DNA from: Pseudomonas phage BRkr
Sequence record: LC765218.1
Direction: 5' to 3' (one strand)
DNA length: 64,000 nucleotides
The notes beneath the pieces were generated by a model. The model worked only from the letters and a program-made list of their open reading frames with translations, did no database searches and had not been told where the DNA came from. The translations under genes and the position numbers were made by a program. Below are positions 1-64,000 of the stretch, piece after piece. The first letter of the stretch is position 1; the number at the start of each line of letters is the position of its first letter.

Positions 1-380
1 TACCTCTTCCAACTACTAATGAAGTCAAATTTTTGTTGACTCCGTTCAACAATTATAAACTGACTGTACCGCCGTCTCGTGGTCACTACTTCATCGGGTT
101 GACTGAAGTCACTGCTTACATTAACCCAGGTAACATGGGTATCATCGTACCCAGTTGCGATCACCTGATGGGTATCTCTCGCACTAGCAATAGTTCAGGC
201 GATTACACTGAAGTTCAATACATGGCAACTGATGAACTTGTTCCGAACGGTGCTCGTGTGTGGGTTGATGGCGGTAGTATCCATTATGAATCTGATGGTG
301 ATGACGCCCGTGCCGAATCTGGTATCATTCTCCAAGTAACTGCAAAGTTCCTAAAGGTAGTTGAAGATGACAATCTCTGA
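1..380 (+). CDS. hypothetical protein, 5' truncated (reading frame open from window start)
   Basis: ORF frame 3 has no stop from nt 3; first listed start is TTG at 33. Confidence 0.45.
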   Translation, partial: PLPTTNEVKFLLTPFNNYKLTVPPSRGHYFIGLTEVTAYINPGNMGIIVPSCDHLMGISRTSNSSGDYTEVQYMATDELVPNGARVWVDGGSIHYESDGDDARAESGIILQVTAKFLKVVEDDNL

Positions 381-705
381 AATCGTAAGTCGTAACCTAC
401 TGCAATCCACTGGTGCTTGGGCAGTCGTCCATAACCGTGCTACCATGAACTTCATTGCTATCGGTCATGACCGTAAGGTTATTAAAGGTATCAGTCTGGG
501 TTATCCGGTGAATGTTGGTGATGTCGATTTCAGTCATGTCGTGGATGTCCCTATGACCTTCGAAATCAGTTATCAAAATGATCCTCATCTGGGTCATCCT
601 ACTGGTAATATGGAAGCTCTTCTGAAAGCTATTGAAGAAACTACCCATAAAACTCTAGGTCTTCCTAGCAAGTTGACCGTAGCTTCTAACGATGGAGGTG
701 TTTAA
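367..705 (+). CDS. hypothetical protein
   Basis: ATG at 367 (track start 361 is TTG); stop overlaps td start (TAATG). Confidence 0.5.
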   Translation: MTISEIVSRNLLQSTGAWAVVHNRATMNFIAIGHDRKVIKGISLGYPVNVGDVDFSHVVDVPMTFEISYQNDPHLGHPTGNMEALLKAIEETTHKTLGLPSKLTVASNDGGV

Positions 706-2048
706 TGCATCAGTATCTACAACTACTTGAAGATACCCAGAAGTACGGTGTATTTAAAGGTGACCGTACTGGTACGGGTACTACCTCTTTGTTCGGTAGA
801 CAGTTCCGCTATGATCTTCGTAACGGTAACCTCCCTGTAGTGACCACCAAGAAGATTCATCTTCCGTCGGTTGAAGAAGAACTCAACTGGATGAAGTCTG
901 GTGACACTCGCCTTGAGTATCTCCTGAGCAAGAACGTTACCATTTGGAATGAATGGGTTAAACCAGGTACTGAAGTATTTGAAATTGTTTCTGATGAGTG
1001 GTTAACCACGGCTGTTCAGAAAAAGTTCAAAAACGTTCCATTTGAAATGCACTTCAGTAATGAGATCGGTGATGTTGATTGGAAGTGGCTTGAACCCGAG
1101 CAGGGTACCCCAGCTAAACTTCTGATTAATCTGAAGACGTGGGCCGATACGGAACGCTTTGGTCCTGGTCCTAGTGCTTATGATTATTACGGCATGGCTC
1201 TACGTGTTTATCGCATCACTATTGGCGATGCAAAGATCGTAGTCAAAGACAAAGATGGTTCTCTTGTTGCTTACCGTTTAATCGGTGGTGACCTTGGTCC
1301 TGTCTACGGCAAGACATGGCGTGATATCGATGACGTTCGAATTGTCCCCAAAGTCGACTGGGTTAACTACGAGAAACGTGGTTTTAAATTCGTGGTAGAC
1401 GTACCTGGTGAAGACTATACTAAAGACGAGTGTGTTATTCGTCGACATGTGGATCAGGTTCAGGAACTCTTGTATCAGTTGGAGCATAATCCGGATAGTC
1501 GTCGTCTGATTATCTGCGCTTGGGATCCTCGGTTGGTTGAAGATCAAGCACTACCTCCATGCCACGCATTTATTCAGTTCTGGACTCGTGAGCTGACTCT
1601 AGAAGAACGTTATGAATGGGCGCAGGAAAATGATCCAGAATCACAGAACATTTATCTAGAGGATCAGCAACCTGAAACTGGACACGAGCTATGGGATAAA
1701 CTCGGGGTTCCGAAACGAGCTATCAGTTGCCAACTCTATCAAAGATCGGCGGACGAATTTTTGGGCGTGCCCTTTAACATCATGTTCTATTCGCTGATGA
1801 CCCATCAATTGGCGAACCAGTTTAACATGGTAGCAGAAGAGTTCATCTGGACTGGTGGTGACTGTCACATCTACAGTAACCATGAGGAACAGGTTACTCT
1901 GCAACGTTCGCGGAATACTTATCCTACTCCTACCATCCGCTTCAAGCCTGAGGCCAAAGGTAAACCTTTCCTTGATATCACTCGGGAAGATTACGAGATT
2001 CTGGATTATCAGTTCCATCCGCACATTGCTGGTAAAGTTGCTGTTTAA
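705..2048 (+). CDS. td: thymidylate synthase with two large insertions (447 aa)
   Basis: Motifs FGRQFRYDL, DLGPVYGKTWR, RRLIICAWDP, PPCHAFIQF, CQLYQRSADEFLGVPFNI; RBS GGAGG; ~110 aa and ~40 aa insertions relative to canonical ThyA. Confidence 0.9.
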   Translation: MHQYLQLLEDTQKYGVFKGDRTGTGTTSLFGRQFRYDLRNGNLPVVTTKKIHLPSVEEELNWMKSGDTRLEYLLSKNVTIWNEWVKPGTEVFEIVSDEWLTTAVQKKFKNVPFEMHFSNEIGDVDWKWLEPEQGTPAKLLINLKTWADTERFGPGPSAYDYYGMALRVYRITIGDAKIVVKDKDGSLVAYRLIGGDLGPVYGKTWRDIDDVRIVPKVDWVNYEKRGFKFVVDVPGEDYTKDECVIRRHVDQVQELLYQLEHNPDSRRLIICAWDPRLVEDQALPPCHAFIQFWTRELTLEERYEWAQENDPESQNIYLEDQQPETGHELWDKLGVPKRAISCQLYQRSADEFLGVPFNIMFYSLMTHQLANQFNMVAEEFIWTGGDCHIYSNHEEQVTLQRSRNTYPTPTIRFKPEAKGKPFLDITREDYEILDYQFHPHIAGKVAV

Positions 2049-2055
2049 CATAAAC

Positions 2056-2081
2056 GCCTCCCTTCGGGGAGGCTTTATTTT
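2056..2081 (+). terminator. rho-independent terminator hairpin GCCTCCC-TTCG-GGGAGGC + T-run
   Basis: perfect 7 bp stem, UUCG loop, TTTATTTT. Confidence 0.7.
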
Positions 2082-2101
2082 CCTTTGGAGGTATACTTCT
2101 T

Positions 2102-2509
2102 ATGAACAATATCGAACTTAAACATCAGCTTGAACTCGCCGTAGAACTGATGGGTGTAGACCCTGCTCCACTTAAAATCGGTATCGCTGGTGATCGAGTT
2201 GATACTGCAACACGATGCGGTATTTTCAATGGGAAAGATCCGGGTAGAGAATTCAGTATCGGTCTTGGAATTGTTAGCCGAAAGCAATGGCTTGAACTCA
2301 CTGATGATTCCCTGATTCTCAATAAACCAAATAAAGATCCGGTTGTCATTCCCTATGACGCTATCTATGAGTTGAACATTCCTCTGGAATATGGCGAACA
2401 AGCAGAAAAAGAAGGTTGGATGTATTACAACCTTCTCGGGGAATCGATGTTCATGTATTTGGATACCGGTAAAGAAGAGAAACTTCAACTAGCTAAGGTA
2501 GAAGCCTGA
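2102..2509 (+). CDS. hypothetical protein
   Basis: ATG with RBS GGAGG; ATGA overlap with next gene. Confidence 0.6.
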   Translation: MNNIELKHQLELAVELMGVDPAPLKIGIAGDRVDTATRCGIFNGKDPGREFSIGLGIVSRKQWLELTDDSLILNKPNKDPVVIPYDAIYELNIPLEYGEQAEKEGWMYYNLLGESMFMYLDTGKEEKLQLAKVEA

Positions 2510-3333
2510 TGGATCCACGACACCCAGTTAGCGATGAAATGCGCGCAACGGTAAACGCTGAACTTGACCGAATTGAGAGGAAGTACGGTGTAAAGATTAT
2601 TTACGCTTGTGAGTCTGGTAGTCGTGGTTGGGGTTTTGCTTCTACTAACAGTGACTATGATGTTCGTTTCATCTACGTTAACCATCCGAGTCATTACGTT
2701 CGTGTAGATAACGAAGGTCGTGACACTATCGAGGAGATGGTATCGAAAGAACTCGATCTAGCTGGTTGGAATATCACCAAGACTCTACAGTTGGCTTATA
2801 AGTCCAACCCAACTCTGTTGGAATGGCTAAACTCTCCGATCGTCTATCGGAAGAATCAATGGGACTACGATCTGATTCGTTCCTATGCCATCAAGCACTT
2901 CATTCCTGAATCGAGCTTCATGCATTATATCTCCATGGCCAAACAAACCAAGATGCGATGGCTGTCGGATGATAAGGTTCGAATGAAGAAATACTTCTAT
3001 GCTTTGCGTCCTCTACTTGCAGCATTGTGGGTAGAGACCAGTCGTGAACATCCACCCATGGTGTTCCATGAACTGTTGCCTATTCTGTCTGATCCTACTC
3101 TGTACAAGCGTATCCAAGAATTGGTTAACGCTAAGGTTGGAGCTACTGAGCAGGATCTCGTTGACCGTTGCCCAGTTCTTGATCGGTTCATTGATTTCCA
3201 TCTGGCTAAAGAGAAACCAAACTTCGGCGAATACGAACGTCCGGATATCTACAGGCTCAGTGAACTCGCTTGGCACTTCGTTGATCAATACAAGTTCGAC
3301 ACGTTCCAGTTACTACATGGTACTGAAAAATGA
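2509..3333 (+). CDS. nucleotidyltransferase-domain protein (Pol-beta superfamily-like)
   Basis: Motif ACESGSRGWGFASTNSDYDVRFIY typical of predicted nucleotidyltransferases (YcgL/COG3541-like). Confidence 0.55.
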   Translation: MDPRHPVSDEMRATVNAELDRIERKYGVKIIYACESGSRGWGFASTNSDYDVRFIYVNHPSHYVRVDNEGRDTIEEMVSKELDLAGWNITKTLQLAYKSNPTLLEWLNSPIVYRKNQWDYDLIRSYAIKHFIPESSFMHYISMAKQTKMRWLSDDKVRMKKYFYALRPLLAALWVETSREHPPMVFHELLPILSDPTLYKRIQELVNAKVGATEQDLVDRCPVLDRFIDFHLAKEKPNFGEYERPDIYRLSELAWHFVDQYKFDTFQLLHGTEK

Positions 3334-3920
3334 ACGGCGGATTAGAGATGGCTATTATAAATGCAGCAGCGGCACGTTCCCCACACGGTTACAGTGAATC
3401 CATCGGCTGTAAGATAACTACCCGTAAGGAACCGTACGTGCCTATTTCCAAATGGGTTAAATTACGGTGTGTCGTATTGTATCTACTCTGTCTGTTATTC
3501 TTGAGTGGCGCAATCTACAACAGCTTGTATTCGGAATACGTAACCAAACGTAAGACGGAGGTGATTCTAACTTGGAAGTGGGAGGAATCTTACAAGTACA
3601 AGAATGGCGTTTATACCGAACTAATGAGTCGTTGGGAAGGGAAGATGAAAGGAAAACCTTTCGTCTATGAAACCAAGCTGGATAATTACACCTATCACCA
3701 TGTTCCCGTAGGTACAAATTATGTCCTCGATATCGCCCCGCGCGATGTTGATGAAAGTAATAGCCTATGGATTATCATGAGCTTGGTATGGGCAGCTTTA
3801 GCTGCCATCTTGGGTGGACCTGCAATGTGGTTCAGTGTGAGACCATGGTTTGTTGATGTAGAACTCCGGAGGAAAGAGAAAGAATGTGCTATGAAAGAAG
3901 AATCATCCCACTCGCAATAA
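3330..3920 (+). CDS. membrane protein (2 predicted TM segments)
   Basis: ATGA overlap; hydrophobic segments VVLYLLCLLFLSGAIY and WIIMSLVWAALAAILGG. Confidence 0.5.
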   Translation: MNGGLEMAIINAAAARSPHGYSESIGCKITTRKEPYVPISKWVKLRCVVLYLLCLLFLSGAIYNSLYSEYVTKRKTEVILTWKWEESYKYKNGVYTELMSRWEGKMKGKPFVYETKLDNYTYHHVPVGTNYVLDIAPRDVDESNSLWIIMSLVWAALAAILGGPAMWFSVRPWFVDVELRRKEKECAMKEESSHSQ

Positions 3921-4270
3921 ACTCTTATCCTCTTCCAGCGTTCTTATGGAATGAGCGGTGCCTTCGGGCACCAAAGCCCTTCATGATCGATGGCTACTAT
4001 CACATACCTCCCTATCGTAGGGTAAGACCGGGATTTATAGTTGTTCCTACTGGCTTCACGACAACGCCTAGTACCGTAAGAGATGTAGTTGAGCCTCTAC
4101 GCGGTCGAGTGCGTAATACCAATAAGGCTATTGACAATTTACTCAAAAGTCTTATCTAATACGGACATGCATGACATTACTCTACATGTCCTTGGAATTC
4201 TGCGATCCCGACCTTGGCACAACGTTAAATCGTTGAATTCCTAAACCTTAAAACATCCGGAGCGTCTACA

Positions 4271-5524
4271 ATGACTACTCAAAATTACGTTATGCTGAAC
4301 GAACAAAATGAATTCCCAATCAAAGGCTGGGTTAAGGGCGTACCGGTTGAAGCCGATGCTAAGCGTCAGCTGAAAAACATTGCGGGACTCCCGTTCATTT
4401 ACAAGCATTTGGCAGTAATGCCTGATGTCCATCTTGGGACCGGTGCTACCATCGGTTCTGTTATCGCTACTCGGGGTGCAATCATTCCGTCTGCGGTAGG
4501 GGTCGATATTGGGTGCGGAATGGCCTGCCAGCTGACTGATCTGACAGCTAACGACATGACTCGTGGCCTACAACATCTTCGATATAGAATCGAGTCCCGT
4601 ATCCCCCATGGTCGTACTGACAATGGCGGACCTAACGACCGTGGTGCATGGAGTGACTTCAACCTCGTTTACAAGAAACTCGAACCAGAACTCCAAGTTC
4701 AGGTTAAGAAGCTTGAAGAGGAACTGAAGCTCATTGTAGCTAAACACCCCAAACTGGGTAAAGCAGCTAACCGTGCGTTCAACCATGCTGGTACCCTCGG
4801 CACTGGTAACCACTTCGTCGAAATCTGTCTGGATGAACAAGATCGAGTTTGGATCATGCTCCATTCGGGTTCTCGTGGGATCGGTAACGCTATTGGTCGG
4901 TACTTCATCGAGAAAGCAAAAGAGGAGATGCGGCTCTACCACATCAACCTGCCTGATCAGGACCTCGCTTATCTGCCGGAAGGTACCAAGTACTACAACG
5001 ATTACATCGAAGCTGTACATTGGGCTCAGCGTTATGCAGCACTCAACCGTACCATCATGATGCGGGCGACCATTGAGGCTGTAGCTGATTACATGGGTCG
5101 TCCAATCAATACCAGTCTCACTGCGGTCAACTGCCACCACAACTACGTGTCGTTCGAGAATCACTTCGGTGCGAAAGTATCCGTTACTCGTAAAGGCGCT
5201 GTACGGGCAGATGAAGGCATGTATGGTATTATCCCTGGATCGATGGGTGCAAAGAGCTTCATCGTGAAAGGTAAAGGGAACCGCGAGTCCTTCTGTTCGT
5301 GTTCGCACGGAGCAGGACGTGTCATGTCCCGAACCCAAGCCGCTAAGACTTTCACTCTTGAAGATCATGCTCGTGATACTGCCGGTATAGAATGCCGGAA
5401 AGACATTGACGTAATCGACGAGACTCCAAAGGCTTATAAGAACATCGAAGACGTAATGGCTGCTCAGGATGACCTCATTGAGATCGTCCACACCCTGCGT
5501 CAAATTGTTTGCGTCAAGGGCTAA
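4271..5524 (+). CDS. rtcB: RtcB RNA-splicing ligase (3'-phosphate/5'-OH RNA ligase)
   Basis: Motifs MPDVHLGTGATIGSV, GVDIGCGM, NHAGTLGTGNHFVEI, SCSHGAGR; RBS GGAG. Confidence 0.9.
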   Translation: MTTQNYVMLNEQNEFPIKGWVKGVPVEADAKRQLKNIAGLPFIYKHLAVMPDVHLGTGATIGSVIATRGAIIPSAVGVDIGCGMACQLTDLTANDMTRGLQHLRYRIESRIPHGRTDNGGPNDRGAWSDFNLVYKKLEPELQVQVKKLEEELKLIVAKHPKLGKAANRAFNHAGTLGTGNHFVEICLDEQDRVWIMLHSGSRGIGNAIGRYFIEKAKEEMRLYHINLPDQDLAYLPEGTKYYNDYIEAVHWAQRYAALNRTIMMRATIEAVADYMGRPINTSLTAVNCHHNYVSFENHFGAKVSVTRKGAVRADEGMYGIIPGSMGAKSFIVKGKGNRESFCSCSHGAGRVMSRTQAAKTFTLEDHARDTAGIECRKDIDVIDETPKAYKNIEDVMAAQDDLIEIVHTLRQIVCVKG

Positions 5525-5531
5525 CCCGAAC

Positions 5532-5547
5532 GGGGACTTCGGTCCCC
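5532..5547 (+). terminator. hairpin GGGGAC-TTCG-GTCCCC
   Basis: 6 bp stem, UUCG loop, weak T tract. Confidence 0.5.
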
Positions 5548-5571
5548 ATAACTTTCCTAAAGGAAAAATAA

Positions 5572-6459
5572 ATGATTCGAATTACTCAGCTTCACGGTAA
5601 CGGCCTGGCAGATCACTACGATTGTCAGCCCTTTAAATTCCCTGGCGGTGAGATCGGTATCAAGATCCCTCTGAAAGATCACAGAAAGAAAGGTGAACAA
5701 TTCATAGTCAATGCTTGGCTTCGTAATAGCGATGACATCATGGAACTGTTCCTGGTGTTCGATGCTATTCGTCGTCAACGTATTCGTCCTGAAATGCACC
5801 TGGTTATTGGTTATCTGCCGTATGCACGACAAGATCGTGTTTGCGATGAAGGTGAACCTTTGTCGATCAGTGTGATGACTAGCTTGATCAACGCATTGGA
5901 TGCTACATCCGTGTGTTTGTACGATCCGCACAGCAATGTGTCGCTACCGCTCATCAACAACTGTCGTGAAATCACCCAAGCTGATATTATCAAGAGCTGG
6001 GTATGTGTAGAAGGACAACTTCTGGAAACTCCACAAGAATGGTGGTTGGTTGCCCCTGATGAAGGTGCACGTAAAAAGATCGAAGCCATTGCAAAAGAGA
6101 TTGGCGCTGCTGGCGTACTCTACGCTTGCAAGAACCGTGAACTGTCGACTGGTAAGATCACCCATACGTCTTTGTTGAATGCCCATGATGTTCCTCGGTT
6201 AGCAAAGCTGTTGGTTATCGATGACATCTGTGATGGTGGCCGCACGTTCATTGAACTTGCTAAGGTTATCCACGAACAGTGCATCGTAGATCAACTGGGT
6301 CTGTTTGTAACCCATGGTATTTTCTCCAAGGGTTTCGACGAGCTGAACGAATACTACGACTATATCCAGACCACTAACACCTATCATCCTAACGCCGTAA
6401 ATGATTATCGGCATGATGGTGTACGTGACCCGAAATTCTTCTCCCATTCTGTTTTCTAA
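5572..6459 (+). CDS. ribose-phosphate pyrophosphokinase (PRPP synthetase) family protein; candidate ADP-ribose pyrophosphokinase
   Basis: Motifs GYLPYARQDR, LYDPHS (DLHA equivalent), LLVIDDICDGGRTF PRTase loop; RBS AAGGA. Confidence 0.85.
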   Translation: MIRITQLHGNGLADHYDCQPFKFPGGEIGIKIPLKDHRKKGEQFIVNAWLRNSDDIMELFLVFDAIRRQRIRPEMHLVIGYLPYARQDRVCDEGEPLSISVMTSLINALDATSVCLYDPHSNVSLPLINNCREITQADIIKSWVCVEGQLLETPQEWWLVAPDEGARKKIEAIAKEIGAAGVLYACKNRELSTGKITHTSLLNAHDVPRLAKLLVIDDICDGGRTFIELAKVIHEQCIVDQLGLFVTHGIFSKGFDELNEYYDYIQTTNTYHPNAVNDYRHDGVRDPKFFSHSVF

Positions 6460-6475
6460 TCCGAGGATCAAAAAT

Positions 6476-8242
6476 ATGTCTAATGCTCTCTATGCTGCAA
6501 CTGCTACTGACTGCTACAAACCCGGTCATGGTGCTCTGTACCCGAAAGGTACTGAACGTAAATATGCTAACTTCACCCCGCGCTCTGCTAAGCAGTTCCT
6601 GCGGTCGAAGTCTTGCTCTGCGTTCTACGATAACAAAGTCGTTAACTTCGGGTTGCAAGGTACCTGGCACGAACTGGTAGAACTGTGGGATCGCACCTTC
6701 TTCAATCTGCCTCGTGAAATTGCCGTCAAACGTGCACAACGTCGTTTCGACAACATGTGCGGTAAAGGCGTAATCAAACATGAGTGTCTGTACAAACTAC
6801 ATGAACTGGGTTATCTGCCTCTGACTGTACTGGCTATTGATGAAGGTGAACGTGTTAACATTGGTGTTCCAACTTTCGTAGTTTACAACAGTCTGGATGA
6901 CGATGATCATTACTGGCTGGTGAACTATCTGGAAACCATCGTTAGTTCGTACAACTGGAAAATGATTTGCAACGCAACCATCGCTGCTGAATACCAACGT
7001 GTATTGAACCATTATGCTGACCGTACTTGCGATAACCGTGAGCACGTTAAGTTCCAAGCACATGATTTCAGCTTCCGTGGTATGAGTGGCCCTGAAGATG
7101 CAATGCGTTCTGGCTCGGCTCACCTGACTAGCTTCGCTGGTACTGATACCATCCCGGCACTTGATTACGCTGAGATGTATTACGGTGCTAATAGCGATAC
7201 TGAACTGTTGGGTGCTTCGGTTACTGCAACCGAACACGCTGTAGCCACTACCAACATCCTGTACCGTTTGCAAATGAAGATCAACTTCCTCAAAGAGGAA
7301 GGTACTGTGATCACGCCGGAACTGCATGACAAACTGCGACTGGAAGCTGAACGTGACTACATTCTGGAGATCATTCTTCAGAAAGTTCCGGAAGGCATCA
7401 TCTCGCTGGTCTGTGATTCCTTCGACTTCTGGGGTGTTATCTCTGATGTTCTCCCGAGCATCCGTGCAGAAATCGAAAGTCGTCTGAAGAATGAACTTGG
7501 CCTTGCCAGGGTTGTTGTTCGTCCTGACTCCGGTGATCCGGTTAAAGTTATTACTGGCTACATGGCTTACCCGACTGAGTTTGCAGATCGCGCTGATTTC
7601 GAGAAGCACATCGGTGAACTGGGGTCCATTGAGTTCAGTGGCTACGAAGTTGTACGTATCGCAGGCGAATACTACGAGATCAATCACATTGCTTCGTTGC
7701 TCTCCGATTTCCTGTCTGAAAAGACTATCCCGGAAGTTGAAGTACGTGGTGCGATTGAAGTCCTGTGGGATTCCTTTGGCGGTACTGTTAACGGTAAAGG
7801 CTTCAAATGCCTGAACGAATATGTTGGCCTGATCTATGGCGATTCGATTACTGTAGAACGTACCGAGCAGATCATGTCTCGCTTGGAACGTAAAGGCTAC
7901 GCCTCTAGTAACGTCGTTCTCGGTATTGGTAGCTACACCTATCAGTACAACACTCGCGATACGTTCGGTATGGCCGTTAAAGCCACTGCTGTTCAGATCG
8001 AAGAGGAATTCGTAGAGCTGTATAAAGATCCAAAAGCTGCATCTAGTAAGAAGTCTGCAAAAGGTTTCCTTCGTGTAATTAAAGATGAAGAAGGTAACTT
8101 CGTTCTTGAACAAGAAGCCGACATGTCTTGGGCGACTCTGGAGACAGAATCCGGCGAATTGAAGCTGTTCTTTAAGAATGGTGAATTCTACAAGAACGAC
8201 ACGATGGCAAAAATCCGGGAACGGATTGCGACCTCTCTGTAA
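6476..8242 (+). CDS. nicotinamide phosphoribosyltransferase (NAMPT/NadV) family protein
   Basis: Motif HDFSFRGMSGPEDAMRSGSAHLTSFAGTDT matches NAMPT active-site region; RBS AGGAT; ATG at 6476 (track start 6401 lies inside previous gene). Confidence 0.9.
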   Translation: MSNALYAATATDCYKPGHGALYPKGTERKYANFTPRSAKQFLRSKSCSAFYDNKVVNFGLQGTWHELVELWDRTFFNLPREIAVKRAQRRFDNMCGKGVIKHECLYKLHELGYLPLTVLAIDEGERVNIGVPTFVVYNSLDDDDHYWLVNYLETIVSSYNWKMICNATIAAEYQRVLNHYADRTCDNREHVKFQAHDFSFRGMSGPEDAMRSGSAHLTSFAGTDTIPALDYAEMYYGANSDTELLGASVTATEHAVATTNILYRLQMKINFLKEEGTVITPELHDKLRLEAERDYILEIILQKVPEGIISLVCDSFDFWGVISDVLPSIRAEIESRLKNELGLARVVVRPDSGDPVKVITGYMAYPTEFADRADFEKHIGELGSIEFSGYEVVRIAGEYYEINHIASLLSDFLSEKTIPEVEVRGAIEVLWDSFGGTVNGKGFKCLNEYVGLIYGDSITVERTEQIMSRLERKGYASSNVVLGIGSYTYQYNTRDTFGMAVKATAVQIEEEFVELYKDPKAASSKKSAKGFLRVIKDEEGNFVLEQEADMSWATLETESGELKLFFKNGEFYKNDTMAKIRERIATSL

Positions 8243-8250
8243 TAGACATG

Positions 8251-8273
8251 GGGAGCTTCGGCTCCCCTTTATG
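8251..8273 (+). terminator. hairpin GGGGAGC-TTCG-GCTCCCC + TTTAT
   Basis: perfect stem, UUCG loop. Confidence 0.7.
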
Positions 8274-8293
8274 TCATAAAAAAGATTTCAAAT

Positions 8294-8302
8294 CTATATT
8301 AC
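8294..8302 (+). promoter_or_regulatory. conserved intergenic motif CTATATTAC (candidate phage promoter), about 30 nt upstream of ATG 8332
   Basis: same 9-mer recurs at 7 intergenic sites, always after a terminator and before a start codon. Confidence 0.45.
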
Positions 8303-8331
8303 TCTCTTGTATCCACAACGAGGTAACTGCA

Positions 8332-8730
8332 ATGTCGAATAAAGACCGTTTAGATGAAAAGAAAGAATGGCAAGAATCGAACCCAGTTCTCAATGAGTTC
8401 TGCTGGACTATAAGTCGTACCATGGGCGACGTAGCACGTACCAGTGACGACCGTACTCCCATTGTCGATATCCCTGCTGGAAAGACTTATGAAATCACTA
8501 CCAACCAGGAGAACGATATTTATAATGTCGGTCTTGAAACTGGTATGGTGAACTTCGTTGATCACCTACGCGAGAATGGTTACAAGATCATCTCGCCGGT
8601 AAGTGGGCATCCTGTCCCATTTGAGCAAGCTGTAACCTTGGTAAATAGCACAGAGCAGGTCGTACAAGAACTACCTGGTAAGTCTTTCGTTGAAACCTTC
8701 TATGATTATAACTGGGGTGTGAATACATGA
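8332..8730 (+). CDS. hypothetical protein (C-terminus ...NWGVNT)
   Basis: ATG with RBS GAGGT; ATGA overlap with next ORF. Confidence 0.6.
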   Translation: MSNKDRLDEKKEWQESNPVLNEFCWTISRTMGDVARTSDDRTPIVDIPAGKTYEITTNQENDIYNVGLETGMVNFVDHLRENGYKIISPVSGHPVPFEQAVTLVNSTEQVVQELPGKSFVETFYDYNWGVNT

Positions 8731-8933
8731 TCGCAGCGCCGCCGACACCGGGTAAAGTAACGATAGATGGTTTACGTCGAACGTTGTCAGATCAGATTGA
8801 AGCTGAAATTTCATTGGCTTGTCGTGAAATTGAACTGACAGACATTCGTTATGTAGATCAAAAAGAAATACTCGAAATAGTGCGGCGGTTCCGTAATGAC
8901 GTTCGCACAACCATCACTGATAAAGGTAAATAA
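8727..8933 (+). CDS. hypothetical small protein
   Basis: ATGA coupling upstream; stop 1 nt before ligase start. Confidence 0.5.
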   Translation: MIAAPPTPGKVTIDGLRRTLSDQIEAEISLACREIELTDIRYVDQKEILEIVRRFRNDVRTTITDKGK

Positions 8934-8934
8934 A

Positions 8935-10290
8935 ATGACGATTGAAATGGATGAATTGAAACCGATCCGCGAAGGTTTTGGTGTAGTAGAAGAAACTCGT
9001 AAGCTTGCACGCATTGTTGAGATCGATGATGTTGTGAAACACCCTAATGCCGATGCTCTGGAATTGGCTATTGTTGGTGGTTGGCAACTTTGTGTAAAGA
9101 TGGGCGAATATAAGAAAGGTGATCGCGCTATTTACTGCGAGATTGATTCTCTTCTTCCTCTGGATAACGTTAAGCTCTTCGGTTTTCTTGAGAGCCGTCG
9201 GTCCGACAATCGACGTGTAGACGGTAAAAACTATCATCGTTTGAAAACTATCAAGCTTCGTAAAGAGCTCTCTCAAGGACTACTGGTTCCGATTCCCGAT
9301 GAGTTCAAAGATGAACCCGTTGATACTAACCTGACCCTGAAGCTGGGTATCCTTAAGTACGAGTCTGCTCCTCCGATGGTATCGAAGGCTCATGCAGCAC
9401 GTAACGCTCCGTGGATCGTTAAGCTTGGTGCCAAGCTGATTGGTAATCTGGGTGGCGCTCTGAAACCGTGGCCTGAGATGCTAACTAAGTCCGATCAAGA
9501 CCGCATTCAGAATAAGACCGTTGCGTTTTATAACCTGAAAGAAGACGGTGATGACATGGAAGTTACCTATAAGCTGGATGGTAGCTCCATGACCGTATTC
9601 TGTGTCGATGACAAAGGTATTCGTACTGGCGTTTGTTCGCGGAACTACGAACTCGGAATGGGTGGTGAGAAGTGGGGATTCATCCAGCAGCTTCGGTATT
9701 GGGTTGGTAACTTCCTTATCCGTAACCGTAATCTGTTCCGTAAGAAGACCTGGGTTACTCCAGAAGGTAAACTTCGTAATGGTATTATTCTGCCCCTTTG
9801 GACGAAAGGTACCGCTATCGAAGACAATAACTTCGTACGTGTAACTAACCAACAACAGATCATCGAACGTCTTCTCAAGTTCCACAAGAACACCGGTCGC
9901 TTCATTTCTGTACAAGGGGAACTGATTGGACCATCTATTCAAGATAACTTTGAAGAAGTGGCTGATTACGATTATTACATCTTCAACGTATATGAGGATG
10001 GTAATCGTGAACTCCTGCCGGCCGAAGCACGAGCTGTTGTAAAAGACCTTGGTCTGAATTATGTTCCCGTACTTGACCCGTGCTGGAAACCTTCTAAGGA
10101 AATGTCTGTTAAAGATGTTCTCGCTATGGCTGAAGGTCCATCTGCATTTAAGAACAAGCGCGGATACCGGGAAGGTCTGGTATTTAAGTCCAACCAACGT
10201 GTTCTGTCGTGGAAAGCCATTTCGACTAATTATCTCTTGAAGAAAGAGAAAGAAGAAGAGAAAGCAGCTGCTAAAGAAGACGCTGTATAA
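8935..10290 (+). CDS. ATP-dependent RNA ligase with N-terminal tRNA-binding-like OB domain
   Basis: Nucleotidyltransferase motif I TYKLDGSS (KxDG); N-terminal VKHPNADALELAIVGGWQLCV resembles the hpnADkL tRNA-binding OB fold; lysine-rich C-terminus. Confidence 0.8.
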   Translation: MTIEMDELKPIREGFGVVEETRKLARIVEIDDVVKHPNADALELAIVGGWQLCVKMGEYKKGDRAIYCEIDSLLPLDNVKLFGFLESRRSDNRRVDGKNYHRLKTIKLRKELSQGLLVPIPDEFKDEPVDTNLTLKLGILKYESAPPMVSKAHAARNAPWIVKLGAKLIGNLGGALKPWPEMLTKSDQDRIQNKTVAFYNLKEDGDDMEVTYKLDGSSMTVFCVDDKGIRTGVCSRNYELGMGGEKWGFIQQLRYWVGNFLIRNRNLFRKKTWVTPEGKLRNGIILPLWTKGTAIEDNNFVRVTNQQQIIERLLKFHKNTGRFISVQGELIGPSIQDNFEEVADYDYYIFNVYEDGNRELLPAEARAVVKDLGLNYVPVLDPCWKPSKEMSVKDVLAMAEGPSAFKNKRGYREGLVFKSNQRVLSWKAISTNYLLKKEKEEEKAAAKEDAV

Positions 10291-10299
10291 CGACATAAA

Positions 10300-10327
10300 G
10301 GGAGCTCTAGCTCCCTTTTTATTTTTG
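10300..10327 (+). terminator. hairpin GGGAGC-TCTA-GCTCCC + T-run
   Basis: stem plus TTTTTATTTTT. Confidence 0.7.
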
Positions 10328-10343
10328 TCAAGAAGGTGAATAT

Positions 10344-10730
10344 ATGTCACAAGCTCTAAAATTCCTGACTCGTAATTTGGATAGTGAAGAACTATACCTG
10401 ATATTGAACTGGAAGACCGATAAGGTTCTCTCTCCTATTCTTCAGACAGTTGGTATCCTATCTGAAGAAATGGGTGAAGAAGGGCGACGCGTCTACTATA
10501 AGTTCGATAACGCCATTTGGAAACTTTGTCGACTTATCCGGGCCGAACATAATCTTCCAGAGTTCCAAGAAGATCTCATCAGTGTTGTTCGCAACTACTT
10601 TAAGTTTATCTGGCGTGACGATGGATTCAATATTGTTATCTTTGAAGAACCTGGATATGCTCGTGTCGAGTATAGTACTACCATTGACGTAATGGACATC
10701 TTCCATGAAGGTAAACCTCGTCGGCTCTAA
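10344..10730 (+). CDS. hypothetical protein
   Basis: ATG with RBS AAGGTG. Confidence 0.6.
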   Translation: MSQALKFLTRNLDSEELYLILNWKTDKVLSPILQTVGILSEEMGEEGRRVYYKFDNAIWKLCRLIRAEHNLPEFQEDLISVVRNYFKFIWRDDGFNIVIFEEPGYARVEYSTTIDVMDIFHEGKPRRL

Positions 10731-10986
10731 GAAAACCATAACTGCATTGCTGTATAACAACAATGTATATTCGTTTGCTTTCTTTGCTGAGACAATCAGG
10801 AAAGCTATTGAAGCGTATGACCCAAATCAGCGCTTCACCATCAGCTATCGTCGTTATATGCCACTATGGCAGAAAATCCGGATGACGATATTCCGCCAAT
10901 ACTCGGATCAGATGTATGTCAATCAAATAAGGATCCAGCTTCAGACGGACAAAACCTGGGAAACTATTCTTGACGTAGAGGGATAA
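10705..10986 (+). CDS. hypothetical protein
   Basis: ATG at 10705, overlaps previous ORF by 26 nt. Confidence 0.4.
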   Translation: MKVNLVGSKKTITALLYNNNVYSFAFFAETIRKAIEAYDPNQRFTISYRRYMPLWQKIRMTIFRQYSDQMYVNQIRIQLQTDKTWETILDVEG

Positions 10987-10988
10987 AC

Positions 10989-11438
10989 ATGTCAATATTT
11001 TACCGTTACGCTAGTCAACCTAAAACAGAAATTGTTTGGTGGAATCCCATTAGTTGGATTAAACGTGGTTGGCAAGAACTCACCACAGCTAATGCATCTG
11101 ATGGACACACGTTCTTTACAGCGTTATATTTCTGTTCTCTCCTTCTGTCAATGTGGTTGATCCATATTCTATTCGTGGGTTGGTTCCGTTGTCTGTTTAT
11201 ACCTCGGTGTTGGATTGGTCGAGTTGATCAGCTGAAGGAAGGTTACATTTATGATTGGGGTACTTACACGAAAGAGGCTAGAGAATGTATTCTAGCTAAT
11301 TCTGATAGCCCTCACGCAATTGTAAAAATCGTTGAACGAGTTAATCCAATCTTCATGGCAGATGAAGGTTTCTGTAGTATATACTCACCTAACTACAAAT
11401 GGAAACGAAGCTGGCGTGAACTTTTTTCTCGGAATTAG
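10989..11438 (+). CDS. hypothetical protein with one TM segment
   Basis: RBS GAGGGA; hydrophobic ALYFCSLLLSMWLIHILFVGWF. Confidence 0.55.
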   Translation: MSIFYRYASQPKTEIVWWNPISWIKRGWQELTTANASDGHTFFTALYFCSLLLSMWLIHILFVGWFRCLFIPRCWIGRVDQLKEGYIYDWGTYTKEARECILANSDSPHAIVKIVERVNPIFMADEGFCSIYSPNYKWKRSWRELFSRN

Positions 11439-11490
11439 AAAATACCGAGTTAACTGATAATGTGTTATTAACTATAAACAGGAAACGAAA

Positions 11491-12048
11491 ATGTCTCAAG
11501 AAATCGATTTGACTGTATCTCCGCTGGAACCTCGTAAAGAGACTCCCCTACAACCGACTGACGTTTTTGACATCGTCCGTAAGTGTGGTCTTACTGAAGA
11601 CTTTAAACGTCTCTGCTATGAAGATGCCACTCCAGAAGAACTCGATTTTAATCCTGACGTAGTTACTGTCTACCGTCATGATCTCGGATTGAAATTCCTT
11701 CGTGGTAAAAATCTGCCGACTACGCTGGAAGATCTGAAGGATCGAACTGAAGTTCTGTTTGAAACCATGACTGCTGGTAAGATTGACTATAAAGCCGGTG
11801 AAATGATTGTTCTTTTCCCTCGCCCTGTTTATAGTGGTAGCGATCTTAAAAATAACATGGTCATTGCCATTGTTAAAGAAGACTTTAAGTTCGAATCTGA
11901 CGTAGATCTTAACTGTGGCGGCGAAGAGAATTTCGAAATTGCGATGCGCCCCTATGTAGAAGGTGGACAACTGGAACTGGTTACTAATCCTGGTCTTCGT
12001 GTGTATAGCGCGTATGAACGTTGGACTTTCCTGGAACGGTTTAAATGA
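11491..12048 (+). CDS. hypothetical protein
   Basis: RBS GGAAA; ATGA overlap with next gene. Confidence 0.6.
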   Translation: MSQEIDLTVSPLEPRKETPLQPTDVFDIVRKCGLTEDFKRLCYEDATPEELDFNPDVVTVYRHDLGLKFLRGKNLPTTLEDLKDRTEVLFETMTAGKIDYKAGEMIVLFPRPVYSGSDLKNNMVIAIVKEDFKFESDVDLNCGGEENFEIAMRPYVEGGQLELVTNPGLRVYSAYERWTFLERFK

Positions 12049-12614
12049 AAATTCTTGAACAACTGACACAAAAAGGTCTGCTTGACGAATTCATTTCTGA
12101 ATTTTGTACGACCTCTGCTCTCGGTCCACAAGTTATTTCAGATCGTCTTCCCGATGCCAAGAAATGGTTGGAAAGTCATTCTATCACATTTGAGTCGAAG
12201 GGGAGCATCGAAAGAACCCCTCGGCTCATTGCAGAATCTGATTTCCGTATTGATCAATGGATGCGTGTTGTAAACAATAAGCTGGACTATCTTGAGACAG
12301 CTTATGATAAAGCAATTGAACAAGGGGTTAGTCTAAATAACAGCTTCTTCAATTACGATATCAGTGTCCTGTATACTCTTGATAAAAAGCGTCTAGATGC
12401 TTACCCAATAACTGTCGCTCGGGTTAGAGCCTTTGCAGAGAAGATCGGTGCGCAACCTTATCGTCTTCTTAATGGCGATATTAATACGAGGATAGCTTAT
12501 GAGGAAGAATACTACGCCGCGTACGTCAAGGAACCATATAAGGCGATCATGGGAAACCCCGACTACTACAAGGAAACCATCGAAGCCGCGAATGAATGCT
12601 ACGGACGTCCGTGA
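12045..12614 (+). CDS. hypothetical protein
   Basis: ATGA-coupled ORF. Confidence 0.6.
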   Translation: MKILEQLTQKGLLDEFISEFCTTSALGPQVISDRLPDAKKWLESHSITFESKGSIERTPRLIAESDFRIDQWMRVVNNKLDYLETAYDKAIEQGVSLNNSFFNYDISVLYTLDKKRLDAYPITVARVRAFAEKIGAQPYRLLNGDINTRIAYEEEYYAAYVKEPYKAIMGNPDYYKETIEAANECYGRP

Positions 12615-12870
12615 TATTTATCGCGACATCGAATCGTTAGTTCCTGTCCCACCTCCATTGAAAGAACCAATTCCAGTGAGTGTCGATCCAGTCTATTCGA
12701 CGATAGACATAGATTGGAATGAGAAGAAATCTGGTGTCAAGTTTGTACCCAGAGAACGATTCAATCTGTTTGACGGTATATCGCCGTGGACATGGTTCTG
12801 CATCGCCTTTCTCTCTGGATGTTGGATTGGTATCGAAATCATTAGCGCTTACTTAACGAGGTCATTATGA
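12592..12870 (+). CDS. hypothetical small protein with C-terminal TM segment
   Basis: ATG at 12592 within alternative-frame ORF 12499..12870; ATGA overlap with next gene. Confidence 0.4.
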   Translation: MNATDVRDIYRDIESLVPVPPPLKEPIPVSVDPVYSTIDIDWNEKKSGVKFVPRERFNLFDGISPWTWFCIAFLSGCWIGIEIISAYLTRSL

Positions 12871-13178
12871 GTCTGCTCCTTTCTGCTTGTCAACGACTGC
12901 ATGCTATCGCCACTGTTGGTTTCCCCAACTATCTAAAAGATCGAGCTACTTTTGTTGGAGATAAGGAGTATATTCTCCAGGTAATTGCACATTTCGAAAA
13001 GTATCACTGGACTGAACAGTTGAGTGAAGCTATCAATGATTATGTACGCAGTCGTAAGAAAGCGCGTACATGGACAGTCACCGTTGTACCTTCGATTCTT
13101 CAACCTGGTACAGCTCTGTTTAAGTTCAAAGGTGACGATGGTAGTACTCTTTCTATTCGCATTAGGAAAGCTCTATGA
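12867..13178 (+). CDS. hypothetical protein
   Basis: RBS GAGGT. Confidence 0.55.
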   Translation: MSLLLSACQRLHAIATVGFPNYLKDRATFVGDKEYILQVIAHFEKYHWTEQLSEAINDYVRSRKKARTWTVTVVPSILQPGTALFKFKGDDGSTLSIRIRKAL

Positions 13179-13238
13179 GAGACGATTATGAAGGTTTCTG
13201 ATTCTTGGGAAGACTACATCTTCTCTTAACGTCATATA

Positions 13239-13258
13239 AGCCCGGCGTTAGCTGGGCT
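13239..13258 (+). terminator. hairpin AGCCCGGC-GTTA-GCTGGGCT + TTTAT
   Basis: 8 bp stem with one G-U pair. Confidence 0.5.
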
Positions 13259-13280
13259 TTATATCGATTAGGGTATTCCG

Positions 13281-13748
13281 ATGTCAGCAAAAAATAAAAT
13301 CAACATAGATCTATACGAAGTGTATCTCCGCTTCATTTATTTGAATCAGGCGATAAAACTTCCACGTACTGAATTCGAGCAATTCAAAAAAGAGTTTGTC
13401 AGAAAGGTACGCTATTTTTATAAAAACGTAACCAGAGCTCCTCTCATCTGGAACAATAGTCATTATCTCGTTCAACTTTACAGAGTAATGGTTGAAGAAG
13501 ATAAAGAAGCTATTCAAAAAGAAATTCAAACCGAACTCGATTGGCTGTTCGATATTTGTCGTATTTGGATCGACTCTCCTAATTGGAATGGAGTCGGTGT
13601 AGATGAGTATGTTTACCGAACAGATCTATTCCATATCGAATCTTATTACAGATGGGTTTGGAATAGAAGGGCAGAAATTGTTTATCCTCCCTTCTCAGAA
13701 ATCAAAGAAATCTACATCGCCATCGAAAAAGAACTTGAAGGAAAATAA
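13281..13748 (+). CDS. hypothetical protein
   Basis: ATG after terminator. Confidence 0.55.
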   Translation: MSAKNKINIDLYEVYLRFIYLNQAIKLPRTEFEQFKKEFVRKVRYFYKNVTRAPLIWNNSHYLVQLYRVMVEEDKEAIQKEIQTELDWLFDICRIWIDSPNWNGVGVDEYVYRTDLFHIESYYRWVWNRRAEIVYPPFSEIKEIYIAIEKELEGK

Positions 13749-13749
13749 A

Positions 13750-14310
13750 ATGCAATCCAACAGTATCCGTAATCAAATCCTCGTTATGACCGATGACCCT
13801 GCTACCAGCCTGGCTATTCGCAATGTGCTTTCTAATGGGTTGACATCTCTTGGTCTTAACCACGAAGTAATGCACACCGGTCGTGAAGACTATGATAATC
13901 TCGATCCCGCTGTAATCTTGGGTAAGTTCAAAGAAGACAAGTATCATCTCACTGTCAGTGAACATGCTATTCATCCATGTGGAACCAAAGTGTCTCCACC
14001 GGTGAATAATGCAATTAACCCACTTTGGAGTAAAGAACTCCGCATTGCTGTTCTTGGTGGTACTCATCGTGGTAAATTAATTCTGTGTAGCGCCATTTAC
14101 CACATTCTGGTAGAACACCTGAAACTGGTTGATGCTAACAAGTTCACTCTACGTGATATCGATGGTCCTCGTTTCGCCATCGAGTGTCCTCTTGGTACAG
14201 AGCATTGGCCTGCTGCGGCTGAAGCCATTAGTCGTTGGGGTATCGATCTGCGTTCGGTGTTCCTGGAATCTACCCAGAGTCTCGATCCGATTCTGCGTCG
14301 CTCCATCTGA
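13750..14310 (+). CDS. hypothetical protein
   Basis: ATG 1 nt after upstream stop (track ORF 13603 starts inside previous gene). Confidence 0.55.
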   Translation: MQSNSIRNQILVMTDDPATSLAIRNVLSNGLTSLGLNHEVMHTGREDYDNLDPAVILGKFKEDKYHLTVSEHAIHPCGTKVSPPVNNAINPLWSKELRIAVLGGTHRGKLILCSAIYHILVEHLKLVDANKFTLRDIDGPRFAIECPLGTEHWPAAAEAISRWGIDLRSVFLESTQSLDPILRRSI

Positions 14311-14315
14311 ATCAC

Positions 14316-14350
14316 GGGGAGCTTCGGCTCCCCTTTGTTCTTTTCTTTTT
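14316..14350 (+). terminator. hairpin GGGGAGC-TTCG-GCTCCCC + T-rich tract
   Basis: identical stem to 8251 hairpin. Confidence 0.7.
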
Positions 14351-14373
14351 TTGCATTTAAATACATTAAAAAC

Positions 14374-14382
14374 CTATATTAC
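14374..14382 (+). promoter_or_regulatory. CTATATTAC motif followed by TTTGATATT (extended -10-like)
   Basis: recurrent intergenic motif. Confidence 0.45.
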
Positions 14383-14454
14383 CAATTTGATATTCGTAAA
14401 GATATCATTCAAATACGTAAAGAAGATCATCGATAGTCCATAGAGGAATGTTCC

Positions 14455-14859
14455 ATGAACACCGAAATCCAAACCAGCGTACATATCACCATTCTGCAAC
14501 GCATTGCAGAAGCTGTATTCGTTTACTATAATAACGCTTTCCGTCGTGAAGCTGCTAATGCCCTCCCCACTGTTGAGGTTGGTGACGCTACTGTTACCTT
14601 CCATCATCGCTCCGTTGATCGTCGCCTGAGCTATGTCGTTGCTGAAGTAAAGGTATCTGATCGTCTGTGGAACGTCGTACAGGAATATAGCTATGGCGTC
14701 CCTGGTGGCATTGACTTCCAACTAGTTGGAGGTACAGTTTCTGATGACATCATTTCGGATATGGAAGAAGTGAACAGTTTGTTTACAGAGGCAGTTGCAT
14801 ACTGTTCCTCTAACTTCGATCAATACGGTAAACCTATCACGGTTAAAACTAAAGTCTAA
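14455..14859 (+). CDS. hypothetical protein
   Basis: RBS AGAGGAA. Confidence 0.6.
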   Translation: MNTEIQTSVHITILQRIAEAVFVYYNNAFRREAANALPTVEVGDATVTFHHRSVDRRLSYVVAEVKVSDRLWNVVQEYSYGVPGGIDFQLVGGTVSDDIISDMEEVNSLFTEAVAYCSSNFDQYGKPITVKTKV

Positions 14860-14895
14860 CTGTTTCTTCTAACCCACATTGCAAGGATTTAATTT

Positions 14896-15234
14896 ATGGA
14901 TACCGATAAGCGTTATCAAGAGCTGTGGAAGAAAACAATAGTCATGGTTGTCACCGATACGGTCATGTCGCATCCAAGTTGCTTGGATAAAGAGCATGTA
15001 CATTTCTGCGATGGGACACAGGTGATAATCGGTGATACCAGTTTTGATCCGGAAGTAAAAACCTGGACAATCGCCGTAGGTACCGGTCCTGGTATCCTTC
15101 ACTTCGATGTGACCGTTCATGACGGTGGCGTAATAATTAATGACTACGCTAGTCGCGGTTGTATCGAATCTGCTGAGCTATACCGTGACTGTGCGCAGGT
15201 TCTTGTGAAATGGGCCGAGTATGTAACTCGATAA
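14896..15234 (+). CDS. hypothetical protein
   Basis: RBS AAGGA. Confidence 0.55.
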   Translation: MDTDKRYQELWKKTIVMVVTDTVMSHPSCLDKEHVHFCDGTQVIIGDTSFDPEVKTWTIAVGTGPGILHFDVTVHDGGVIINDYASRGCIESAELYRDCAQVLVKWAEYVTR

Positions 15235-15244
15235 GGAAAAAGTA

Positions 15245-15637
15245 ATGGATCAAGAATTCCATCGCCTTCGTCGTAATGAACTTTATATCCTTGAACACGA
15301 TGCAATCTCAATGGCATTGTTCAGGTTCATTCTCGATAAAGTTACACCAGAGAAGCTTCCATATATCCTCAACAACATCACTGGTCCAGATAACCACTCG
15401 GTTGATGTGAGGATTGATTGGAAATCTGAAGCACCAGAACGTTTCATCGTTCATATCACGGCAACTCGTGACAAAGAGACATCTTGGATCGAATATGAAT
15501 TCGACATAGACTGCATGAACCATTTGACGATCTTTAAGAAATATCGTCAAGGAAGTCGCTCCGAGGGTTGGATGAGAAGTCTTCTTCATGAAGTGCTTCG
15601 CTACGTAGCCCAGAACTGCGATGCATTAAAAGCTTAA
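15245..15637 (+). CDS. hypothetical protein
   Basis: RBS AAGGAAAAA. Confidence 0.55.
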   Translation: MDQEFHRLRRNELYILEHDAISMALFRFILDKVTPEKLPYILNNITGPDNHSVDVRIDWKSEAPERFIVHITATRDKETSWIEYEFDIDCMNHLTIFKKYRQGSRSEGWMRSLLHEVLRYVAQNCDALKA

Positions 15638-15658
15638 GGTGCATAAAGCCCTCTCCTT

Positions 15659-15678
15659 CGGGAGAGGGTACTCTATCT
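15659..15678 (+). terminator. hairpin CCCTCTCC-TTCG-GGAGAGGG
   Basis: perfect 8 bp stem, UUCG loop. Confidence 0.65.
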
Positions 15679-15752
15679 TTTTCTTTACCGTTAAAGATTA
15701 TCTCAGATCTACATCATGTAGATGATCATGAACTCATTACTAGGAGGTGTCC

Positions 15753-16232
15753 ATGATAGAACTACATCCTATTTTGGAGGCGGTTGTACTTACAGCCATC
15801 CGTTCTTCTACCATGGCATGCGGTAGAGCGGACGAGCTTGAAGAGGAATATAGGGCATTCTTTGCCGAGCCTCAATTTAAGCGCCGGATTCCAATTAAAG
15901 ATAAGAAACATTGGTTCACAGTTGAAAGTGGTCAACAATTCCTTTATCGTGAACACGTGCTTGATTTAATGAGCGGTGTGGACGATGAGGATGATGACGA
16001 CGAAGACCTCGATGATACCCTAGACGAAGAGGATATGTCCAAACTTCGATTCTATCAATTGCAGATTGAAGATGGTCCGATCTATTATGGTTCATTCGAT
16101 CCGCTTGATCTAATCGATCTTGAAGATGCATATGAAACGGGTATTCTCCAAACTAAAACTTGGATGGACGTAATTCTCGTTAATTGTGGATTCTTTGTTG
16201 ATCCTAACGAGAAGATCCTTTTTCCTCAATAG
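15753..16232 (+). CDS. hypothetical acidic protein (DDEDDDDEDLDD tract)
   Basis: ATG at 15753 with RBS AGGAGG (track start 15747 is GTG). Confidence 0.6.
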   Translation: MIELHPILEAVVLTAIRSSTMACGRADELEEEYRAFFAEPQFKRRIPIKDKKHWFTVESGQQFLYREHVLDLMSGVDDEDDDDEDLDDTLDEEDMSKLRFYQLQIEDGPIYYGSFDPLDLIDLEDAYETGILQTKTWMDVILVNCGFFVDPNEKILFPQ

Positions 16233-16255
16233 TACTAACGCTTAACGTGGAGTAA

Positions 16256-16864
16256 ATGATGGATATTGTAGCAGAAGCATATCAGCAAGTTAAAGCTATC
16301 TTGGATACTCGCATCCCGGCGAACGTGCTTCCGCTATGGAAAGGGCATCACACAGTAGAGTTAGCAGCAGCTATTGGTGTAGGTTATACGATCGGTTCTG
16401 GTGAACGACGTAAAGGTTCTGGGCTACCGGTATGGACACATTTGCACAATGCAGCATCCATCGGTAAAATGTTTGGACTTGGTCCTGGCGAACAGGCTGC
16501 CTTGTGGTTACATGACATCGTCGAAGATAGTAGCTGGACTCTCGATGACGTTCTAACTCATTTCACGCCGTATATCACCAAACTTGTACAAGGTTTAACG
16601 CAGCCGAATTTTGATGCTCCTCGGAAAGTTCGAATCGATGCGTATCATCGGCAATTAGAAGAATGTTGTGACGTTACACAGACGTGCAAACTTATTGAAT
16701 CTCTCACCAACGTGTATGTCATCGTTGATGATGCTCCTAAGTTTGCGCCCGTCTTCCTCAAAGAGAAATTGGACCTCTATAATCGAATGACTAAAGCTCA
16801 TCCGGTAGTAAGAGATGTATTCAAGATTTTCTTAGACGAGGCATTTGCTAAACTGGAGGCTTAA
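16256..16864 (+). CDS. HD-domain phosphohydrolase (small alarmone hydrolase-like)
   Basis: His...Asp motifs HTVELAAAIGV and AALWLHDIVEDS resemble the RelA/SpoT/Mesh1 hydrolase HD domain. Confidence 0.65.
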   Translation: MMDIVAEAYQQVKAILDTRIPANVLPLWKGHHTVELAAAIGVGYTIGSGERRKGSGLPVWTHLHNAASIGKMFGLGPGEQAALWLHDIVEDSSWTLDDVLTHFTPYITKLVQGLTQPNFDAPRKVRIDAYHRQLEECCDVTQTCKLIESLTNVYVIVDDAPKFAPVFLKEKLDLYNRMTKAHPVVRDVFKIFLDEAFAKLEA

Positions 16865-17136
16865 TGTCATACTACCTTGCTTTTATAGTTGGTATAGTAA
16901 CCGCCTATATCTCTGCTTATCATGAGAGTGTAGCGATAGTTATGTTCATAGGTACATCCATCTGGTTCTACCTTTATATACAACTGGAAGCACGTGGTAT
17001 TTGGAAAGATATTTTCAAATGGTCACCCGTGTGGTATAAACGTTGGGTAATTGGACATAACTTTTTGATGCCATGCGTATTCGCTATATGGATTGGCTAT
17101 CTGGTCGGTCCAATTGTAGAGTCGTATGCTATCTAA
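16864..17136 (+). CDS. small membrane protein (about 3 TM segments)
   Basis: TAATG coupling; hydrophobic throughout. Confidence 0.55.
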   Translation: MSYYLAFIVGIVTAYISAYHESVAIVMFIGTSIWFYLYIQLEARGIWKDIFKWSPVWYKRWVIGHNFLMPCVFAIWIGYLVGPIVESYAI

Positions 17137-17141
17137 ACATA

Positions 17142-17161
17142 GTCCTCCCTTCGGGGAGGAC
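17142..17161 (+). terminator. hairpin GTCCTCCC-TTCG-GGGAGGAC
   Basis: perfect stem. Confidence 0.65.
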
Positions 17162-17243
17162 TTTATGTTGGATGGATATTACATTTAAAACATTTGAATC
17201 ACTACATAACAAACTTGACATATACTCAAAAGAGGTTAAGGAG

Positions 17244-17600
17244 ATGAAACGCTATATAATCGCTTTTCTGATCATGATGTTTACTGGTTGCCAACCATCG
17301 TTCGCTGAACGTGATCAACAGATAACCGAAAAATCCTGTAAGATCGCTGTATCTATGTCCCGCGATGTTATCAAGATCTTTCGGAATGGCGGTGACCAGT
17401 TCCAAGCAATGTCCTATTTGAATAAGCGCATGGGCGACACTGATAACGATGACATTCGTACTGGTGCCATCTATGCACAAGTTCTTGTAATAGATATTAA
17501 ACGCAACATAACTAAACGTTTTCCTGATAAAGATATTATTCAGGCCGTAATCGAAAGTTGTGAAGCTAACATGGGTTACAAATTCGCAGGGAGTAAATGA
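17244..17600 (+). CDS. lipoprotein (signal peptide with lipobox FTGC)
   Basis: RBS AAGGAG; N-terminus MKRYIIAFLIMMFTGC. Confidence 0.6.
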   Translation: MKRYIIAFLIMMFTGCQPSFAERDQQITEKSCKIAVSMSRDVIKIFRNGGDQFQAMSYLNKRMGDTDNDDIRTGAIYAQVLVIDIKRNITKRFPDKDIIQAVIESCEANMGYKFAGSK

Positions 17601-18052
17601 ATATGTTCGTTCGTCTTATTGTAGGTTTTGTAATGATAGCGGTAATGAGCGTGGCCAATGCAGCGCCGGTACCTAAAGGTTTCATGCGGGATATCCGGAT
17701 GGTTGACACTGAGCTCTGCGAAAAAGTCGAGATTATCGCGACTGCTCTTGCCATCGATAACATGCAGAGTTCTGTGGGTGCACGGGATCTTTCTCAACAA
17801 GTAGTTACTGCTCTTCTTAATAACGAGAGCAAAGACCCAACCAGTTGGGCAACATTCCATTTCATTTCGGTCTATTCGCCAACGTTGCACGGTAACCTCT
17901 ACAGTAAAACCTACCGGCTTAGCTGGCTTAATCTGAAAGGTAATCTCAGCCAATACCCTGATTTTATTGGCGGTGCAGCTTACCTCGATTGCAAAAAAGC
18001 AATCGGCACTAAGTTCGAATACCTTCGTCCTATTGTAGGTCGCGCCCTTTAA
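17597..18052 (+). CDS. secreted protein (signal peptide)
   Basis: ATGA coupling; N-terminus MNMFVRLIVGFVMIAVMSVANA. Confidence 0.55.
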   Translation: MNMFVRLIVGFVMIAVMSVANAAPVPKGFMRDIRMVDTELCEKVEIIATALAIDNMQSSVGARDLSQQVVTALLNNESKDPTSWATFHFISVYSPTLHGNLYSKTYRLSWLNLKGNLSQYPDFIGGAAYLDCKKAIGTKFEYLRPIVGRAL

Positions 18053-18066
18053 ACTGAGGATATTTC

Positions 18067-18516
18067 ATGAAACATGTAGCAGCTCTATTTCTTCTCGTCT
18101 TGTCCTTTGCAGTCAATGCGAATAATTATCTCGTGTTGAACGATGACGTATGTGCGCTGGTTTATCAAACCAGCATCGTTGTCGGTAATCAGATTGAGGA
18201 GAAGAACGCTAATTCTGATCAAGCTTCGATTGCTGTTCAGAATGCGTATTGGACTCTATGGAATAAAGTGAAAGACATGCCGAAATCCATGGAGTACGAA
18301 ATCACTGCAAACCTTACGGCTCTGTGGTATATCAAAGACAAGATCGTTAACTTCCATGTTGACATTACGCGATACAGGAAACAGTTTGGTCCAAATGGTT
18401 TTAATGGGATGACTGCGACCGATCGTGCGGCTGAAAGATTGTTTTCTGCATGTCGGATGAGTAAGAGTTTCGATCCTAAACCTTTTACGGTGCCTAACCC
18501 AGCCGATAAGAAATAA
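18067..18516 (+). CDS. secreted protein (signal peptide)
   Basis: RBS GAGGA; N-terminus MKHVAALFLLVLSFAVNA. Confidence 0.6.
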   Translation: MKHVAALFLLVLSFAVNANNYLVLNDDVCALVYQTSIVVGNQIEEKNANSDQASIAVQNAYWTLWNKVKDMPKSMEYEITANLTALWYIKDKIVNFHVDITRYRKQFGPNGFNGMTATDRAAERLFSACRMSKSFDPKPFTVPNPADKK

Positions 18517-18524
18517 ATGCATAT

Positions 18525-18546
18525 GCCCTCTCCTTCGGGAGAGGGC
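18525..18546 (+). terminator. hairpin GCCCTCTCC-TTCG-GGAGAGGGC
   Basis: perfect 9 bp stem. Confidence 0.65.
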
Positions 18547-18572
18547 TGTATGTACTAAAATTTTTTTCAAAT

Positions 18573-18581
18573 CTATATTAC
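18573..18581 (+). promoter_or_regulatory. CTATATTAC motif about 30 nt upstream of ATG 18612
   Basis: recurrent motif. Confidence 0.45.
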
Positions 18582-18611
18582 GTATTTGCTGAATCCATAA
18601 GGACTTTACAA

Positions 18612-18782
18612 ATGACGTATAAGAGGAAACAGTCTATCTGGTTAATGATAATTGGACTAATCGTCTTTGTCATTATTGCCTGTATCTACACGAAGAAACA
18701 CGCTGAACGTCAAGTTGAGCAATGTAAAAAATATCCCCTTTCTTGTCAAGAGGTAGTTACACATGTCCAGTCGTTCCGCTGA
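18612..18782 (+). CDS. small membrane protein (56 aa, 1 TM)
   Basis: ATG after promoter motif; hydrophobic WLMIIGLIVFVIIACIY. Confidence 0.4.
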   Translation: MTYKRKQSIWLMIIGLIVFVIIACIYTKKHAERQVEQCKKYPLSCQEVVTHVQSFR

Positions 18783-18957
18783 TCGTCTTCAAGTACTTGT
18801 AAATGGTGGTAAATCGGTTATCGCTACAAACCCAGATATCGCAAAACGTATCGCCAGTCTTGAGATAGGTTGGGAAGAACGTTCTGGTGAATTACTTCCC
18901 ACTGTAAAAATTACATTCCGAGATCCAGAACCTTTGAGGGGTGGTGTAATTGGCTAA
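18763..18957 (+). CDS. hypothetical small protein
   Basis: RBS AGAGGT. Confidence 0.45.
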   Translation: MSSRSADRLQVLVNGGKSVIATNPDIAKRIASLEIGWEERSGELLPTVKITFRDPEPLRGGVIG

Positions 18958-19444
18958 CAAGATCGCAATAATCCACGGTACATGGATGCCTGATCCAGAT
19001 AATGAGACCGGCTGGGAACTCGCTGTCGTTCCGCTTGTTCAGACGTATTGCAATTCAAATTGTACTCGTTATATCCCTGGTGGTCAATTCAGTCTGATTA
19101 ATCTGACTGATGATACTGTTCTCGATAAGGCTATTAATAACTCAATGTCATTTACGCATGACATTGAAACTTTTATCAAGGTAACAAATAAACCAGGTAT
19201 TCATCGAATGACACCTGTTCCTAAAACAGGTAGTATCACCATGCATAATCTCGGCCAGTTGGACGATGAAGGTGAAGAGTATGATGTTTACCTGATGATC
19301 CCAAGTAATATTAATGCCGCTCTTAAAGACCGGTGTTTTGAATGGGATGGAATGTACTTACTGAGAGACATCGAGGTTGAAGAAGATGAGCTGTTGGAAT
19401 TGGCTACCTTGGAACTTCTCAAGCAAGTCCGCTTCGGTGAATGA
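18950..19444 (+). CDS. hypothetical protein (TTG start; next ATG at 18986)
   Basis: track start is TTG preceded by GGTGGTG. Confidence 0.5.
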   Translation: MANKIAIIHGTWMPDPDNETGWELAVVPLVQTYCNSNCTRYIPGGQFSLINLTDDTVLDKAINNSMSFTHDIETFIKVTNKPGIHRMTPVPKTGSITMHNLGQLDDEGEEYDVYLMIPSNINAALKDRCFEWDGMYLLRDIEVEEDELLELATLELLKQVRFGE

Positions 19445-19484
19445 CTCAAATGTCACGTCACTAAATAAAAAAGAGTTATCTTTT

Positions 19485-19832
19485 ATGCTTCGAGATAGAA
19501 CCATTGTCATAGATTCTAAAGAAGAGTTCTATGACAAATATGTTCGCTACATGACAACTCAAATTCTTCGGGATATCCGTTCTGAAATGGAATTGGATGA
19601 TTATGGTGGAAATTACGCGAACGTAAAATATGATTCGTCTGGAGCAGCCTGGTTCGAAATACATGTATCCCACATACTCACAAAAGAGTTAAAACTCTCT
19701 CTAAGAGAAGCAATGGGTAAGCATGGTTGGTCAATTGAAATCATTGATGAGGCTAGCCCTACTAATGAAACAGGTGAGTCAATTGTGACCCGTATTAAAA
19801 TCTATCTCACTCATGGAGAGCTTGTCCGATGA
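19485..19832 (+). CDS. hypothetical protein
   Basis: first ATG downstream of previous stop (track ORF 19377 overlaps previous gene). Confidence 0.5.
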   Translation: MLRDRTIVIDSKEEFYDKYVRYMTTQILRDIRSEMELDDYGGNYANVKYDSSGAAWFEIHVSHILTKELKLSLREAMGKHGWSIEIIDEASPTNETGESIVTRIKIYLTHGELVR

Positions 19833-20173
19833 CCCTTGGTATTTCAAAATCGCTTCTGGAAGATGCAATCAAAACTCTCCGGATGGAAACCGACAATTGT
19901 TCTATTCCGACAAAAAGTGAAGTTATTGCGATGCTGGTAGAACGCCAGGCTAATGAAGTCTGTGCAAGCATCCGTAAAAAGATCCTTGAAGATCTACCTG
20001 GTTTCAATAACTTCCATTATGTCAGAAACTATGAGATTGTTGTCGAACATAAAGACGACATTGCTTTGTCTGTAAAGAAAGTTGTTAAAGCGCGGTTGAA
20101 AGAAGCAGGATGGACGAAGGTAGAGTTCTGCGAACATAGTTGCGGTATTACAAAGATCAGGATCAAGCTATGA
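19829..20173 (+). CDS. hypothetical protein
   Basis: ATGA coupling. Confidence 0.55.
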   Translation: MTLGISKSLLEDAIKTLRMETDNCSIPTKSEVIAMLVERQANEVCASIRKKILEDLPGFNNFHYVRNYEIVVEHKDDIALSVKKVVKARLKEAGWTKVEFCEHSCGITKIRIKL

Positions 20174-20592
20174 AAAACACCCGTTTAGTAGAAGTGGCTA
20201 AACATGCCTATTGTTTAATCGGTGGTCTGCCTGAGCCAGAAGACCTTGATGAAAATGAAAAAGAATACTGGGCGACTATACCGAGTGAAGACATCAAACT
20301 TGCTTCGCATTGGAAACTCGTATCTACCGGTCCTCTTTACGACCTCCTGATGAAGTTTAGTAAAATAGACCACGATCGAGTTAACCCTTATCCGGGTGGT
20401 CCCACTCTTAACACCGATGAACTTGAAACATTCAGGATTCCAGGTGAAGATGAGGGTGCTTTGATTTGGCGTGATGTCTGTATCACGTGGTACAAACGAC
20501 CAGGGCGTTGCATGTGTGCTTCAAGGGATCTCACCGATGAAGAACTCGTGCAACTAGAACAAGAACTCAACAAAGCGATCGAAAAACCATGA
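20170..20592 (+). CDS. hypothetical protein
   Basis: ATGA coupling at 20170. Confidence 0.55.
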   Translation: MKNTRLVEVAKHAYCLIGGLPEPEDLDENEKEYWATIPSEDIKLASHWKLVSTGPLYDLLMKFSKIDHDRVNPYPGGPTLNTDELETFRIPGEDEGALIWRDVCITWYKRPGRCMCASRDLTDEELVQLEQELNKAIEKP

Positions 20593-20957
20593 CCGTATAT
20601 TTCGAAGGCACTGGTGAACCGCGCGCAGCCACGTTCAGTGAAGTACGTGATCTGTTTATAGACGCGGTAAATAGTAAACGAGATGAAATTCTCGCTGAAG
20701 CTGAACAAGGTAAGTATGAGGCATATGTCAATCCGAATGCTGCCATGGCGGATGATATTGTCTCTGGTGTACTCGGTGTGATTGAAGGTAACCATCCCGA
20801 CTGTCCCGGTTTTTCACTCATTCCTAAGGTGGGTGAAGAAGAAAAAGCCGAAGCTATTGAAGCAGGTGGAAACTGGATTCCATTCGCATCTGAAGATGTG
20901 GAAGCAATCGATATTTCCGATGGGGTAGTTGATTATTTCAAATTGGTAAACAGCTAA
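20589..20957 (+). CDS. hypothetical acidic protein (C-terminus ...KLVNS)
   Basis: ATGA coupling. Confidence 0.55.
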   Translation: MTVYFEGTGEPRAATFSEVRDLFIDAVNSKRDEILAEAEQGKYEAYVNPNAAMADDIVSGVLGVIEGNHPDCPGFSLIPKVGEEEKAEAIEAGGNWIPFASEDVEAIDISDGVVDYFKLVNS

Positions 20958-21457
20958 TGAACTACAGTATCATCGAAGCTCCCATTCTTGTGAAGATGTC
21001 CCTACGTTCGATCATAGAGAACAAACTTTACGAACAATCCGGTTCACTCTGTCGTTATATCAAAACCATTCTGAAAAATGGTACCGTGAGACGTTACCGT
21101 GTGGTAATGGCGATCGATGATACTGATGGTGCACTGGTTGGTTATATCTTGCACAATACTGGCCGTCGTAATCTCTGTATGTTCTACGTTAAACCCGAAT
21201 TCCGGCGAAAAGGCGTCGGTTCAGGTATGGTGAAAGAACTACGACGATTGACTGGTTCAAAACTTCTACGTGGTTATTATGGTTTCCATGGATACCAACA
21301 TTTCTACGAGAAGCATTACATCTACCAAGTCGATGCTGACTTCACGACTGAAGAAACTAAACGCATTCTGAGGGGTGAAGTTAAAGCATCATCCATTCTG
21401 AAATACCGGCAACACAAACTACGTCTTAAAACCAAACAACTTGTAGGAGAAGCTTAA
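20957..21457 (+). CDS. GNAT-family N-acetyltransferase
   Basis: Acetyl-CoA binding motif FYVKPEFRRKGVGSGMV (R/Q-x-x-G-x-G/A). Confidence 0.65.
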   Translation: MNYSIIEAPILVKMSLRSIIENKLYEQSGSLCRYIKTILKNGTVRRYRVVMAIDDTDGALVGYILHNTGRRNLCMFYVKPEFRRKGVGSGMVKELRRLTGSKLLRGYYGFHGYQHFYEKHYIYQVDADFTTEETKRILRGEVKASSILKYRQHKLRLKTKQLVGEA

Positions 21458-21747
21458 TGGCTACTCAACTGATTGGCGCTGCTGTAGAAGTACGTACTGA
21501 GGCAATTGAACTGTTCAAGAACAAAGTTCGTGAACTCAGTAAAGATGACACCAACGACGGCAATGATGTTCTTTGCGGGGCAGCTGCTGCCGCTATTGAC
21601 TATGCGGTGGGTGGTGTTCTCGACGCTGTTGAAAACCATTACGAGGATATCATCACTGGGTCTACCGACCACGATGAAGACCCTGGTGTGAATCTCACTT
21701 GTGTCTCCGGGCTCTCGGAAACCTACTTCGAGTCCGTGAATACCTGA
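21457..21747 (+). CDS. hypothetical small acidic protein (C-terminus ...FESVNT)
   Basis: RBS AGGAGAAG. Confidence 0.55.
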   Translation: MATQLIGAAVEVRTEAIELFKNKVRELSKDDTNDGNDVLCGAAAAAIDYAVGGVLDAVENHYEDIITGSTDHDEDPGVNLTCVSGLSETYFESVNT

Positions 21748-22088
21748 TGAAGGTTCCTTCGTTAGATTGGAACGATCCAGACCTTGACTCCTTGCTCCGA
21801 GTGAGTGGGGAGTTTTCTGCCGTTGTTATCGACCTTGAGAAATCCATTATCAATGTCGGTGTTGCAATGTTAAATGATCTTCTGGATAAAGCAACGGTTG
21901 ACGTGGTTGACAAGACGGGTATAGCTGAAGGACCTGTCCGTGAATGGCTAACTGACTTTGCTTACAAGCTCGGTGACATTAACCTCTCCGCTGTGAAAAT
22001 GGTGGAGAACCATTCTCTGGATACTTCAGCTGCTAGTCACGTTGTGGGTTCCATCTACTCCTATCACTACGACAGGGTTAACACATGA
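21747..22088 (+). CDS. hypothetical small protein (C-terminus ...DRVNT)
   Basis: TGATGA stop-start overlap. Confidence 0.5.
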   Translation: MKVPSLDWNDPDLDSLLRVSGEFSAVVIDLEKSIINVGVAMLNDLLDKATVDVVDKTGIAEGPVREWLTDFAYKLGDINLSAVKMVENHSLDTSAASHVVGSIYSYHYDRVNT

Positions 22089-22300
22089 GTGATCCGGCTA
22101 ACGCTCTTATCGAGTATTACGCATCTCGTGGTCTTAGTGGCGTAATGGCTACACATGAACTACATACACAGATCAACGGCGATCACATCATCTTCGGTGG
22201 TGGTTGGACCGAGACAACAGAGAAAGCAGCATCATCGCTAAGGCGGCGAATGAAGCGTAGTTCCATAACCGAGGTGAATGTATGGAAGAAGCGAAAGTAG
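22085..22300 (+). CDS. hypothetical small protein
   Basis: ATGA coupling. Confidence 0.45.
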   Translation: MSDPANALIEYYASRGLSGVMATHELHTQINGDHIIFGGGWTETTEKAASSLRRRMKRSSITEVNVWKKRK

Positions 22301-22617
22301 AATACCCCTACCATGATAACGAATTTCAGAGCGGGAAAACAAAATTCCTACAAGATGAAATTCGCGAACGGGTAGATGGCATCATCAATGAAGGTTTCGC
22401 TGATATTTCATATAACGGCGAAGGACGAATGATGTCTAAACTCTTCACTGATACTGCAAGAAAAGCTGCTTTGGCTACTATCGATGCTATTCAGACTCAT
22501 GGTCAAATCATGATCGTCGGTAGTGATGTGTACGATGAAGAGGGTAAAATCCGCCTCACTAGTACGCCGTGGTATCCTGATCTCACGCAATCTCTTTTTG
22601 AGGGAGTTAACACGTGA
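22282..22617 (+). CDS. hypothetical small protein (C-terminus ...EGVNT)
   Basis: RBS GAGGTG. Confidence 0.5.
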   Translation: MEEAKVEYPYHDNEFQSGKTKFLQDEIRERVDGIINEGFADISYNGEGRMMSKLFTDTARKAALATIDAIQTHGQIMIVGSDVYDEEGKIRLTSTPWYPDLTQSLFEGVNT

Positions 22618-22958
22618 CTGATACGAAAGATGATTGTCCCTTTAAACCTACAAAAGAGTGGTTAAGAGCAAATGACTTATTCCTCCAAGAGTTTTCAGAA
22701 ACTCATGAAACGTTCAGCCGAGAAAATGTGCTCCGTTACACGGACGCTGCACAACAAGACGCGTTCGATGAAGGAATTAAAGAAGGTATCCTTCTGGCCC
22801 TTCGGTTCCTGAGTTCAGGTAACTATCGTTGCTCCAGGGATTATGACTCTAAGCTCAAGCGGAGTAAATCTGTAACTGATCGCGCTGTTGGTGTTAGGCT
22901 TATTTCTGATAATAACAATACCTTAGCAGATCAATATTTCAAACACGTTAATCAATGA
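22614..22958 (+). CDS. hypothetical small protein (GTG start; C-terminus ...KHVNQ)
   Basis: GTGA overlap preceded by GAGGGAG. Confidence 0.45.
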   Translation: MTDTKDDCPFKPTKEWLRANDLFLQEFSETHETFSRENVLRYTDAAQQDAFDEGIKEGILLALRFLSSGNYRCSRDYDSKLKRSKSVTDRAVGVRLISDNNNTLADQYFKHVNQ

Positions 22959-22965
22959 GGTAAGT

Positions 22966-23316
22966 ATGCATAATCTAAACATCGTTATTATTGGTAGTCC
23001 ATTCCTCTATGGAATCCTCACACTGATTTCGATTGGTCTGGCGGGATGGATTCTGTTCTCTAAAAAGAACTGGGTAAAACAACTTGGTTTTGCAAAACGC
23101 TTCCTCATCGCTTTGGTCATCGTAATCTTCTTCCAGTTGTCGCTGCTTCAAATTACCACTCCGGTGAAACAATCAGCGGTAACTCGATTCGATGCACCGC
23201 TGGTTGATCAATCAACTATCCCGGAAAAAGTTACCAAACCCCAAGATAATGTGTCGAAAGCTCAATCTTCTTTTGACGAACAACTCAAGAAATCTAAACA
23301 GGAAAACGCGCAATGA
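22966..23316 (+). CDS. membrane protein (2 TM segments)
   Basis: RBS GAGGTAAG; ATGA-coupled to downstream SPFH gene. Confidence 0.55.
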   Translation: MHNLNIVIIGSPFLYGILTLISIGLAGWILFSKKNWVKQLGFAKRFLIALVIVIFFQLSLLQITTPVKQSAVTRFDAPLVDQSTIPEKVTKPQDNVSKAQSSFDEQLKKSKQENAQ

Positions 23317-24179
23317 AAAAGTATATCCAATTTGTTTTTGCAATTCTGATCGCTCTCGCAGTTACCGGTTGTTCGTTTGAGGTTATTCCTCCGGCGCACA
23401 AAGGTAAGCTACTCACTGTTAACGGCTATTCCCCGGAAGTTCTCGAACCCGGTAAACTCACTGTCTATGGACGTGATCAACTCATCCTGCTGGATGGTTC
23501 GGTACAGACCAAAAACGAACAACTGACTGTAAAAATGGCAGATAAACTCGATCTGACTTTTACCGTTAGCTTCCGGACTCGCGTTGCTGGTAACGAACAA
23601 GTTATCAACGCCATGTTCAACTCGATCACCGTTGTTGACAACATCGTTACCCTGGATCAAGTTTACAGTATCTACGGGCGTGATGTAGTTAGCTCGGTTT
23701 CTCGTTCTGTGCTCGGCAAATATAAAGTCGAAGAAGTTCCTGCAAACTTCGATAAGATCACTGCTGATCTTCTGGCCAAACTCCAAGAAGCAATGAAAAA
23801 TTCTCCGCTTGAAGTATCTAACGTTACTCTCGGTAGTCTGAAGTATCCGAGTGTTATTACTGAAGCTATTGAGAAACAAGCTGAGCGTGAACTTGCTATT
23901 CAGACCGAGAATAACCAGCAAGCGATTGAAATGACCAAACGCACTAACGCCTTGAAACTGGCCGAAGCTGATCGTGAGGTTGAGCTGACTAAAGCACGTA
24001 CCCTGCGTGATCAGAACCAAATCGTTGCTGCGGGTATCAGCGAGAAGCTTCTGCAATATCGTGCTCTGGAAGTCCAAGAGAAAATGGCTAACAGTCTGGG
24101 TAACTCCGGCTCGTCCATCTTCGTTCCGTATGAAGCACTGAACAGCACTGGCATGAGCAATCGTGTATTCAGCAAGTAA
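23313..24179 (+). CDS. SPFH/band-7 domain lipoprotein
   Basis: lipobox AVTGC; C-terminal Ala/Glu-rich coiled region EKQAERELAIQTENNQQAIEMTKRTNALKLAEADREVELTKAR typical of HflC/stomatin-like proteins. Confidence 0.6.
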   Translation: MKKYIQFVFAILIALAVTGCSFEVIPPAHKGKLLTVNGYSPEVLEPGKLTVYGRDQLILLDGSVQTKNEQLTVKMADKLDLTFTVSFRTRVAGNEQVINAMFNSITVVDNIVTLDQVYSIYGRDVVSSVSRSVLGKYKVEEVPANFDKITADLLAKLQEAMKNSPLEVSNVTLGSLKYPSVITEAIEKQAERELAIQTENNQQAIEMTKRTNALKLAEADREVELTKARTLRDQNQIVAAGISEKLLQYRALEVQEKMANSLGNSGSSIFVPYEALNSTGMSNRVFSK

Positions 24180-24232
24180 TCTAAGCTGCGCATCTTAGGG
24201 TGCGCAGCTATACCTTCTCTCTAATTAAGGAT

Positions 24233-24550
24233 ATGAAAATGGAACATGTAGAAAACGTAATTGAACAACATGCGTCTCTGACCAATGCTGGTGCTTCTGT
24301 ACTGAAGTATTGCGAGGATCTTAAAGCAGATCTTCTTAAAGGTCTCGATATTGAAGCTGAAGCAGTCAAGGTGCATTCGACGTTTATCGATCGAGCTATC
24401 GCTGGTACCATGGCTGGTATCCAGAATGATTTCCATCTGGTACCAAAGTTCATCGTTAATGAGAGTGGTGAATCTCAGACTGTTGAAGTCGCTCCTAATA
24501 CTCTGGAGATTGATCTGGCAGCATCCTACTGGGCCACTGTCAACAACTGA
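24233..24550 (+). CDS. hypothetical protein
   Basis: ATG after hairpin 24184..24209; RBS AAGGA. Confidence 0.5.
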   Translation: MKMEHVENVIEQHASLTNAGASVLKYCEDLKADLLKGLDIEAEAVKVHSTFIDRAIAGTMAGIQNDFHLVPKFIVNESGESQTVEVAPNTLEIDLAASYWATVNN

Positions 24551-24561
24551 TCTGACATAAG

Positions 24562-24587
24562 GCTGTCCCTACGGGGACAGCTTTTTT
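24562..24587 (+). terminator. hairpin GCTGTCCC-TACG-GGGACAGC + TTTTTT
   Basis: perfect stem plus T-run. Confidence 0.75.
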
Positions 24588-24612
24588 GACGTTTAATTTT
24601 TAGGTGAAAGGT

Positions 24613-25035
24613 ATGCCATTTACTATACCGACATCAGCTATTATTCTTTTAATTCTAGCTGGTTTAATTTGGTTAACATTGCCATCTGAAACAAGTAAGA
24701 AAGAGAAACCAAAAAAGAAAGAAAAGCGACGTGTCATTATTGGTAGTATGACACACTACGTTGGTAGTAATCTTATTGCTTATTCAGACTTCCGTCGAAT
24801 GTATCTAGACTTTCCAGATACCCAAGGCACTGTGTTTCTTTGCTGTCAGGATAGAACAATTGAAGTATACCAATCTCTTGAATCGGCATACCGAATGGCA
24901 GGGGAAGATACGCATTCTATTCTAGAAGTTACTTTGGTTGGCGATCCTGAATGGAGTGTTAAAGTAGAGCAGGTTACAGAGGGGCAAACCGGTGTACGGA
25001 CTGAACTTGGCTTTGGTATTATCGCTATGAAGTGA
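24613..25035 (+). CDS. membrane protein (N-terminal TM, KKEKPKKKEKRR tract)
   Basis: RBS AGGTGAAAGG. Confidence 0.5.
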   Translation: MPFTIPTSAIILLILAGLIWLTLPSETSKKEKPKKKEKRRVIIGSMTHYVGSNLIAYSDFRRMYLDFPDTQGTVFLCCQDRTIEVYQSLESAYRMAGEDTHSILEVTLVGDPEWSVKVEQVTEGQTGVRTELGFGIIAMK

Positions 25036-25086
25036 CCGATGTTATGTACAGCAATACCGCTGTTCATGACTATGGAGAATCACCCA

Positions 25087-25494
25087 ATGGCGATTTATTC
25101 CCTGGACGAAGCCGGCAAGGCTATGTCCGATGCTGAGATTGCTCAGTACGAAGATGCTATCAACGAATATCTGTCTCTTCCTGGGACTGTTGATTTCCTT
25201 AACGATCCGGAACAAGCTGTCCATTTCGTTCACCGTCATTTCCGTAATGTCACCATTGCTGAAACTTCCGTTGCTGCTCTAAAGAAAGCGATTGAAGATG
25301 CCGGTTGGAAATCCGTTTCCGTTGAAATCAAGAATGGAAATGAGATGTTCGTTAGCTTCTATGTTGAAGAACAACCGGAAGCTCCGGTAGAACCTGAACC
25401 TGGTGAAGGCGGCGATAACGAAGGTGAGAATGGTGGCACTGGCGGTACTCCTCCGGAGACTGGCGGCGAAACCGAACCCGACGTTGGTGAGTAA
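25087..25494 (+). CDS. hypothetical protein with Gly/Glu/Thr-rich acidic C-terminal tail
   Basis: ATG with RBS GGAGAA; earlier in-frame ATGs are possible. Confidence 0.5.
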   Translation: MAIYSLDEAGKAMSDAEIAQYEDAINEYLSLPGTVDFLNDPEQAVHFVHRHFRNVTIAETSVAALKKAIEDAGWKSVSVEIKNGNEMFVSFYVEEQPEAPVEPEPGEGGDNEGENGGTGGTPPETGGETEPDVGE

Positions 25495-25502
25495 ACATAA
25501 TT

Positions 25503-25522
25503 GCCTCTCCTTCGGGAGAGGC
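25503..25522 (+). terminator. hairpin GCCTCTCC-TTCG-GGAGAGGC
   Basis: perfect stem; T-rich downstream. Confidence 0.65.
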
Positions 25523-25564
25523 GTTATGTCCTTTTTTTCTTTTATATTTAAACGCATTAAAAGC

Positions 25565-25573
25565 CTATATTAC
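25565..25573 (+). promoter_or_regulatory. CTATATTAC motif followed by TGTGATAAT (extended -10-like), copy 1
   Basis: tandem pair with 25605. Confidence 0.45.
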
Positions 25574-25604
25574 AACTGTGATAATAGAAGGTTATATTTA
25601 AACC

Positions 25605-25613
25605 TTTTAAATC
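25605..25613 (+). promoter_or_regulatory. CTATATTAC motif followed by TGTGATATT, copy 2
   Basis: about 45 nt upstream of ATG 25660. Confidence 0.45.
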
Positions 25614-25659
25614 CCTATATTACAAATGTGATATTCCACCATGTAAAAAGGATAGTACA

Positions 25660-26265
25660 ATGAAACAATTGCGAAAAGAAATTCTGAGTAATACCATCGA
25701 CGGTATTCCGTCTGCATGTGAGCTTCACCTGTACGTTGATTTCATTTTTAACGTACCTGTGTTCATCGTCCATAATCAACTAGCTAAAGATTTCGATGTA
25801 GACGATGTTCGTCGTTACGGTGCTGTGTTCGTGGATTTCTATTCCGCGATGAATTTCATGCAACTCGCTAAAGCTACCTGGTATGGTAACACCGAGATCG
25901 AACTCGGGCGGGTACAAGGGTGCATCAAATACCATGAGCTTTATGAGCTACTGGAAGACAAAAACGGTGATGATGAACTTATCATCGAGATCTCGGCTGG
26001 GAACAAATTTGTGTTTCTCACTGTTGGAGATGATCCCAATTCTCTTCACTTCACATCGGATATCAGCAAGGCATGTAACTTCAATAATCTTGGACATGCT
26101 GACATGATTATCGCTCGCCTTGGACTCGCGTGCGAGATGGCGTCCGTAACCGAAATCATCAAAACTGGAGTTTTCAACGATCATGATGTCGTTAACTTCA
26201 GTGTTCTCCGAAAAACCGCAGAGCGTACACATAGTGTCGTTCGCCACTACACCACTAATATTTAA
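25660..26265 (+). CDS. hypothetical protein
   Basis: RBS AAAGGA. Confidence 0.6.
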   Translation: MKQLRKEILSNTIDGIPSACELHLYVDFIFNVPVFIVHNQLAKDFDVDDVRRYGAVFVDFYSAMNFMQLAKATWYGNTEIELGRVQGCIKYHELYELLEDKNGDDELIIEISAGNKFVFLTVGDDPNSLHFTSDISKACNFNNLGHADMIIARLGLACEMASVTEIIKTGVFNDHDVVNFSVLRKTAERTHSVVRHYTTNI

Positions 26266-26279
26266 AAGGAAAATTCAAA

Positions 26280-26516
26280 ATGCTGACTTACAACATCCTG
26301 AACGATATGGTTACCATCATCCATCTGGATCCGGTTACCATGACTCCCGAGCGCTTCCAGGCTTACAACATGCATGTGGCTGGTAAACTCGGACATGATG
26401 CACGTGCTTTCATGAAGAAAGATGGGCACGGCTACGACGTGATCGAATGCTGGGGTTCCAGCGTAGAAGCCAAAGAAAAACTGATTCAAGCACTGCGCGA
26501 GGTTGATTCCAAATGA
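26280..26516 (+). CDS. hypothetical small protein
   Basis: RBS AAAGGAAAA; ATGA coupling downstream. Confidence 0.55.
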   Translation: MLTYNILNDMVTIIHLDPVTMTPERFQAYNMHVAGKLGHDARAFMKKDGHGYDVIECWGSSVEAKEKLIQALREVDSK

Positions 26517-26905
26517 GTATCGTATCTGTAAAGGTTACTCGTAAGCGTAAAGGCGTTATCCATGTTCCTCGTGGTGTTGGGTGTGCCGTTAATCCCGGTA
26601 CCAATCTGATCAGTATCGAATACAACCGTGCTGATAATTACGGTATCGCTGACGGTGTCAATGTCTTCGAGATTGATGGATTCGATAATCCCATCAATAG
26701 CCGTAATGCAGAGCTCGTCGAATGGGTAAAAGCCTGTAATGGCGAAAATATCGTTGTCCATTGTGAAATGGGCATGAAGCGTTCCAAGCAAGTAGCTCTG
26801 TGGATCATCGAACACTTCGGTTACCACATGATGGATACCATTGAATTCCAGCGGCCGGGTGATGGAAACTGGGTTCGTTACAACCGCTATCGCTCGGGAG
26901 AATAA
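26513..26905 (+). CDS. Cys-based phosphatase (CX5R; dual-specificity/RNA phosphatase-like)
   Basis: P-loop signature VHCEMGMKRS (HCxxGxxRS). Confidence 0.65.
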   Translation: MSIVSVKVTRKRKGVIHVPRGVGCAVNPGTNLISIEYNRADNYGIADGVNVFEIDGFDNPINSRNAELVEWVKACNGENIVVHCEMGMKRSKQVALWIIEHFGYHMMDTIEFQRPGDGNWVRYNRYRSGE

Positions 26906-26906
26906 C

Positions 26907-27437
26907 ATGTTCGAACTCAAATTCGCTGAAAAGGAAAGTTTCCCTGGTCGTGGTCCATGCATTGAACTCTATGGTGACTATGTCACCGAGCGTGTATGGG
27001 AAGCTGTTCATCGGGTTGTTACATGTAACCTGATGTCCTCTCCGTTCTATCAAGCAAAACAAGGTTTCAGTGTATTCTTCCAAGGCGGTCATAATGACCC
27101 ACGTGGAAAATGGATCCTTCTGGAATTCTGGGTTGATGACATCGAGAAAACCAACGAATTCGTCCGACTCTTGTCGATTGAAGTTGATAAGGTTCTGATG
27201 AAGCGTAATACCCAGATCTGCGTTAACCCGTACAAAATGGGTTACGATGATGGCAGTGGTTCTTATACCGCTCTCAGTGAAATCCATAAAGAAACTGGCT
27301 GTCGTGTTGACTGGGGTTGTTCGATGAGCCCCATCACATTCCATCCAGAAAATAACCTGGAACATCGTGCAGTAACTAAACTCTGTGAGATGTTCCAACT
27401 TCCTGTAACTCGCTGGAAAGACACCTGGGAAGTCTAA
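26907..27437 (+). CDS. hypothetical protein
   Basis: ATG 2 nt after previous stop. Confidence 0.55.
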   Translation: MFELKFAEKESFPGRGPCIELYGDYVTERVWEAVHRVVTCNLMSSPFYQAKQGFSVFFQGGHNDPRGKWILLEFWVDDIEKTNEFVRLLSIEVDKVLMKRNTQICVNPYKMGYDDGSGSYTALSEIHKETGCRVDWGCSMSPITFHPENNLEHRAVTKLCEMFQLPVTRWKDTWEV

Positions 27438-27479
27438 CCCGGAATCCCAATCTACTGATTAACTAAAAAGGAAAATGTA

Positions 27480-27953
27480 ATGTTCGGTTCTAATAATACT
27501 GCTGATCGCCGCCTCGCTTCCACTCTGGCTCAAGAAAACAAAATCGAGATCGTGGGTGGTAATATCGTCCTGTCGGATCTGTATCGTGCAACTCCTCTGA
27601 TGGACGACAAGCTGTTGTTCAACGTGGAGGCTCTTCCGGAATTCATGCCCCACCTACTGACCTTCGCTCCGGTGGAAGTCGAACGCAAAAATCTGATCCT
27701 GGGCGATGAGCGGGTGTTCCAGCTGATCGAGAACTACATCGAAAATATGACCGATGAGGAAGCGCTGGTTATTCGTAACCAAATCGATCGCATCAATGTC
27801 GTTTATGGCATTCGTTCCATCGAGTGTTACAAAGACAGCTTCATCGTGCACTTCAACATGGGCAAGAAACCCATGAGCGCGATCATCGCTGTGTTCAACA
27901 TGGTTGATGGTGTCGATACCTTCGAGTACGCTCATCGCACTTCTCTGAACTAA
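27480..27953 (+). CDS. hypothetical protein
   Basis: RBS AAAGGAAAA. Confidence 0.6.
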   Translation: MFGSNNTADRRLASTLAQENKIEIVGGNIVLSDLYRATPLMDDKLLFNVEALPEFMPHLLTFAPVEVERKNLILGDERVFQLIENYIENMTDEEALVIRNQIDRINVVYGIRSIECYKDSFIVHFNMGKKPMSAIIAVFNMVDGVDTFEYAHRTSLN

Positions 27954-27959
27954 TGACAG

Positions 27960-27980
27960 GGGACCTTCGGGTCCCCTTTC
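27960..27980 (+). terminator. hairpin GGGGACC-TTCG-GGTCCCC + TTT
   Basis: perfect stem. Confidence 0.65.
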
Positions 27981-28007
27981 TATACATTTTTCTTTAGGGT
28001 CTTGAAA

Positions 28008-28358
28008 ATGCAAGTTAAACAAGGTTGGGGTTCACTCCCCGAGTCGTTGTCTCTCTTCGACAACACGAGTAAGGCTTCTGAAGCATTCCGTAAGGTACGC
28101 GAAGCTAATCCAGAAATGTTCAATGTTGTTGATCAAACGCGCATTATTATTCGGTCTGGTGTATTGGAACCGGAGAACTGGAAACTCGATGACCACACTA
28201 AAGGTCTGGTCTATCGCGTCAGTATGGGTAGTATGCCGTGGAACATGGCAGACTATCAAGAACTCCGGCAATGGCTTTTCCGTTTGGGTTATGTCAACCC
28301 TTACATCGAATACAACCCTGAAAAATCTATGGTCACCATTCAATTTGAGATGCCATAA
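28008..28358 (+). CDS. hypothetical protein
   Basis: ATG at 28008 with RBS AGGGT (track start is TTG). Confidence 0.55.
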   Translation: MQVKQGWGSLPESLSLFDNTSKASEAFRKVREANPEMFNVVDQTRIIIRSGVLEPENWKLDDHTKGLVYRVSMGSMPWNMADYQELRQWLFRLGYVNPYIEYNPEKSMVTIQFEMP

Positions 28359-28780
28359 TGACTGAACTCGACGAAAAGATAAAGAAGTTATTGGACTGGA
28401 GTTGGCGTGTAGAGATAGAGCCTCGCCATTATAATGGAAAGGCCACTCTGACACAAATGCTATGTGGCCGTAGTTGCTATTATGGATCCTTCATCGATGC
28501 CAATAAACTCTTGGTGTCTGATGAAGACAAGAAGACTATGTTTGAATCCGCTAAGGCTACGAAGCAATTCGTATCACTTAGCATCGAGCTTACCTACAAA
28601 GAACCTAAAAAGTACTCGTGGGAAAAACAAACATATCGAACTAAAACCTTGTGCATCTGGGCCGATACCATTAGCAAAGCTGTGCAGATAGCTTATCTCT
28701 ATTTAGATGAACATACGACTAATGAGACACATGACAATGGTCAGTCTGTTTATAAGGTCGTAAAATTACCCGGAGAATAG
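28358..28780 (+). CDS. hypothetical protein
   Basis: TAATGA coupling. Confidence 0.55.
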   Translation: MTELDEKIKKLLDWSWRVEIEPRHYNGKATLTQMLCGRSCYYGSFIDANKLLVSDEDKKTMFESAKATKQFVSLSIELTYKEPKKYSWEKQTYRTKTLCIWADTISKAVQIAYLYLDEHTTNETHDNGQSVYKVVKLPGE

Positions 28781-28782
28781 AC

Positions 28783-29043
28783 ATGAATTCTAACATCAAA
28801 CTGGTAAAAAACGAAGGCGAATGGCTGGTACAGAAAATGGAAACTCAAAACAAGTTTACGTTTTCGCTGGATGATGATACCAGTTGGGTGTCACTAGGAA
28901 TTCATCCTGACTCGGGTCTTCGTTTCGAATGTAATATGAGTGGTGTTCTAGAACGGGTTTATCGAGTGAAAGACAACATTGATCTTGATGTGGTTGAAAT
29001 CCCATCTAACCATGGTCTTGCACGCCAACTTAATATTCAATGA
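28783..29043 (+). CDS. hypothetical small protein
   Basis: RBS GGAGAA. Confidence 0.5.
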   Translation: MNSNIKLVKNEGEWLVQKMETQNKFTFSLDDDTSWVSLGIHPDSGLRFECNMSGVLERVYRVKDNIDLDVVEIPSNHGLARQLNIQ

Positions 29044-29051
29044 GGTTATCA

Positions 29052-29444
29052 ATGTTTATTGAAACACTGGTTAACTTATGCATCATAGTTGCGGTAATTG
29101 CACTTGCTTATACAGTCGTTCGTTTTGTATTTAGGATCAGGAAACATTTCGTCGTAAATGTACTACATGTCCGAGGTGCAGTGAGTCGCAAAATACCAAT
29201 TAAAAATAAAGGTAATTGCTATGGGCTGCGTGATGGTAGGAACCAGTTCTATGTTGTAGTTAGAAATGGTGAAGTGACCTACCACAAAAACCTTACCAAT
29301 CTGGAGATAGATTTAATCTCCAACGATGCTGATACCCTGTACTTCAAATATCACCAAGTCTGGTTAAGAGGCGGTGGTGCTTATAAATTCGAGGAATTCG
29401 ATTTGAAGGGTAACAATAACGTTATTGATTGGAGGACAATCTAA
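29052..29444 (+). CDS. membrane protein (N-terminal TM)
   Basis: ATG with RBS TGAGGT (alternative ATGA-coupled start at 29040). Confidence 0.5.
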   Translation: MFIETLVNLCIIVAVIALAYTVVRFVFRIRKHFVVNVLHVRGAVSRKIPIKNKGNCYGLRDGRNQFYVVVRNGEVTYHKNLTNLEIDLISNDADTLYFKYHQVWLRGGGAYKFEEFDLKGNNNVIDWRTI

Positions 29445-29458
29445 CACGGAGATTCCGT

Positions 29459-29836
29459 ATGGATAAAACTCTCATTGAGTTATCTTTTCTATTATTCATG
29501 ACTGCATTACTACTAACTTGGGTAATGATTATTATTCATCGTCCTCTTGTAGTGAATAATAAGCGCGTGAATATAGAAGTAGTAGGATACTCACATGACG
29601 GTATAAAAACGACTCCGGTCTGTTCGAATCCTGTTGTGGTCGATAGCTTAGATTCGACATTTTATGTCTATCTTTCTAATGACATGGTTATACTAGATCA
29701 ACGCTATAGGGAAGATTTGATATATCAGTCCTCGTTCTATTATGTCATTGAAACTTCATTGAATGAATTTGTTCGAGTCATTAGAACGCGATCTGATAAA
29801 CCCATTAGCTTCAATTTCAAATTTGGAGAATACTGA
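29459..29836 (+). CDS. membrane protein (N-terminal TM)
   Basis: ATG with RBS GGAG (track start 29429 is TTG). Confidence 0.5.
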   Translation: MDKTLIELSFLLFMTALLLTWVMIIIHRPLVVNNKRVNIEVVGYSHDGIKTTPVCSNPVVVDSLDSTFYVYLSNDMVILDQRYREDLIYQSSFYYVIETSLNEFVRVIRTRSDKPISFNFKFGEY

Positions 29837-30276
29837 TGACTGAGAAAGTCTCTAGTTCTATCCGTGTACCGCTTTACCAAATGGGTAAGAGCGATAAGCA
29901 CTTCGCACAACATCTACGTATGCCTGTTTATCGGGTTGATATAGAAGGTGTTGGTTCGGTTCTGTCTAGTTATGTGAAGGTGGATTCCACGTTCAATATC
30001 TTTGCACTCTGCGGTGGTGATGAAGACATTCGTAAACTGAAGATTGAAGAAGTCGCCTACGTTGATTCGGGTGATAATATTCTATTCCACAAAGTCACCG
30101 AACACGATCCTATCGAAATTCGTCGCGATGGTCTTTTCCGTTTTGGTATGGTATCCAAGATGGATGGACTGCGGTGGGGAACTACCTTCGAAGTCGATGG
30201 TGTTACTGGTCATGCTGTGATCAAGATCGATCGGGAATCTCCGATTATCGGAGTTAAGTTCTCTCTGGTAGCTTAA
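29836..30276 (+). CDS. hypothetical protein
   Basis: ATGA-style coupling; RBS GGAGAA. Confidence 0.55.
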   Translation: MTEKVSSSIRVPLYQMGKSDKHFAQHLRMPVYRVDIEGVGSVLSSYVKVDSTFNIFALCGGDEDIRKLKIEEVAYVDSGDNILFHKVTEHDPIEIRRDGLFRFGMVSKMDGLRWGTTFEVDGVTGHAVIKIDRESPIIGVKFSLVA

Positions 30277-30282
30277 CATAGA

Positions 30283-30302
30283 GCTCTCCCTTCGGGGAGA
30301 GC
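30283..30302 (+). terminator. hairpin GCTCTCCC-TTCG-GGGAGAGC
   Basis: perfect stem. Confidence 0.65.
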
Positions 30303-30334
30303 ATTATGTCGTTACATTCAATTGTTTTAAAAGC

Positions 30335-30343
30335 CTATATTAC
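30335..30343 (+). promoter_or_regulatory. CTATATTAC motif about 27 nt upstream of ATG 30370
   Basis: recurrent motif. Confidence 0.45.
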
Positions 30344-30369
30344 AAGCTTGGTCAACCGGGGAACATGTA

Positions 30370-30726
30370 ATGAAAGATATACTGATCCGTGAATCACGTA
30401 ATGCGGCTGTAACTAGCGTCATGCGTATTTATTACGATCAACAACATAAGGCTGGTGTAACGACTGAAGCTGCAACGAATGCTATCGTTGATGCTTTCAA
30501 CAATCGTTTCGACTTCAAAGCTGAACTGAGGGATAACGCAAACGATGAACGTCTGTTTGTTGTAAACTGTATCTTCGAGGGACGGGATCGCCGTTACCTC
30601 ACTGTTTGGGTTGATCGTTCCACGGGTGAGATCAATGCACATGCAAATCACACTCTGAATTGGCCCGATGCAAATCGTTTCCAACGTGAACTAATCTCTG
30701 TCGCTGTAATTGCTTCAACGGTGTAA
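30370..30726 (+). CDS. hypothetical protein
   Basis: ATG after promoter motif. Confidence 0.55.
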   Translation: MKDILIRESRNAAVTSVMRIYYDQQHKAGVTTEAATNAIVDAFNNRFDFKAELRDNANDERLFVVNCIFEGRDRRYLTVWVDRSTGEINAHANHTLNWPDANRFQRELISVAVIASTV

Positions 30727-30727
30727 A

Positions 30728-30843
30728 ATGCAACAAGTTACAACAAGTAAACAAAAATATATCATCAACACGATACTCGACCAAAAATGGAGAGAGCGTA
30801 AAGATGTAGTGACAGATAAAGCGAAAGGTAAAAAGAAATGAAC
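30728..30843 (+). CDS. hypothetical very small basic protein (38 aa)
   Basis: ATG 2 nt after previous stop; ATGA coupling into next gene; below the 60 aa track cutoff. Confidence 0.3.
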
Positions 30844-31137
30844 TTCAGTACTCTCATTAGTGATACAATGAAACTTAGTGCTAACCTGGCAAAGAACGAT
30901 GTCGTTAAAGGCATGGTATTGCAGGCGGCCAGGGATATCTTTATTACCCGTACTGATAGAGAAAAAGGTTATACCGAAACAAAGTATGCCAATGAAGGTG
31001 ATGACCTTGAAATCATTTGTGAGGATGTAGATAATCCAGCTGGTGGTTTCCGGGTAATCAACCATGATAATTTCAATCAGATTGAAACCATCCCATTTAG
31101 TGAGATGGAAGATACATTCAACGACTATGGTAAATAA
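30838..31137 (+). CDS. hypothetical protein
   Basis: RBS AAAGGTAAAAAG. Confidence 0.55.
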   Translation: MNFSTLISDTMKLSANLAKNDVVKGMVLQAARDIFITRTDREKGYTETKYANEGDDLEIICEDVDNPAGGFRVINHDNFNQIETIPFSEMEDTFNDYGK

Positions 31138-31168
31138 ACATAGTTATCTCGATCAAGAGGAATAAACC

Positions 31169-31366
31169 ATGAGTGTTAAAGCTACTGCTCTGGAAAACAT
31201 CACTGCCAACGTTAGTGATAGTGGGCCTGGTTTAATAATGGCAAATAAAGGTGATGAACTCAAGATCATTCGTAAGGTAAGCGGGGACACTTACGAGGTT
31301 GTTCTATCGAGTGATCCTGAAGCTGTATCGTTCTATGCCTCCCGTAGTCAGATTGTCATTCATTAA
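31169..31366 (+). CDS. hypothetical small protein
   Basis: RBS AAGAGGAA. Confidence 0.5.
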   Translation: MSVKATALENITANVSDSGPGLIMANKGDELKIIRKVSGDTYEVVLSSDPEAVSFYASRSQIVIH

Positions 31367-31380
31367 TAGAGGATTCGAAA

Positions 31381-31905
31381 ATGAAAGTAGGTGATCAGTT
31401 CTATACAACCACCACACTGCGCACGCAGGATAATCCGAATGTAACCTATCATCCTGGCTGGGTACTTACCCTCGAAAAAGAAATGGAAGGCACTACACTG
31501 TTTATCGGTGTAGATAGCTGCGGACGTCGATTCGTGGTCGGACCTCATAATGGGGTAGCCACTGATATCCCAGTCGATCCTGAACTTTTCCGCCGTGCTG
31601 TTGCACGAGGATATGATGGTAGCCCCGAGTTCTTCCGCAAAGGTTACAACCGTATCCTCGAAATGCAATTGAAGGTGGCGATGGAAGGTCGTCAGATCTT
31701 TATGATTTCTGACGAGGCATTGGACAAAGCCATTCAACTCGACTCCGAAATGGAATCTATTGGTGTATTCGATCCTATGTATGAGCAACATAAAGCTAGC
31801 CGAGATGCGTATCTCAACATGGCTGAGATTCTCAGTAAGCTGGAATCGCTTGTTGTTACATATCGAGAAGAATCCCGTCTACTCTTCCCAGAATACCACA
31901 AGTAA
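31381..31905 (+). CDS. hypothetical protein
   Basis: RBS AGAGGA. Confidence 0.6.
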   Translation: MKVGDQFYTTTTLRTQDNPNVTYHPGWVLTLEKEMEGTTLFIGVDSCGRRFVVGPHNGVATDIPVDPELFRRAVARGYDGSPEFFRKGYNRILEMQLKVAMEGRQIFMISDEALDKAIQLDSEMESIGVFDPMYEQHKASRDAYLNMAEILSKLESLVVTYREESRLLFPEYHK

Positions 31906-31949
31906 TACTGGGCTGCTAAATGTAATAGTCATTTAGCAAGGATTTTGAA

Positions 31950-32309
31950 ATGCAACAGGCATTCCATGGTGAAACCCAATACAACAAATGGTCTTCGACT
32001 ATCTGGGGTAGGGGGAAACGTAAAGATGTTGTAACGAATGGGTTGTACTGCATTGTCCATCTTGGGACCGGTAAGTTCGTCATGGGGCGAAGTAAAACAG
32101 TCTCTAAAGATGTAGACCAATTGATCGCACGCATTAAAGGACAAGCTAGCCCTTGGCCTAAGATGAATCGATTGATGGAAGGTGATCCAGAAAACAGTGA
32201 TCTGGAATTGTTGGAGTTTCCTGCAAGTCAAGCAGAAGCCAAACAAATCGAAGGTCGCATTCGGATCGCCCTAAAAGAAACGCAGTATAGCTATCTGTTA
32301 CTCAATTGA
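31950..32309 (+). CDS. hypothetical protein, possibly a GIY-YIG-like fold
   Basis: segment GLYCIVHLGTGKFVMGRSKT loosely resembles GIY...GK.YIGSS; weak. Confidence 0.5.
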   Translation: MQQAFHGETQYNKWSSTIWGRGKRKDVVTNGLYCIVHLGTGKFVMGRSKTVSKDVDQLIARIKGQASPWPKMNRLMEGDPENSDLELLEFPASQAEAKQIEGRIRIALKETQYSYLLLN

Positions 32310-32328
32310 GGACCTTCGGGTCCTCTTT
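32308..32328 (+). terminator. hairpin GAGGACC-TTCG-GGTCCTC + TTTAT
   Basis: perfect stem. Confidence 0.6.
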
Positions 32329-32346
32329 ATTCCCTTAGGAGCGAAC

Positions 32347-32991
32347 ATGTCTAATGTAGTTGATGTTGCAGGAACTGTATCTGGTATGGCCATTCAACCG
32401 AACAACCCTGTATTCGAGATGTCGCATGTACTCGAACAAAAGGTAGCAGATATCCAGAAGGCGATTGTTAATCAATTCGAAGGTAATGACTACGTTATTT
32501 ATACGCGTCGTGCTGACGAACTGCCGCAAGCACGTTTCACCATTGGTCTTGGTCGAACCGGGTTACCTGAATTTGTTACCATGGGTCTTACTGAAAAAGA
32601 TTACGTGCGTGACATTTTCCGTGCAGCTGCTGTAGCCGCAGATACTGTTGATATTGAGGAACGGGATCTGTACAACGCTGGAGACTGGGCAGACTATCTG
32701 AACGAAAAGCTGTTGTCGACCAAAAATCTTCGCTACTACTATCGGTTCATTCCTATTGACTCCGAACAGTTCATGCATGGAGTTGGTTTGAACTGCGGCC
32801 GTTTTTATGGACAGAACTCCGACCGTGTACGTGTAGTGCAATTGATTTACTCCCTGGATGGGTATTTCCCTGATGAAGAAGGTTATCCTTCTAATCTCAT
32901 CGATCAACCTATCCTCCCGCAAATCCCTTACGGTTACCCGCATCGTGCATCTACACGTTTCGCTGGTACCGATAACCGTTGGTTGAATTGA
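32347..32991 (+). CDS. hypothetical protein
   Basis: RBS TAGGAG. Confidence 0.6.
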   Translation: MSNVVDVAGTVSGMAIQPNNPVFEMSHVLEQKVADIQKAIVNQFEGNDYVIYTRRADELPQARFTIGLGRTGLPEFVTMGLTEKDYVRDIFRAAAVAADTVDIEERDLYNAGDWADYLNEKLLSTKNLRYYYRFIPIDSEQFMHGVGLNCGRFYGQNSDRVRVVQLIYSLDGYFPDEEGYPSNLIDQPILPQIPYGYPHRASTRFAGTDNRWLN

Positions 32992-32998
32992 GGTAAAC

Positions 32999-33229
32999 AT
33001 GGAAAAGAAATTCAAATGTGGTACGTTCATTCTCACCAATAATCAGGTAAAGAATGCCAAAGGTGAGATCTATATGGAAGCAGATCAACCGGGTCGAATC
33101 ATGGTAGTCGATCCGGCAAAAGCTCCATTGATGTATGGTATTCGTCGAGATGAAACCACCATCAATTACGTGTATGTCACTGAAACTGATATCCGTGTAA
33201 ATCCGGCGTTCCCTCTACCAAGTCTGTGA
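32999..33229 (+). CDS. hypothetical small protein
   Basis: RBS TGAGGTAAAC. Confidence 0.5.
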   Translation: MEKKFKCGTFILTNNQVKNAKGEIYMEADQPGRIMVVDPAKAPLMYGIRRDETTINYVYVTETDIRVNPAFPLPSL

Positions 33230-33236
33230 GGTAAGC

Positions 33237-33596
33237 ATGGTATTTAACTGGGATACATCGGGAGCGAATAATATTCGTAACCTGATGCTCCCCGTTCAAT
33301 CGCCGTACTACATGAAGGTCTCGACCGAAGATGGTCGGGATCTTTTGTGGTTCGTTCGAAAGCGCGGTGAGAAGATTGCTGAATGGATCACTTCTTATGT
33401 TAATGAGGAGTTGGTCCGGTGGAAAGACTTCAAAACAGCTCAGCTTATGCTGGCACATGTAACCACTCAACCTGACCTACCTAAGTTGATCCTGGCAATG
33501 GGTGAAACTCCGGGTAATTACAAAGTTAAACTTGTGTATCTCCGCGATCATGAGATTGCGGCAAGTACAACTATCTCAATCGCTAAAGAGGAATAA
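33237..33596 (+). CDS. hypothetical protein
   Basis: RBS TGAGGTAAGC (same upstream context as 32999). Confidence 0.55.
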   Translation: MVFNWDTSGANNIRNLMLPVQSPYYMKVSTEDGRDLLWFVRKRGEKIAEWITSYVNEELVRWKDFKTAQLMLAHVTTQPDLPKLILAMGETPGNYKVKLVYLRDHEIAASTTISIAKEE

Positions 33597-33599
33597 GTC

Positions 33600-34079
33600 A
33601 TGGCCTATAGCCTGGGTATCGCTGTACGTGATAGTTCGGTATTGATCGTCACCAACGATTTCAAATACGAGAACATTGTTCTGTTTAAACCTATCAATGG
33701 CATGAAGATCGAAGGTGCTTCTGTTCATCTGGTATGCATCTGCTTCGGTGACAAAGAGAAGCGTTCTCTGGTTCACGAGATCATGACCAACAACGAACGG
33801 ACCGACTACAGTCGTGAAGACATTCTGGCCATGATGACCGAGCATGGTGTGGAACTTCGCGTTATCGCCGACAAAGTGGTCCATGTATTCCAGAACATCC
33901 GGGATGTGGCTACACACGGGATCATCGATTCCAATACCACTACCTTCTGGTTTGGCGATACGGAGCATCGTAAACTGTTCTTCCCGTATTGTGGTAAAGA
34001 AGGTAAACCTTTCCGTCAAGCTTATCGTGACGAAGAACTCTGTCGTGTATTCGAGTTCGTAACCGTTATCAACCTGTAA
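33600..34079 (+). CDS. hypothetical protein
   Basis: RBS AAGAGGAA. Confidence 0.6.
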   Translation: MAYSLGIAVRDSSVLIVTNDFKYENIVLFKPINGMKIEGASVHLVCICFGDKEKRSLVHEIMTNNERTDYSREDILAMMTEHGVELRVIADKVVHVFQNIRDVATHGIIDSNTTTFWFGDTEHRKLFFPYCGKEGKPFRQAYRDEELCRVFEFVTVINL

Positions 34080-34089
34080 CAACATAATT

Positions 34090-34107
34090 GCCCTCCTTCG
34101 GGAGGGC
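34090..34107 (+). terminator. hairpin GCCCTCC-TTCG-GGAGGGC
   Basis: perfect stem. Confidence 0.6.
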
Positions 34108-34135
34108 TTCTATTTCGTAAAGAGGAAAATCAAAA

Positions 34136-34516
34136 ATGAAACGTAAACTCGTAGATGTACAAGGTCTTCCCCGGCTTATCGTCGAACGTATCTCCAAACA
34201 TCGCATGCATCACCATAAGGATCGTGGTTGCAGTCCGCTGATTGTATTCGAACTGAATACCGCCCTCACTCGCATGGAAGTTCTTCTAGAGGCATTGTCT
34301 AAGATTGATTTCTATGACATGTCTCTTGTTCATGATCAGATCTTGTTTGACACAGAAGATGGCGATAACATCATCGCTATCTTCACTTCTTTCCAACGTC
34401 AGTTCATTGGACGCAATCCAACGACTGTTCTGCTTTTCGATGCAATTATCGACCTGTGCACTACTCTCCACATTCGCGACGAAGAATGGTGGGTTGAATA
34501 TAGCCGTTTCAATTAA
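34136..34516 (+). CDS. hypothetical protein
   Basis: RBS AGAGGAAAA. Confidence 0.55.
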   Translation: MKRKLVDVQGLPRLIVERISKHRMHHHKDRGCSPLIVFELNTALTRMEVLLEALSKIDFYDMSLVHDQILFDTEDGDNIIAIFTSFQRQFIGRNPTTVLLFDAIIDLCTTLHIRDEEWWVEYSRFN

Positions 34517-34533
34517 CCAAAAGGAATATACAA

Positions 34534-35049
34534 ATGAAACATATCGTAGTTTATGGTAAGCAGGGTGTAATCATCGCACGTGATAAAGCCAATGAAGATA
34601 CGGACATCCGTTTCGATTGGGGTATGCGGCGAGAAGGCGAGGAAGATCTTGTAACCTATCGCGGTGAAACCGCGAAGCTTTTGGTTATCCAGTCTGGCGA
34701 TTGGGCAGCAAATGAACTTGTCCGTAATCGTCTAAAAATTCTTGACTTTGGTGGAAATATCATCGATGTCGATATCATCGATGCTCTTACCGATGAACTG
34801 GGGAATCATAAAGGCGATATCTGTGTCGCTCTTTTTACTGACCATTCGGTAACCACATTCACCCGAGATTACTCTGACAACAGTACTAGGGTCATCACAG
34901 ATATCTATCCCGAAACTGGTATGAGTTTCGTTAAGTCTCCTGACGTTGATCTCGATGGACTGGAGGACGCCGATACCCTCGATGAATTCTCCCAGTTGTT
35001 CTGGAAGGATCTTGATCTGATCATTAACGGATGGTACGAATTCAAATGA
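34534..35049 (+). CDS. hypothetical acidic protein
   Basis: RBS AAGGAA. Confidence 0.6.
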   Translation: MKHIVVYGKQGVIIARDKANEDTDIRFDWGMRREGEEDLVTYRGETAKLLVIQSGDWAANELVRNRLKILDFGGNIIDVDIIDALTDELGNHKGDICVALFTDHSVTTFTRDYSDNSTRVITDIYPETGMSFVKSPDVDLDGLEDADTLDEFSQLFWKDLDLIINGWYEFK

Positions 35050-35489
35050 GTGCTTTCATTCCTCAATGGCGTCGTGACACCAATAACATCGACCATAAAT
35101 ACGGCTTCGAACTGGCTGCATACGGTAACACCAACGGTTCCGGTATCTATGCTTTCATCGAACGTCACGTCAAATACGTAAACAAGAAAAAGAAACAGGA
35201 ACATGATGAAGTTATTCAAGTAATTCATCTTGGTAAACCGTATATCCGTAACTGGGTACATTACCCGGTAATCAATTCTACTGATCTCGGTTTGTTGTTC
35301 GGTCATGATGATGACATGCTTGACGATGCTTACAACCGTATTCAAACTGCGGAGTACGTATCGGTAGAGTTGATGGAATCTATTTCAAAAGAATATCAGG
35401 TCTATATCACAGCTGTGATTGACGATATCAAATACGTGTTCAGTCCTGAACGCACATTCAAGTCTGATGAGGGTTATGAAAATGGCTAA
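35046..35489 (+). CDS. hypothetical protein
   Basis: ATGA-coupled ATG at 35046 (alternative ATG at 35031). Confidence 0.5.
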   Translation: MSAFIPQWRRDTNNIDHKYGFELAAYGNTNGSGIYAFIERHVKYVNKKKKQEHDEVIQVIHLGKPYIRNWVHYPVINSTDLGLLFGHDDDMLDDAYNRIQTAEYVSVELMESISKEYQVYITAVIDDIKYVFSPERTFKSDEGYENG

Positions 35490-36000
35490 GTCTAAGGAAC
35501 AGAAGAAAGCAGAAGCATTGGAACGTGCTCGTCATGCGTATCTGCGTGACAATCTTTACACCTTCTGCGGTTATATGCCTGGCGGTTCTCACTGGATTAT
35601 TGACGGTGATCCGAACGAACAACTTGAAGGGATGTTGGTCCAATGCAAATTGGTGATGGATAAGGTGAAAGAGCTCAAGCTCGAAAATCTGACTGCCAAC
35701 AAATCCATGTGGACCACCATGACAAGTTGGGATCCGCTGCATGTATTTACGTTCCTGATTGGACGTAAAGAAAATTTGTTGGAGTTGATCCGACAAATGC
35801 ATGATGCCCACTGCGCTGAAATGCCCGAGGGTGATCCGTGCCGCCGTGATCTTTACGGTAATGGTTTCGTTCGGGAAGAAGAACTGAATAAGTTCGTTAA
35901 ATGGTTGAAAGTAAGTCATCCGAAGTTCTTCACCACCTACAACTGGATGTCCTATAACGAAATTATCAAACCCGTCCAACCTAAAGTTACAACTGCTTAA
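35482..36000 (+). CDS. hypothetical protein (N-terminus MAKSKEQKKAEALE)
   Basis: RBS GAGGGT. Confidence 0.55.
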   Translation: MAKSKEQKKAEALERARHAYLRDNLYTFCGYMPGGSHWIIDGDPNEQLEGMLVQCKLVMDKVKELKLENLTANKSMWTTMTSWDPLHVFTFLIGRKENLLELIRQMHDAHCAEMPEGDPCRRDLYGNGFVREEELNKFVKWLKVSHPKFFTTYNWMSYNEIIKPVQPKVTTA

Positions 36001-36026
36001 TTCCATCAAGCCCTGAGGAAATAGAA

Positions 36027-36482
36027 ATGCCTAAAGTTAATTCCATGCTCGAAAACAAACTCCGTGATCTGGCCAAGGACGAGCGTTACTACGCTGTGCT
36101 GACCGAACTGTTCCCGGCCATGATGCGTACCATGCCGTCTGGTCTGAACTACAAACCTGGTCGTGAAGGTGTTGTCGAGTTCCATCATCGCCTGGCTGAA
36201 CTGAATGACATCGTTCGTGAGATTGATGTCAGTTGGGGTGGTATGCCGATTGAAGACGAACCTTTCGTTAAATTGGCTACCATCGATTCTCTGGTGGTTC
36301 TTTCCACTCCGGCTGGTGTCCGTAAGTATGTTCACCAATGGCGTGATATCTGTAAAGCGCTGGAACTACCGGCAGACTCCGATGTATGGCGTGCACGTCA
36401 ACCTGAAGGGGTTGATATGAAATCTGTCTGGGCTGAGTTCCAGGAGGAACTCATTGCTTATCTACGCGAGGTAGTAGTCTAA
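36027..36482 (+). CDS. hypothetical protein, tandem paralog A
   Basis: RBS TGAGGAAA; similar to the next ORF. Confidence 0.55.
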   Translation: MPKVNSMLENKLRDLAKDERYYAVLTELFPAMMRTMPSGLNYKPGREGVVEFHHRLAELNDIVREIDVSWGGMPIEDEPFVKLATIDSLVVLSTPAGVRKYVHQWRDICKALELPADSDVWRARQPEGVDMKSVWAEFQEELIAYLREVVV

Positions 36483-36943
36483 TGGCTAAAGCAACCACCA
36501 ACCCCATTATCCAGGAAAAACTGAACGAACTGCGATACGATAGCGACTGGCTTTACTACATGTCTATCCAATTTCCGAGTTGGATGTCCATGACGCCCGG
36601 AGCATCGAACTATAAAAACAGCATGACTCCAGATGAGTATTACGCACATATCCAAGCCTGGCGTTCGATGACGGATGATCTGATTCGTGTTCGTGAGGTT
36701 CTTGGTATCAGCATGAGCGGAATGACCAGTGAAACTCTGGTTCATTTGGATGTTAATGAAGTTATGCGTGAGTTCAGTCTGTCGGCTACACTGCGTAACC
36801 ATCGGAACCAATGGAAAGCTAATATGCTTTACCTAGGTCTTGATTGCGGCGACCACCTCTGGCGTCCAAAAGAAAGAGAGCTGGTAGTTGGTCAAACTGA
36901 GTGGGCTCGTTTCCGCGAGGCCATCATCAATGGCGTTTACTAA
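36482..36943 (+). CDS. hypothetical protein, tandem paralog B
   Basis: TAATG coupling; shares the pattern NKLRDLAKDERYYAVLTELFPAMMRTMPSGLNYK vs EKLNELRYDSDWLYYMSIQFPSWMSMTPGASNYK. Confidence 0.55.
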   Translation: MAKATTNPIIQEKLNELRYDSDWLYYMSIQFPSWMSMTPGASNYKNSMTPDEYYAHIQAWRSMTDDLIRVREVLGISMSGMTSETLVHLDVNEVMREFSLSATLRNHRNQWKANMLYLGLDCGDHLWRPKERELVVGQTEWARFREAIINGVY

Positions 36944-36952
36944 GGAACTAAA

Positions 36953-37546
36953 ATGAAAAAGCTTACTCTGGAAGCCCTCCGAGGCAAACTACATGCAATG
37001 GCTTTTCTGCGGGTCAACTATCATGGTTGGATCATTCAACGTAATCGTGCAGCTGGCTACGATTTGATTAATATCGTTTATGACGATACCACTATCCTGG
37101 TAGGTACAGACGATCCCAAGCGGATTGGTTCTTTCAACAAATGGATGTCGGGTGTAGAGAAAGGTTATCTCGAACCGGTTAATGCCACCATTCGAAAGAT
37201 GTATTTGTCTCCTGAAGCTTTAGTCATGAATGGTGATTCCGAGGGTATGGATCTGGATGATCACCTCGGTTTCATCGGAGACGTACTTGGTAAGAATATC
37301 CAGGTCATAAAAGATGCTCGTCGTGAAAACAGTTTTGGTCATTATGTTCTAAAAGATGACAAGCTGTGGTACGTACACTACATGCCAAGTATCTACAAAG
37401 TCAATACGGGTGAAATGTTGTTCACCTGTTTTGAAGGTGAATACAAAAGTATTCCAGAATATCCGCAAACTTACGCTCCGGTAAGAATGCAGTTCAAGGT
37501 CGAATATAACCTTTCTGGTCGAGTGGAGCATCATGATGGAGACTAA
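36953..37546 (+). CDS. hypothetical protein
   Basis: RBS TAAGGAA. Confidence 0.6.
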   Translation: MKKLTLEALRGKLHAMAFLRVNYHGWIIQRNRAAGYDLINIVYDDTTILVGTDDPKRIGSFNKWMSGVEKGYLEPVNATIRKMYLSPEALVMNGDSEGMDLDDHLGFIGDVLGKNIQVIKDARRENSFGHYVLKDDKLWYVHYMPSIYKVNTGEMLFTCFEGEYKSIPEYPQTYAPVRMQFKVEYNLSGRVEHHDGD

Positions 37547-38042
37547 AAAATCGACAAAGACACGTCGTCAAATCGCTGCATTTAAAAGAGCATTCGAATC
37601 ATGGATGGTGACGATTCGTAAGTTTCATTCTTACTCTGGTAAAGGTACACCAGATGTCAGTGTGATGACCGATCTCCTTCATTGCCATAGGAATCTTCTA
37701 TGTGTAGCGAAAGAAAACGGTATCTACATGGACGTGATGGGAGTAGATCCTGCTAACCACACTGTCTATGAACATGCGAGTTGGTTGCTTTCGTATTCCT
37801 ATTGGGACACGATCGTACATCTGAACTTTCAACTACCAAAGAACAAGTTTAAAATCTGGTCAGAACATCCCGTTAGCGAGAGACGTGCTTTCGGGAAAGC
37901 ACTTAATGTTCTTGCACTGGCTTTCAAACATTACGATGAACACAAAGAACTCCTCCGTGAGTTTAGGGATATTGAAAATGGCAAAAACGCAAAAGCAGAA
38001 AGCGCTGGAAGCAGCAACCCGGAAGCTGATCAAGTTCTATAG
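37533..38042 (+). CDS. hypothetical protein
   Basis: RBS GGAG; overlaps previous gene by 14 nt. Confidence 0.5.
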   Translation: MMETKKSTKTRRQIAAFKRAFESWMVTIRKFHSYSGKGTPDVSVMTDLLHCHRNLLCVAKENGIYMDVMGVDPANHTVYEHASWLLSYSYWDTIVHLNFQLPKNKFKIWSEHPVSERRAFGKALNVLALAFKHYDEHKELLREFRDIENGKNAKAESAGSSNPEADQVL

Positions 38043-38424
38043 TGATACGTTTCCGATGTTGATCGTAGCTATCGAAATGTGCGAGGGTGATGGTTCCGAC
38101 CATCGCCTTCGTGCGGTATTCGATGCCTATAAAAAGACCTGTAAGATGGCAGAAGAGGCAGGAGTTGATCTTAGCCTCTATGGGGTCAAGCTAACTGACG
38201 TTGATACATTCACTAGTTTCCGCTGGTTCATCGAAGGTGACTATATTTGGGACATGATCAAGAAGCTCAATAAGGCGAAATATGATCAGGTTTCAGATCT
38301 TCCTCGCCTGACCGAATGGAGTGAGTTAGACGGCCATCAAAAACTTCAGTTCGCTCAAGGTCGTAATTACATCATCGATCGGCTTAAAGAAAAAGCCACT
38401 TGCGACCGATTCAAAAACTATTAA
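37978..38424 (+). CDS. hypothetical protein (N-terminus MAKTQKQKALEAA)
   Basis: RBS AGGGA; overlaps previous ORF by 65 nt. Confidence 0.5.
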   Translation: MAKTQKQKALEAATRKLIKFYSDTFPMLIVAIEMCEGDGSDHRLRAVFDAYKKTCKMAEEAGVDLSLYGVKLTDVDTFTSFRWFIEGDYIWDMIKKLNKAKYDQVSDLPRLTEWSELDGHQKLQFAQGRNYIIDRLKEKATCDRFKNY

Positions 38425-38437
38425 AAGGAGATTGAAA

Positions 38438-38953
38438 ATGACTAAGACTCTTCATGTCGTACGTGTCCGGGACGGTATCGTCGATAGCCTCAATAACGAG
38501 GGTTTGTGGATCGACAAACATGTAAACTGTCTTGAAGACAAATGGGAAGCTTACAAGCAGACCGTTCAGTTTCAAAACATGAACTGGGGTACTCTGTACT
38601 TCGTTAGCGAGGTCGATCCGAGCACTGGTGGTGACCTTACTCCTTATCGTTATCATGAGGTATGGATCTGTCAGCGAGGTGTTGTACAGAAGCTGGATCT
38701 GGTCGGTGATCTCGAAACTGGTATGATTGGTCCTGACCATGTCGTTGCGATTGTAACCACAAACGACGGTATAGAATATGGTTTCGTAAACAGTGTCTGG
38801 GGTGATCGTCTGGATCACAGCCATTACTACGGAGATGCTATTATGCTCCCGTGTGAAAATGCACAAGAGGCAGCAGCAGTAAATCGTATTCTGGAGAAAC
38901 TCTCGAATGGGATTACTCTGTCGGTTCCTCTTGTAATGAAACGGATTAAATAA
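38438..38953 (+). CDS. hypothetical protein
   Basis: ATG with RBS AAGGAG (track start is TTG). Confidence 0.55.
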   Translation: MTKTLHVVRVRDGIVDSLNNEGLWIDKHVNCLEDKWEAYKQTVQFQNMNWGTLYFVSEVDPSTGGDLTPYRYHEVWICQRGVVQKLDLVGDLETGMIGPDHVVAIVTTNDGIEYGFVNSVWGDRLDHSHYYGDAIMLPCENAQEAAAVNRILEKLSNGITLSVPLVMKRIK

Positions 38954-38966
38954 CGGAGTACTTCCC

Positions 38967-39326
38967 ATGGACTACAAATGGCACGGTAAGATCGTTGTAG
39001 AGATTCACGGTAGTGGTTGCAGCAATGGATCCGGTGTAAGTTATCTGGTACGGGAGGGTTCCAAAAAGCATGATCAACGAGACTATGCTATTATTTCCCG
39101 TATCGGATTCCAAGATACCTTGTTACTCGATGAGCATGAGGTCGAAGACTATCTGAATAACGTAGCTCCTTCGATCGCTCATGCCATTTGGGAGTCCGAA
39201 GGGCGGCCGAGTGATAATCGCATGAATATCCGTGCTCTACGTGTAGACATGGACAGTCTGTTCAATAGGTTCCAGATTTATTCTGGAAGTCCTATCGATA
39301 TGGACGATAGCTACAAGGCCGTGTAA
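38967..39326 (+). CDS. hypothetical protein
   Basis: RBS CGGAG. Confidence 0.55.
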   Translation: MDYKWHGKIVVEIHGSGCSNGSGVSYLVREGSKKHDQRDYAIISRIGFQDTLLLDEHEVEDYLNNVAPSIAHAIWESEGRPSDNRMNIRALRVDMDSLFNRFQIYSGSPIDMDDSYKAV

Positions 39327-39335
39327 GGCTCATAG

Positions 39336-39370
39336 ACGATGGATGTTGTAAAAGGCATCCATCGTATGAG
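39336..39370 (+). terminator. hairpin ACGATGGATG...CATCCATCGT
   Basis: 10 bp inverted repeat after the gene. Confidence 0.45.
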
Positions 39371-39390
39371 TTTATCAAGAGAAACGCATC

Positions 39391-39906
39391 ATGGACAAAC
39401 CAGAGCTGTTGTATCATGGCTCTCTCTACAAACAGAAGGAACTCATGCCAGGCTTTAAAAGGTCCGGTAAGTTAACAGTGTGGGATGGGGTTGAGTCTAA
39501 CCTAAATCTTTACGCTACCTCTGTCAAACGAGAAGCTGAACTACTTGGAATAGGTAGCGCTGTAGAAAAAGAGTTTAACTCTGATCGCTTCGTTGAGATC
39601 AATGGCGACATATGGATCTTCTCCGATCGATTAATCACACTTGAAGAATTCCTCAAGTTGACGATCTATGTTTACACTATTCCCTTCCGCGATTCAGATG
39701 GATGGCAGAAGAATAATAATCCGTATAACAACATTGATACTGAATGGACTACTCGGAAGACTATCCACAATGTCACAGTTGAAGAGGTAGACCTTCGTGA
39801 AGTTATGAAGGGTAAAGTTGTTACTTCGACTACTGCGCCCATGGATACAGATTTCAAGGTTCTTCTGCGTCGATATCCGAAAGACGTATTGATGTATAAA
39901 TTCTGA
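39391..39906 (+). CDS. hypothetical protein
   Basis: ATG after hairpin. Confidence 0.55.
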   Translation: MDKPELLYHGSLYKQKELMPGFKRSGKLTVWDGVESNLNLYATSVKREAELLGIGSAVEKEFNSDRFVEINGDIWIFSDRLITLEEFLKLTIYVYTIPFRDSDGWQKNNNPYNNIDTEWTTRKTIHNVTVEEVDLREVMKGKVVTSTTAPMDTDFKVLLRRYPKDVLMYKF

Positions 39907-39930
39907 GAGCTCTTCGGAGCTCTCTTTATT
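39906..39930 (+). terminator. hairpin GAGAGCTC-TTCG-GAGCTCTC + TTTATTT
   Basis: perfect stem. Confidence 0.65.
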
Positions 39931-39947
39931 TCCTCACGAGGTTTGAT

Positions 39948-40184
39948 ATGCTGACAGTTATCTTTAAGAGACATGACAAGCGTCATGAGCTCTGTATTGG
40001 CAATCCTGAAGATCTTATCGCTCTGTTGATTGTATTGCAGAATAGCGATGAGGTCAGTGAATATAAAGTTATTAACTCCGATTCAGGTGTAGTTAAAGAC
40101 TTTAAGATTTCTTTTGGTTGGGGTAATGAGTTCTTTAGTAAGAATGCTCCTGATGGTTTCACCTGGAGCAATAACCTTATCTAA
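39948..40184 (+). CDS. hypothetical small protein
   Basis: RBS CGAGGT. Confidence 0.5.
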   Translation: MLTVIFKRHDKRHELCIGNPEDLIALLIVLQNSDEVSEYKVINSDSGVVKDFKISFGWGNEFFSKNAPDGFTWSNNLI

Positions 40185-40225
40185 AAAAAGTTAAGGAATT
40201 TTATACTGGATCACCTTGATCTAAT

Positions 40226-40258
40226 GAGGGGGAGATTACCCCTCTTTATTCTTCTTTT
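40226..40258 (+). terminator. hairpin GAGGGG-GAGATTA-CCCCTC + T-rich tract
   Basis: stem plus TTTATTCTTCTTTT. Confidence 0.6.
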
Positions 40259-40426
40259 AATATACACTACCTTTAGGTACATCCGAAATGAGTATTAAAC
40301 TCCCAATACAATCCAGCATAATAGTTCCTCGGATAGCAGCTACCTCAAGAGTAGCTGTACCGAGTAAGAATACACTCCCCACCCCCGTTGTATGTAATTA
40401 CTTTAACCAAAAGAGGAAAATGCGAC

Positions 40427-41224
40427 ATGGCTAAATTCATTGGTATCTACGACCGTTTCGATATGGAGAAGGTCAAACAGGTTTTCAAGCTAACTGAACT
40501 TGACGATCTGGAAATCATTCCCTGTAATGGAGAGAACTTGCTGACTGGTGTAGTCGCTTACACTGGTGGTAACATCAGTCGTTATATGGAAGAGCAGCTT
40601 CATCAGGCTAAACTGATTCTGAATGGCCTCGGTATCTATTGCGAACACAATGAAGTCGACGTAGAAGATTCCAGCGCCACTAAGGTATACCTTGGACCGC
40701 ATGGTGATCTGTATCTGCTTTGTAAGAGCCATGTAGACTTCTTCGGAATGTCCCGTGAAGAAACCTGTTCACTGGGTATTGGTGATGGGTTCGCTCGTCC
40801 TGTTCAAATCCGTACCGACAACAACGAACACCTGTTCATTCGTGAGTTCTACTTCATGGGTGAACATAACGCACTGCGAAATGCGCGCCGCTATTTGCAG
40901 CACATCGTTCGCCGGAGTCGTCTCCTGAAAGAATCGGATATGGAGGAGATTTCTCGTCGAGCTGCTGGTAAGGTTACCATCATCGGAATTACTAGCCACG
41001 GTGTTGTCTACGATCTGGTTTCTCCGAAAGCGATCAAACAAATCCACAACATTCAATGGCGTCTGGATCCGATTGCTGAGCGTGTGGCTGGTTACACGAT
41101 CTATCAGGTTACCAGTAAATGCCGTGAACTTCCAGTAGCAACTAAATGGTCTCTGTTGGCTCTGGCTGATCGTGACTATCGTGATGCTATTAACCAATTC
41201 CTCCCGGAACAAGGTACCGAATAA
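40427..41224 (+). CDS. hypothetical protein
   Basis: ATG with RBS AAGAGGAAAA (track start is TTG). Confidence 0.6.
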   Translation: MAKFIGIYDRFDMEKVKQVFKLTELDDLEIIPCNGENLLTGVVAYTGGNISRYMEEQLHQAKLILNGLGIYCEHNEVDVEDSSATKVYLGPHGDLYLLCKSHVDFFGMSREETCSLGIGDGFARPVQIRTDNNEHLFIREFYFMGEHNALRNARRYLQHIVRRSRLLKESDMEEISRRAAGKVTIIGITSHGVVYDLVSPKAIKQIHNIQWRLDPIAERVAGYTIYQVTSKCRELPVATKWSLLALADRDYRDAINQFLPEQGTE

Positions 41225-41433
41225 TGTACTCTATCGCCTGGAATCAACTCGTTGACGATATTCTCAGTAAAGGCGTACTGCCTGTAACCATGAAAGCTAA
41301 AGCTGAGATGCCTACTCGGGCAAGACCACAGGTGATAACTGCATACGCGGACGGGATCTTCCCCGTCCGTGATATGTCGTGTCTTCCACATTCTCGTAAA
41401 TCGGTTTATTACAAACAAGGAAATGAAGTATGA
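41224..41433 (+). CDS. hypothetical small protein
   Basis: TAATG coupling. Confidence 0.45.
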   Translation: MYSIAWNQLVDDILSKGVLPVTMKAKAEMPTRARPQVITAYADGIFPVRDMSCLPHSRKSVYYKQGNEV

Positions 41434-41771
41434 ACGCTATCGAACAAGTAAACGCTGTTGAACATGATGAGTACGTCGATCTGGTTTTCCCGTACATGAT
41501 CGAAGATTTGGCTAACGCTGTCGATGGTGTTAACATCGCTGCATTGGAAGGTTTGGATTATCACATCGATAAGGCCCGCCAATACAAGGAAGAATGGGAG
41601 CAGGCTGGTCTGAGTTTCAACCGTGCCTCTCTGATCTACCTTCTCACCTTCATGCGTGTATTCATTCAGGATACCCCGAAGCACGAATCCTGTCAGTGGG
41701 TCATCAACAACTACAAGACTTATCTGCCGTTCTTGGAACGCGGTGAAGCCATCCATATTTTGGAGGAGTGA
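41430..41771 (+). CDS. hypothetical protein
   Basis: ATGA coupling; RBS AAGGAAA. Confidence 0.55.
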   Translation: MNAIEQVNAVEHDEYVDLVFPYMIEDLANAVDGVNIAALEGLDYHIDKARQYKEEWEQAGLSFNRASLIYLLTFMRVFIQDTPKHESCQWVINNYKTYLPFLERGEAIHILEE

Positions 41772-41773
41772 AT

Positions 41774-42334
41774 ATGAAAGGACAAATGCATTTCGCCCAG
41801 GCAGTTTTTGCCGATCAGGTTGTTTTCTTCGGTCGTAAGGATTGCGGTTTCAATACCCATGTCGTTCGCTTCCATGAAAATAACGACAACACTTACCATC
41901 CCCCGCAGGAAGAACGCAAACAGAAAATCAAGTGTATCATCATTGGTGGTGAAGATACTCTGGTTCGTCGTATTCGTGATCTGCTTTGGGATGATGATGT
42001 TGGCCGGTTTTACGATAGCTTTACTTCCGGCCATCTGAGTGAGATCCGCGCGTTGATCCAAGAAACCCATCACGATAACGGCGCTCAAGGTAACTGTCTG
42101 TTCATTAATGAACATCATCACGTTTATGATGTGTTCTGCGGTTATACCTATAATACTTCGATTCCGTTGACGCAGTGGTATCCGGACACTGCTATTGCGA
42201 AATCGTTGTATCATGGGATGGAAACCGGAGAATTGAAGACCGTCAAACTGTCGGGCTATGTGCTTGCAATGGAGCGTGTCGGTTTGCTCGCTGCGTGCGG
42301 GTATGATCGTTGGCGTGTAATTGACTTTGAGTGA
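41774..42334 (+). CDS. hypothetical protein
   Basis: ATG with RBS GGAGGAG (track start is GTG). Confidence 0.55.
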   Translation: MKGQMHFAQAVFADQVVFFGRKDCGFNTHVVRFHENNDNTYHPPQEERKQKIKCIIIGGEDTLVRRIRDLLWDDDVGRFYDSFTSGHLSEIRALIQETHHDNGAQGNCLFINEHHHVYDVFCGYTYNTSIPLTQWYPDTAIAKSLYHGMETGELKTVKLSGYVLAMERVGLLAACGYDRWRVIDFE

Positions 42335-42339
42335 ATGAA

Positions 42340-42543
42340 ATGACTTATCGTGTTACTGTTCGTGCTAGTGAACGAATTGAAGCTTCAGCCTTGAAAGGGC
42401 GGACTTCTTATCTCTGTGCAGAAAAGGATGAACCCCTAACTCTGCTCGGTCAGATTCCTGGGACTGATCAATTTGTGGTCAGTGTTCAGGATCGTGCACG
42501 TCCTCTGGTATTCAAAGCCAGGGAACATGAACTGAAGTTCTAG
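42340..42543 (+). CDS. hypothetical small protein
   Basis: first ATG in ORF (track start is GTG). Confidence 0.4.
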   Translation: MTYRVTVRASERIEASALKGRTSYLCAEKDEPLTLLGQIPGTDQFVVSVQDRARPLVFKAREHELKF

Positions 42544-42550
42544 AAAAAGT

Positions 42551-42580
42551 AGACCTCTATTCTAACCGTTTAGAGGTCTA
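42551..42580 (+). terminator. hairpin AGACCTCTA...TAGAGGTCT overlapping a promoter motif
   Basis: 9 bp inverted repeat. Confidence 0.45.
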
Positions 42581-42586
42581 TATTAC
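42578..42586 (+). promoter_or_regulatory. CTATATTAC motif about 37 nt upstream of ATG 42623
   Basis: recurrent motif. Confidence 0.45.
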
Positions 42587-42622
42587 TTTTATGCCGTTAA
42601 GCTTAACCAAAAGGAAAATGCA

Positions 42623-43450
42623 ATGAACTTCAATGAAAGTGTCACAGCTGTCATGAACATTTACGTTGATGATCGTGAAAATAAATATGCGAAATATGTA
42701 GCGCGAGCTGCGCGTGAGGAAATTAAGTCATTCAATCTGAGTGAACTCACCAAGAACCATCGGATGCGTATTTCCGATAACGTGGAACCACATCTTCTTC
42801 GTTTTCATTTGCCGGGAGAACAAACGCAAAAGCTTTACCCGTATCATCAACTGATGCGTCGTCTGGCATATATCGAAGATTTCACCCTTAATGGCGACGT
42901 TAAGGTGGATGTAAAAATCGCACGTAATGTGTATCGTCCACCACACGTCGTAAACTTCACTGAAGGATTCTGGTTCGGTCCTGAAGTTCAGTCGTACAAA
43001 ATTTACAAGAATGCCCGAGGGAGAAAGGCTGAGTTCCGTCCCGGTTACGACGATTTGATCGAAGAAATCTATGTCGTCGGTGAAGGATCCTGGGCACAGA
43101 AATGTGCAGGTGAGCTTCGTCGTATTTCCCGTGAAGGTGGTAAAGAATACCGGTTCCCTATTGAGAAAATTAAAAAGCAGCAATGGCGTTATAAGTTCCT
43201 CCGCGGACAATGCTTTATCATCTTCAAGTGTTATACTGGTCTATTCATTGTGACCTATGAGCAACCTTTGTATCAACGTCACATTGGCGATGAAGAAAGG
43301 AAGAACCACGGTTACATGATCGGTGGGGAATATATTCCCGCACTCACTGAAAACATGCTTTCGATGGCCAACCATGAGATTATCGAGAAGCATCCGATCC
43401 AAAATACATACACTCGTGGAAACTTCAGCTACGTGAGGGAAAAGAAATGA
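42623..43450 (+). CDS. hypothetical protein, translationally coupled to the downstream AAA ATPase
   Basis: RBS AAAGGAAAA; ATGA overlap with 43447. Confidence 0.6.
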   Translation: MNFNESVTAVMNIYVDDRENKYAKYVARAAREEIKSFNLSELTKNHRMRISDNVEPHLLRFHLPGEQTQKLYPYHQLMRRLAYIEDFTLNGDVKVDVKIARNVYRPPHVVNFTEGFWFGPEVQSYKIYKNARGRKAEFRPGYDDLIEEIYVVGEGSWAQKCAGELRRISREGGKEYRFPIEKIKKQQWRYKFLRGQCFIIFKCYTGLFIVTYEQPLYQRHIGDEERKNHGYMIGGEYIPALTENMLSMANHEIIEKHPIQNTYTRGNFSYVREKK

Positions 43451-44961
43451 TTCAGGAGTTTATGTCCTGGTACAAAGAGATCATGTCGATCAATCCGACA
43501 TTCGCATCTTTAGTCGGTGTTGGTTTGGGTGGCTGGGTGCTTATGATGGCGCGAAGTTTACCTAAGAAAATGTTCAACGCAATTCGGAATCAGGTTGTCA
43601 CATCCCTGATAATGAACAATGGTGGACATGGCCCTAATGAAGAACAGTGTATCGCCTTCATGAAGTGGTTCAAACAACAACCTATTGCCAGGTTCAGTCG
43701 GAAGCTATCGTTGAACTCTATGTGGAATGGTAGTCCCTCTCCTAGCACTGATATCGGTGCTGGTTTTGGTACCCATTTCTTCTTCTACAAAGGGCGCTTC
43801 TTCTGGTTCAATCGCTCTAAGCTGGATAGCTCTGGTACTCATATGGAAAAATTCCAGATTGAGATCCACGGCTTGACTAGGAACACTCAACTACTGTTAG
43901 ATCTTGTAGAGGAATTCCGTGTTAAGGGAGATGATAAAGAAGTCTGCGTCATTCCATGGGAAGGCTTGCGTTGGGGTGATTCTATCCCGATTACTAAACG
44001 CGCGCTGAACACAGTTATCATGAACCGCAAACAAAAAGCGGAGATCATTGGTAAGATTGAAGAGTTCTTCTCTGGACGGGAGTGGTATGAGTCCCGTGGC
44101 ATGCCGTACAAAATGTGCGCTATGCTTTCAGGTCCCCCTGGCACTGGTAAGACATCTATCGGTAAGGCAATCGCTTCGGCGTTTAATAAGAATATTTATT
44201 GGTTGTCTTTAGCCAGTATCTCAGATGAACTGCTTCGTAAAGCTGTTACGTCTATGCCTTCTGGTAGTGTTCTGATGATCGAGGACTTCGATACCAATAA
44301 GGCAGTCCAGAATCGTTCGCTTAAGAAACTGACAGCTGGCGAGGAAGATGAGTTGGATAGCCTTATCACTCAGATGGGGTTGACTAACTATCGAGTGATA
44401 GATAATGGCGGCGGACCCATGTGTATATGGGATATACCCGGTGAAGATTTCAGTGTTGGGTATCAGCAACACAACCCAACTGAATCGCGTCAATACCGAG
44501 ATGTCATTGGAAACAGCTTTGATGCACCGGTGCCGGAAGAACCCCTTTCTAAATACATTGCCGATGACCCAATTATGCTTCGCATATGGGAACTTCATAA
44601 CCGTCGTGCGAATGGAGGTGAAGAAGATACTCGCATGGGTGGCCTAACACTCTCTGGCCTGTTGAATGCCCTTGATGGGGTTGTTCCGTTGGATGGATCG
44701 CTGATTCTTCTAACTACCAACCATCCAGAGCACCTTGATCCAGCATTGGTTCGTAAGGGCCGTGTTGATCATCAATGGGAGATCGGTCTGCTGGAGGATG
44801 CAGAAGTTCGTGATTATATCGAGCTGATGTTCCCGTCTACTCAAGTGGATAAAGGCATTGTGTTCCGTTCAATTGCCGGTTGTGATCTGCAAGCTCTGTT
44901 TGCAGAAAACCGCAATGACGTTAAAGCCTTCATCGAGTCTATCCCGAAAGATATCGTTTGA
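43447..44961 (+). CDS. BCS1-like AAA+ ATPase with N-terminal membrane anchor
   Basis: Walker A LSGPPGTGKTS, Walker B VLMIEDFD, TLSGLLNALDGVV...LILLTTNHPEHLDPALVRKGRVD matches BCS1 family; N-terminal TM; about 115 aa insertion after Walker B. Confidence 0.8.
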   Translation: MIQEFMSWYKEIMSINPTFASLVGVGLGGWVLMMARSLPKKMFNAIRNQVVTSLIMNNGGHGPNEEQCIAFMKWFKQQPIARFSRKLSLNSMWNGSPSPSTDIGAGFGTHFFFYKGRFFWFNRSKLDSSGTHMEKFQIEIHGLTRNTQLLLDLVEEFRVKGDDKEVCVIPWEGLRWGDSIPITKRALNTVIMNRKQKAEIIGKIEEFFSGREWYESRGMPYKMCAMLSGPPGTGKTSIGKAIASAFNKNIYWLSLASISDELLRKAVTSMPSGSVLMIEDFDTNKAVQNRSLKKLTAGEEDELDSLITQMGLTNYRVIDNGGGPMCIWDIPGEDFSVGYQQHNPTESRQYRDVIGNSFDAPVPEEPLSKYIADDPIMLRIWELHNRRANGGEEDTRMGGLTLSGLLNALDGVVPLDGSLILLTTNHPEHLDPALVRKGRVDHQWEIGLLEDAEVRDYIELMFPSTQVDKGIVFRSIAGCDLQALFAENRNDVKAFIESIPKDIV

Positions 44962-45036
44962 CGATATATTGCGGTGGGGAAAACCCACCGCTTTTCTCAA
45001 TTAAATAGAAAATACAAATTCTAAGAGGAGTACCTG

Positions 45037-45726
45037 ATGTACACTAATGATTCCAAGACCGCAGCGTACGAGAATACTCGCCACCTGATCATGAAATACA
45101 TGGCCGACTTCACCAATACCTCAACCCCACCTAAAGTTAAAAAGGGTTGGTATGCTTTGGTCACCCGCGATACTGGGGACGTATGGCTTGCGGAGTCTCC
45201 GTCATTTTCTGCTGTAATGCAACGCTTCCGTTCTGGAAGTATGGCAAACATGCCGGTTGCTATTGATGAAGCAGTAAAGGCTGGTCAAAAACTGGATCTT
45301 TGGTTCTGTACTAAACCGGAGATCAATGTGGAACAACTGCGAGAAGAGTTGGATCAAAGGGATCAACTTCTGCAACGAACTGCGCCACGTAAATCTTCCA
45401 ATGGTAGGGTGTTCGTCATCCGCCATGATAAGTCGGCGGATTATTTCCTGACGAAAACCCGTAATAATAATACCACGGAATATGAAGTACTGACCAAGTT
45501 CATGTACTACATTGGTAAGATCGAACACTCTCACCATTTCCGTTCGAACAAGCTTCTTCAGAGCTTCGTTACTGAACAAGCTGAAGATATCCTGAAATGT
45601 CGGGGTTTCACTATCACCGAGGTAGCTGAGTTCAAGTCGATTGATGAAGCAATCGAGATCATGGAAAACTTCACCATCGATTCCCCTATGGGTCGATGCT
45701 TGAATCAAAGCTTCACTCGTCATTAA
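45037..45726 (+). CDS. hypothetical protein
   Basis: RBS AAGAGGAG. Confidence 0.6.
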   Translation: MYTNDSKTAAYENTRHLIMKYMADFTNTSTPPKVKKGWYALVTRDTGDVWLAESPSFSAVMQRFRSGSMANMPVAIDEAVKAGQKLDLWFCTKPEINVEQLREELDQRDQLLQRTAPRKSSNGRVFVIRHDKSADYFLTKTRNNNTTEYEVLTKFMYYIGKIEHSHHFRSNKLLQSFVTEQAEDILKCRGFTITEVAEFKSIDEAIEIMENFTIDSPMGRCLNQSFTRH

Positions 45727-45734
45727 AATGTACT

Positions 45735-45770
45735 GAGGCTACATAATCTAGTGAGTGCTTATGTAGCCTC
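45735..45770 (+). terminator. long hairpin GAGGCTACAT...ATGTAGCCTC
   Basis: 10 bp+ inverted repeat after the gene. Confidence 0.5.
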
Positions 45771-45803
45771 TAATCTCTTTTAAGAATTAATAGGAATAGC
45801 TCC

Positions 45804-46505
45804 ATGTCGACAAAGATCATCAATCTTCCCTTCGTACAACTGGTCCTGAAACGCATCAGTGATTATACGTTGAATCATCAGTCTGGTTTGGATGATGTAC
45901 CGCATCTGTGCGTAAAGGTAAAACATAACAACGGTTATGCCTGGTTTGGCGTTAACATTCTCAACCACGAAACTCGGGCATGGTCCAGTTTCGAGGTCGA
46001 TGAAATGAAAGCTCGTTTCCTCGAAGCAATCAACAAACTGTGCGATGTAATCGAGATCGTTACAGATGTATCACGACTGATGGAATCTATCCAAGATGTT
46101 GTAACTGGTCGTAAGCGTCCCACCTTCTTTGGTGGTCATGGAAACGACATGATCCAAATGCACACGATCAATAACGTGCAGTTGGATGTATATCGCGAAG
46201 ACATCAATTCAGACACCATGTCTTACGGAGGCTTTGCAGCTGAAGTTCGAATCAATGGTCAGGACTATCCTCTGTTCCTGTATCATCGTGGCGTTATTCT
46301 CTATCACTACATCAATGAGGTAGATGCCAAACGACTGATCGTAGATTCGTTGACCAACAACTTTGGTGAATTGTTTGAGAATTATGAAGTTGATGAACAA
46401 CATGTAAATGTATTCCGTGTAGTTGAACGCACGCGGAATAAAAATCGTAATGAGGCGGACAGTAGAACCATCCGTTCTCTGACCGATAGCCGACGGAGCG
46501 CATAA
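45804..46505 (+). CDS. hypothetical protein
   Basis: RBS TAGGAATAG. Confidence 0.6.
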   Translation: MSTKIINLPFVQLVLKRISDYTLNHQSGLDDVPHLCVKVKHNNGYAWFGVNILNHETRAWSSFEVDEMKARFLEAINKLCDVIEIVTDVSRLMESIQDVVTGRKRPTFFGGHGNDMIQMHTINNVQLDVYREDINSDTMSYGGFAAEVRINGQDYPLFLYHRGVILYHYINEVDAKRLIVDSLTNNFGELFENYEVDEQHVNVFRVVERTRNKNRNEADSRTIRSLTDSRRSA

Positions 46506-46927
46506 TGGCTTCTCAACTCATTGTTGTCGATCTCACTAAAGGTGGGCAAAAAGTCGACTTCAGTGAGTTGACTAGAGAGCCCACTGATAGTCTAATGTTC
46601 TATGTTGGAGAGGAACATGAGGCGGCCCATCTACATCAATTCTCCTATAACCCAGAATTCAGTAACTGGCAGAAACTAGAGTTCTGTATTTTCTGGGATC
46701 GTCAACATCGTCCTACAGCGGAAGATCCTCGTGTTGAAACTGACACTGAGTTATACATCCGTAAATTATGTAGACAATACGAAGTTGCCATCGATGGGTA
46801 CATGTTAGGTGTTAAGCACTTTGGACAACGTACTATCGTTGAGTTCAAAATGAAGGAAGAGATAGCTACTCCTCTAACTTTAGATTGGACAAAGGTCGAA
46901 CCTCCACCTAGGGAGGTAATCGTTTAG
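46505..46927 (+). CDS. hypothetical protein
   Basis: TAATG coupling. Confidence 0.55.
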   Translation: MASQLIVVDLTKGGQKVDFSELTREPTDSLMFYVGEEHEAAHLHQFSYNPEFSNWQKLEFCIFWDRQHRPTAEDPRVETDTELYIRKLCRQYEVAIDGYMLGVKHFGQRTIVEFKMKEEIATPLTLDWTKVEPPPREVIV

Positions 46928-47099
46928 TTAAAGGTTACGCACTATCATATGCGTTTCCTGATCCTTTACGATAGCTCTTTTACAATTTGGTTAAGCTGGG
47001 CTGAAATCCAGCGATCGACACGATGGGTTAGAGTCCCATCACCTTTAGGGGTCTTCCATCGGCTGATCCCTGTGACTAGTGTCACAACCAACCTTGAGC

Positions 47100-47131
47100 T
47101 CCCTCCCCTTGATCGGGGGAGGGGTTTATTT
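47100..47131 (+). terminator. hairpin CCCTCCCC-TTGATC-GGGGGAGGG + TTTATTTT
   Basis: GC-rich stem and T-run. Confidence 0.65.
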
Positions 47132-47157
47132 TGTCTCTCGTCAATAGGAACCTTCAA

Positions 47158-47625
47158 ATGGCAGTAACTCTTAAATTCCCTTTTATGCCGTCTCTTGAGC
47201 CAGCTGAGCTTACGGCTGTCATTCGCGATATCTATCTTGATCAATGCGCGGAGAAAGGCACGACTCCTCATCCCGAAGCATTTGAGCATCAGCCGGTTGT
47301 CCATGTAACGAATATGGTACATGGCGAGGGAGAAGATGTTCACTGGGCAGAAGATAGCGATAGTGAGAATCTACATATCTGCTTTACCTGCCCGCTGACT
47401 GGCGCACTTGCTAAGGTCGTCCAGCCTCTCAATTACACTGCCCCTATGAACAAGGTGTGTGTACGTCTCTGGATTGAGCATATGCTGCTCACCATGTTGG
47501 AACTTTTGCTGTTTACTCAAATGCAAGAACAAATTACAATAATGTCCAATGCAGCAAGCGAACGACGTACTATCATAACCAAATCCATCCATGCAAAGAA
47601 GGAGCAACTCGATGCAGCTCAGTGA
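47158..47625 (+). CDS. hypothetical protein
   Basis: ATG with RBS TAGGAA (track start is TTG). Confidence 0.55.
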   Translation: MAVTLKFPFMPSLEPAELTAVIRDIYLDQCAEKGTTPHPEAFEHQPVVHVTNMVHGEGEDVHWAEDSDSENLHICFTCPLTGALAKVVQPLNYTAPMNKVCVRLWIEHMLLTMLELLLFTQMQEQITIMSNAASERRTIITKSIHAKKEQLDAAQ

Positions 47626-48142
47626 TCTACGTATCCCCACTGAGATCATTCCTATTGGTCTGTGCTGTCTTTGGGCGCGCGAACAATACGTTGATCCAAA
47701 TGGCAATTATCTATTCACTACCAAAGAGGTTATTAGAGGTATCCATCTGGATAAGATGGTGGAAGAGTTTAATAAAGCTATGCGTGAACATTTCTATCAT
47801 AGCAACCACATCGAGATCACTCTCCATGGTATCGAAATCAAAGATAACAAAGTCCATTACTTTCATCAAGAACCTGCTGTTGAGTTCTATGATAAAGTGA
47901 AAGCACAGTATTGCAACGTTGAGCTGGCTCGTTATGATGCTGACGTAATGGACAAAGACCTGTTCTTTGATATGGTGTCGAAAGAAATCGCTGACCTGAG
48001 TAAGATGATCATGCAGCATATCTACTTTAAGTTTGACCGAGTACAAGCGGAGACCTGGTCTCGTTACCTGCTAGCACGTGGATCTAATAAAAGAAACGGG
48101 GCTGGTCTTGAGTCAGTTGACGTAGAAGTTAAACTCTCGTAA
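47612..48142 (+). CDS. hypothetical protein
   Basis: ATG with RBS AAGGAG; overlaps previous gene by 14 nt. Confidence 0.55.
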   Translation: MQLSDLRIPTEIIPIGLCCLWAREQYVDPNGNYLFTTKEVIRGIHLDKMVEEFNKAMREHFYHSNHIEITLHGIEIKDNKVHYFHQEPAVEFYDKVKAQYCNVELARYDADVMDKDLFFDMVSKEIADLSKMIMQHIYFKFDRVQAETWSRYLLARGSNKRNGAGLESVDVEVKLS

Positions 48143-48510
48143 AAGAATACTTGAGTTGTAATGATATACGAGGACTAATGTCCCAACAGAACAGAGGTCA
48201 CCCGGATCATCTCCCCTAAGGCTCCCCGTCGCCATATTAGGGTGCCGCAGTGACCTCACCTTATTCCCACTAGCTTTCGGTGTAAGTGGGCTCTCTCCGC
48301 ATAAGATCGGAGAGACTAACAGCGATCCATGCCAAAGGATCAAGCCGAAGCAGGTATATTGACTTGGCCGTCTTTATATCTGAAGTTACGACGGTTACTA
48401 CCTCCAGTTGAGAGGGGTATCCCCGAGTGGCGTTACCTAACCAGATGGGTGCCGACCCGTAATCGGTGCCTTAGCTGGCCAGCTTTCTGGTAAGGTAATC
48501 TAACGAATAG
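48143..48510 (+). ncRNA. candidate structured non-coding RNA (GC-rich, no ORF, ends in a terminator)
   Basis: about 370 nt without an ORF of 60 aa or more on either strand in a densely coded genome; GC-rich helical segments; followed by terminator 48511..48538. Confidence 0.35.
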
Positions 48511-48538
48511 CCCGCTCCGTTGAGGAGCGGGTTTTATT
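48511..48538 (+). terminator. hairpin CCCGCTCC-GTTGAG-GAGCGGG + TTTTATT
   Basis: perfect stem plus T-run. Confidence 0.7.
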
Positions 48539-48571
48539 CCGTCTCAGCTTGTAAACAGGAGAATATAAAGA

Positions 48572-49249
48572 ATGACTATTGTCATATGGGATGGTAAGGA
48601 TCTTTTGGTTGATCGAGTTACTACGATCACCCAGAGCGATATCACTGGAGAGGATGGTACACCACAACCATACTACGTGGAACTGGACAAGTCCAAGATC
48701 TATCTTGCTTCTGAGAACAAATGGGAAGCTAAAGTCTGGGGTCGAGCTATAAAAGCATTTACAATGGTTGGTGATACGGAACATCGTCATTGCTGGCTGA
48801 ATTTCTTGGAGACAGGAGATGATGTACATAGTCTAGCAGAGACCGCAAAGAATTTCCAACACCTGCTTACGCCTAATGCCGAATACATCCTCATCGATGA
48901 AGATAATGTTCTTCATGTGTTCGAATCAACCCATGACATGTTTAGGAGCAATTATTATTCCACGCCTGCACGTAAACCAATCATCTTTGGATGCGCTGTA
49001 GCAGTTGAACTGCTGAATAATGTATTCACTTCATCTGAGAACAAACTGAGTCCGTTGGAATGTATGGTTCTAGCGCAAGCGCATTATCCCGTTTTGGGTA
49101 GGCGGTTTGACCACTGGAATGCTGAATCTAATATACTCACACGTGACAACGACCTTAGTGATCGTGCACGTCATTGGGTTGCTAGTCGTGCGGTGAAAAA
49201 GATTTCGGTTAACTCTAAACCACGCCCAGTTAATATCGTAAATAGGTAA
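48572..49249 (+). CDS. hypothetical protein
   Basis: RBS CAGGAGAA. Confidence 0.6.
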   Translation: MTIVIWDGKDLLVDRVTTITQSDITGEDGTPQPYYVELDKSKIYLASENKWEAKVWGRAIKAFTMVGDTEHRHCWLNFLETGDDVHSLAETAKNFQHLLTPNAEYILIDEDNVLHVFESTHDMFRSNYYSTPARKPIIFGCAVAVELLNNVFTSSENKLSPLECMVLAQAHYPVLGRRFDHWNAESNILTRDNDLSDRARHWVASRAVKKISVNSKPRPVNIVNR

Positions 49250-49254
49250 ATATA

Positions 49255-49383
49255 ATGCGCAACCTCCCTGAAGAACGGCTTAAACGTCGTCAACGTGATA
49301 TGCGTAAAGATAAGCTACAACGTGGATTGATGTGGTCGTTCATCAGTGTCGTTGTCGTTGTATCTATTATCCAACTCTTTTAA
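49255..49383 (+). CDS. hypothetical small basic protein with C-terminal TM (42 aa)
   Basis: RBS ATAGGTAAA; below the 60 aa track cutoff. Confidence 0.35.
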   Translation: MRNLPEERLKRRQRDMRKDKLQRGLMWSFISVVVVVSIIQLF

Positions 49384-49396
49384 AAGGTAATTGAAA

Positions 49397-49930
49397 ATGT
49401 CCCAACATGAAATCGCTATTGCAAAAGAACTCTTCACCTTCAAAACTTTCGTTGAACGTATGGTCCACGCCGCAAAGCTTCTTGGTATGACCTGGCAGGT
49501 TAAAAGACGTAATGCTACCGGTGATATCGTTCACACTGAAGTAACTGGTAACGAAGGTGGTCTTGCTATCGTAGCTGACCATGAAATCGCAATACCGATC
49601 TACGGCGAACAACTCCTTCTAAATGAAGGTGAAACGCCATGGCTGATCGATGAAAAAGATCCTGCATTCATTGAGGTCAATCGCATACTGACTGAATACA
49701 ACCGTGTCATCACTGCGCCGCTGTATAAGTCGATGCGGGATATCCTCCCATTCTCCAAGCTTCTTGTTGATCGTTTTCCAATCTACAATGACCATCCCCA
49801 ATTTGCTACTTACCTGGCGGTAAATCCTCTCAATGAGACCGACGGTTATCGTATCAATAAAGATGGTAAATTCGCTTGGTGGACTGGTAGCGGTAAACAT
49901 CGTATTTACGATGTGATTGAATTCAATTAA
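49397..49930 (+). CDS. hypothetical protein
   Basis: ATG with RBS AAAAGGTAA (track start is TTG). Confidence 0.6.
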   Translation: MSQHEIAIAKELFTFKTFVERMVHAAKLLGMTWQVKRRNATGDIVHTEVTGNEGGLAIVADHEIAIPIYGEQLLLNEGETPWLIDEKDPAFIEVNRILTEYNRVITAPLYKSMRDILPFSKLLVDRFPIYNDHPQFATYLAVNPLNETDGYRINKDGKFAWWTGSGKHRIYDVIEFN

Positions 49931-49939
49931 CAGCATAAT

Positions 49940-49982
49940 GTCCTCTCCTTCGGGAGAGGACTTATGTCTTATTTTTTTTTAT
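49940..49982. terminator. bidirectional terminator at the strand switch: hairpin GTCCTCTCC-TTCG-GGAGAGGAC + T-run
   Basis: lies between the convergent + gene (ends 49930) and - gene (ends 49979). Confidence 0.7.
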
Positions 49983-51139
49983 TCCATCAGCTTCCAGCAG
50001 ATATCGATATTAGATAGTAACCAGTGGTCATACCAAAGAATAGTAGCTCCAGTGGTATTCTGCCTAACGTACTTAGATGCTTTGTTATTAGATAGTGCCA
50101 CAGCTGTATACGCATCTTTCTTATTTATCATGTCGTATTTAACTTGTAAGTTAGATGCCGTACGTAAAAGTTTATTGTTGTTCATAGGTGTAAATAAGTT
50201 ATCAAACATCCATTGATCCATAATGAATGGTCGATAGGTATGCCCTTGATAAACAATATCACGACCTTGTTCAACTAAGCCTTTAAACCTACTATCACTT
50301 TTAATTTGCGGTGTTATATAAGTACCATCGAGCGTACCTGTAACAGCTGAAAAACCTGGATCAAAATCATTATTACCGAGAACGGTTACATACTCTTCAC
50401 TAGATAAGTTATTCTCATCGAGAGCACTTGCAAATAAACGGCGATATAAGTAATTATATTCACTGTCTGTAATTACGCGTACTACATACTCGTAACCATC
50501 TTTTGTTAATCGTGCTTTCCCTTGTGGGTATTCACCTAGATGGCTCGCTGTCTCTGGTGTATTTGTATTAACTAAGTCGTTAGCATACGCAGCACCTGCT
50601 ATGTAGAGATCTCTAAAGGATGCCCGTACAAGAGGTCTAGTTGGAACAAGTAGTACTTTGTTATTGTAGATACATTTCTCTAAGCGACCATTTGTTTTAT
50701 CACTTGGCACTATTCCATTATCCGCTCCACCCATAGCACTGACAATTTCATCAGTCCAGAAAGGTGGTGTATCAAATGTACCGTAGCGTCCTTGTAGAGA
50801 GTCTCCACGAATAACAAAATCAGGGAAACCTGGTTTAATTTCTAGACCAGTATTCCTTCGAGCTGATGTGGGGTATAGGGAACTGTATCTTGTTGTTCCA
50901 CGATACTCTAAACCAACCATGTAATACACTAGTCGATCATCATCTACTGTATCATCTCTGAAAGATAATGTGCCACGAAATACAGTAATCAAAGGTTCAG
51001 GTAAATTGTATTCTGTGAACCTATTATAACTTCGATAAATATTGATCGTATAATTTTCACCCATCGGGAGATTATTATAGTCAGCTAGATTGATAATAAT
51101 CATTGTGTGTCTAAGCCACCGTAAGTTAAGATTGGCCAA
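49979..51139 (-). CDS. hypothetical structural-region protein (paralog-like N-terminus NLNLRW; TTG start at 51139, ATG at 51103)
   Basis: N-terminal M-x-N-L-N-L-R-W mirrors the upstream gene's M-I-N-I-N-L-R-W only if the TTG start is used. Confidence 0.6.
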   Translation of the reverse strand: MANLNLRWLRHTMIIINLADYNNLPMGENYTINIYRSYNRFTEYNLPEPLITVFRGTLSFRDDTVDDDRLVYYMVGLEYRGTTRYSSLYPTSARRNTGLEIKPGFPDFVIRGDSLQGRYGTFDTPPFWTDEIVSAMGGADNGIVPSDKTNGRLEKCIYNNKVLLVPTRPLVRASFRDLYIAGAAYANDLVNTNTPETASHLGEYPQGKARLTKDGYEYVVRVITDSEYNYLYRRLFASALDENNLSSEEYVTVLGNNDFDPGFSAVTGTLDGTYITPQIKSDSRFKGLVEQGRDIVYQGHTYRPFIMDQWMFDNLFTPMNNNKLLRTASNLQVKYDMINKKDAYTAVALSNNKASKYVRQNTTGATILWYDHWLLSNIDICWKLME

Positions 51140-52080
51140 ATCAAAGCATGATTAACAGCTGTCTCTAATTCAGGTTCTTCCGATCTGTACGTTACCGGCA
51201 TTATTAAGTTAGCCGGATCAGTCGGGGAATCAGGAATATTTTTCGTCCAGTGTAATAGAGTTCTATCACTGTATTGTTGACCAGGACCAATTGATGGGAT
51301 GGATGTAAGTATAGTCCCGCTCAGTTCCCCTTGTGTGAAATGTGCAACGTTGCTATAGAAAGAGAACTTACCCGTTTTATTCGGGTTTATTTTCTGCCCT
51401 GTTACGTTACCATAAACCGTATCGATAACTCGACCGTACATTTCAGAAATAACATCGATCATATTTGCCAATGGAATAAATGTTCCATCTTTCATGTCAA
51501 GGGCTTGAGGGAATTGAACAATCCATCTATGACCACCTTTATTAACAGCTATCCAGCCTCCGTCTAGTAATGTCTTATAATTTTCATTCTCTTTATCAAC
51601 TTCATTATTATACGCTATCGGATATTCTAAGATATATTTAGATATACCGCGAATTCTATATTTATGCAAGTTGATGTTAGGCGGTGTTACTGGTGCAGGA
51701 ACAGTTATTCCGATCGCACTCCGAAGATCATCCAACGTAGGAATAATAGTCGATGAAATTTCATTGTGAGTACAATAGCCAAAATGTGCGTCACCAAACA
51801 CAGTTCTACCTAGACCAGGACCTGTGTCATTTTCACCTGAGAAACTAAATATCTTTGACCATGCTTCTTTATGATTATCCAAGGTAGTTTTAAGTCTATA
51901 TGTGTAAGTAGTAGACTCATCTAGCCCTTGATCTTGATAGCGTTCATCCGATGTTGGAACGGTAGCAATTAGAATACCTTCCCATTCGGCTAATGGTGCA
52001 TTACCTTCCGCTCTGTAGATACTTGTAAACGTTGGTTTATCCGGTAATGGATCCACCCAACGTAAATTGATGTTAATCAT
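51100..52080 (-). CDS. hypothetical structural-region protein (N-terminus MININLRW)
   Basis: ATGA coupling at both ends. Confidence 0.65.
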   Translation of the reverse strand: MININLRWVDPLPDKPTFTSIYRAEGNAPLAEWEGILIATVPTSDERYQDQGLDESTTYTYRLKTTLDNHKEAWSKIFSFSGENDTGPGLGRTVFGDAHFGYCTHNEISSTIIPTLDDLRSAIGITVPAPVTPPNINLHKYRIRGISKYILEYPIAYNNEVDKENENYKTLLDGGWIAVNKGGHRWIVQFPQALDMKDGTFIPLANMIDVISEMYGRVIDTVYGNVTGQKINPNKTGKFSFYSNVAHFTQGELSGTILTSIPSIGPGQQYSDRTLLHWTKNIPDSPTDPANLIMPVTYRSEEPELETAVNHALIWPILTYGGLDTQ

Positions 52081-52226
52081 TGCTCTTCCTCAACGTCTGC
52101 TCGGTCAGCAGGTAATACGGTTGTAAAAGATAAGGCAATTGGGATAATACCATCTGTCTCATTAAACAGATCAGTTATCGGAAGTAGTATTTCTCTACCG
52201 TCGATTGTTAATAATGCTTCAAACAT
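52077..52226 (-). CDS. small 49-aa protein carrying only the MFEALL N-terminal motif shared with the Kelch proteins
   Basis: ATG...ATGA coupled to the downstream gene; below the track cutoff; MFEALLTIDGREILLP... Confidence 0.45.
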   Translation of the reverse strand: MFEALLTIDGREILLPITDLFNETDGIIPIALSFTTVLPADRADVEEEQ

Positions 52227-52333
52227 AAATATCTCACTATAGTTGACGGCATACACGAAGCCATTAAAATGACTCCGCGCATGCGTACTACATATCTACT
52301 GAGAAGATACACCTTCATATCATACCGGCATAA

Positions 52334-52356
52334 AGCCTTCCCCAACGGGAAGGCTT
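52334..52356 (-). terminator. hairpin AAGCCTTCCC-CAAC-GGGAAGGCTT
   Basis: lies after the end of the - strand gene 52362. Confidence 0.55.
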
Positions 52357-52361
52357 TTATG

Positions 52362-52538
52362 TTATTTATTTCTACGGGTTATCCGATAACCAAGTGCACC
52401 GAGATCAACTCTGAAAAACCCTTTACCTTTATTGAAACCACCACCAACTCTAACCATACGATCGCCTTTCGGCATCTCTATTTCAGTTAGTTTAAATGTA
52501 CGAGTGAAAGCTACATACTTGTGAACCAGTGTACTCAT
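52362..52538 (-). CDS. hypothetical small basic protein (58 aa)
   Basis: ATG at 52538 with RBS GAGGTG; avoids overlap with the upstream gene. Confidence 0.45.
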   Translation of the reverse strand: MSTLVHKYVAFTRTFKLTEIEMPKGDRMVRVGGGFNKGKGFFRVDLGALGYRITRRNK

Positions 52539-52545
52539 AATCACC

Positions 52546-52806
52546 TCAATGTAAAACGTTCGAACCGTCATGCTTATGGCAATCGCAGGTACAGAGTTCT
52601 TGCTCAATTCCACCTATGATTACAAACGTAGCCTTAGCTACAGGTACATCATGTTTCTTAGCATGCCATACAGCTAACTCATCTGTACGTTCTTTCTGAA
52701 CGATATCGTCTACAACGCCAAATATCTTTCTTAATACATCGATGTTAAAACTACCATCACGATTGATGTAGTTCATATAGACGGCATTACAACATGCGAA
52801 AGCCAT
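52546..52806 (-). CDS. hypothetical Cys-rich small protein
   Basis: TAATG coupling to the upstream gene. Confidence 0.5.
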   Translation of the reverse strand: MAFACCNAVYMNYINRDGSFNIDVLRKIFGVVDDIVQKERTDELAVWHAKKHDVPVAKATFVIIGGIEQELCTCDCHKHDGSNVLH

Positions 52807-53105
52807 TACTGTTTACTCCCTGTATAGAACAATGGACGCAAATCAGTTTGATAATACTCGTCCTTCACGTGTGTAAAGTTCTTATCAAAGCTTTCTGTTT
52901 TATAGGAAGTTCTCAATCCGTTAGGCCATACAACGAGCATATCACCAACTTCAAAGTCAGTGATCAGAGACTCGAATTCATTAGGGGTAATGGTATCACC
53001 GCCCGTCTTAACGAACCGACTAGCTATAAATCCACTCCCCCAATCAGAAGACATCCAGGCACCAGCTTCTGTGATAAGTTTTGCACGAACTAGAGTTTTA
53101 GTCAT
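52806..53105 (-). CDS. hypothetical protein
   Basis: coupled ORF. Confidence 0.5.
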   Translation of the reverse strand: MTKTLVRAKLITEAGAWMSSDWGSGFIASRFVKTGGDTITPNEFESLITDFEVGDMLVVWPNGLRTSYKTESFDKNFTHVKDEYYQTDLRPLFYTGSKQ

Positions 53106-53283
53106 ATTTGTTTCCCCAGTTTACTGTTTTGTTGAGAAGAGTAGCACTTGGCTTTCTATTCCGAATTTGTCTTTTAATAGATTCGTTTAGCTCTTCCATT
53201 GTTTCTCGAACTTTAGCCAATCGTTCCTTTTGTTCATTTGTAGGAACACTACTAGCTATACCCTGCAAAGCTTTTAGTGACAC
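53098..53283 (-). CDS. hypothetical small protein
   Basis: 8 nt overlap with the downstream gene. Confidence 0.45.
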   Translation of the reverse strand: MSLKALQGIASSVPTNEQKERLAKVRETMEELNESIKRQIRNRKPSATLLNKTVNWGNKYD

Positions 53284-53336
53284 GTCTTTACCCTAGATAA
53301 TGTTTAACCATAGGATCTGGTCTTTCAGTATATTCA

Positions 53337-53900
53337 TCATTGTATTTGGATTGAAGTCTCATAACCGCCAGACGTCTTGTACGACCTGAATCTTTTTGGA
53401 ACTGGTATATCGTAACGACGGCACCATTTTCTAACAGCGTTATCTGATACGCCGTATTTCTTCCCAATTTTAGTTAATGGTAAAATATGTAGATCGGCAA
53501 TGAGCTGATCTTTATCGGGTCGCTCCACTTTACGATTACCTTTACCCGTGCATTCAAGGCTACAATAATATTCTTGCTCTGTACTAAGTACAGAACCACA
53601 ACATCTACAAAGTTTAGTGGGGTACTTAGTTGGATCTATACCCATCCTCCGCATCCATGCATGTAATTTAACATGCATTGCATCGGGAAGGATTAGTAGA
53701 TTTTCTGGGTGATTATTGGACCTGTTCTCATCCAAGTGATGTACAACTTCATCGTCATATAAAGGACGACCCAATACTTCCTCGGCTACGACTCGATGTT
53801 CATAAACCCACCCCCACATATTCTTATTCTTCTTAGCTTCTGGGTGATCCGGCCTATAAAGCAAAATATATCCGTTCAGTTCTCTCGAACGCTCTTCCAT
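53337..53900 (-). CDS. HNH homing endonuclease (paralog 1)
   Basis: HNH motif HHLDENRSNNHPENL; C-terminal Cys4 plus HTH-like KYGVSDNAVRKWCRRY; closely related to 61604..62161. Confidence 0.85.
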   Translation of the reverse strand: MEERSRELNGYILLYRPDHPEAKKNKNMWGWVYEHRVVAEEVLGRPLYDDEVVHHLDENRSNNHPENLLILPDAMHVKLHAWMRRMGIDPTKYPTKLCRCCGSVLSTEQEYYCSLECTGKGNRKVERPDKDQLIADLHILPLTKIGKKYGVSDNAVRKWCRRYDIPVPKRFRSYKTSGGYETSIQIQ

Positions 53901-53975
53901 AATTCATTGCTCCAGGTTCAATCAATTATACAGCATATTGCAACTGGACCCAACCAGTTGCAATACATTAGAGAC

Positions 53976-54056
<81 letters not shown>

Positions 54057-54119
54057 ATTTGAATTGAGTACTGGAATCTACATCACTGAATACTCTCGTA
54101 TACTATTAGACACGAAGTA

Positions 54120-55700
54120 TTATTTTATTTCGTATTCGACTACGGGTGTTGTTTTAGATACATCACCACCAAATCGATAGACTCCATCGGATACAACTAA
54201 CATCTCTTCATACGAAGAAATAGCTGGGAAGGTATCTCCGATTAGTTCTGGCTCTTTATTAAGTTGCACCAAAGCTAATCGTGTTCCGGAGTTATTCGTC
54301 ACATAGATGTTATTACCGAATATGATTCCTCTATACGTCGAATATTTGTTGGCAGGCGCATTCAAAGGAATGACTTCAGTTGTACTAAAATCAGAACTAA
54401 TCTTTACGTAGTCCGTTGGCGAGATGTTTGTCCCACCTATTGTTAATCTACCTTGAGATGCAACGATAACTAATTCACCATTATCGTTAAATCCTAAATT
54501 ATGATGCCATAATTCAATTGGTAGAACATCAGCAATCATGCCGATTTCATATGTCGTAAGGTTAACTGTTATAATGTTCTTATGGATTTTATCACTGCGT
54601 CCAGAGAAACCACCAACAATGTACAGTATATCGTCTTTAACTATACTAGCTGTACGTTCGATGTAATATGCATCGACTAAACCTGGAATAGCAGCTAGCT
54701 TTTTAGTTTCCCATGTGTCGGTAGCTATCGTGTAAATATAAATAGTCGGACCAGTAGACAATGGGTTACCATGCAAAATCAACTTACCATTATTGTAAAC
54801 CATATTGGTTGTAGTTGTCTCGCCTTGGAACGGAACTGTAGATGGTAACTTGGTCCATGTTTTAGTATCTCGGTCTAACCGATGTAAGTCGGACATGAAC
54901 GTAGTAGGTCCTGTTGTATATCCACAGGCCATGTAAATATCGTTGTTATCCGAATCATACGCGAGTACTGGCATCCCACGTTGCGGCGGTGGATTTACAG
55001 TCGACAATACAGAGGTAATACCTTTAAGTTCCTTTGGCGGAATATATTCAAGTACCGGTCGCCATCCACGATAACTAGTAGCTTCTGTTGGCGGATGACC
55101 ATCGTAAATATAAAGGCCATTCTTTGCCTGAGGATGAGTTGTCGATGGTGAAAACTGTAGGTAATTACCATTGGTATTTCTATTAGCCGCCCAGTTATAA
55201 CTTCCGTTTCCGGCGCCTATAAGTTGTTCATCTGTGTACTTTGCCCAACTTCCTTTAGTTGTAACATTGCCAAAAATATCCCACAATTCAGAACCTTCAT
55301 TACCTTGAGTAGCGATATCCGAATAAGGATTTACTCCAGCATTCATTAGACGAACTTTAAACATGTTCCCATCGATTACAATAACTTTACTACCATCTAT
55401 TAAACCAGCCTCGTCAAGTTGGTTTGGACTAATGGAATGGAGAATAGCTGTCTTCGAATAATAAAGAATAACATTATTTCTAGATACTTTAATCCAACCA
55501 GCATCTGTATTTATAGTACCAATGGAGTCAAGCTCAACAAGTGTTCTTAACTGAGGGTAAGTTATAAACTTGTCGCTTGTCAACTCACCATACAGACCAA
55601 GTGTCGAATCACCTTGTTCAAAGGTAGATGGACCCGGTAGTTTATTTCCTGTAGCCTTAATGAGTGCAGACAATAATGATTCGAACATAATTTTATCCAT
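54120..55700 (-). CDS. Kelch-repeat beta-propeller protein 1 (candidate tail fibre/receptor-binding protein); N-terminus MDKIMFESLLSAL
   Basis: repeated hydrophobic-GG Kelch blades; MFExLL motif 4 codons after the first ATG. Confidence 0.75.
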   Translation of the reverse strand: MDKIMFESLLSALIKATGNKLPGPSTFEQGDSTLGLYGELTSDKFITYPQLRTLVELDSIGTINTDAGWIKVSRNNVILYYSKTAILHSISPNQLDEAGLIDGSKVIVIDGNMFKVRLMNAGVNPYSDIATQGNEGSELWDIFGNVTTKGSWAKYTDEQLIGAGNGSYNWAANRNTNGNYLQFSPSTTHPQAKNGLYIYDGHPPTEATSYRGWRPVLEYIPPKELKGITSVLSTVNPPPQRGMPVLAYDSDNNDIYMACGYTTGPTTFMSDLHRLDRDTKTWTKLPSTVPFQGETTTTNMVYNNGKLILHGNPLSTGPTIYIYTIATDTWETKKLAAIPGLVDAYYIERTASIVKDDILYIVGGFSGRSDKIHKNIITVNLTTYEIGMIADVLPIELWHHNLGFNDNGELVIVASQGRLTIGGTNISPTDYVKISSDFSTTEVIPLNAPANKYSTYRGIIFGNNIYVTNNSGTRLALVQLNKEPELIGDTFPAISSYEEMLVVSDGVYRFGGDVSKTTPVVEYEIK

Positions 55701-55823
55701 TGAAAAGTGACTGTTTACAGAGGGGTGGCTGTATAGAACTTCACGTTCCTACTCCCTTTCCGTCTAAGGCCTCCCCATTATAGGTACTTACCAAAAGACT
55801 AAATCATACAATTTGCAACATAA

Positions 55824-55844
55824 AGCCCGCCTTTCGGCAGGCCT
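55824..55844 (-). terminator. hairpin after tRNA-Leu
   Basis: AGCCCGCC-TTTC-GGCAGGCCT; one wobble/mismatch. Confidence 0.4.
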
Positions 55845-55852
55845 TATTAAAA

Positions 55853-55938
55853 TGGTAGGAGCAGAGGGACTCGAACCCACAGTGCCTTACGACGGCTGGA
55901 CCTAAACCAGCTGGCTATACCAATTCGCCTATGCTCCC
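55853..55938 (-). tRNA. tRNA-Leu (anticodon UAG), type II
   Basis: acceptor GGGAGCA/TGCTCCT with G1-U72, anticodon stem GCTGG/CCAGC, loop TTTAGGT, long variable arm, T-loop TTCGAGT, CCA encoded. Confidence 0.7.
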
Positions 55939-55996
55939 ATGTAAAATAGCGCTTAACGCTAATTCTTACATATAATCACTATACCAGTATTTCTTT

Positions 55997-56935
55997 TCAC
56001 GGGTTTTCTGGATCGTAAACCCACAGGTCATTATGATAGACACCATTTGTATAACCACCAGATAAATAAATCTTACCGTTATAAACTTCCATATTGGCGT
56101 AGAACCGAGTAGGCGGCATCTTACCAGGAGGAAGAATTATATTTGACCATGTGTCAGTTTCAATATCGTAAACACTGAAAATATGATCGTTATTAATAGT
56201 GTTAGGAGTAGAACTTGTACCAGATTGACCACCGAATACATAGATCTTATTGTTAAGAGCTACGGCAGAATGTCTGTTCCTATTTACAAGACCATTCTTG
56301 TGGGGTGTCCATGTATTGTTGTCGACATTATAACTTCTGAATGTGGCAACTGACGTATTAGCTGTTTCATAGCCACCTAACGTGTAGAGGCGTCGACCAT
56401 GACTTGTTAAAGTCGCATAACGAATTTGATAAGGTGGTGTCAAGTTAGCTACTGTGAAGTTATCGGTATTATAGCTCTTAAATTCATACATAATACCTTG
56501 TGCACCGTTACCACCAAATAGGTACACCTTATTATCAATAGCTGACATGCAATGACTGTTACGTACGGCCAATCCACCATTAGAGCGTGTTACAGGTGTA
56601 ATTGTCTCACCATCAATCGTAAACTCAATCATCGTGTTTGTATCAGCAGAACCAGTGTATCCACCGAATACATAAAACTTGTTATCAACTAAACCACCAG
56701 CTGCACGTAAATTAACGTTTGCTCCTGCCGGTAGTTCTTTCCATTCGTCTGTTAAGAAATCATAGACGGATACAGTATTGAACGCGTTAGTGGTAGCACG
56801 TCTACCACCGAAGATATAAAGTTTGTCTCCTACGACAACAGAGGTTGACTGGTTTCTTCCGACGTCGGGTCCCTGTAGCTGAACCCAACCTTGCTTACTT
56901 TTATATTCCCCAATTCCTAACAATGCTTCAAACAT
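55997..56935 (-). CDS. Kelch-repeat beta-propeller protein 2; N-terminus MFEALLGIGEY
   Basis: blades LYIFGG, FYVFGGYTG, VYLFGGNG, LYTLGGYE, IYVFGGQSG, IYLSGGYTNG. Confidence 0.8.
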   Translation of the reverse strand: MFEALLGIGEYKSKQGWVQLQGPDVGRNQSTSVVVGDKLYIFGGRRATTNAFNTVSVYDFLTDEWKELPAGANVNLRAAGGLVDNKFYVFGGYTGSADTNTMIEFTIDGETITPVTRSNGGLAVRNSHCMSAIDNKVYLFGGNGAQGIMYEFKSYNTDNFTVANLTPPYQIRYATLTSHGRRLYTLGGYETANTSVATFRSYNVDNNTWTPHKNGLVNRNRHSAVALNNKIYVFGGQSGTSSTPNTINNDHIFSVYDIETDTWSNIILPPGKMPPTRFYANMEVYNGKIYLSGGYTNGVYHNDLWVYDPENP

Positions 56936-56969
56936 AACGATTACCTTTCGTCAAAATCATAACATATAA

Positions 56970-56985
56970 CCTCCCCGAAGGGAGG
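56970..56985 (-). terminator. hairpin CCTCCC-TTCG-GGGAGG (minus-strand reading)
   Basis: embedded in ACATAA...TTATGT. Confidence 0.55.
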
Positions 56986-56995
56986 CTTTATGTTT

Positions 56996-57211
56996 TTAAT
57001 CTTGATTAGCTAACCATTCTTTAAGAAGAGCAACGAAATTGACAGGCTCTTTTACAATTTGACCATTTCGACAAACTGGTACTTTTTCAATATTCGGGTC
57101 ATCCATAATTGGTCGATACCATTCCTGGAATTTCTTATTCAGGTCCCGACTAAAAATTTCCGTAATGAGTGCGCCAAGTCCATCGTCTTGGAACGGAGCG
57201 GTTTCGTACAT
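56996..57211 (-). CDS. hypothetical small protein (start MYETAPFQ)
   Basis: ATG at 57211 with RBS AGAGGAA; overlaps the 3' end of the upstream ORF by 72 nt. Confidence 0.35.
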   Translation of the reverse strand: MYETAPFQDDGLGALITEIFSRDLNKKFQEWYRPIMDDPNIEKVPVCRNGQIVKEPVNFVALLKEWLANQD

Positions 57212-57498
57212 TTTTGTTCCTCTGTAGTTATAGCAAGTTTTACAAGGGCTAGCCGGTGGGTTACCCAAGCTGTAATGAAATCTCCACGTGTAGTACAATC
57301 GTAGCTTACATGTGCTTGATATTCAGGATGGTTAATATTGAATTTATCTATGACCTTAGACCGTAGATAGTCTTCGGCTGCTTTTGTTGACATCCCTTCT
57401 ATATTTGGGAATTCTTCAATAAGTAGCTCTGACAACATTTTATTTCTTGAAGCTAGGTCTATATCAGCCTCAGTATGACATGGCATGAAAGCTGTCAT
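57139..57498 (-). CDS. hypothetical protein
   Basis: strong RBS AAAGAGGTAACC before the ATG. Confidence 0.55.
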   Translation of the reverse strand: MTAFMPCHTEADIDLASRNKMLSELLIEEFPNIEGMSTKAAEDYLRSKVIDKFNINHPEYQAHVSYDCTTRGDFITAWVTHRLALVKLAITTEEQKCTKPLRSKTMDLAHSLRKFLVGT

Positions 57499-57500
57499 GG

Positions 57501-57692
57501 TTACCTCTTTACATCCTTTGACATACTGTTATATAGCCCAGTATAAAACGACATAAAACTCTCCTTATCGGAGAGTCGTATATCGGATATCAAAACCAGT
57601 CTCTTTTTGATCATGACATCCATCGTGAGGTGACAGTTAGTGGAACTGAAGAGACACCTTTCCGTATGGTCGGCCCAATCGACTTCCCTCAA
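57501..57692 (-). CDS. hypothetical small protein
   Basis: ORF ends 2 nt before the next start. Confidence 0.35.
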   Translation of the reverse strand: MREVDWADHTERCLFSSTNCHLTMDVMIKKRLVLISDIRLSDKESFMSFYTGLYNSMSKDVKR

Positions 57693-57849
57693 TCATCGGC
57701 TTACCACTATTAGCCTTTGGTTTCCAGGTGCTATAAATGGTCACATCGAAATACTACAGTCTACTGGGCCTAATGTGAGATGTTTCTACAGGCAGCTTTC
57801 GATGAAGTAACTTTGTTCGTTACATACTGTAACCAACAGAGTATTTTTT

Positions 57850-57996
57850 TTAATCTAACGTACAGAGTACACCGATTAAACGGAACGGGCAGGTCAAGAC
57901 CCACCAAATAGCTTCAAATACTGCACCAATTATTTCACCAACTACATTGAGGGCTTGTCGCCCTTTATGCTGTTTTTCTTTTTTGACATCGGTCAT
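57850..57996 (-). CDS. very small membrane protein (48 aa, 1 TM)
   Basis: TAATGA-coupled to the upstream small ORF; hydrophobic VVGEIIGAVFEAIWWVLTCPF; below track cutoff. Confidence 0.3.
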   Translation of the reverse strand: MTDVKKEKQHKGRQALNVVGEIIGAVFEAIWWVLTCPFRLIGVLCTLD

Positions 57997-57998
57997 TA

Positions 57999-58169
57999 TT
58001 AACAAACCATAATTGGTACTTCAAGACCATTGCGTTCACAATGTTCTTCAAGTTTACGTTGAGCTTGGTTGAACTTAGCTAGTTCTTCAAGAGTTTTCTT
58101 TTGGTTATCAGCAAGTTGTTCTGGACTCTGACAATCGCGAATTGCTTTTATAGAAAGATTAGGAATCAT
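57999..58169 (-). CDS. very small protein (56 aa)
   Basis: ATG with RBS GGGTGA 3 nt after the upstream gene's stop; below track cutoff. Confidence 0.3.
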   Translation of the reverse strand: MIPNLSIKAIRDCQSPEQLADNQKKTLEELAKFNQAQRKLEEHCERNGLEVPIMVC

Positions 58170-58172
58170 AGG

Positions 58173-58707
58173 TCACCCGAAAGATTTACGTGCATCTGCT
58201 TCATTATCAAACAAACGACAACCCCAGATATAAGCTGCATCCAGTTCACCCCGGAAACAGTCTTTAACTTCTTTACTAGCTGTCTTCATGTAGTTATCTA
58301 CTGCATCTAAGAAAGAGTAACCTTCAGCTTTACCTACAAAGCTAGCTATACTGGATTCACCAGTAGCTCGATGACCTTCTTGCCAAATCTCATACTCTTT
58401 CTTCTTAAGTACAGTACCACGTTGTTCTTCTAAGACTTTCATTACTTGATCAAAGTCTTCATAACCCATGCGACTGAGACGAGCAATGAGACTTTGCTGT
58501 GCTTTACCATCTAACAACGTCTCATGCATCTCTTTGGTGGCTTCTAGGTACACGCCGTTTTGGAGGAGGATCAAGAAGTCATTAAACTTCATATATTCAC
58601 CACCCTCGTTATCTAAGACCATCTTAGTCTCATTGACAGTGTCCTGTGGACTCAATAGAATCTTAGGCACTGCGGGCGACCAACGTTTAATCAAACTTAA
58701 TGCTGAC
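58173..58707 (-). CDS. hypothetical protein
   Basis: ATG at 58707 with RBS AAAGGAAA (the track's first ATG at 58736 abuts the terminator hairpin). Confidence 0.55.
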
Positions 58708-58739
58708 ATGTTATTTCCTTTTGTAATAGTTGACATAAA

Positions 58740-58759
58740 GCTCTCCCCGAAGGGAGAGC
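58740..58759 (-). terminator. hairpin GCTCTCCC-TTCG-GGGAGAGC (minus-strand reading) + TTTATGT
   Basis: just downstream of tRNA-Tyr. Confidence 0.6.
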
Positions 58760-58772
58760 ACTATGACGCATT

Positions 58773-58860
58773 GGTGGAGAGGACTGGACTCGAACCAGTA
58801 ATGCCCGATACGGACGGCTGATTTACAGTCAGCTGGGGTTACCAATTTTCCTATCTCTCC
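58773..58860 (-). tRNA. tRNA-Tyr (anticodon GUA), type II
   Basis: acceptor GGAGAGA/CCTCTCC (A7-C66 mismatch), anticodon stem GCTGA/TCAGC, loop CTGTAAA, long variable arm, T-stem ACTGG/CCAGT, CCA encoded. Confidence 0.75.
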
Positions 58861-58904
58861 GAAATCTGGTATAGTCTTACATAGTATTACTATACCAGTA
58901 TTTA

Positions 58905-60752
58905 TTAAATTCCAAGACGATAGAACTTGTCTGTAATTGTATTATTACTGGCTCCAGTTAGACCACCGCCAACATATGCTGTGCCATTAATAAATCCACC
59001 ATAGCCATCATTCACACCGTTTGGTAGTTCTGGTAGTTTACGCCAAGTTCTCGATTGGATATTATACGCATTGGCTTTTCTACGTTTGTCTTCGTCAACA
59101 CCGCCAATGTATATAATTTCTTCATCGTTAGTCAGCATTACACCGTAACTGTTAACACCTGGCCCATCGGTAGTCGGTAGAGACTCCCATGCAAATGTAT
59201 TCATATTCATTCGATCAAATCGACCGGATTGCGAACCATTTACAAATCCACCATAGACATACATGTACTCGCCGACAACAACCGCTCTATGTGAAGATCG
59301 TTGGATACCACCTTGCGCGACTCGTTTTGACCACATGTTAGATGCAATATCGTAGACGAACAACGCGTCAGATTCATTATTCCCGCCAAGCAAATAGAGC
59401 TTACCATTATAATGAACCATCGTAGCTTGTGTTCTAAATACTGGATTAGATGAACCCGGAGAAGCGGGTGTAATAGCCGTCCAATCATTGGTCGCTACGT
59501 TATAACGCCAGAAATCCGCTGATTGGTTAGATCCACTGAATAGGTACATATGTGTATCATTTGCAGCTGCACACATATTGGCACGTGCACTCGGACTTAA
59601 ACCAGATCCAGTGAATAGACCGTTCCATGTATTAGTCTCAGGATTATATTTATTAAACGCGCCTCTATATGCACCTGTACTTGTATACCCGCCGAACATA
59701 TACAGTTCATCATCTATTACAACCGCAGTGGAACCTCGACTATCATAAGGTGCGTTTGCCATTACTTCCCATTCAGTTTTACTTGGAGGGATAGGAATAG
59801 TGAATTTATAGATAGCTGCTTTCGTTCTTTCAGGGGTGTTAAAAAGGGCATCATCGATAACAATGTCCGAACCACCGATCAGATACAGATCGCCATTCGA
59901 TGGATTTAATGCGACTGATGTCCCATGGACCTCACCAATATTCGTCTCAGTAACAACAAATTGTTTTTCGGCGATATAATAACGAACACAATGAATCTTA
60001 CCATCTTTAACGATAGTGTAGTTAAAAGTCCCGTTCCAGTACTTACCACCTTGATGACCACCGTGGTAGTCTGTAGAGTATGAATGGTACAATGTCCATG
60101 TATTAATAGCACCGGTGTATTTATAAACATCTTGGTTAACAACCCAACTGCCAGAGATGTTCTTCCATCCACCCATCACATAGAAATTCCCTTTATGGCA
60201 GAATGCATACGCTCCAGATAGAATAACAGGGCACCGGGCACTCATTACTTCTCGAACGTTATTCGATAGTCTATAGCGAATCAAAAGATCTGTTGCATGT
60301 TCCAGTACCCAAATAAATTCACCGCCATCCCAATCGCCGATACTGTTATAAGTGGATGTATTCATCAACTGATTACTAATAAGATTATCATTAGGTACAG
60401 TTGGATTGATCATCGTGATGACGTTTTGTGTCCAAGAAGCGCCACGACGCCCACCGAACATGTAAAGTCTATCGGATGTTGGAACAAATACACCCGCCGT
60501 ATGACAAAGTGAATAACTATTTTGGACAGCTGTTTTACTGATTTGAGTACCAGTGCTATCAAAAATTCTGATGTTATTATCAGTTGTACTTCTTGATGGG
60601 GCACCACTATTAATATTTAATAAACCATTTCTGAAATAGGGTACCGATCCAACCAATCCAACATCCAGTTGTCCAAACAATGTTGGTTGGTTATACGGTA
60701 TCATTTCCACTGGCTTAGCTTGCCCAGCAGCTGATAACAATAATTCAAACAT
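58905..60752 (-). CDS. Kelch-repeat beta-propeller protein 3 (615 aa); N-terminus MFELLLSAAGQ
   Basis: at least 9 Kelch-like blades (LYMFGGRRG, FYVMGGW, LYLIGGSD, LYMFGGYTS, MYLFSGSN, LYLLGGNN, MYVYGGF, IYIGGVDED, AYVGGGLTG). Confidence 0.8.
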   Translation of the reverse strand: MFELLLSAAGQAKPVEMIPYNQPTLFGQLDVGLVGSVPYFRNGLLNINSGAPSRSTTDNNIRIFDSTGTQISKTAVQNSYSLCHTAGVFVPTSDRLYMFGGRRGASWTQNVITMINPTVPNDNLISNQLMNTSTYNSIGDWDGGEFIWVLEHATDLLIRYRLSNNVREVMSARCPVILSGAYAFCHKGNFYVMGGWKNISGSWVVNQDVYKYTGAINTWTLYHSYSTDYHGGHQGGKYWNGTFNYTIVKDGKIHCVRYYIAEKQFVVTETNIGEVHGTSVALNPSNGDLYLIGGSDIVIDDALFNTPERTKAAIYKFTIPIPPSKTEWEVMANAPYDSRGSTAVVIDDELYMFGGYTSTGAYRGAFNKYNPETNTWNGLFTGSGLSPSARANMCAAANDTHMYLFSGSNQSADFWRYNVATNDWTAITPASPGSSNPVFRTQATMVHYNGKLYLLGGNNESDALFVYDIASNMWSKRVAQGGIQRSSHRAVVVGEYMYVYGGFVNGSQSGRFDRMNMNTFAWESLPTTDGPGVNSYGVMLTNDEEIIYIGGVDEDKRRKANAYNIQSRTWRKLPELPNGVNDGYGGFINGTAYVGGGLTGASNNTITDKFYRLGI

Positions 60753-60820
60753 GAGTATGCTCTCAAGTAAACCATTTAGTTCATAAGATAATCAGTTTGA
60801 ATAAGTTGTAGGATGTATTG

Positions 60821-61477
60821 CTATTTCGTTATGGTTAACTCAACTTTTAAATACGCTCCGGGACTTGGAGGGTCATTAGGTTCAATAACCCGGAACGTTA
60901 TCGTATCCCCATATTTTTCTTTAATAGCCGATTCGAACGCATATATCGAAACATATTTATTATCTACAAAAATGTCGAAGGTTAGAACTGGTGGAATTGT
61001 CCTATATTCAGGGCTGGCCGGTGCCATATTTTCAGTTAAATAGATTAATGCTTCAGTTACACGTGTATCAATTTGGTATAGTAAATCATCTAACATTTCT
61101 ATATTGGTTAATCGTCCAACATTTCTATCATCCTTAATTATTTTATCGGCCAACTGTTTAGGTACAGGTGATAAAATAACATGTTTTCCTTTATATGCTT
61201 CAGCATGAGGTAATGGATCTTCTATTAAAAATACATTAATAAATCCAAATCCATCATACTCAATATCGTGTGTAGATGTATTTATGCCTAGTGACAGTAC
61301 TCCCTCACGTAACATATAGCCTTTAGCTAACACCTCATATGAATCAAGTGTTCTATGATATTTTGATCCATCTTCTATATGAGGACCACCATGGGTTCTA
61401 TGTCCTACAGCATTTATAACCTTAACTTCCATAAGGTTACTGTCATCTAAAAACAGGCCTTTTGATCTATTCAACAT
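60821..61477 (-). CDS. hypothetical protein
   Basis: RBS TAGGAGAT. Confidence 0.6.
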   Translation of the reverse strand: MLNRSKGLFLDDSNLMEVKVINAVGHRTHGGPHIEDGSKYHRTLDSYEVLAKGYMLREGVLSLGINTSTHDIEYDGFGFINVFLIEDPLPHAEAYKGKHVILSPVPKQLADKIIKDDRNVGRLTNIEMLDDLLYQIDTRVTEALIYLTENMAPASPEYRTIPPVLTFDIFVDNKYVSIYAFESAIKEKYGDTITFRVIEPNDPPSPGAYLKVELTITK

Positions 61478-61526
61478 TTTCAGTATCTCCTATAACTCCG
61501 ATATTGGAGTATAACATCACGGCATA

Positions 61527-61552
61527 AAAGAGTAGCCAATGGCTACTCTTTT
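61527..61552 (-). terminator. hairpin AAAAGAGTAGCC-AAT-GGCTACTCTTTT immediately 3' of the tRNA 3' fragment
   Basis: same repeat family as 62214..62237. Confidence 0.5.
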
Positions 61553-61557
61553 GAATT

Positions 61558-61590
61558 TGGCTCCGCGACCTGGACTCGAACCAGGGACCC
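61558..61590 (-). pseudogene. tRNA 3' half (T-arm CCTGG-TTCGAGT-CCAGG + acceptor 3' strand TCGCGGA-G-CCA)
   Basis: canonical T-arm and CCA end; acceptor strand is the exact complement of the 5' fragment at 62341..62374. Confidence 0.6.
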
Positions 61591-61603
61591 AGTATATTTT
61601 TTT

Positions 61604-62161
61604 TTATTGTGTGGGGACCAAGGTGCTAATACCCCCATTAGCACCGACCCTAATAAACCTAGCCGGAATATTGATCTTGTATGCTCGGCACCATTTACGA
61701 ATAGCGTTATCGGATACTCCATACTTCTCTCCTATTTTTACAAGTGATAGCAATGTAACATCGAGGGCAAGTTGTTCTTTGGATGGTCGATCCACCTTAC
61801 GACGACCTTTGGCTGAACACTCGGGGCTACAGAATGTTATCAGTCGGTGACTAATGACAATACCACAGCCAGCACAAAGCTTAGTTGGATAGTTCCTAGG
61901 ATCAATACCGAGCCGTTTCATCCAACCATGTAACTTCATGTGTTGTGACTGAGGGAGAATCAATAAGTTCTCTGGATGGTTGTTAAGCTTATTCTCATCC
62001 AGATGATGAACTTCCTCGTCATCGTAAAGTGGTCTACCTAATGTGTCTTCTCCAACCACTCGATGTTCGTAAACCCATCCAAACATTTTAGGGTTAGCTA
62101 TGGCTTGACGATGTTCGGGTAAATATAATGCCCTATAGCCGTTAATTATTTTCTCTTTCAT
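61604..62161 (-). CDS. HNH homing endonuclease (paralog 2)
   Basis: VHHLDENKLNNHPENL; about 70% identical to paralog 1 over the conserved core. Confidence 0.85.
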   Translation of the reverse strand: MKEKIINGYRALYLPEHRQAIANPKMFGWVYEHRVVGEDTLGRPLYDDEEVHHLDENKLNNHPENLLILPQSQHMKLHGWMKRLGIDPRNYPTKLCAGCGIVISHRLITFCSPECSAKGRRKVDRPSKEQLALDVTLLSLVKIGEKYGVSDNAIRKWCRAYKINIPARFIRVGANGGISTLVPTQ

Positions 62162-62213
62162 ATCGAACCTAGGATATATAAATAGATCGCTAGTTCGATC
62201 TATGTGACGGAAT

Positions 62214-62237
62214 AAAGAGTAGCCGGAGCTACTCTTT
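62214..62237 (-). terminator. hairpin AAAGAGTAGC-TCCG-GCTACTCTTT 3' of the nested tRNA
   Basis: repeat of the 61527 hairpin. Confidence 0.5.
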
Positions 62238-62242
62238 GAAAT

Positions 62243-62329
62243 TGGCTGGTAAGGTAGGATTCGAACCTACGATGGGCTTTCGCCAACGGATTAACAGTCC
62301 GCCCCCTGCTACCGCTCGGGTACTTACCA
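62243..62329 (-). tRNA. unusual tRNA: anticodon GUU (Asn-type anticodon arm identical to E. coli tRNA-Asn) with a long type-II-like variable arm
   Basis: perfect acceptor TGGTAAG/CTTACCA, D-arm CCC-GAGCGGTAGCA-GGG, anticodon stem GCGGA/TCCGT, loop CTGTTAA, 15-nt variable arm with GGC-GAAA-GCC hairpin, T-arm GTAGG-TTCGAAT-CCTAC, CCA encoded. Confidence 0.6.
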
Positions 62330-62340
62330 AGAAAACTATC

Positions 62341-62374
62341 CAGTCGCTTGCTCTACCGACTGAGCTATCGCGGA
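62341..62374 (-). pseudogene. tRNA 5' half (acceptor TCCGCGA + D-arm GCTCAGTCGGTAGAGC)
   Basis: canonical 5' tRNA half with no matching 3' partner nearby; complements the 3' fragment 760 nt downstream. Confidence 0.6.
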
Positions 62375-62470
62375 AGAATTATTAACAACTTCTTTCTTGT
62401 AGAAAAATCACAAGTAACTGAATTACAGTATTTCACTACATATTATTACAATCTGAGTTAGATAGTTATT

Positions 62471-63478
62471 TTAATCAATGGCTAATGGTGCTAGTTTTAC
62501 CTGATAGATACCTGATAACAATTGGCTTTTTAACATATATGCTCCACCACCAACTGGCATTTTAGATCCACCTGCAATGATCATGCTATTATCTGGTCCT
62601 TTGGCTATAGATGAAATATTAAGGAATCCAATACCTAGTTCAAATGGTTCAGCCCATTTCCGGCGCCTAATATTAAAACGCTGTGCAAACATTTTAGTTA
62701 CACCGCCGACATCAACTGCATTAAGGTAATTAAAATATTCCCCATCTACATAACCATTACCTTGCCATATTGTTGCTTTGTCAGCAGGTATTATTAGCCA
62801 TGGTGTTAGTTCCCATACAAGTGTAGTAACATTGTATCTATAGACTTCTAAGTTTGGTATGTTCTTAGTATTATCCCAGCCACCAAAATGGTAGAAATAA
62901 CCATTATAATAAAATAATTGTTGACCTGACCTAGGTCCACCGCTATAGTCTTGACCGCCGAGCCAGTTCTTAGTCGATGGTTTTAATCGCATGGCGTTTG
63001 TACCAACTGGATTAACACACATAATAAGATCATTGCCATCAGACGCTGACGCAGTTCCCCATAATGCACCAGGACCACTATAACGCTCAACGCGACTACC
63101 TGTGCTTATATCAAAATGTTGTATAAAGTTAGAAGTACCTGTACCCCCATCACCTGCTGCGTTCCATCCAGTAATACCACCATAAACAATAAAGTTATTT
63201 TTATGTAATGTACCAAATCCAAGTGATACACCCGGTAAAAATGTACCAGATGCTGTTGCGCTTATCTCTGTAAATGGGTTTATAGTGAACCGTCTGAAAA
63301 CAGTTGCTGCTGATTGTCCTTCCGTATGATGTCCGGATCCAACATATAACGTATTTCCATCTACGTACGACATCGTACCTGCCAATGCTACCGGTAGGTC
63401 ACCTAATTTTATAATTTCACTAAATCCAACCAAGGGTGTTTCATCGCCTAAACCTGATGATAATAGTAATTCAAACAT
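62471..63478 (-). CDS. Kelch-repeat beta-propeller protein 4; N-terminus MFELLLSSGLG
   Basis: blades LYVGSG, FIVYGG, YFYHFGGW; 5' UTR nearly identical to that of protein 3. Confidence 0.75.
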   Translation of the reverse strand: MFELLLSSGLGDETPLVGFSEIIKLGDLPVALAGTMSYVDGNTLYVGSGHHTEGQSAATVFRRFTINPFTEISATASGTFLPGVSLGFGTLHKNNFIVYGGITGWNAAGDGGTGTSNFIQHFDISTGSRVERYSGPGALWGTASASDGNDLIMCVNPVGTNAMRLKPSTKNWLGGQDYSGGPRSGQQLFYYNGYFYHFGGWDNTKNIPNLEVYRYNVTTLVWELTPWLIIPADKATIWQGNGYVDGEYFNYLNAVDVGGVTKMFAQRFNIRRRKWAEPFELGIGFLNISSIAKGPDNSMIIAGGSKMPVGGGAYMLKSQLLSGIYQVKLAPLAID

Positions 63479-63556
63479 GAGTGTGCTCTCAAGTAAATCA
63501 TTTTAGATCATAGGATAACCTTTGCGGCTCAGATATTTATTTTATTATAATAGACA

Positions 63557-63592
63557 GCATAATGCCTCCCTTAAATAGGGGAGGCATTATGC
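63557..63592 (-). terminator. long hairpin GCATAATGCCTCCC-TTAAATA-GGGGAGGCATTATGC 3' of the CAU tRNA
   Basis: 14 bp inverted repeat. Confidence 0.5.
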
Positions 63593-63602
63593 TTTATTAA
63601 TT

Positions 63603-63679
63603 TGGTGGGTCCAGCAGGACTTGAACCTGCGACCAAGCGATTATGAGTCGCCTGCTCTAACCAACTGAGCTATAGACCC
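63603..63679 (-). tRNA. tRNA with anticodon CAU; anticodon and T arms match the tRNA-Ile2 (lysidine) type
   Basis: 77 nt cloverleaf; GGCGA-CTCATAA-TCGCT-TGGTC-GCAGG-TTCAAGT-CCTGC nearly identical to E. coli ileX; CCA encoded. Confidence 0.8.
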
Positions 63680-63722
63680 TAATTCATTATCTACATATTA
63701 GTATACATAGGGCTCTTATGAC

Positions 63723-64000
63723 ATCATGGACGGTCAGTCCAGTGCTTGAAATAGTTACCATCATTAGGGCGGCCATGTTTGGTAAGAATATTTTTAAGTT
63801 CTTCGCCAGACAACTTAATTCTATCGCCTACTGGACTATCCAGTTCAGGACAGGGTTCAGTCTTACGTGTGATGATTAGATTGTCAGTTCCATCTTTGAA
63901 GATAAAGATAAACTGAGTTTCATTATCACTAATCTTTTTCTTAACGCAATGTTTTACTTCTGGATGTTTCTTGTGGATAGCTACAAAAGATTCAACAAGA
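63723..64000 (-). CDS. hypothetical protein, 5' truncated at window end (C-terminus ...NYFKHWTDRP)
   Basis: ORF open to the window edge; stop TGA at 63723-63725. Confidence 0.45.

Follow-up and report, generated by a model that had tools for sequence, protein, structure and literature searches.

The 64-kb stretch of DNA analyzed here (the window) belongs to a phiKZ-like (PA1C/Pawinskivirus-type) jumbo phage of Pseudomonas and encodes four Kelch propeller proteins (K1 to K4) and a conserved mini-protein (S49) that all open with the same short peptide, here called the tag. With a probability of roughly 0.6, the K proteins are late-expressed, interchangeable accessory adhesins that dock via this common tag. 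Their reading as modular receptor-binding or fiber-like proteins, first proposed in the initial annotation, is supported because four independent lines agree: the phenotype of phiKZ gp298, the swapping of K3, the conservation of the motif, and the lectin-like fold in K1. Kelch virion proteins of other giant phages had been noted earlier; the shared short helix of the tag, its spread across proteins, the swapping of K3, and the repeat bounding the K4..K3 segment are new. Neither the shared tag nor the fold of the lectin-like domain has been pointed out before in the searchable literature.

Table 1. Features of the locus, in window coordinates
Feature	Position	Strand	Description
F1	49979..51103	-	374 aa, mosaic; same protein class as F2, to which it is ATGA-coupled
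F2	51100..52080	-	326 aa, virion-type; I-x-L-x-W...IYR N-terminal module and domain-A-like part
S49	52077..52226	-	49-aa mini-protein, tag only with short conserved tail; first in S49-F2-F1 operon
HNH endonuclease 1	53337..53900	-	Lineage-specific insertion; 60% aa identity to HNH endonuclease 2
tRNA-Thr	53976-54053	-	ARAGORN
K1	54120..55688	-	522 aa; tag helix, C-type-lectin-like domain A, and Kelch region; phiKZ gp83 architecture
tRNA-Leu	55853-55938	-	ARAGORN
K2	55997..56935	-	312 aa; tag and Kelch propeller
K2 upstream region	56936..56966	-	GC hairpin, then TATG twice (23 and 28 nt 5' of ATG)
tRNA-Tyr	58772-58860	-	ARAGORN
K3	58905..60752	-	615 aa; tag, gp298-like propeller, and second Kelch propeller; hypervariable allele
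K3 5' region	60732..60791	-	Downstream direct-repeat copy, with TATG 60785-60782, 5'UTR, and tag codons
ORF218	60821..61477	-	3' third covaries with K3 cassette
HNH endonuclease 2	61604..62161	-	phiKZ gp296-like; PHROG 15471, E 5e-53
tRNA-Asn	62243-62329	-	ARAGORN
K4	62471..63478	-	335 aa; tag and six-bladed Kelch-type propeller; phiKZ gp298 ortholog
K4 5' region	63458..63517	-	Late-promoter-like TATG 63512-63509, 5'UTR, and seven tag codons; upstream copy of ~60-nt direct repeat
tRNA-Met	63603-63679	-	ARAGORN

Five proteins share a short N-terminal tag

Five minus-strand ORFs open with MFE.LL (starts at 63478, 60752, 56935, 55688, and 52226), and no further MFE.LL string occurs in the six frames of the window. 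The chance expectation for such ORFs, from 200 shuffles, is 0.01, with a maximum of 1. The Kelch paralogs are 20 to 27% identical to each other, confirming that the propellers are divergent. The common anchor is not a domain but a helix of ~7 to 12 residues followed by a linker: the shared stretch covers only ~7 residues (M-F-E-x-L-L-[S/G/T]) and not a module of ~40 amino acids, and these residues lead into a flexible Gly/Pro-rich linker. In the model of K1, residues 2 to 12 form a helix of moderate confidence (tag pLDDT ~68) ahead of the linker, and in that of K4, residues 1 to 12 (pLDDT <50) lie outside the confident propeller core.

The motif is kept in relatives of other genera and in metagenomes. 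In phiKZ, exactly two proteins carry MFE.LL, gp83 and gp298, both annotated as virion structural proteins and both with Kelch repeats in their translated sequences; the relative PA1C has at least six. The form M-[FIL]-E-x-[LM]-[LM] opens phiKZ gp83, 201phi2-1 gp443 and gp452 (the latter detected in virions by mass spectrometry), Noxifer gp078/079, and many metagenomic proteins, the majority of these from contigs longer than 200 kb, and a variant opens PhiPA3 gp360, which has the architecture of K3. Among the tag-bearing loci in IMG/VR, 17 of 24 are on contigs of 214 kb or more. Of the best 150 relatives of domain A, retrieved from 1.8 billion representatives, 30 have an N terminus of the form M[FILYVM]E.[LMIV][LMIV]; the N-terminal modules of other relatives are different, one of them being a tail-fiber-type RGT..ENN..L..GELSVD sequence at the tag's position, which we take to be the Mtd-type tail-fiber N terminus. 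The tag in metagenomes also precedes Kelch plus domain A and a fusion of S49-like and F2-like parts (P0034). Judged by eye, it also precedes a putative LamG/ConA-like stretch.

The peptide could instead be an assembly-chaperone signal or a short oligomerization or folding helix of virion adhesins that attach via other surfaces. Its prediction as a short hydrophobic helix and the lack of a known binding partner fit this alternative, and seven residues are few for a specific interface, which counts against a docking tag. However, the tag is the sole element common to proteins with unrelated C-terminal folds, it is present on S49, which has nothing else to fold, and its position is taken in other domain-A proteins by the presumed Mtd-type N terminus. 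This alternative is considered unlikely.

Folds of the K proteins and the adsorption phenotype of gp298

The four Kelch-type assignments of the initial annotation hold, at different levels of evidence. K2 (Kelch_1, E 3e-46, four repeats) and K3 (Kelch, E 3e-39) match Pfam strongly. The N-terminal half of K3, a distant paralog of phiKZ gp298, aligns over the whole of K4 (24% identity, E 1e-11), and its C-terminal half aligns with K2. K4 itself is 91% identical to gp298, belongs to PHROG 19623 (E 1.6e-203), and scores marginally below the Pfam Kelch cutoff (24.6 versus 25.3 bits). Its AlphaFold (AF2) model, of modest confidence (pLDDT 62.6, pTM 0.68, alignment of 7 sequences), matches six-bladed Kelch propellers in Foldseek (E 5e-10, TM ~0.6).

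K1 consists of domain A (amino acids ~25 to 220) and a Kelch region (~231 to 522), with the Pfam Kelch match confined to amino acids ~231 to 383 and one Kelch_6 repeat above its cutoff. Its ORF, 54120..55700, contains another ATG in frame, four codons before the MFE start (MDKI-MFESLLS); in PA1C and PS119XW, the annotated orthologs begin with MFE and have 522 amino acids. Domain A has a C-type-lectin-like fold, as found in Bordetella phage Mtd and the fiber tips of Bdellovibrio. Identity to binders with this fold (BPP-1 Mtd, Treponema TvpA, the DUF1566 domain Lcl-C of Legionella, and the Bdellovibrio Bd2740 tip) is 7 to 14%, Pfam gives no DUF1566 or Mtd match for the domain, and no diversity-generating retroelement is evident; the likeness is at the level of fold and not of family membership. 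Domain A recurs among "virion structural proteins" of chimalliviruses and, in a Clostridium siphophage, lies directly after TMP-Dit-Tal. K1 has the architecture of gp83, within the "Kelch-like" family of phiKZ gp83, 201phi2-1 gp452-gp456, and EL (PHROG 16120 and 1062), members of which were previously annotated as virion structural proteins only.

The phiKZ ortholog of K4, gp298, is a virion protein, and the orf298::Tn mutant no longer adsorbs to the wild Pseudomonas aeruginosa strains PA1032 and Env201 but still adsorbs to PAO1 (PMC12676376). This role in adsorption was described in a 2025 preprint (bioRxiv 10.1101/2025.11.23.690004), which makes no mention of the N-terminal tag, the family, or cassette swapping. 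The protein is termed tail-associated because of the adsorption phenotype only. The two phages share the promoter, 5'UTR, N terminus, and tRNA-region position of this gene, but phiKZ has only gp298 and gp83, whereas four Kelch paralogs and a mini-protein operon occur in the window phage.

These data also bear on whether the propellers are enzymes, such as a NanM-like sugar mutarotase or an oxidase-like protein, targeting surface glycans or metabolism of the host rather than binding receptors. Against the Pfam NANM model, K2 scores 68 bits and K3 63 bits, above the cutoff of 45, and one GenBank record names the ortholog nanM. Yet these matches underlie stronger generic Kelch matches of the same clan, the top structural hits are Kelch domains that bind proteins or ligands (12 to 15% identity), and the gp298 phenotype is a loss of adsorption. 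A receptor-unmasking enzyme would still count as an adsorption factor. An enzymatic role appears distinctly unlikely.

Promoters, neighboring genes, and cassette swapping

The near-identity of the K3 and K4 5'UTRs was confirmed, with 88% identity over -40..-1, 70% in the first 40 coding nucleotides, and ~50% beyond these regions. Around the ATG, the two copies of the resulting ~60-nt repeat (promoter, 5'UTR, and tag codons), which bounds the K4..K3 segment, agree at 42 of 45 nt. The late-promoter consensus of phiKZ is TATG, with G as the start site (PMC4666361). GTTATCYTATG is conserved 5' of all K3/K4-type genes, its core TATG being only a 4-mer.

The conserved 5' end might be mainly a nucleic acid signal for late transcription and translation initiation, with the peptide as a by-product. 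The promoter and 5'UTR are indeed nearly base-identical in K3, K4, phiKZ gp298, and PS119XW gp383, and the coding regions open with very AT-rich codons. In contrast, K1, K2, S49, gp83, and the K3 of PA1C keep the peptide behind different 5'UTRs, and the motif persists in hundreds of divergent metagenomic proteins. The tag is conserved at the amino acid level, with synonymous codon changes (TTT/TTC, GAA/GAG, TTA/CTA/TTG/CTC, and TCA/AGT), and GC-richer phages retain M-[LI]-E-x-[LM]-[LM] with other codons. A by-product is very unlikely.

As described initially, five tRNA genes and two HNH genes are interleaved with the family: a tRNA lies 3' of every Kelch gene, 44 to 141 nt away (tRNA span, 53976..63679). 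HNH endonuclease 1 is missing at the same site in PA1C and PS119XW, and HNH endonuclease 2 is 99.5% identical in PA1C and missing from PS119XW. The proposed comparison of the locus across relatives shows K1, K2, K4, and flanking ORFs at 88 to 99.6% identity to PA1C and PS119XW (K2, 99% and 97%, respectively). K3 is only 24% identical to the PA1C allele, against 97 to 99.6% for flanking genes, and 30% identical to that of PS119XW; on sequence comparison, it is a swapped cassette. ORF218, which has no match in Pfam or PHROG, is 47% identical to its PA1C counterpart, and DNA identity to PA1C resumes at 61107. The K3 repeat copy is the junction of a presence/absence difference of K4..ORF218 with respect to PS119XW.

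The S49-F2-F1 operon

S49 carries only the tag, and its coding end overlaps F2 by ATGA, as first described; the second coupling, between F2 and F1, holds if F1 starts at ATG 51103 and not at TTG 51139. Orthologous mini-ORFs, SL2 gp017 (MFEALLF) and 201phi2-1 gp443 (MIDALLF), likewise lie upstream of homologous virion-protein operons. F2 (PHROG 1062) is 31% identical to 201phi2-1 gp442, a virion protein by mass spectrometry, and to SL2 gp018; at the DNA level, neither PA1C nor PS119XW has a close match to it. A Pfam search returned no family above threshold for F1 or F2, the N-terminal module of F2 being weakly FN3-like (fn3, E 0.085, subthreshold). F1 matches PHROG 34810 and 1062; its C-terminal 131 amino acids are 90% identical to a 294-amino-acid protein of PA1C and PS119XW, to which its N-terminal 243 amino acids are unrelated.

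Location in the virion and comparison with known systems

In GenBank notes, phiKZ gp83 appears as a "structural head protein," a label that is unreliable because the tail sheath carries the identical note, as do baseplate proteins. The phiKZ head protease cleaves after S/A/G-x-E. That the tag is a capsid-targeting signal, for proteins inside or decorating the head that act after injection or from the capsid surface, is most improbable despite this label and the many proteins packaged by phiKZ-like phages, as M-F-E mismatches the protease pattern, gp83 and gp298 have no place or mention in the virion atlas (40 proteins) or the capsid structure, and lectin-like and propeller folds and the adsorption defect fit an external location.

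The K family has parallels in multi-RBP "anchor-branch" systems, such as the depolymerases of Klebsiella phages, which dock by a short conserved peptide at the N terminus, and the CBA120/G7C tailspike sets. Like these, the window family combines alternative putative RBPs, a conserved N-terminal element proposed for attachment, distal variation, and module exchange among relatives. It differs in that the shared element is a helix of ~7 to 12 residues, Kelch propellers and lectin-like domains, not beta-helix depolymerases, occupy the distal positions, and the one putative adaptor is a separate 49-amino-acid protein.

The peripheral baseplate fibers gp131-135 of phiKZ are also paralogs with similar N termini and differing C-terminal domains, and gp131 has a C-terminal seven-bladed propeller placed at the fiber tip. 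However, they have another N-terminal domain, which folds into a six-helix bundle, and they are placed in the cryo-EM map, unlike gp83 and gp298. No sequence relation to gp131-135 was detected; PDB sequence searches with K3 and K4 returned Kelch proteins only. The DUF7941 filament proteins (Goslar gp22/23; phiKZ gp126/127/143) resemble the K family as a chimallivirus-specific, multiparalog, baseplate-associated set with carbohydrate-binding modules and a proposed role in host recognition, but they join head to tail via a globular domain and linker, not an N-terminal heptapeptide. Pfam returned only Kelch-clan families for K1 to K4, in a copy that may lack the DUF7941 model.

A proposed repertoire of host-recognition proteins

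In the favored reading, the region is a repertoire of accessory host-recognition proteins. Each Kelch gene would be transcribed separately and late, from a TATG-type promoter ~30 nt upstream, often just after a terminator hairpin. Behind the linker, the putative ligand-binding modules differ: K2 and K4 have a six-bladed Kelch propeller, K3 has two propellers, and K1 has a C-type-lectin-like domain with a Kelch region. The tag would serve as a common docking peptide, plugging otherwise unrelated modules into one type of virion site, probably on the tail and most likely in the peripheral baseplate or fiber apparatus. S49, as a putative adaptor, presumably recruits the tag-less virion-type proteins F2 and F1 to this site. 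The repertoire changes by whole-cassette replacement, as for K3, and, as for K4..K3, by recombination between repeated segments that carry promoter, 5'UTR, and tag codons. Several alternative adhesins per particle or population would allow adsorption to more strains.

A minus-strand locus of tagged Kelch proteins

The 13.5-kb region matches phiKZ-related Pseudomonas jumbo phages, most closely phiLBG22 and PA1C (about 98% identity across shared parts), followed by PS119XW of the genus Pawinskivirus. Genes run on the plus strand up to approximately 49.9 kb, and from position 49979 on all genes and five tRNA genes lie on the minus strand. The initial annotation had described here a family of Kelch proteins beginning with MFE(L/A)LL, and this family is real: in any frame of the window, the string MFE.LL (the dot is any amino acid) occurs only at the starts of five ORFs, those of the four Kelch proteins K1 to K4 and of the 49-amino-acid mini-protein S49, against 0.01 expected from 200 shuffles. 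The N-terminal element shared by these proteins is conserved as proposed, but it is a peptide of about 7 residues (hereafter the tag) and not a module of 40 amino acids. The 5' regions of K3 and K4, reported as near-identical, share 88% of positions −40 to −1 and 42 of 45 nucleotides around the ATG, and elsewhere the two genes show background similarity.

Features of the minus-strand locus, with protein identity to the corresponding products of two related phages
Feature	Coordinates	Strand	PA1C	PS119XW	Remark
K4	62471-63478	-	97%	gene absent	begins MFE.LL
tRNA-Asn	62243-62329	-		absent	follows K4
HNH2 (endonuclease)	61604-62161	-	99.5%	gene absent	
ORF218 (218 aa)	60821-61477	-	47%	absent	
K3	58905-60752	-	24%	30%	begins MFE.LL
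tRNA-Tyr	58772-58860	-			follows K3
K2	55997-56935	-	99%	97%	begins MFE.LL
tRNA-Leu	55853-55938	-			follows K2
K1	54120-55688	-	99.6%	88%	begins MFE.LL; further ATG four codons upstream in the ORF
tRNA-Thr	53976-54053	-			follows K1
HNH1 (endonuclease)	53337-53900	-	absent	absent	
S49	52077-52226	-			begins MFE.LL
F2	51100-52080	-			
F1	49979-51103	-			
ORF187			97%	97%	

Kelch propellers and a lectin-like domain

Kelch content was confirmed by Pfam, with several motifs of the Kelch clan (Kelch_1 to Kelch_6 and PF24681) above the gathering cutoff and K4 alone falling just short. K2 contains four Kelch_1 repeats (154.9 bits), K3 matches PF24681 (135 bits), and K1 has one Kelch_6 repeat (33.3 bits versus a cutoff of 25.3), with Kelch sequence confined to its C-terminal half; K4 scores 24.6 bits against the same cutoff of 25.3. 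The divergence of the propellers noted at the outset is likewise evident, as the four proteins are only 20 to 27% identical in pairwise comparisons. Within K3, the N-terminal half aligns to K4 over the entire length of K4 and the C-terminal half to K2. The family has what is expected of phage receptor-binding proteins with a shared N-terminal anchor, namely, a conserved N terminus and a divergent, exchangeable distal part.

K4 is 91% identical to phiKZ gp298 and matches the corresponding family, PHROG 19623, over its full length (residues 1 to 335; E value of 1.6e-203), which identifies it by sequence as the ortholog; the N-terminal half of K3 matches the same family over residues 1 to 306 (E value of 8e-12). 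The AlphaFold model of K4 is all-beta and of modest confidence (pLDDT of 62.6, pTM of 0.68), and it aligns with the six-bladed propellers of KLHDC10, KLHDC3, and LZTR1 at a TM score of about 0.6 (E value of 5e-10). This model was built from 7 sequences because word-indexed homolog searches yielded almost nothing: K4 alone and a K4/K3 profile retrieved two close gp298 clusters and nothing else, and the search with K1 residues 1 to 228 gave no match. Sequence searches of the PDB with K3 and K4 retrieved no phage virion chain, all matches being generic Kelch proteins.

K1 begins with a non-Kelch domain (domain A) that precedes the Kelch repeats, an architecture aligned from residue 1 with that of phiKZ gp83. 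It matches the gp83-type PHROG 16120 with residues 1 to 365 against profile positions 1 to 360 (E value of 3e-30), and its tblastn alignment to gp83 spans residues 1 to 447. An exhaustive HMMER search with K1 residues 1 to 235 retrieved 754 cluster representatives at an E value of 1e-3 or better. The model of domain A, from an alignment of 82 sequences, is confident (pLDDT of 86.5, pTM of 0.84); in the K1 model, a helix at residues 2 to 12 (pLDDT of about 68) is followed by a linker and a compact alpha/beta domain. The predicted fold resembles solved C-type-lectin-like proteins (Mtd, TvpA, and the DUF1566 domain Lcl-C), and the structural matches include many animal C-type-lectin-like domains. 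Residues 1 to 230 of K1 gave no Pfam match of any kind at an E value of <0.01, and hence none to DUF1566, Mtd, or the FGE-sulfatase family, and the likeness to C-type lectins, as modeled, is one of fold only.

Among predicted viral structures, domain A matched "virion structural proteins" of PS119XW, Rebecca, RisingSun, Noxifer, PhiPA3, PhiEaH1, EL, RSL2, Phabio, and 201phi2-1. In a Clostridium siphophage, it lies within a large protein encoded directly after the tape measure, Dit, and next tail genes. F1 and F2, the virion-type proteins encoded after S49, match PHROG 1062 as does K1, which indicates that they carry a related module. No Pfam match to DUF7941 was obtained in K1 to K4, F1, F2, or S49, in a search for which the presence of the DUF7941 model in the database copy was unconfirmed and which had no phiKZ positive control (gp126, gp127, or gp143).

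The tag in other phages

Scanned in all six frames, the complete phiKZ genome has exactly two MFE.LL ORFs, gp298 and gp83, the latter with the N terminus MFELLLSSGL and the architecture of K1. The scanned parts of PA1C encode six tag proteins, the four K orthologs together with QBX32236, which occupies the gp83 position and carries the tag and two tandem copies of the K1 N-terminal domain without Kelch repeats, and QBX32393, which consists of the tag (MFEVLLSLSQ) and domain A. The forms MFESLLS, MFEVLLG, and MFELLLA occur in PS119XW, and phages of other genera have the variants MFEILLS in PhiPA3 gp360, MLELLIG and MIEMMMG in Noxifer gp078 and gp079, and MIDLLMT in gp452 of 201phi2-1, a virion protein by mass spectrometry. 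At the level of sequence, the tag is a family signature that reaches beyond the window.

The pattern M[FILYVM]E.[LMIV][LMIV] heads 30 of the best 150 relatives of domain A, or about 45 when one position is relaxed. The remaining N termini were grouped by eye. About 20 carry the tail-fiber-type sequence M.T.F.RGT..ENN.L.L..GELSVD, which we take to be Mtd-like, and about 13 start, as do F1 and F2, with the module I-x-L-x-W...(I/V)YRS (YRS-type), which is weakly FN3-like (Pfam fn3, E value of 0.085, below threshold). Another group starts with M-x-x-[AL]-L-x-x-AA...R-x-R. Metagenomic proteins combine the tag with Kelch repeats and domain A (P0081 and P0102), with a LamG/ConA-like stretch, assigned by eye, and domain A (P0033), or with about 55 amino acids, a YRS-type module, and domain A (P0034), the last being a fused counterpart of S49 and F2. 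In IMG/VR, searched with a 12-sequence alignment of the tag class, 24 loci have the tag at the ORF start, 17 of them on contigs of 214 kb or more, and several genomes contain more than one. These alternative N termini and contig sizes indicate that the tag is one of several interchangeable heads on the same kind of binding module and that it is characteristic of jumbo-size phage genomes. On contigs of 250 to 254 kb (L032/L062, L043/L057, and L036/L075), at least two domain-A paralogs share a different N-terminal tag, for example, MIHALTIAAHQARIRYG or MNPLMIAASETRRRLG, suggesting clade-specific tag "dialects" among jumbo-size contigs.

A role of the tag as the "Velcro" strand that closes a propeller was rejected, since it precedes a non-propeller domain in K1, gp83, and many domain-A proteins of 200 amino acids, stands alone in S49, and is predicted to be helical in K1.

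The S49 operon

S49 is a genuine gene. Its relatives, SL2 gp017 (52 amino acids, MFEALLF) and 201phi2-1 gp443 (53 amino acids, MIDALLF), are 35 to 40% identical to it and are encoded at the equivalent site, with homologous operons directly downstream; mass spectrometry detected every product of the 201phi2-1 operon, gp442 to gp439, in virions. The coupling of S49, F2, and F1 by ATGA overlaps was verified with the ATG at 51103 as the start of F1. A programmed frameshift or fusion of S49 and F2 was discarded, because the junction differs in each phage (an ATGA overlap here, an 11-nucleotide overlap in SL2, and a 1-nucleotide gap in 201phi2-1), and the two are separate genes. A fourth operon, at 212158 to 216022 in PA1C and outside the window, has the layout of S49-F2-F1, SL2 gp017 to gp021, and 201phi2-1 gp443 to gp439, with QBX32393 followed by three proteins with YRS-type N termini; its first gene encodes a full protein of tag and domain A. 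Operons of this kind recur with a tag-bearing gene in front and tag-less YRS-type genes behind it, which, along with the P0034 fusion, suggests that the first product recruits the tag-less ones.

Putative late promoters and tRNA genes

In phiKZ, late promoters follow the consensus TATG, and transcription starts at its G (PMC4666361). The sequence GTTATCYTATG is found approximately 30 nucleotides before the ATG of K4, K3, the PA1C K3 and K4 genes, phiKZ gp298, PS119XW gp383, and PhiPA3 gp360. In K2, gp83, and 201phi2-1 gp443 and gp452, a TATG is located 23 to 35 nucleotides upstream, directly after a GC-rich hairpin. This arrangement fits independent late transcription units. The four-nucleotide motif is weak evidence when taken alone.

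Behind each of the four Kelch genes, at a distance of 44 to 141 nucleotides, lies a tRNA gene on the same strand, and tRNA-Cys and tRNA-Thr likewise follow PhiPA3 gp360. Transcription of these tRNAs may start at the late TATG promoters that precede the adhesin genes.

Exchange of cassettes between relatives

The proposed comparison of this locus across relatives revealed that K3 has been swapped, while K1, K2, and K4 remain 88 to 99.6% identical. Identity to PA1C is 97.6% from 53974 to 58906, ends exactly at the K3 stop codon, and restarts at 61107 within ORF218, the gene between K3 and HNH2. The 3' third of ORF218 diverges from PA1C alongside K3, and its 5' part is about 90% identical at the DNA level. 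ORF218, for which Pfam and PHROG gave no match, may encode a partner specific to the K3 allele, or it may just mark where the swapped cassette ends.

PS119XW lacks K4, tRNA-Asn, HNH2, and ORF218, and its K3-type gene lies directly behind a K4-type upstream region. The junction falls inside a repeat of about 60 nucleotides that comprises promoter, 5' untranslated region, and tag (63458 to 63517 and 60732 to 60791 in the window), and this repeat-bounded indel matches the product expected from recombination between the repeats.

F1 is a mosaic of the reverse kind. Its last 131 residues (49979 to 50371) are 90% identical to a 294-amino-acid protein that PA1C and PS119XW encode at this position, and the remainder is not shared, so that F1 keeps its C-terminal part and exchanges the N-terminal one, in contrast to the Kelch genes. 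Neither PA1C nor PS119XW matches the DNA of the segment from 50357 to 52331, which covers S49, F2, and two-thirds of F1 at its 5' end. In the phage collection, no homolog of F2 exceeds 60% identity.

The endonucleases HNH1 and HNH2 are 60% identical at the protein level. The site of HNH1 is occupied in PA1C and PS119XW by tRNA-Asp, accompanied in PA1C by a 166-amino-acid ORF.

Discussion

The published data on phiKZ provide a function for one member of the family. gp298, annotated as a virion structural protein, is a low-abundance virion protein with a Kelch domain (PMC12676376). Transposon mutagenesis described in the same preprint showed that orf298 is dispensable on PAO1 and that the orf298::Tn mutant does not adsorb to the clinical isolate PA1032 or the soil isolate Env201 (PMC12676376). 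This strain-specific adsorption role belongs to gp298, and K4 is linked to it as its ortholog by sequence. In the supplementary Tn-seq tables (PMC12676376), unique insertions number about 1 for the 1,515 bp of orf83, in one table, versus 21 to 46 for orf298, which hints, if this tentative reading of unlabeled columns is correct, that on PAO1 gp83 is nearly essential and gp298 accessory.

We read the locus as encoding a set of late-expressed accessory adhesins, all of which would dock to a site on the virion by the short N-terminal helix and linker as their common tag; the Kelch propellers and lectin-like domains would serve as ligand-binding ends and S49 as an adaptor for tag-less partners. 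In its broadest form, this reading holds that phiKZ-like (chimalli-type) jumbo phages share, across the clade, the heptapeptide M-[FIL]-E-x-[LM]-[LM] as a portable tag for docking to the virion, that any module behind it (Kelch propeller, lectin-like domain, or the 49-amino-acid adaptor that recruits tag-less partners) is attached to a single conserved receptor site on the giant baseplate, and that other jumbo clades use an analogous but different tag, M-x-x-[AL]-L-x-x-AA...R-x-R. We regard it as a tentative proposal, with a probability of roughly 0.4.

Several other explanations compete with docking. The tag might be a chaperone or oligomerization signal. The propellers might be enzymes and not ligand binders: the N-acetylneuraminate epimerase NanM (PF24996, cutoff of 45) scores 68.4 bits in K2 and 62.6 bits in K3, in both cases beneath stronger Kelch-clan matches, and it reaches 19 bits in K4, below the cutoff, with no match in K1 at an E value of <0.01 in Pfam. 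The tag might direct proteins to the head, as the GenBank note "structural head protein" on gp83 (NC_004629) would imply; this note was rejected for placing gp83 because the tail sheath protein gp29 and the baseplate proteins gp27 and gp128 carry it as well. Neither gp83 nor gp298 is mentioned in the phiKZ virion atlas of 40 proteins or in the capsid structure, and Fossati 2023, main text and supplements, gave no usable localization of either. A purely nucleic-acid signal at the conserved 5' end would suit the shared upstream sequences, but the tag codons vary synonymously between copies, which indicates selection on the peptide.

The function of gp298 has been published, Kelch virion proteins were noted earlier in the giant phages CBB, EL, and phiR1-37, and the underlying logic, in which distal receptor binders are exchanged behind a conserved N-terminal anchor, is of a known kind. 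In the literature we found no description of the heptapeptide tag or its spread over genera and modules, of a mini-protein that consists of the tag only, of a lectin-like fold in domain A, or of K3 allele swapping, and the string MFELLL has no occurrence in the searchable literature.

The phiKZ-like phages are leading models of the phage nucleus and candidates for therapy against Pseudomonas aeruginosa. Their host-range determinants are poorly known, and gp83 and gp298 are unplaced in recent virion structures. A shared address tag with a catalogue of modules provides a direct, testable handle on the attachment site of accessory adhesins, and it would account for strain-specific adsorption such as the gp298 phenotype. 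If the docking proposal is true, these phages possess a plug-and-play display system that explains how large adhesin repertoires are built up and reshuffled. It also suggests a route to retargeting, in which the module behind the tag is swapped at K3, a locus already exchanged in nature.

Follow-up and report, generated by a model that had tools for sequence, protein, structure and literature searches.

In Nanoarchaeum, tRNAs can be encoded as separate halves, and archaeal tRNA genes can be interrupted by BHB introns; both arrangements rely on complementary leaders or on a bulge-helix-bulge, and both need a splicing endonuclease. I-HmuI and I-BasI, HNH_3-type nicking homing endonucleases of Bacillus phages, reside in group I introns of DNA polymerase genes. 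In 2007, Friedrich et al. reportedly described "genes in pieces" in Aeromonas phage Aeh1, where insertion of mobE splits nrdA.

SegB of phage T4 is a free-standing GIY-YIG homing endonuclease encoded in a tRNA gene cluster. The site it recognises, the T-psi-C stem-loop motif, belongs to a tRNA gene, tRNA genes next to segB are taken along into related phages, and a statistical association between the nuclease and tRNAs has been published (PMC2330249; PMC13096335). Group I introns occupy the anticodon loops of several bacterial tRNAs, namely cyanobacterial tRNA-Leu(UAA), tRNA-Ile, tRNA-Arg and tRNA-fMet and, in Patescibacteria, tRNA-Asn and tRNA-Asp at 35/36; some of these introns carry a homing endonuclease ORF, and tRNA-Asn is a known target (PMC13011429; PMC3984707).

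Here we analyse a locus within 64,000 nucleotides of Pseudomonas phage BRkr (LC765218.1; the whole stretch is called the window below), in which two halves of a tRNA-Asn gene enclose a complete tRNA and an HNH endonuclease gene. The halves are, in our judgement, very likely the dead remains of a host-type tRNA-Asn gene that was broken at the anticodon loop when a mobile nuclease cassette with a differently shaped tRNA-Asn of its own moved in. Like segB, the nuclease gene is a phage gene of the homing endonuclease type placed among tRNA genes. However, it belongs to the HNH_3 and not to the GIY-YIG family, the cassette lies inside a tRNA gene, just 3' of the anticodon, whereas segB lies between tRNA genes and splits none, and the cassette brings along a putative replacement isoacceptor of another structural class. 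With group I tRNA introns the locus shares the interrupted anticodon loop, but it has no detectable ribozyme core, its exons are incomplete and the gap holds a complete extra tRNA, so that function would be restored, if at all, by replacement and not by splicing. I-HmuI and I-BasI have the same Pfam nuclease domain, the same order of an N-terminal HNH and C-terminal DNA-binding modules, and are likewise phage-borne and mobile; the C-terminal module in the window is, in contrast to theirs, a zinc ribbon with a helix-turn-helix-like element, common to tRNA-associated nucleases. The case of mobE and nrdA is similar in that a free-standing HNH homing endonuclease gene splits a conserved phage gene and no intron is involved. 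There, however, the pieces are functional proteins that reassemble, while here the pieces are defective RNAs and a substitute gene comes with the insertion. Finally, separate 5' and 3' halves, complementary acceptor strands and an interruption adjoining the anticodon recall Nanoarchaeum split tRNAs and BHB introns, but pairing of the kind found there is lacking and seven tRNA positions are absent.

The phage from which the window comes is a phiKZ-like jumbo phage of Pseudomonas aeruginosa; its identity to PA1C, phiLBG22 and phiHQ is 99%. All features discussed below are on the minus strand of the window. The 5' relic (62341..62374) corresponds to positions 1-34 of a host-type 76-nt tRNA-Asn gene; it reads TCCGCGA-TA-GCTCAGTCGGTAGAGC-A-AGCGA-CTG from 62374 to 62341 and thus contains the acceptor 5' strand, the D arm, the 5' strand of the anticodon stem and C32, U33 and G34. 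The 3' relic (61558..61592) corresponds to positions 42-76 of the same gene. From 61590 to 61558 it consists of the variable loop GGGTC, the T arm (CCTGG-TTCGAGT-CCAGG), the acceptor 3' strand TCGCGGA, discriminator G73 and CCA, to which CT at 61592..61591 adds the final two bases of the anticodon stem. Both relics align with intact tRNA-Asn genes of phiKZ-like phages, and their acceptor strands pair in 7/7 positions. The initial annotation had placed the two halves at 62374..62341 and 61590..61558 and had noted this full acceptor complementarity, and both observations hold. It had also likened the halves to E. coli tRNA-Asn; they are tRNA-Asn indeed, of the Pseudomonas type rather than specifically that of E. 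coli, with 32/34 (5' relic) and 34/35 (3' relic) bases identical to the tRNA-Asn present in 114 Pseudomonas-group genome loci.

The two halves, each described as canonical, do not make up a whole tRNA. The window lacks positions 35-41, which comprise the remaining anticodon nucleotides, nucleotides 37-38 and, on the 3' side of the stem, three bases; the joined window halves are not recognised as a tRNA, whereas the joined halves of phiKZ and of phage 124.01 are recognisable as tRNA-Asn. ARAGORN finds no intact host-type tRNA-Asn in the window. A purpose-written scan for half-tRNAs over both strands of all 64 kb returned the relic pair as its sole result, its control giving 2 matches in 400 shuffled 4-kb loci. 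The host match, the scan controls and the occurrence of the same structure in at least 13 independent genome records rule out chance or artefact as the origin of the halves.

Upstream of the broken gene lies a conserved block, TCAGATTGTAATAATATGTAG (62436..62456), unique in the window. The same 21-mer also precedes the tRNA-Asn gene at one of the sites compared below (site B), both in phiKZ, where this gene is split, and in fMGyn-Pae01, where it is intact, and we regard the block as a candidate for the resident promoter region. Just 3' of the 3' relic, a resident stem-loop (hairpin 3, 61527..61551) follows the tRNA-Asn gene; its equivalent follows intact tRNA-Asn at phiKZ site A and in phage HPP-Temi.

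The insert separating the halves measures 748 nt in the window, of which only about 103 nt are neither tRNA nor ORF. Alignment identifies its left junction as GATAGTTTTCT (62330..62340), homologous to CGATTTCAT of phiKZ, 124.01, fMGyn-Pae01 and T2P. The cargo tRNA, which starts 11 nt behind the 5' relic, is an 87-nt tRNA-Asn(GTT) at 62243..62329 (ARAGORN; Rfam tRNA, 54.2 bits), in agreement with the complete nested tRNA that had been pointed out at these positions. It has a long extra arm (3-bp stem with a GAAA loop), discriminator G73 and an encoded CCA. Directly 3' of it stands hairpin 1, AAAGAGTAGC-TCCG-GCTACTCTTT (62214..62237), a near-copy of hairpin 3; the AAAGAGTAGC...GCTACTCTTT hairpin gives 2 matches versus 0 expected. 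The initial annotation had put two such hairpins between the halves: two copies do exist, but hairpin 1 alone lies between them. A second stem-loop, ATAGATCG-AACTAG-CGATCTAT (62182..62203), followed by a T-rich tail, is terminator-like, lies upstream of the HNH start and is kept in phiKZ.

The structure of the cargo tRNA is conserved. Among six phage sequences from four phage lineages, covariation extends over all five helices (24 pairs, 96.5% of cells paired), and 11 pairs have changed on both sides, including all 3 pairs of the extra arm. None of 500 shuffles scored as high, and slid controls collapsed. Anticodon GTT and G73 are found in all six long-arm sequences. The cargo tRNA is a member of a conserved phage family of long-extra-arm tRNA-Asn, as judged from these sequences; in the literature searched, we found nothing on a long-arm tRNA-Asn. 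The identity elements of E. coli AsnRS are anticodon GUU and discriminator G73. Both are present in the cargo tRNA, which makes it a predicted tRNA-Asn, the long arm together with G73 leaving some room for recognition by SerRS. Probably, it functionally replaces the broken tRNA-Asn gene.

The HNH gene (61604..62161) was correctly located by the initial annotation. It is a homologue of PHIKZ296, identified from its ORF and by Pfam and PHROG: the 185-aa product matches Pfam HNH_3 (E = 1.3e-10, residues 31-75) and phrog_15471 "HNH endonuclease" (5.5e-53). The N-terminal HNH_3 nuclease domain is followed by a CxxC..CxxC zinc ribbon and a helix-turn-helix-like segment, VSDNAIRKWC. Alignment of the window, phiKZ and Psa21 proteins shows a conserved motif VHHLDENK.NNHP..L...QSQH.KLH (HH..N..H); a phmmer search of the protein against PDB sequences gave no match at E <= 1. 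The 3' relic begins 11 nt past the stop codon. Genes of the phiKZ type have one additional A in an A-run after codon 3, and the annotated ORF begins there at Met26. Current annotation of phiKZ-type genomes lists at this place only "tRNA-Asn" and "HNH endonuclease", the broken gene and its relics being unmarked. In an ASO screen of phiKZ, HNH nuclease 296 is listed with a weak effect only (PMC12571901), which carries no information on homing.

The initial annotation had offered two readings of the locus, one of them the invasion of an ancestral tRNA-Asn gene by a cassette of tRNA and HNH gene. Comparison with related phages lacking the HNH gene speaks for this reading. At site B, fMGyn-Pae01 and PA7 have an uninterrupted 76-nt tRNA-Asn at the same locus, while in phiKZ and 124.01 an insert of about 774 bp (tRNA, hairpin and HNH gene) sits within the anticodon loop. 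Its boundaries are CTGTT(A) / (A)ATCACT, and the remaining flanks are identical to the empty allele. Site A adjoins tRNA-Asp. Intact tRNA-Asn is found there in phiKZ, PA7 and FBPa36, and in fMGyn-Pae01 and T2P a 5' half is followed by the same junction, the long-arm tRNA and the hairpin, without HNH gene and without 3' half. At both sites, the cassette is thus present or absent at a precise position between conserved flanks. The T-loop variant of the 3' relic follows the local allele, 124.01 resembling PA7 and phiKZ resembling fMGyn-Pae01. The sequence divided by the insert, a candidate recognition site, is the anticodon stem-loop of a tRNA gene with about 97% conservation between phage and host; phiKZ retains an intact copy of this gene. 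Two partly deleted tandem copies were considered as an origin of the halves and ruled out: in phiKZ the halves abut exactly (CTGTTA / ATCACT), with neither overlap nor loss relative to the single gene of sister phages.

A near-complete cassette is present in at least 13 phage records, the 5' half with the tRNA only in 8, and intact genes only in about 26 phiKZ-like records among the matches listed. Over some 50 phiKZ-like records this distribution is patchy, near-identical genomes included, and most of these phages lack the cassette. Psa21, a phage of a different genus, likewise pairs the tRNA with the HNH gene, the proteins being 66% identical; the 5' tRNA half in front of the pair is a different one. 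Among full-length matches, PA1C-type genomes have no intact host-type tRNA-Asn, and no exact empty-site allele of the TCCGCGA type of the window was found in phages; HPP-Temi, the nearest relative, carries at the homologous place an intact tRNA-Asn that differs.

These observations suggest the following course of events. An ancestor genome would have carried a 76-nt tRNA-Asn gene nearly identical to that of the host, and a mobile cassette of about 750 bp, ordered as short junction, 87-nt long-arm tRNA-Asn, hairpin and HNH gene, would have been copied into it directly 3' of the anticodon. By analogy with intronless homing, the HNH enzyme may, during co-infection, nick or cut a tRNA-Asn gene that is still whole, within its anticodon stem-loop or close by; repair would then copy the cassette from the occupied allele, with the two tRNA halves serving as homology arms, and the carrier would be protected because its own target is split. 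Insertion would destroy the resident tRNA, in whose place the cassette would provide a tRNA-Asn of different scaffold that retains the anticodon loop and G73; the resident promoter probably drives its transcription, the 5' relic forming the leader. Since cargo and target tRNA have 11 central bases, GACTGTTAATC, in common, immunity of the cargo tRNA to the nuclease is only assumed. The relics would decay afterwards, a small deletion having removed positions 35-41 in the window. The cassette hairpin repeats the resident one and may offer a second crossover point, which would give rise to alleles that gained the tRNA without the HNH gene.

The intact tRNA-Asn at site A of phiKZ runs counter to this scheme, since a fully active enzyme directed at that sequence should have converted it. 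The frameshift that leaves the phiKZ ORF with its Met26 start may account for the unconverted site, an explanation that comes after the fact. Such tolerance of an intact target beside the cassette is what one would expect if recombination, ordinary or illegitimate, between the tRNA regions of phages had placed the cassette in tRNA-Asn and spread it, the HNH gene being a passenger or by now inactive. The frameshift near the start of the phiKZ-type ORF and the alleles bearing the tRNA without the HNH gene fit this possibility as well, and the repeated hairpins and the similarity of the tRNAs are substrates for plain homologous recombination. We nevertheless regard it as unlikely. The same junction recurs at two tRNA-Asn sites and in two phage genera, a pattern more in keeping with target-directed copying than with a series of accidents; the ORFs of the window and of Psa21 have their full length and an unbroken catalytic motif; and relatives of the enzyme are nearly always found in tRNA arrays, repeatedly within a tRNA gene and directly 3' of its anticodon.

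The last point emerges from metagenomic loci. In IMG/VR, 79 of 80 loci encoding relatives of the nuclease contain tRNAs, and 442 of the 450 tRNAs are on the nuclease strand. In about ten (11) of these loci the nuclease gene is flanked by the two parts of a split tRNA, as compared with 0 on the reverse strand and 2 in 400 shuffled loci. The nucleases inserted just 3' of the anticodon are of HNH_3, HNH or I-Ssp6803I-type PD-(D/E)XK families, fused to one common module of zinc ribbon and helix-turn-helix-like element. Insertion inside a tRNA is not obligatory for the nuclease family, as its relatives are free-standing between intact tRNAs in cultured Bacillus phages. Members of the PD-(D/E)XK type have complete exons, and their ORF fills nearly the whole insert. 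The insert ends pair mutually and with the anticodon, extending the anticodon stem to a predicted helix of 20-30 bp, and the interrupted tRNA is usually the sole gene for its anticodon within +-10 kb. Predicted folds of the metagenomic inserts consist of unbroken helices with isolated mismatches and lack the 3-nt bulges, spaced by four base pairs, of a bulge-helix-bulge, so that this reading of them was rejected. An exact IMG/VR search for an uninterrupted allele of one split tRNA-Lys (locus L012) found none, an exact 44-base pattern being a harsh test. It is conceivable, and in our opinion rather improbable, that the window element is a decayed, tRNA-rescued descendant of a wider, undescribed class of ribozyme-free nuclease genes in tRNAs, whose PD-(D/E)XK-type pre-tRNAs would be matured by protein enzymes through helix cleavage and RNA ligation. 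If true, bacterial viruses would have a tRNA intron that works without a ribozyme. Maturation by proteins does not apply to the window copy, with its incomplete exons.

The second reading of the initial annotation, a tRNA that is split or contains an intron and is put together again as RNA, finds no support in the window. That the 748-nt insert is an intron, self-splicing or protein-assisted, whose removal ligates the halves into a working tRNA-Asn, would agree with its place in the anticodon loop, the location also of bacterial group I tRNA introns, including those of Patescibacteria tRNA-Asn at 35/36 (PMC13011429), and with the phiKZ and 124.01 halves, which are complete and join to a recognisable tRNA-Asn. 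Yet the window halves, lacking seven positions, do not join to a tRNA. ARAGORN, with introns of up to 1000 nt allowed, reports the nested tRNA only; a "tRNA-Pro" call from a contrived join keeping the junction bases was disregarded as spurious. A group I intron, for which folding of the insert had been suggested as a check, is not seen either. Rfam searches at E <= 10 revealed no intron or self-cleaving ribozyme inside the inserts (11 kb plus 921 nt of the window, phiKZ, Psa21 and eight metagenomic split loci), the 921-nt scans covering 61500-62420 of the window and 1400-2320 of the phiKZ locus (L002), and the roughly 103 nt outside tRNA and ORF are too few for a group I core. Furthermore, the last base of the phiKZ insert is not G, and the phiKZ-type halves are altered at structural positions (A28 opposite C42, and T at T-loop position 57). 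The insert ends do not pair: in phiKZ their longest mutual helix is 6 bp and out of register (mini-construct z = 0.0), and in the window the boundary region is deleted.

Preserved acceptor pairing might still be taken as a sign of function. It is kept across phage lineages with a compensatory change, C5-G68 in the window versus U5-A68 in phiKZ, so the complementarity is indeed conserved. However, intact alleles are known for both acceptor types, the first in the host genus and the second in phiKZ-like phages. The covariation is therefore older than the split, is explained by the intact alleles and tells nothing about function after it. All this makes an intron highly improbable. Least credible of all is a true split tRNA, its halves transcribed separately and assembled in trans through acceptor pairing as in Nanoarchaeum, for in spite of the 7/7 acceptor pairing and intact D and T arms, the halves are without the anticodon, positions 37-38 and most of the 3' strand of the anticodon stem, complementary leaders or trailers are absent, no separate promoter for the 3' half is evident, and sister phages have an ordinary uninterrupted gene at this locus.

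We are thus led back to the split of a tRNA-Asn gene by a mobile nuclease cassette. A tRNA-breaking cassette with a replacement tRNA would be a further form of intronless homing, and in the literature searched we found nothing on split tRNA-Asn in phiKZ-like phages or on nuclease genes inside phage tRNA genes. Two ways are known in which a selfish nuclease gene can live harmlessly within a conserved gene: as part of a splicing intron or intein, or in a gene that still works in pieces. The cassette would represent a third lifestyle, in which the element brings a substitute for the gene that it disrupts. It also appears that tRNA genes, and especially the palindromic anticodon stem-loop, are recurrent landing sites of several nuclease families sharing one DNA-binding module. 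For the phiKZ-type phages, models of nucleus-forming phages, this reading would explain an odd part of their tRNA region. As the target is almost identical to the tRNA-Asn genes of the host and the spare tRNA differs in its scaffold, the element could influence how co-infecting phages compete and how they resist host defences directed at tRNAs.

On the minus strand of the window, a host-type tRNA-Asn gene is split by a cassette which carries an HNH endonuclease gene together with a spare tRNA-Asn that belongs to another structural class. The 5' half (62374..62341, tRNA positions 1-34) reads TCCGCGA TA GCTCAGTCGGTAGAGC A AGCGA CTG and is followed by an 11-base junction, a complete 87-nt tRNA-Asn(GTT) (62329..62243; ARAGORN; Rfam tRNA, 54 bits), the hairpin AAAGAGTAGC-TCCG-GCTACTCTTT, a second, terminator-like stem-loop and an HNH ORF of 185 aa (62161..61604; Pfam HNH_3, E = 1.3e-10; phrog_15471 "HNH endonuclease", 5.5e-53). 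Another 11 bases separate this ORF from the 3' half (61592..61558, positions 42-76), CT GGGTC CCTGG TTCGAGT CCAGG TCGCGGA G CCA. Only about 103 of the 748 nt between the halves belong to neither tRNA nor ORF. Re-reading of the minus strand confirmed the coordinates and motifs assigned by the initial annotation to the halves, the nested tRNA and the HNH gene. Two copies of the hairpin, also reported between the halves, do exist, but the second lies beyond the 3' half, at 61551..61527. The locus is 99% identical to that of Pseudomonas jumbo phages PA1C, phiLBG22 and phiHQ and about 87% to phiKZ and its close relatives. It is flanked by two paralogous ORFs of 335 aa (62471-63478, minus strand) and 615 aa (58905-60752, minus strand), both beginning with MFELLLS and both resembling the virion structural protein PHIKZ298. 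Compared with phiKZ, the region is rearranged in the PA1C lineage, which has neither gene 297 nor the tRNA-Asp/tRNA-Asn pair.

The split structure is beyond chance. Our purpose-written half-tRNA scan started from T arms with an adjoining acceptor strand that lay outside called tRNAs and required, upstream, a 7-mer complementary at 7/7 positions and followed by a D arm; over the entire window and both strands the described pair was the sole result, and 400 shuffled 4-kb loci gave 2 matches. The halves had been likened to E. coli tRNA-Asn; they are tRNA-Asn, but the match is to the Pseudomonas gene and not to E. coli specifically. A degenerate tRNA-Asn pattern found at least 120 loci in bacterial genomes, nearly all from the Pseudomonas group, and TCCGCGATAGCTCAGTCGGTAGAGCAAATGACTGTTAATCATTGGGTCCCTGGTTCGAGTCCAGGTCGCGGAGCCA was present in at least 114 loci among the at least 120 matches listed. 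The window halves share with it 32/34 (5') and 34/35 (3') bases.

Next, empty and occupied sites were compared among phiKZ-like phages, where 76-nt tRNA-Asn genes can occur at two positions: site A, which adjoins tRNA-Asp and lies upstream of gene 298, and site B, which lies downstream of gene 297. At site B the gene is uninterrupted in fMGyn-Pae01 and PA7, whereas in phiKZ and 124.01 about 774 bp are inserted into the anticodon loop, precisely between CTGTT(A) and (A)ATCACT; the flanks of both allele types are otherwise identical. After the junction CGATTTCAT come the 87-nt tRNA, a hairpin and the HNH gene, and a short tail closes the insert. At site A, the AAAGAGTAGC hairpin follows an intact tRNA-Asn in phiKZ, PA7 and FBPa36. 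In fMGyn-Pae01 and T2P the 5' half is joined, by the junction also seen at site B, to the 87-nt tRNA, with the hairpin next; HNH gene and 3' half are both missing. In the phage collection, a near-complete cassette occurs in 13 records, the 5' half plus tRNA only in 8, and intact genes only in about 26 phiKZ-like records among the matches listed. Because empty and occupied alleles of both sites coexist and the records are patchily distributed, sequence comparison indicates a mobile insertion, not an ancestral split gene, and the earlier proposal of a mobile tRNA-plus-HNH cassette in an ancestral tRNA-Asn is supported.

In Psa21, which infects P. syringae and belongs to another genus, a long-arm tRNA likewise lies directly upstream of an HNH gene (66% protein identity). 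This pair is preceded by a different 5' tRNA half, TGGTAAA TA GCTCAGTTGGTAGAGT, without any remaining 3' half, and intron models have no match in the locus. The acceptor of this half, TGGTAAA, is close to that of the cargo tRNA itself (Psa21 sequence L004, 1985-2040, 1580-1744), and two weak tRNA-like remnants are found further upstream. HPP-Temi, a relative of the window phage, shares the downstream hairpin and flank, and the intact tRNA-Asn that precedes them is a different one. About 75 nt between this tRNA and the hairpin (HPP-Temi sequence L005, 3765-3835, minus strand) contain a tRNA-like fragment, GCGGGTAGCTCAGTATAATCTAACGCCGCCCA, which may be another relic.

The other reading initially put forward, that the halves are spliced or joined into a functional tRNA, fails for the window. 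They do derive from the same tRNA-Asn but do not add up to one gene: the 5' relic ends at G34 and the 3' relic begins at position 42, positions 35-41 being absent from both. Joining them produces nothing that is recognised as a tRNA, and ARAGORN allowing introns of up to 1000 nt calls the nested tRNA alone. Intron and ribozyme families gave no match at E <= 10 either in the window, with the search narrowed to 921 nt, or in phiKZ, where the exons are complete; the two ends of the phiKZ insert show no pairing (the longest helix has 6 bp; mini-construct z = 0.0). Beside the junction, occupied alleles deviate from intact ones, with A28 opposite C42 in phiKZ, an additional A31G in 124.01, G34T in fMGyn-Pae01 and T2P and a deletion in the window; the phiKZ 3' half also has T at T-loop position 57. 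Acceptor pairing, which might speak for function, is indeed kept, as C5-G68 in the window versus U5-A68 in phiKZ. The former is the pair of the host and the latter that of intact phiKZ-type genes; therefore, each lineage's cassette resides in that lineage's own tRNA-Asn allele, and intact alleles of either pair type explain the covariation without implying function. The window halves are non-functional relics.

The nested 87-nt tRNA has a 3-bp D stem, the anticodon arm GCGGA-CTGTTAA-TCCGT, a GAAA-loop extra arm, G73 and an encoded CCA. It shares this design with tRNAs of P. fluorescens phage Y1-MI, Proteus phage Stubb and Psa21 and, as partial BLAST matches only, of hundreds of T5-like Salmonella and Escherichia phages. 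In six sequences from four lineages all five helices are kept (96.5% of cells paired), with double-sided changes in 11 of 24 pairs, including all three in the extra arm. The observed values were not reached in any of 500 shuffles, and slid controls collapsed. Because this is the sole tRNA-Asn that ARAGORN finds in the window and no PA1C-type genome is among the full-length matches to host-type tRNA-Asn, we infer that it would replace the broken gene. Genes of this tRNA-Asn(GUU) family, 85-88 nt long, class II-like in shape, with a GAAA-capped long arm and G73, are scattered over unrelated phages (window 62243-62329, minus strand; L006 1511-1598; L007 1500-1584; L004 2042-2129), and no paper on the family was found in the literature searched. 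With the long arm and G73, these tRNAs might be recognised by SerRS as well as AsnRS.

The window ORF is a homologue of PHIKZ296, annotated as an HNH endonuclease and known in the literature searched as an "HNH nuclease" whose knock-down has a weak phenotype (PMC12571901). The ORF is full-length in the window and in Psa21. The A-run behind codon 3 is one A longer in the phiKZ-type gene, ATGAAAGAAAAAAATAATTAA (phiKZ sequence L002, 2040-2062, minus strand; same in 124.01); therefore, the conserved first 25 codons are out of frame and annotated PHIKZ296 starts at internal Met26, which may explain how phiKZ can keep site A intact. T4 SegB, a GIY-YIG homing endonuclease within a tRNA cluster, is a published precedent: it recognises the T-psi-C motif and spreads adjacent tRNA genes (PMC2330249), and a statistical link between SegB and tRNAs was published recently (PMC13096335).

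We then examined 80 IMG/VR loci encoding nuclease relatives (29-54% identity). In 79 of them tRNA genes lie within 2 kb of the nuclease, and 442 of the 450 tRNAs in these 331 kb are on the nuclease strand. The half-tRNA scan detected a tRNA split around the nuclease gene in 11 of the 80 loci (opposite strand 0; shuffled, 2 of 400 loci). The relative in cultured Bacillus phages Izhevsk and McCartney is free-standing, with intact tRNAs on either side. In loci L012-L091, ARAGORN called thirty tRNAs of 82-95 nt (for example L025 2286-2370, L060 2286-2370, L034 1414-1505) with anticodons normal for short-arm tRNAs (Trp, Ile-UAU, Glu, Thr, Cys, Met, Val, Lys, Asn), several of them immediately downstream of a nuclease gene; the arrays also contain suppressor-type tRNAs (CUA, UUA). 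Other structured RNAs in the IMG/VR arrays (L053 2879-3468; L037 403-454; L014 116-225) include a full ROOL RNA (320 bits) and, below threshold, a twister-P1-like match (46 bits) and Y RNA-like (YrlA) matches.

Flanks of +-10 kb yielded 18 split pairs across 14 loci, the nuclease ORF lying just 3' of the anticodon and belonging to HNH_3, HNH or Pfam PDDEXK_5, which we take to be the family of I-Ssp6803I, the Synechocystis tRNA-fMet intron endonuclease. With the inserts so placed, the exons form canonical loops, such as Lys CUUUUAA, Pro UUUGGGA and Trp CUCCAAA. Most inserted ORFs share the 95-aa C-terminal module of the window enzyme (61604-61890, minus strand), CxxC..CxxC followed by RP.REEL..LI...F..I...Y.VSDNAIRKWC. 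This one module, a zinc ribbon plus helix-turn-helix-like 'Y.VSDNAIRKWC', is combined with three nuclease domains, HNH_3, HNH and PDDEXK_5. No Pfam family covers it. Its bearers (window, L218, L243, L248, L270, L284, L241) are all in or beside tRNA genes, and it may be a tRNA-gene DNA-binding domain.

In some inserts (L241 2661-3470; L243 9437-10315; L257 9393-10315; L264 1504-2060; L270 9437-10340 and 11729-12476; L274 16129-16680) the two ends base-pair mutually and also with the anticodon, so that the anticodon stem is lengthened into a helix of 20-30 bp (z = -3.3 to -9.0). Six helix-forming inserts were tested, and those with a Pfam-typed ORF are PDDEXK_5. The helix is absent in HNH_3-type L218 (z = -0.7) and phiKZ (z = 0.0). 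Almost all of the insert is ORF (465 of about 477 nt in L274), Rfam searches turned up neither intron nor ribozyme in helix-forming inserts, and the split tRNA is usually the sole gene for its anticodon within +-10 kb. Such inserts may represent dead tRNAs, sites at which processing frees the nuclease mRNA, or tRNA introns that lack a ribozyme.

The literature searched holds no description of the split tRNA-Asn with its HNH cassette and mentions PHIKZ296 only as "HNH nuclease". The locus probably represents a form of intronless homing rather than a separate kind of system; the endonuclease would act on its presumed target, and the spare tRNA would stand in for the broken gene.
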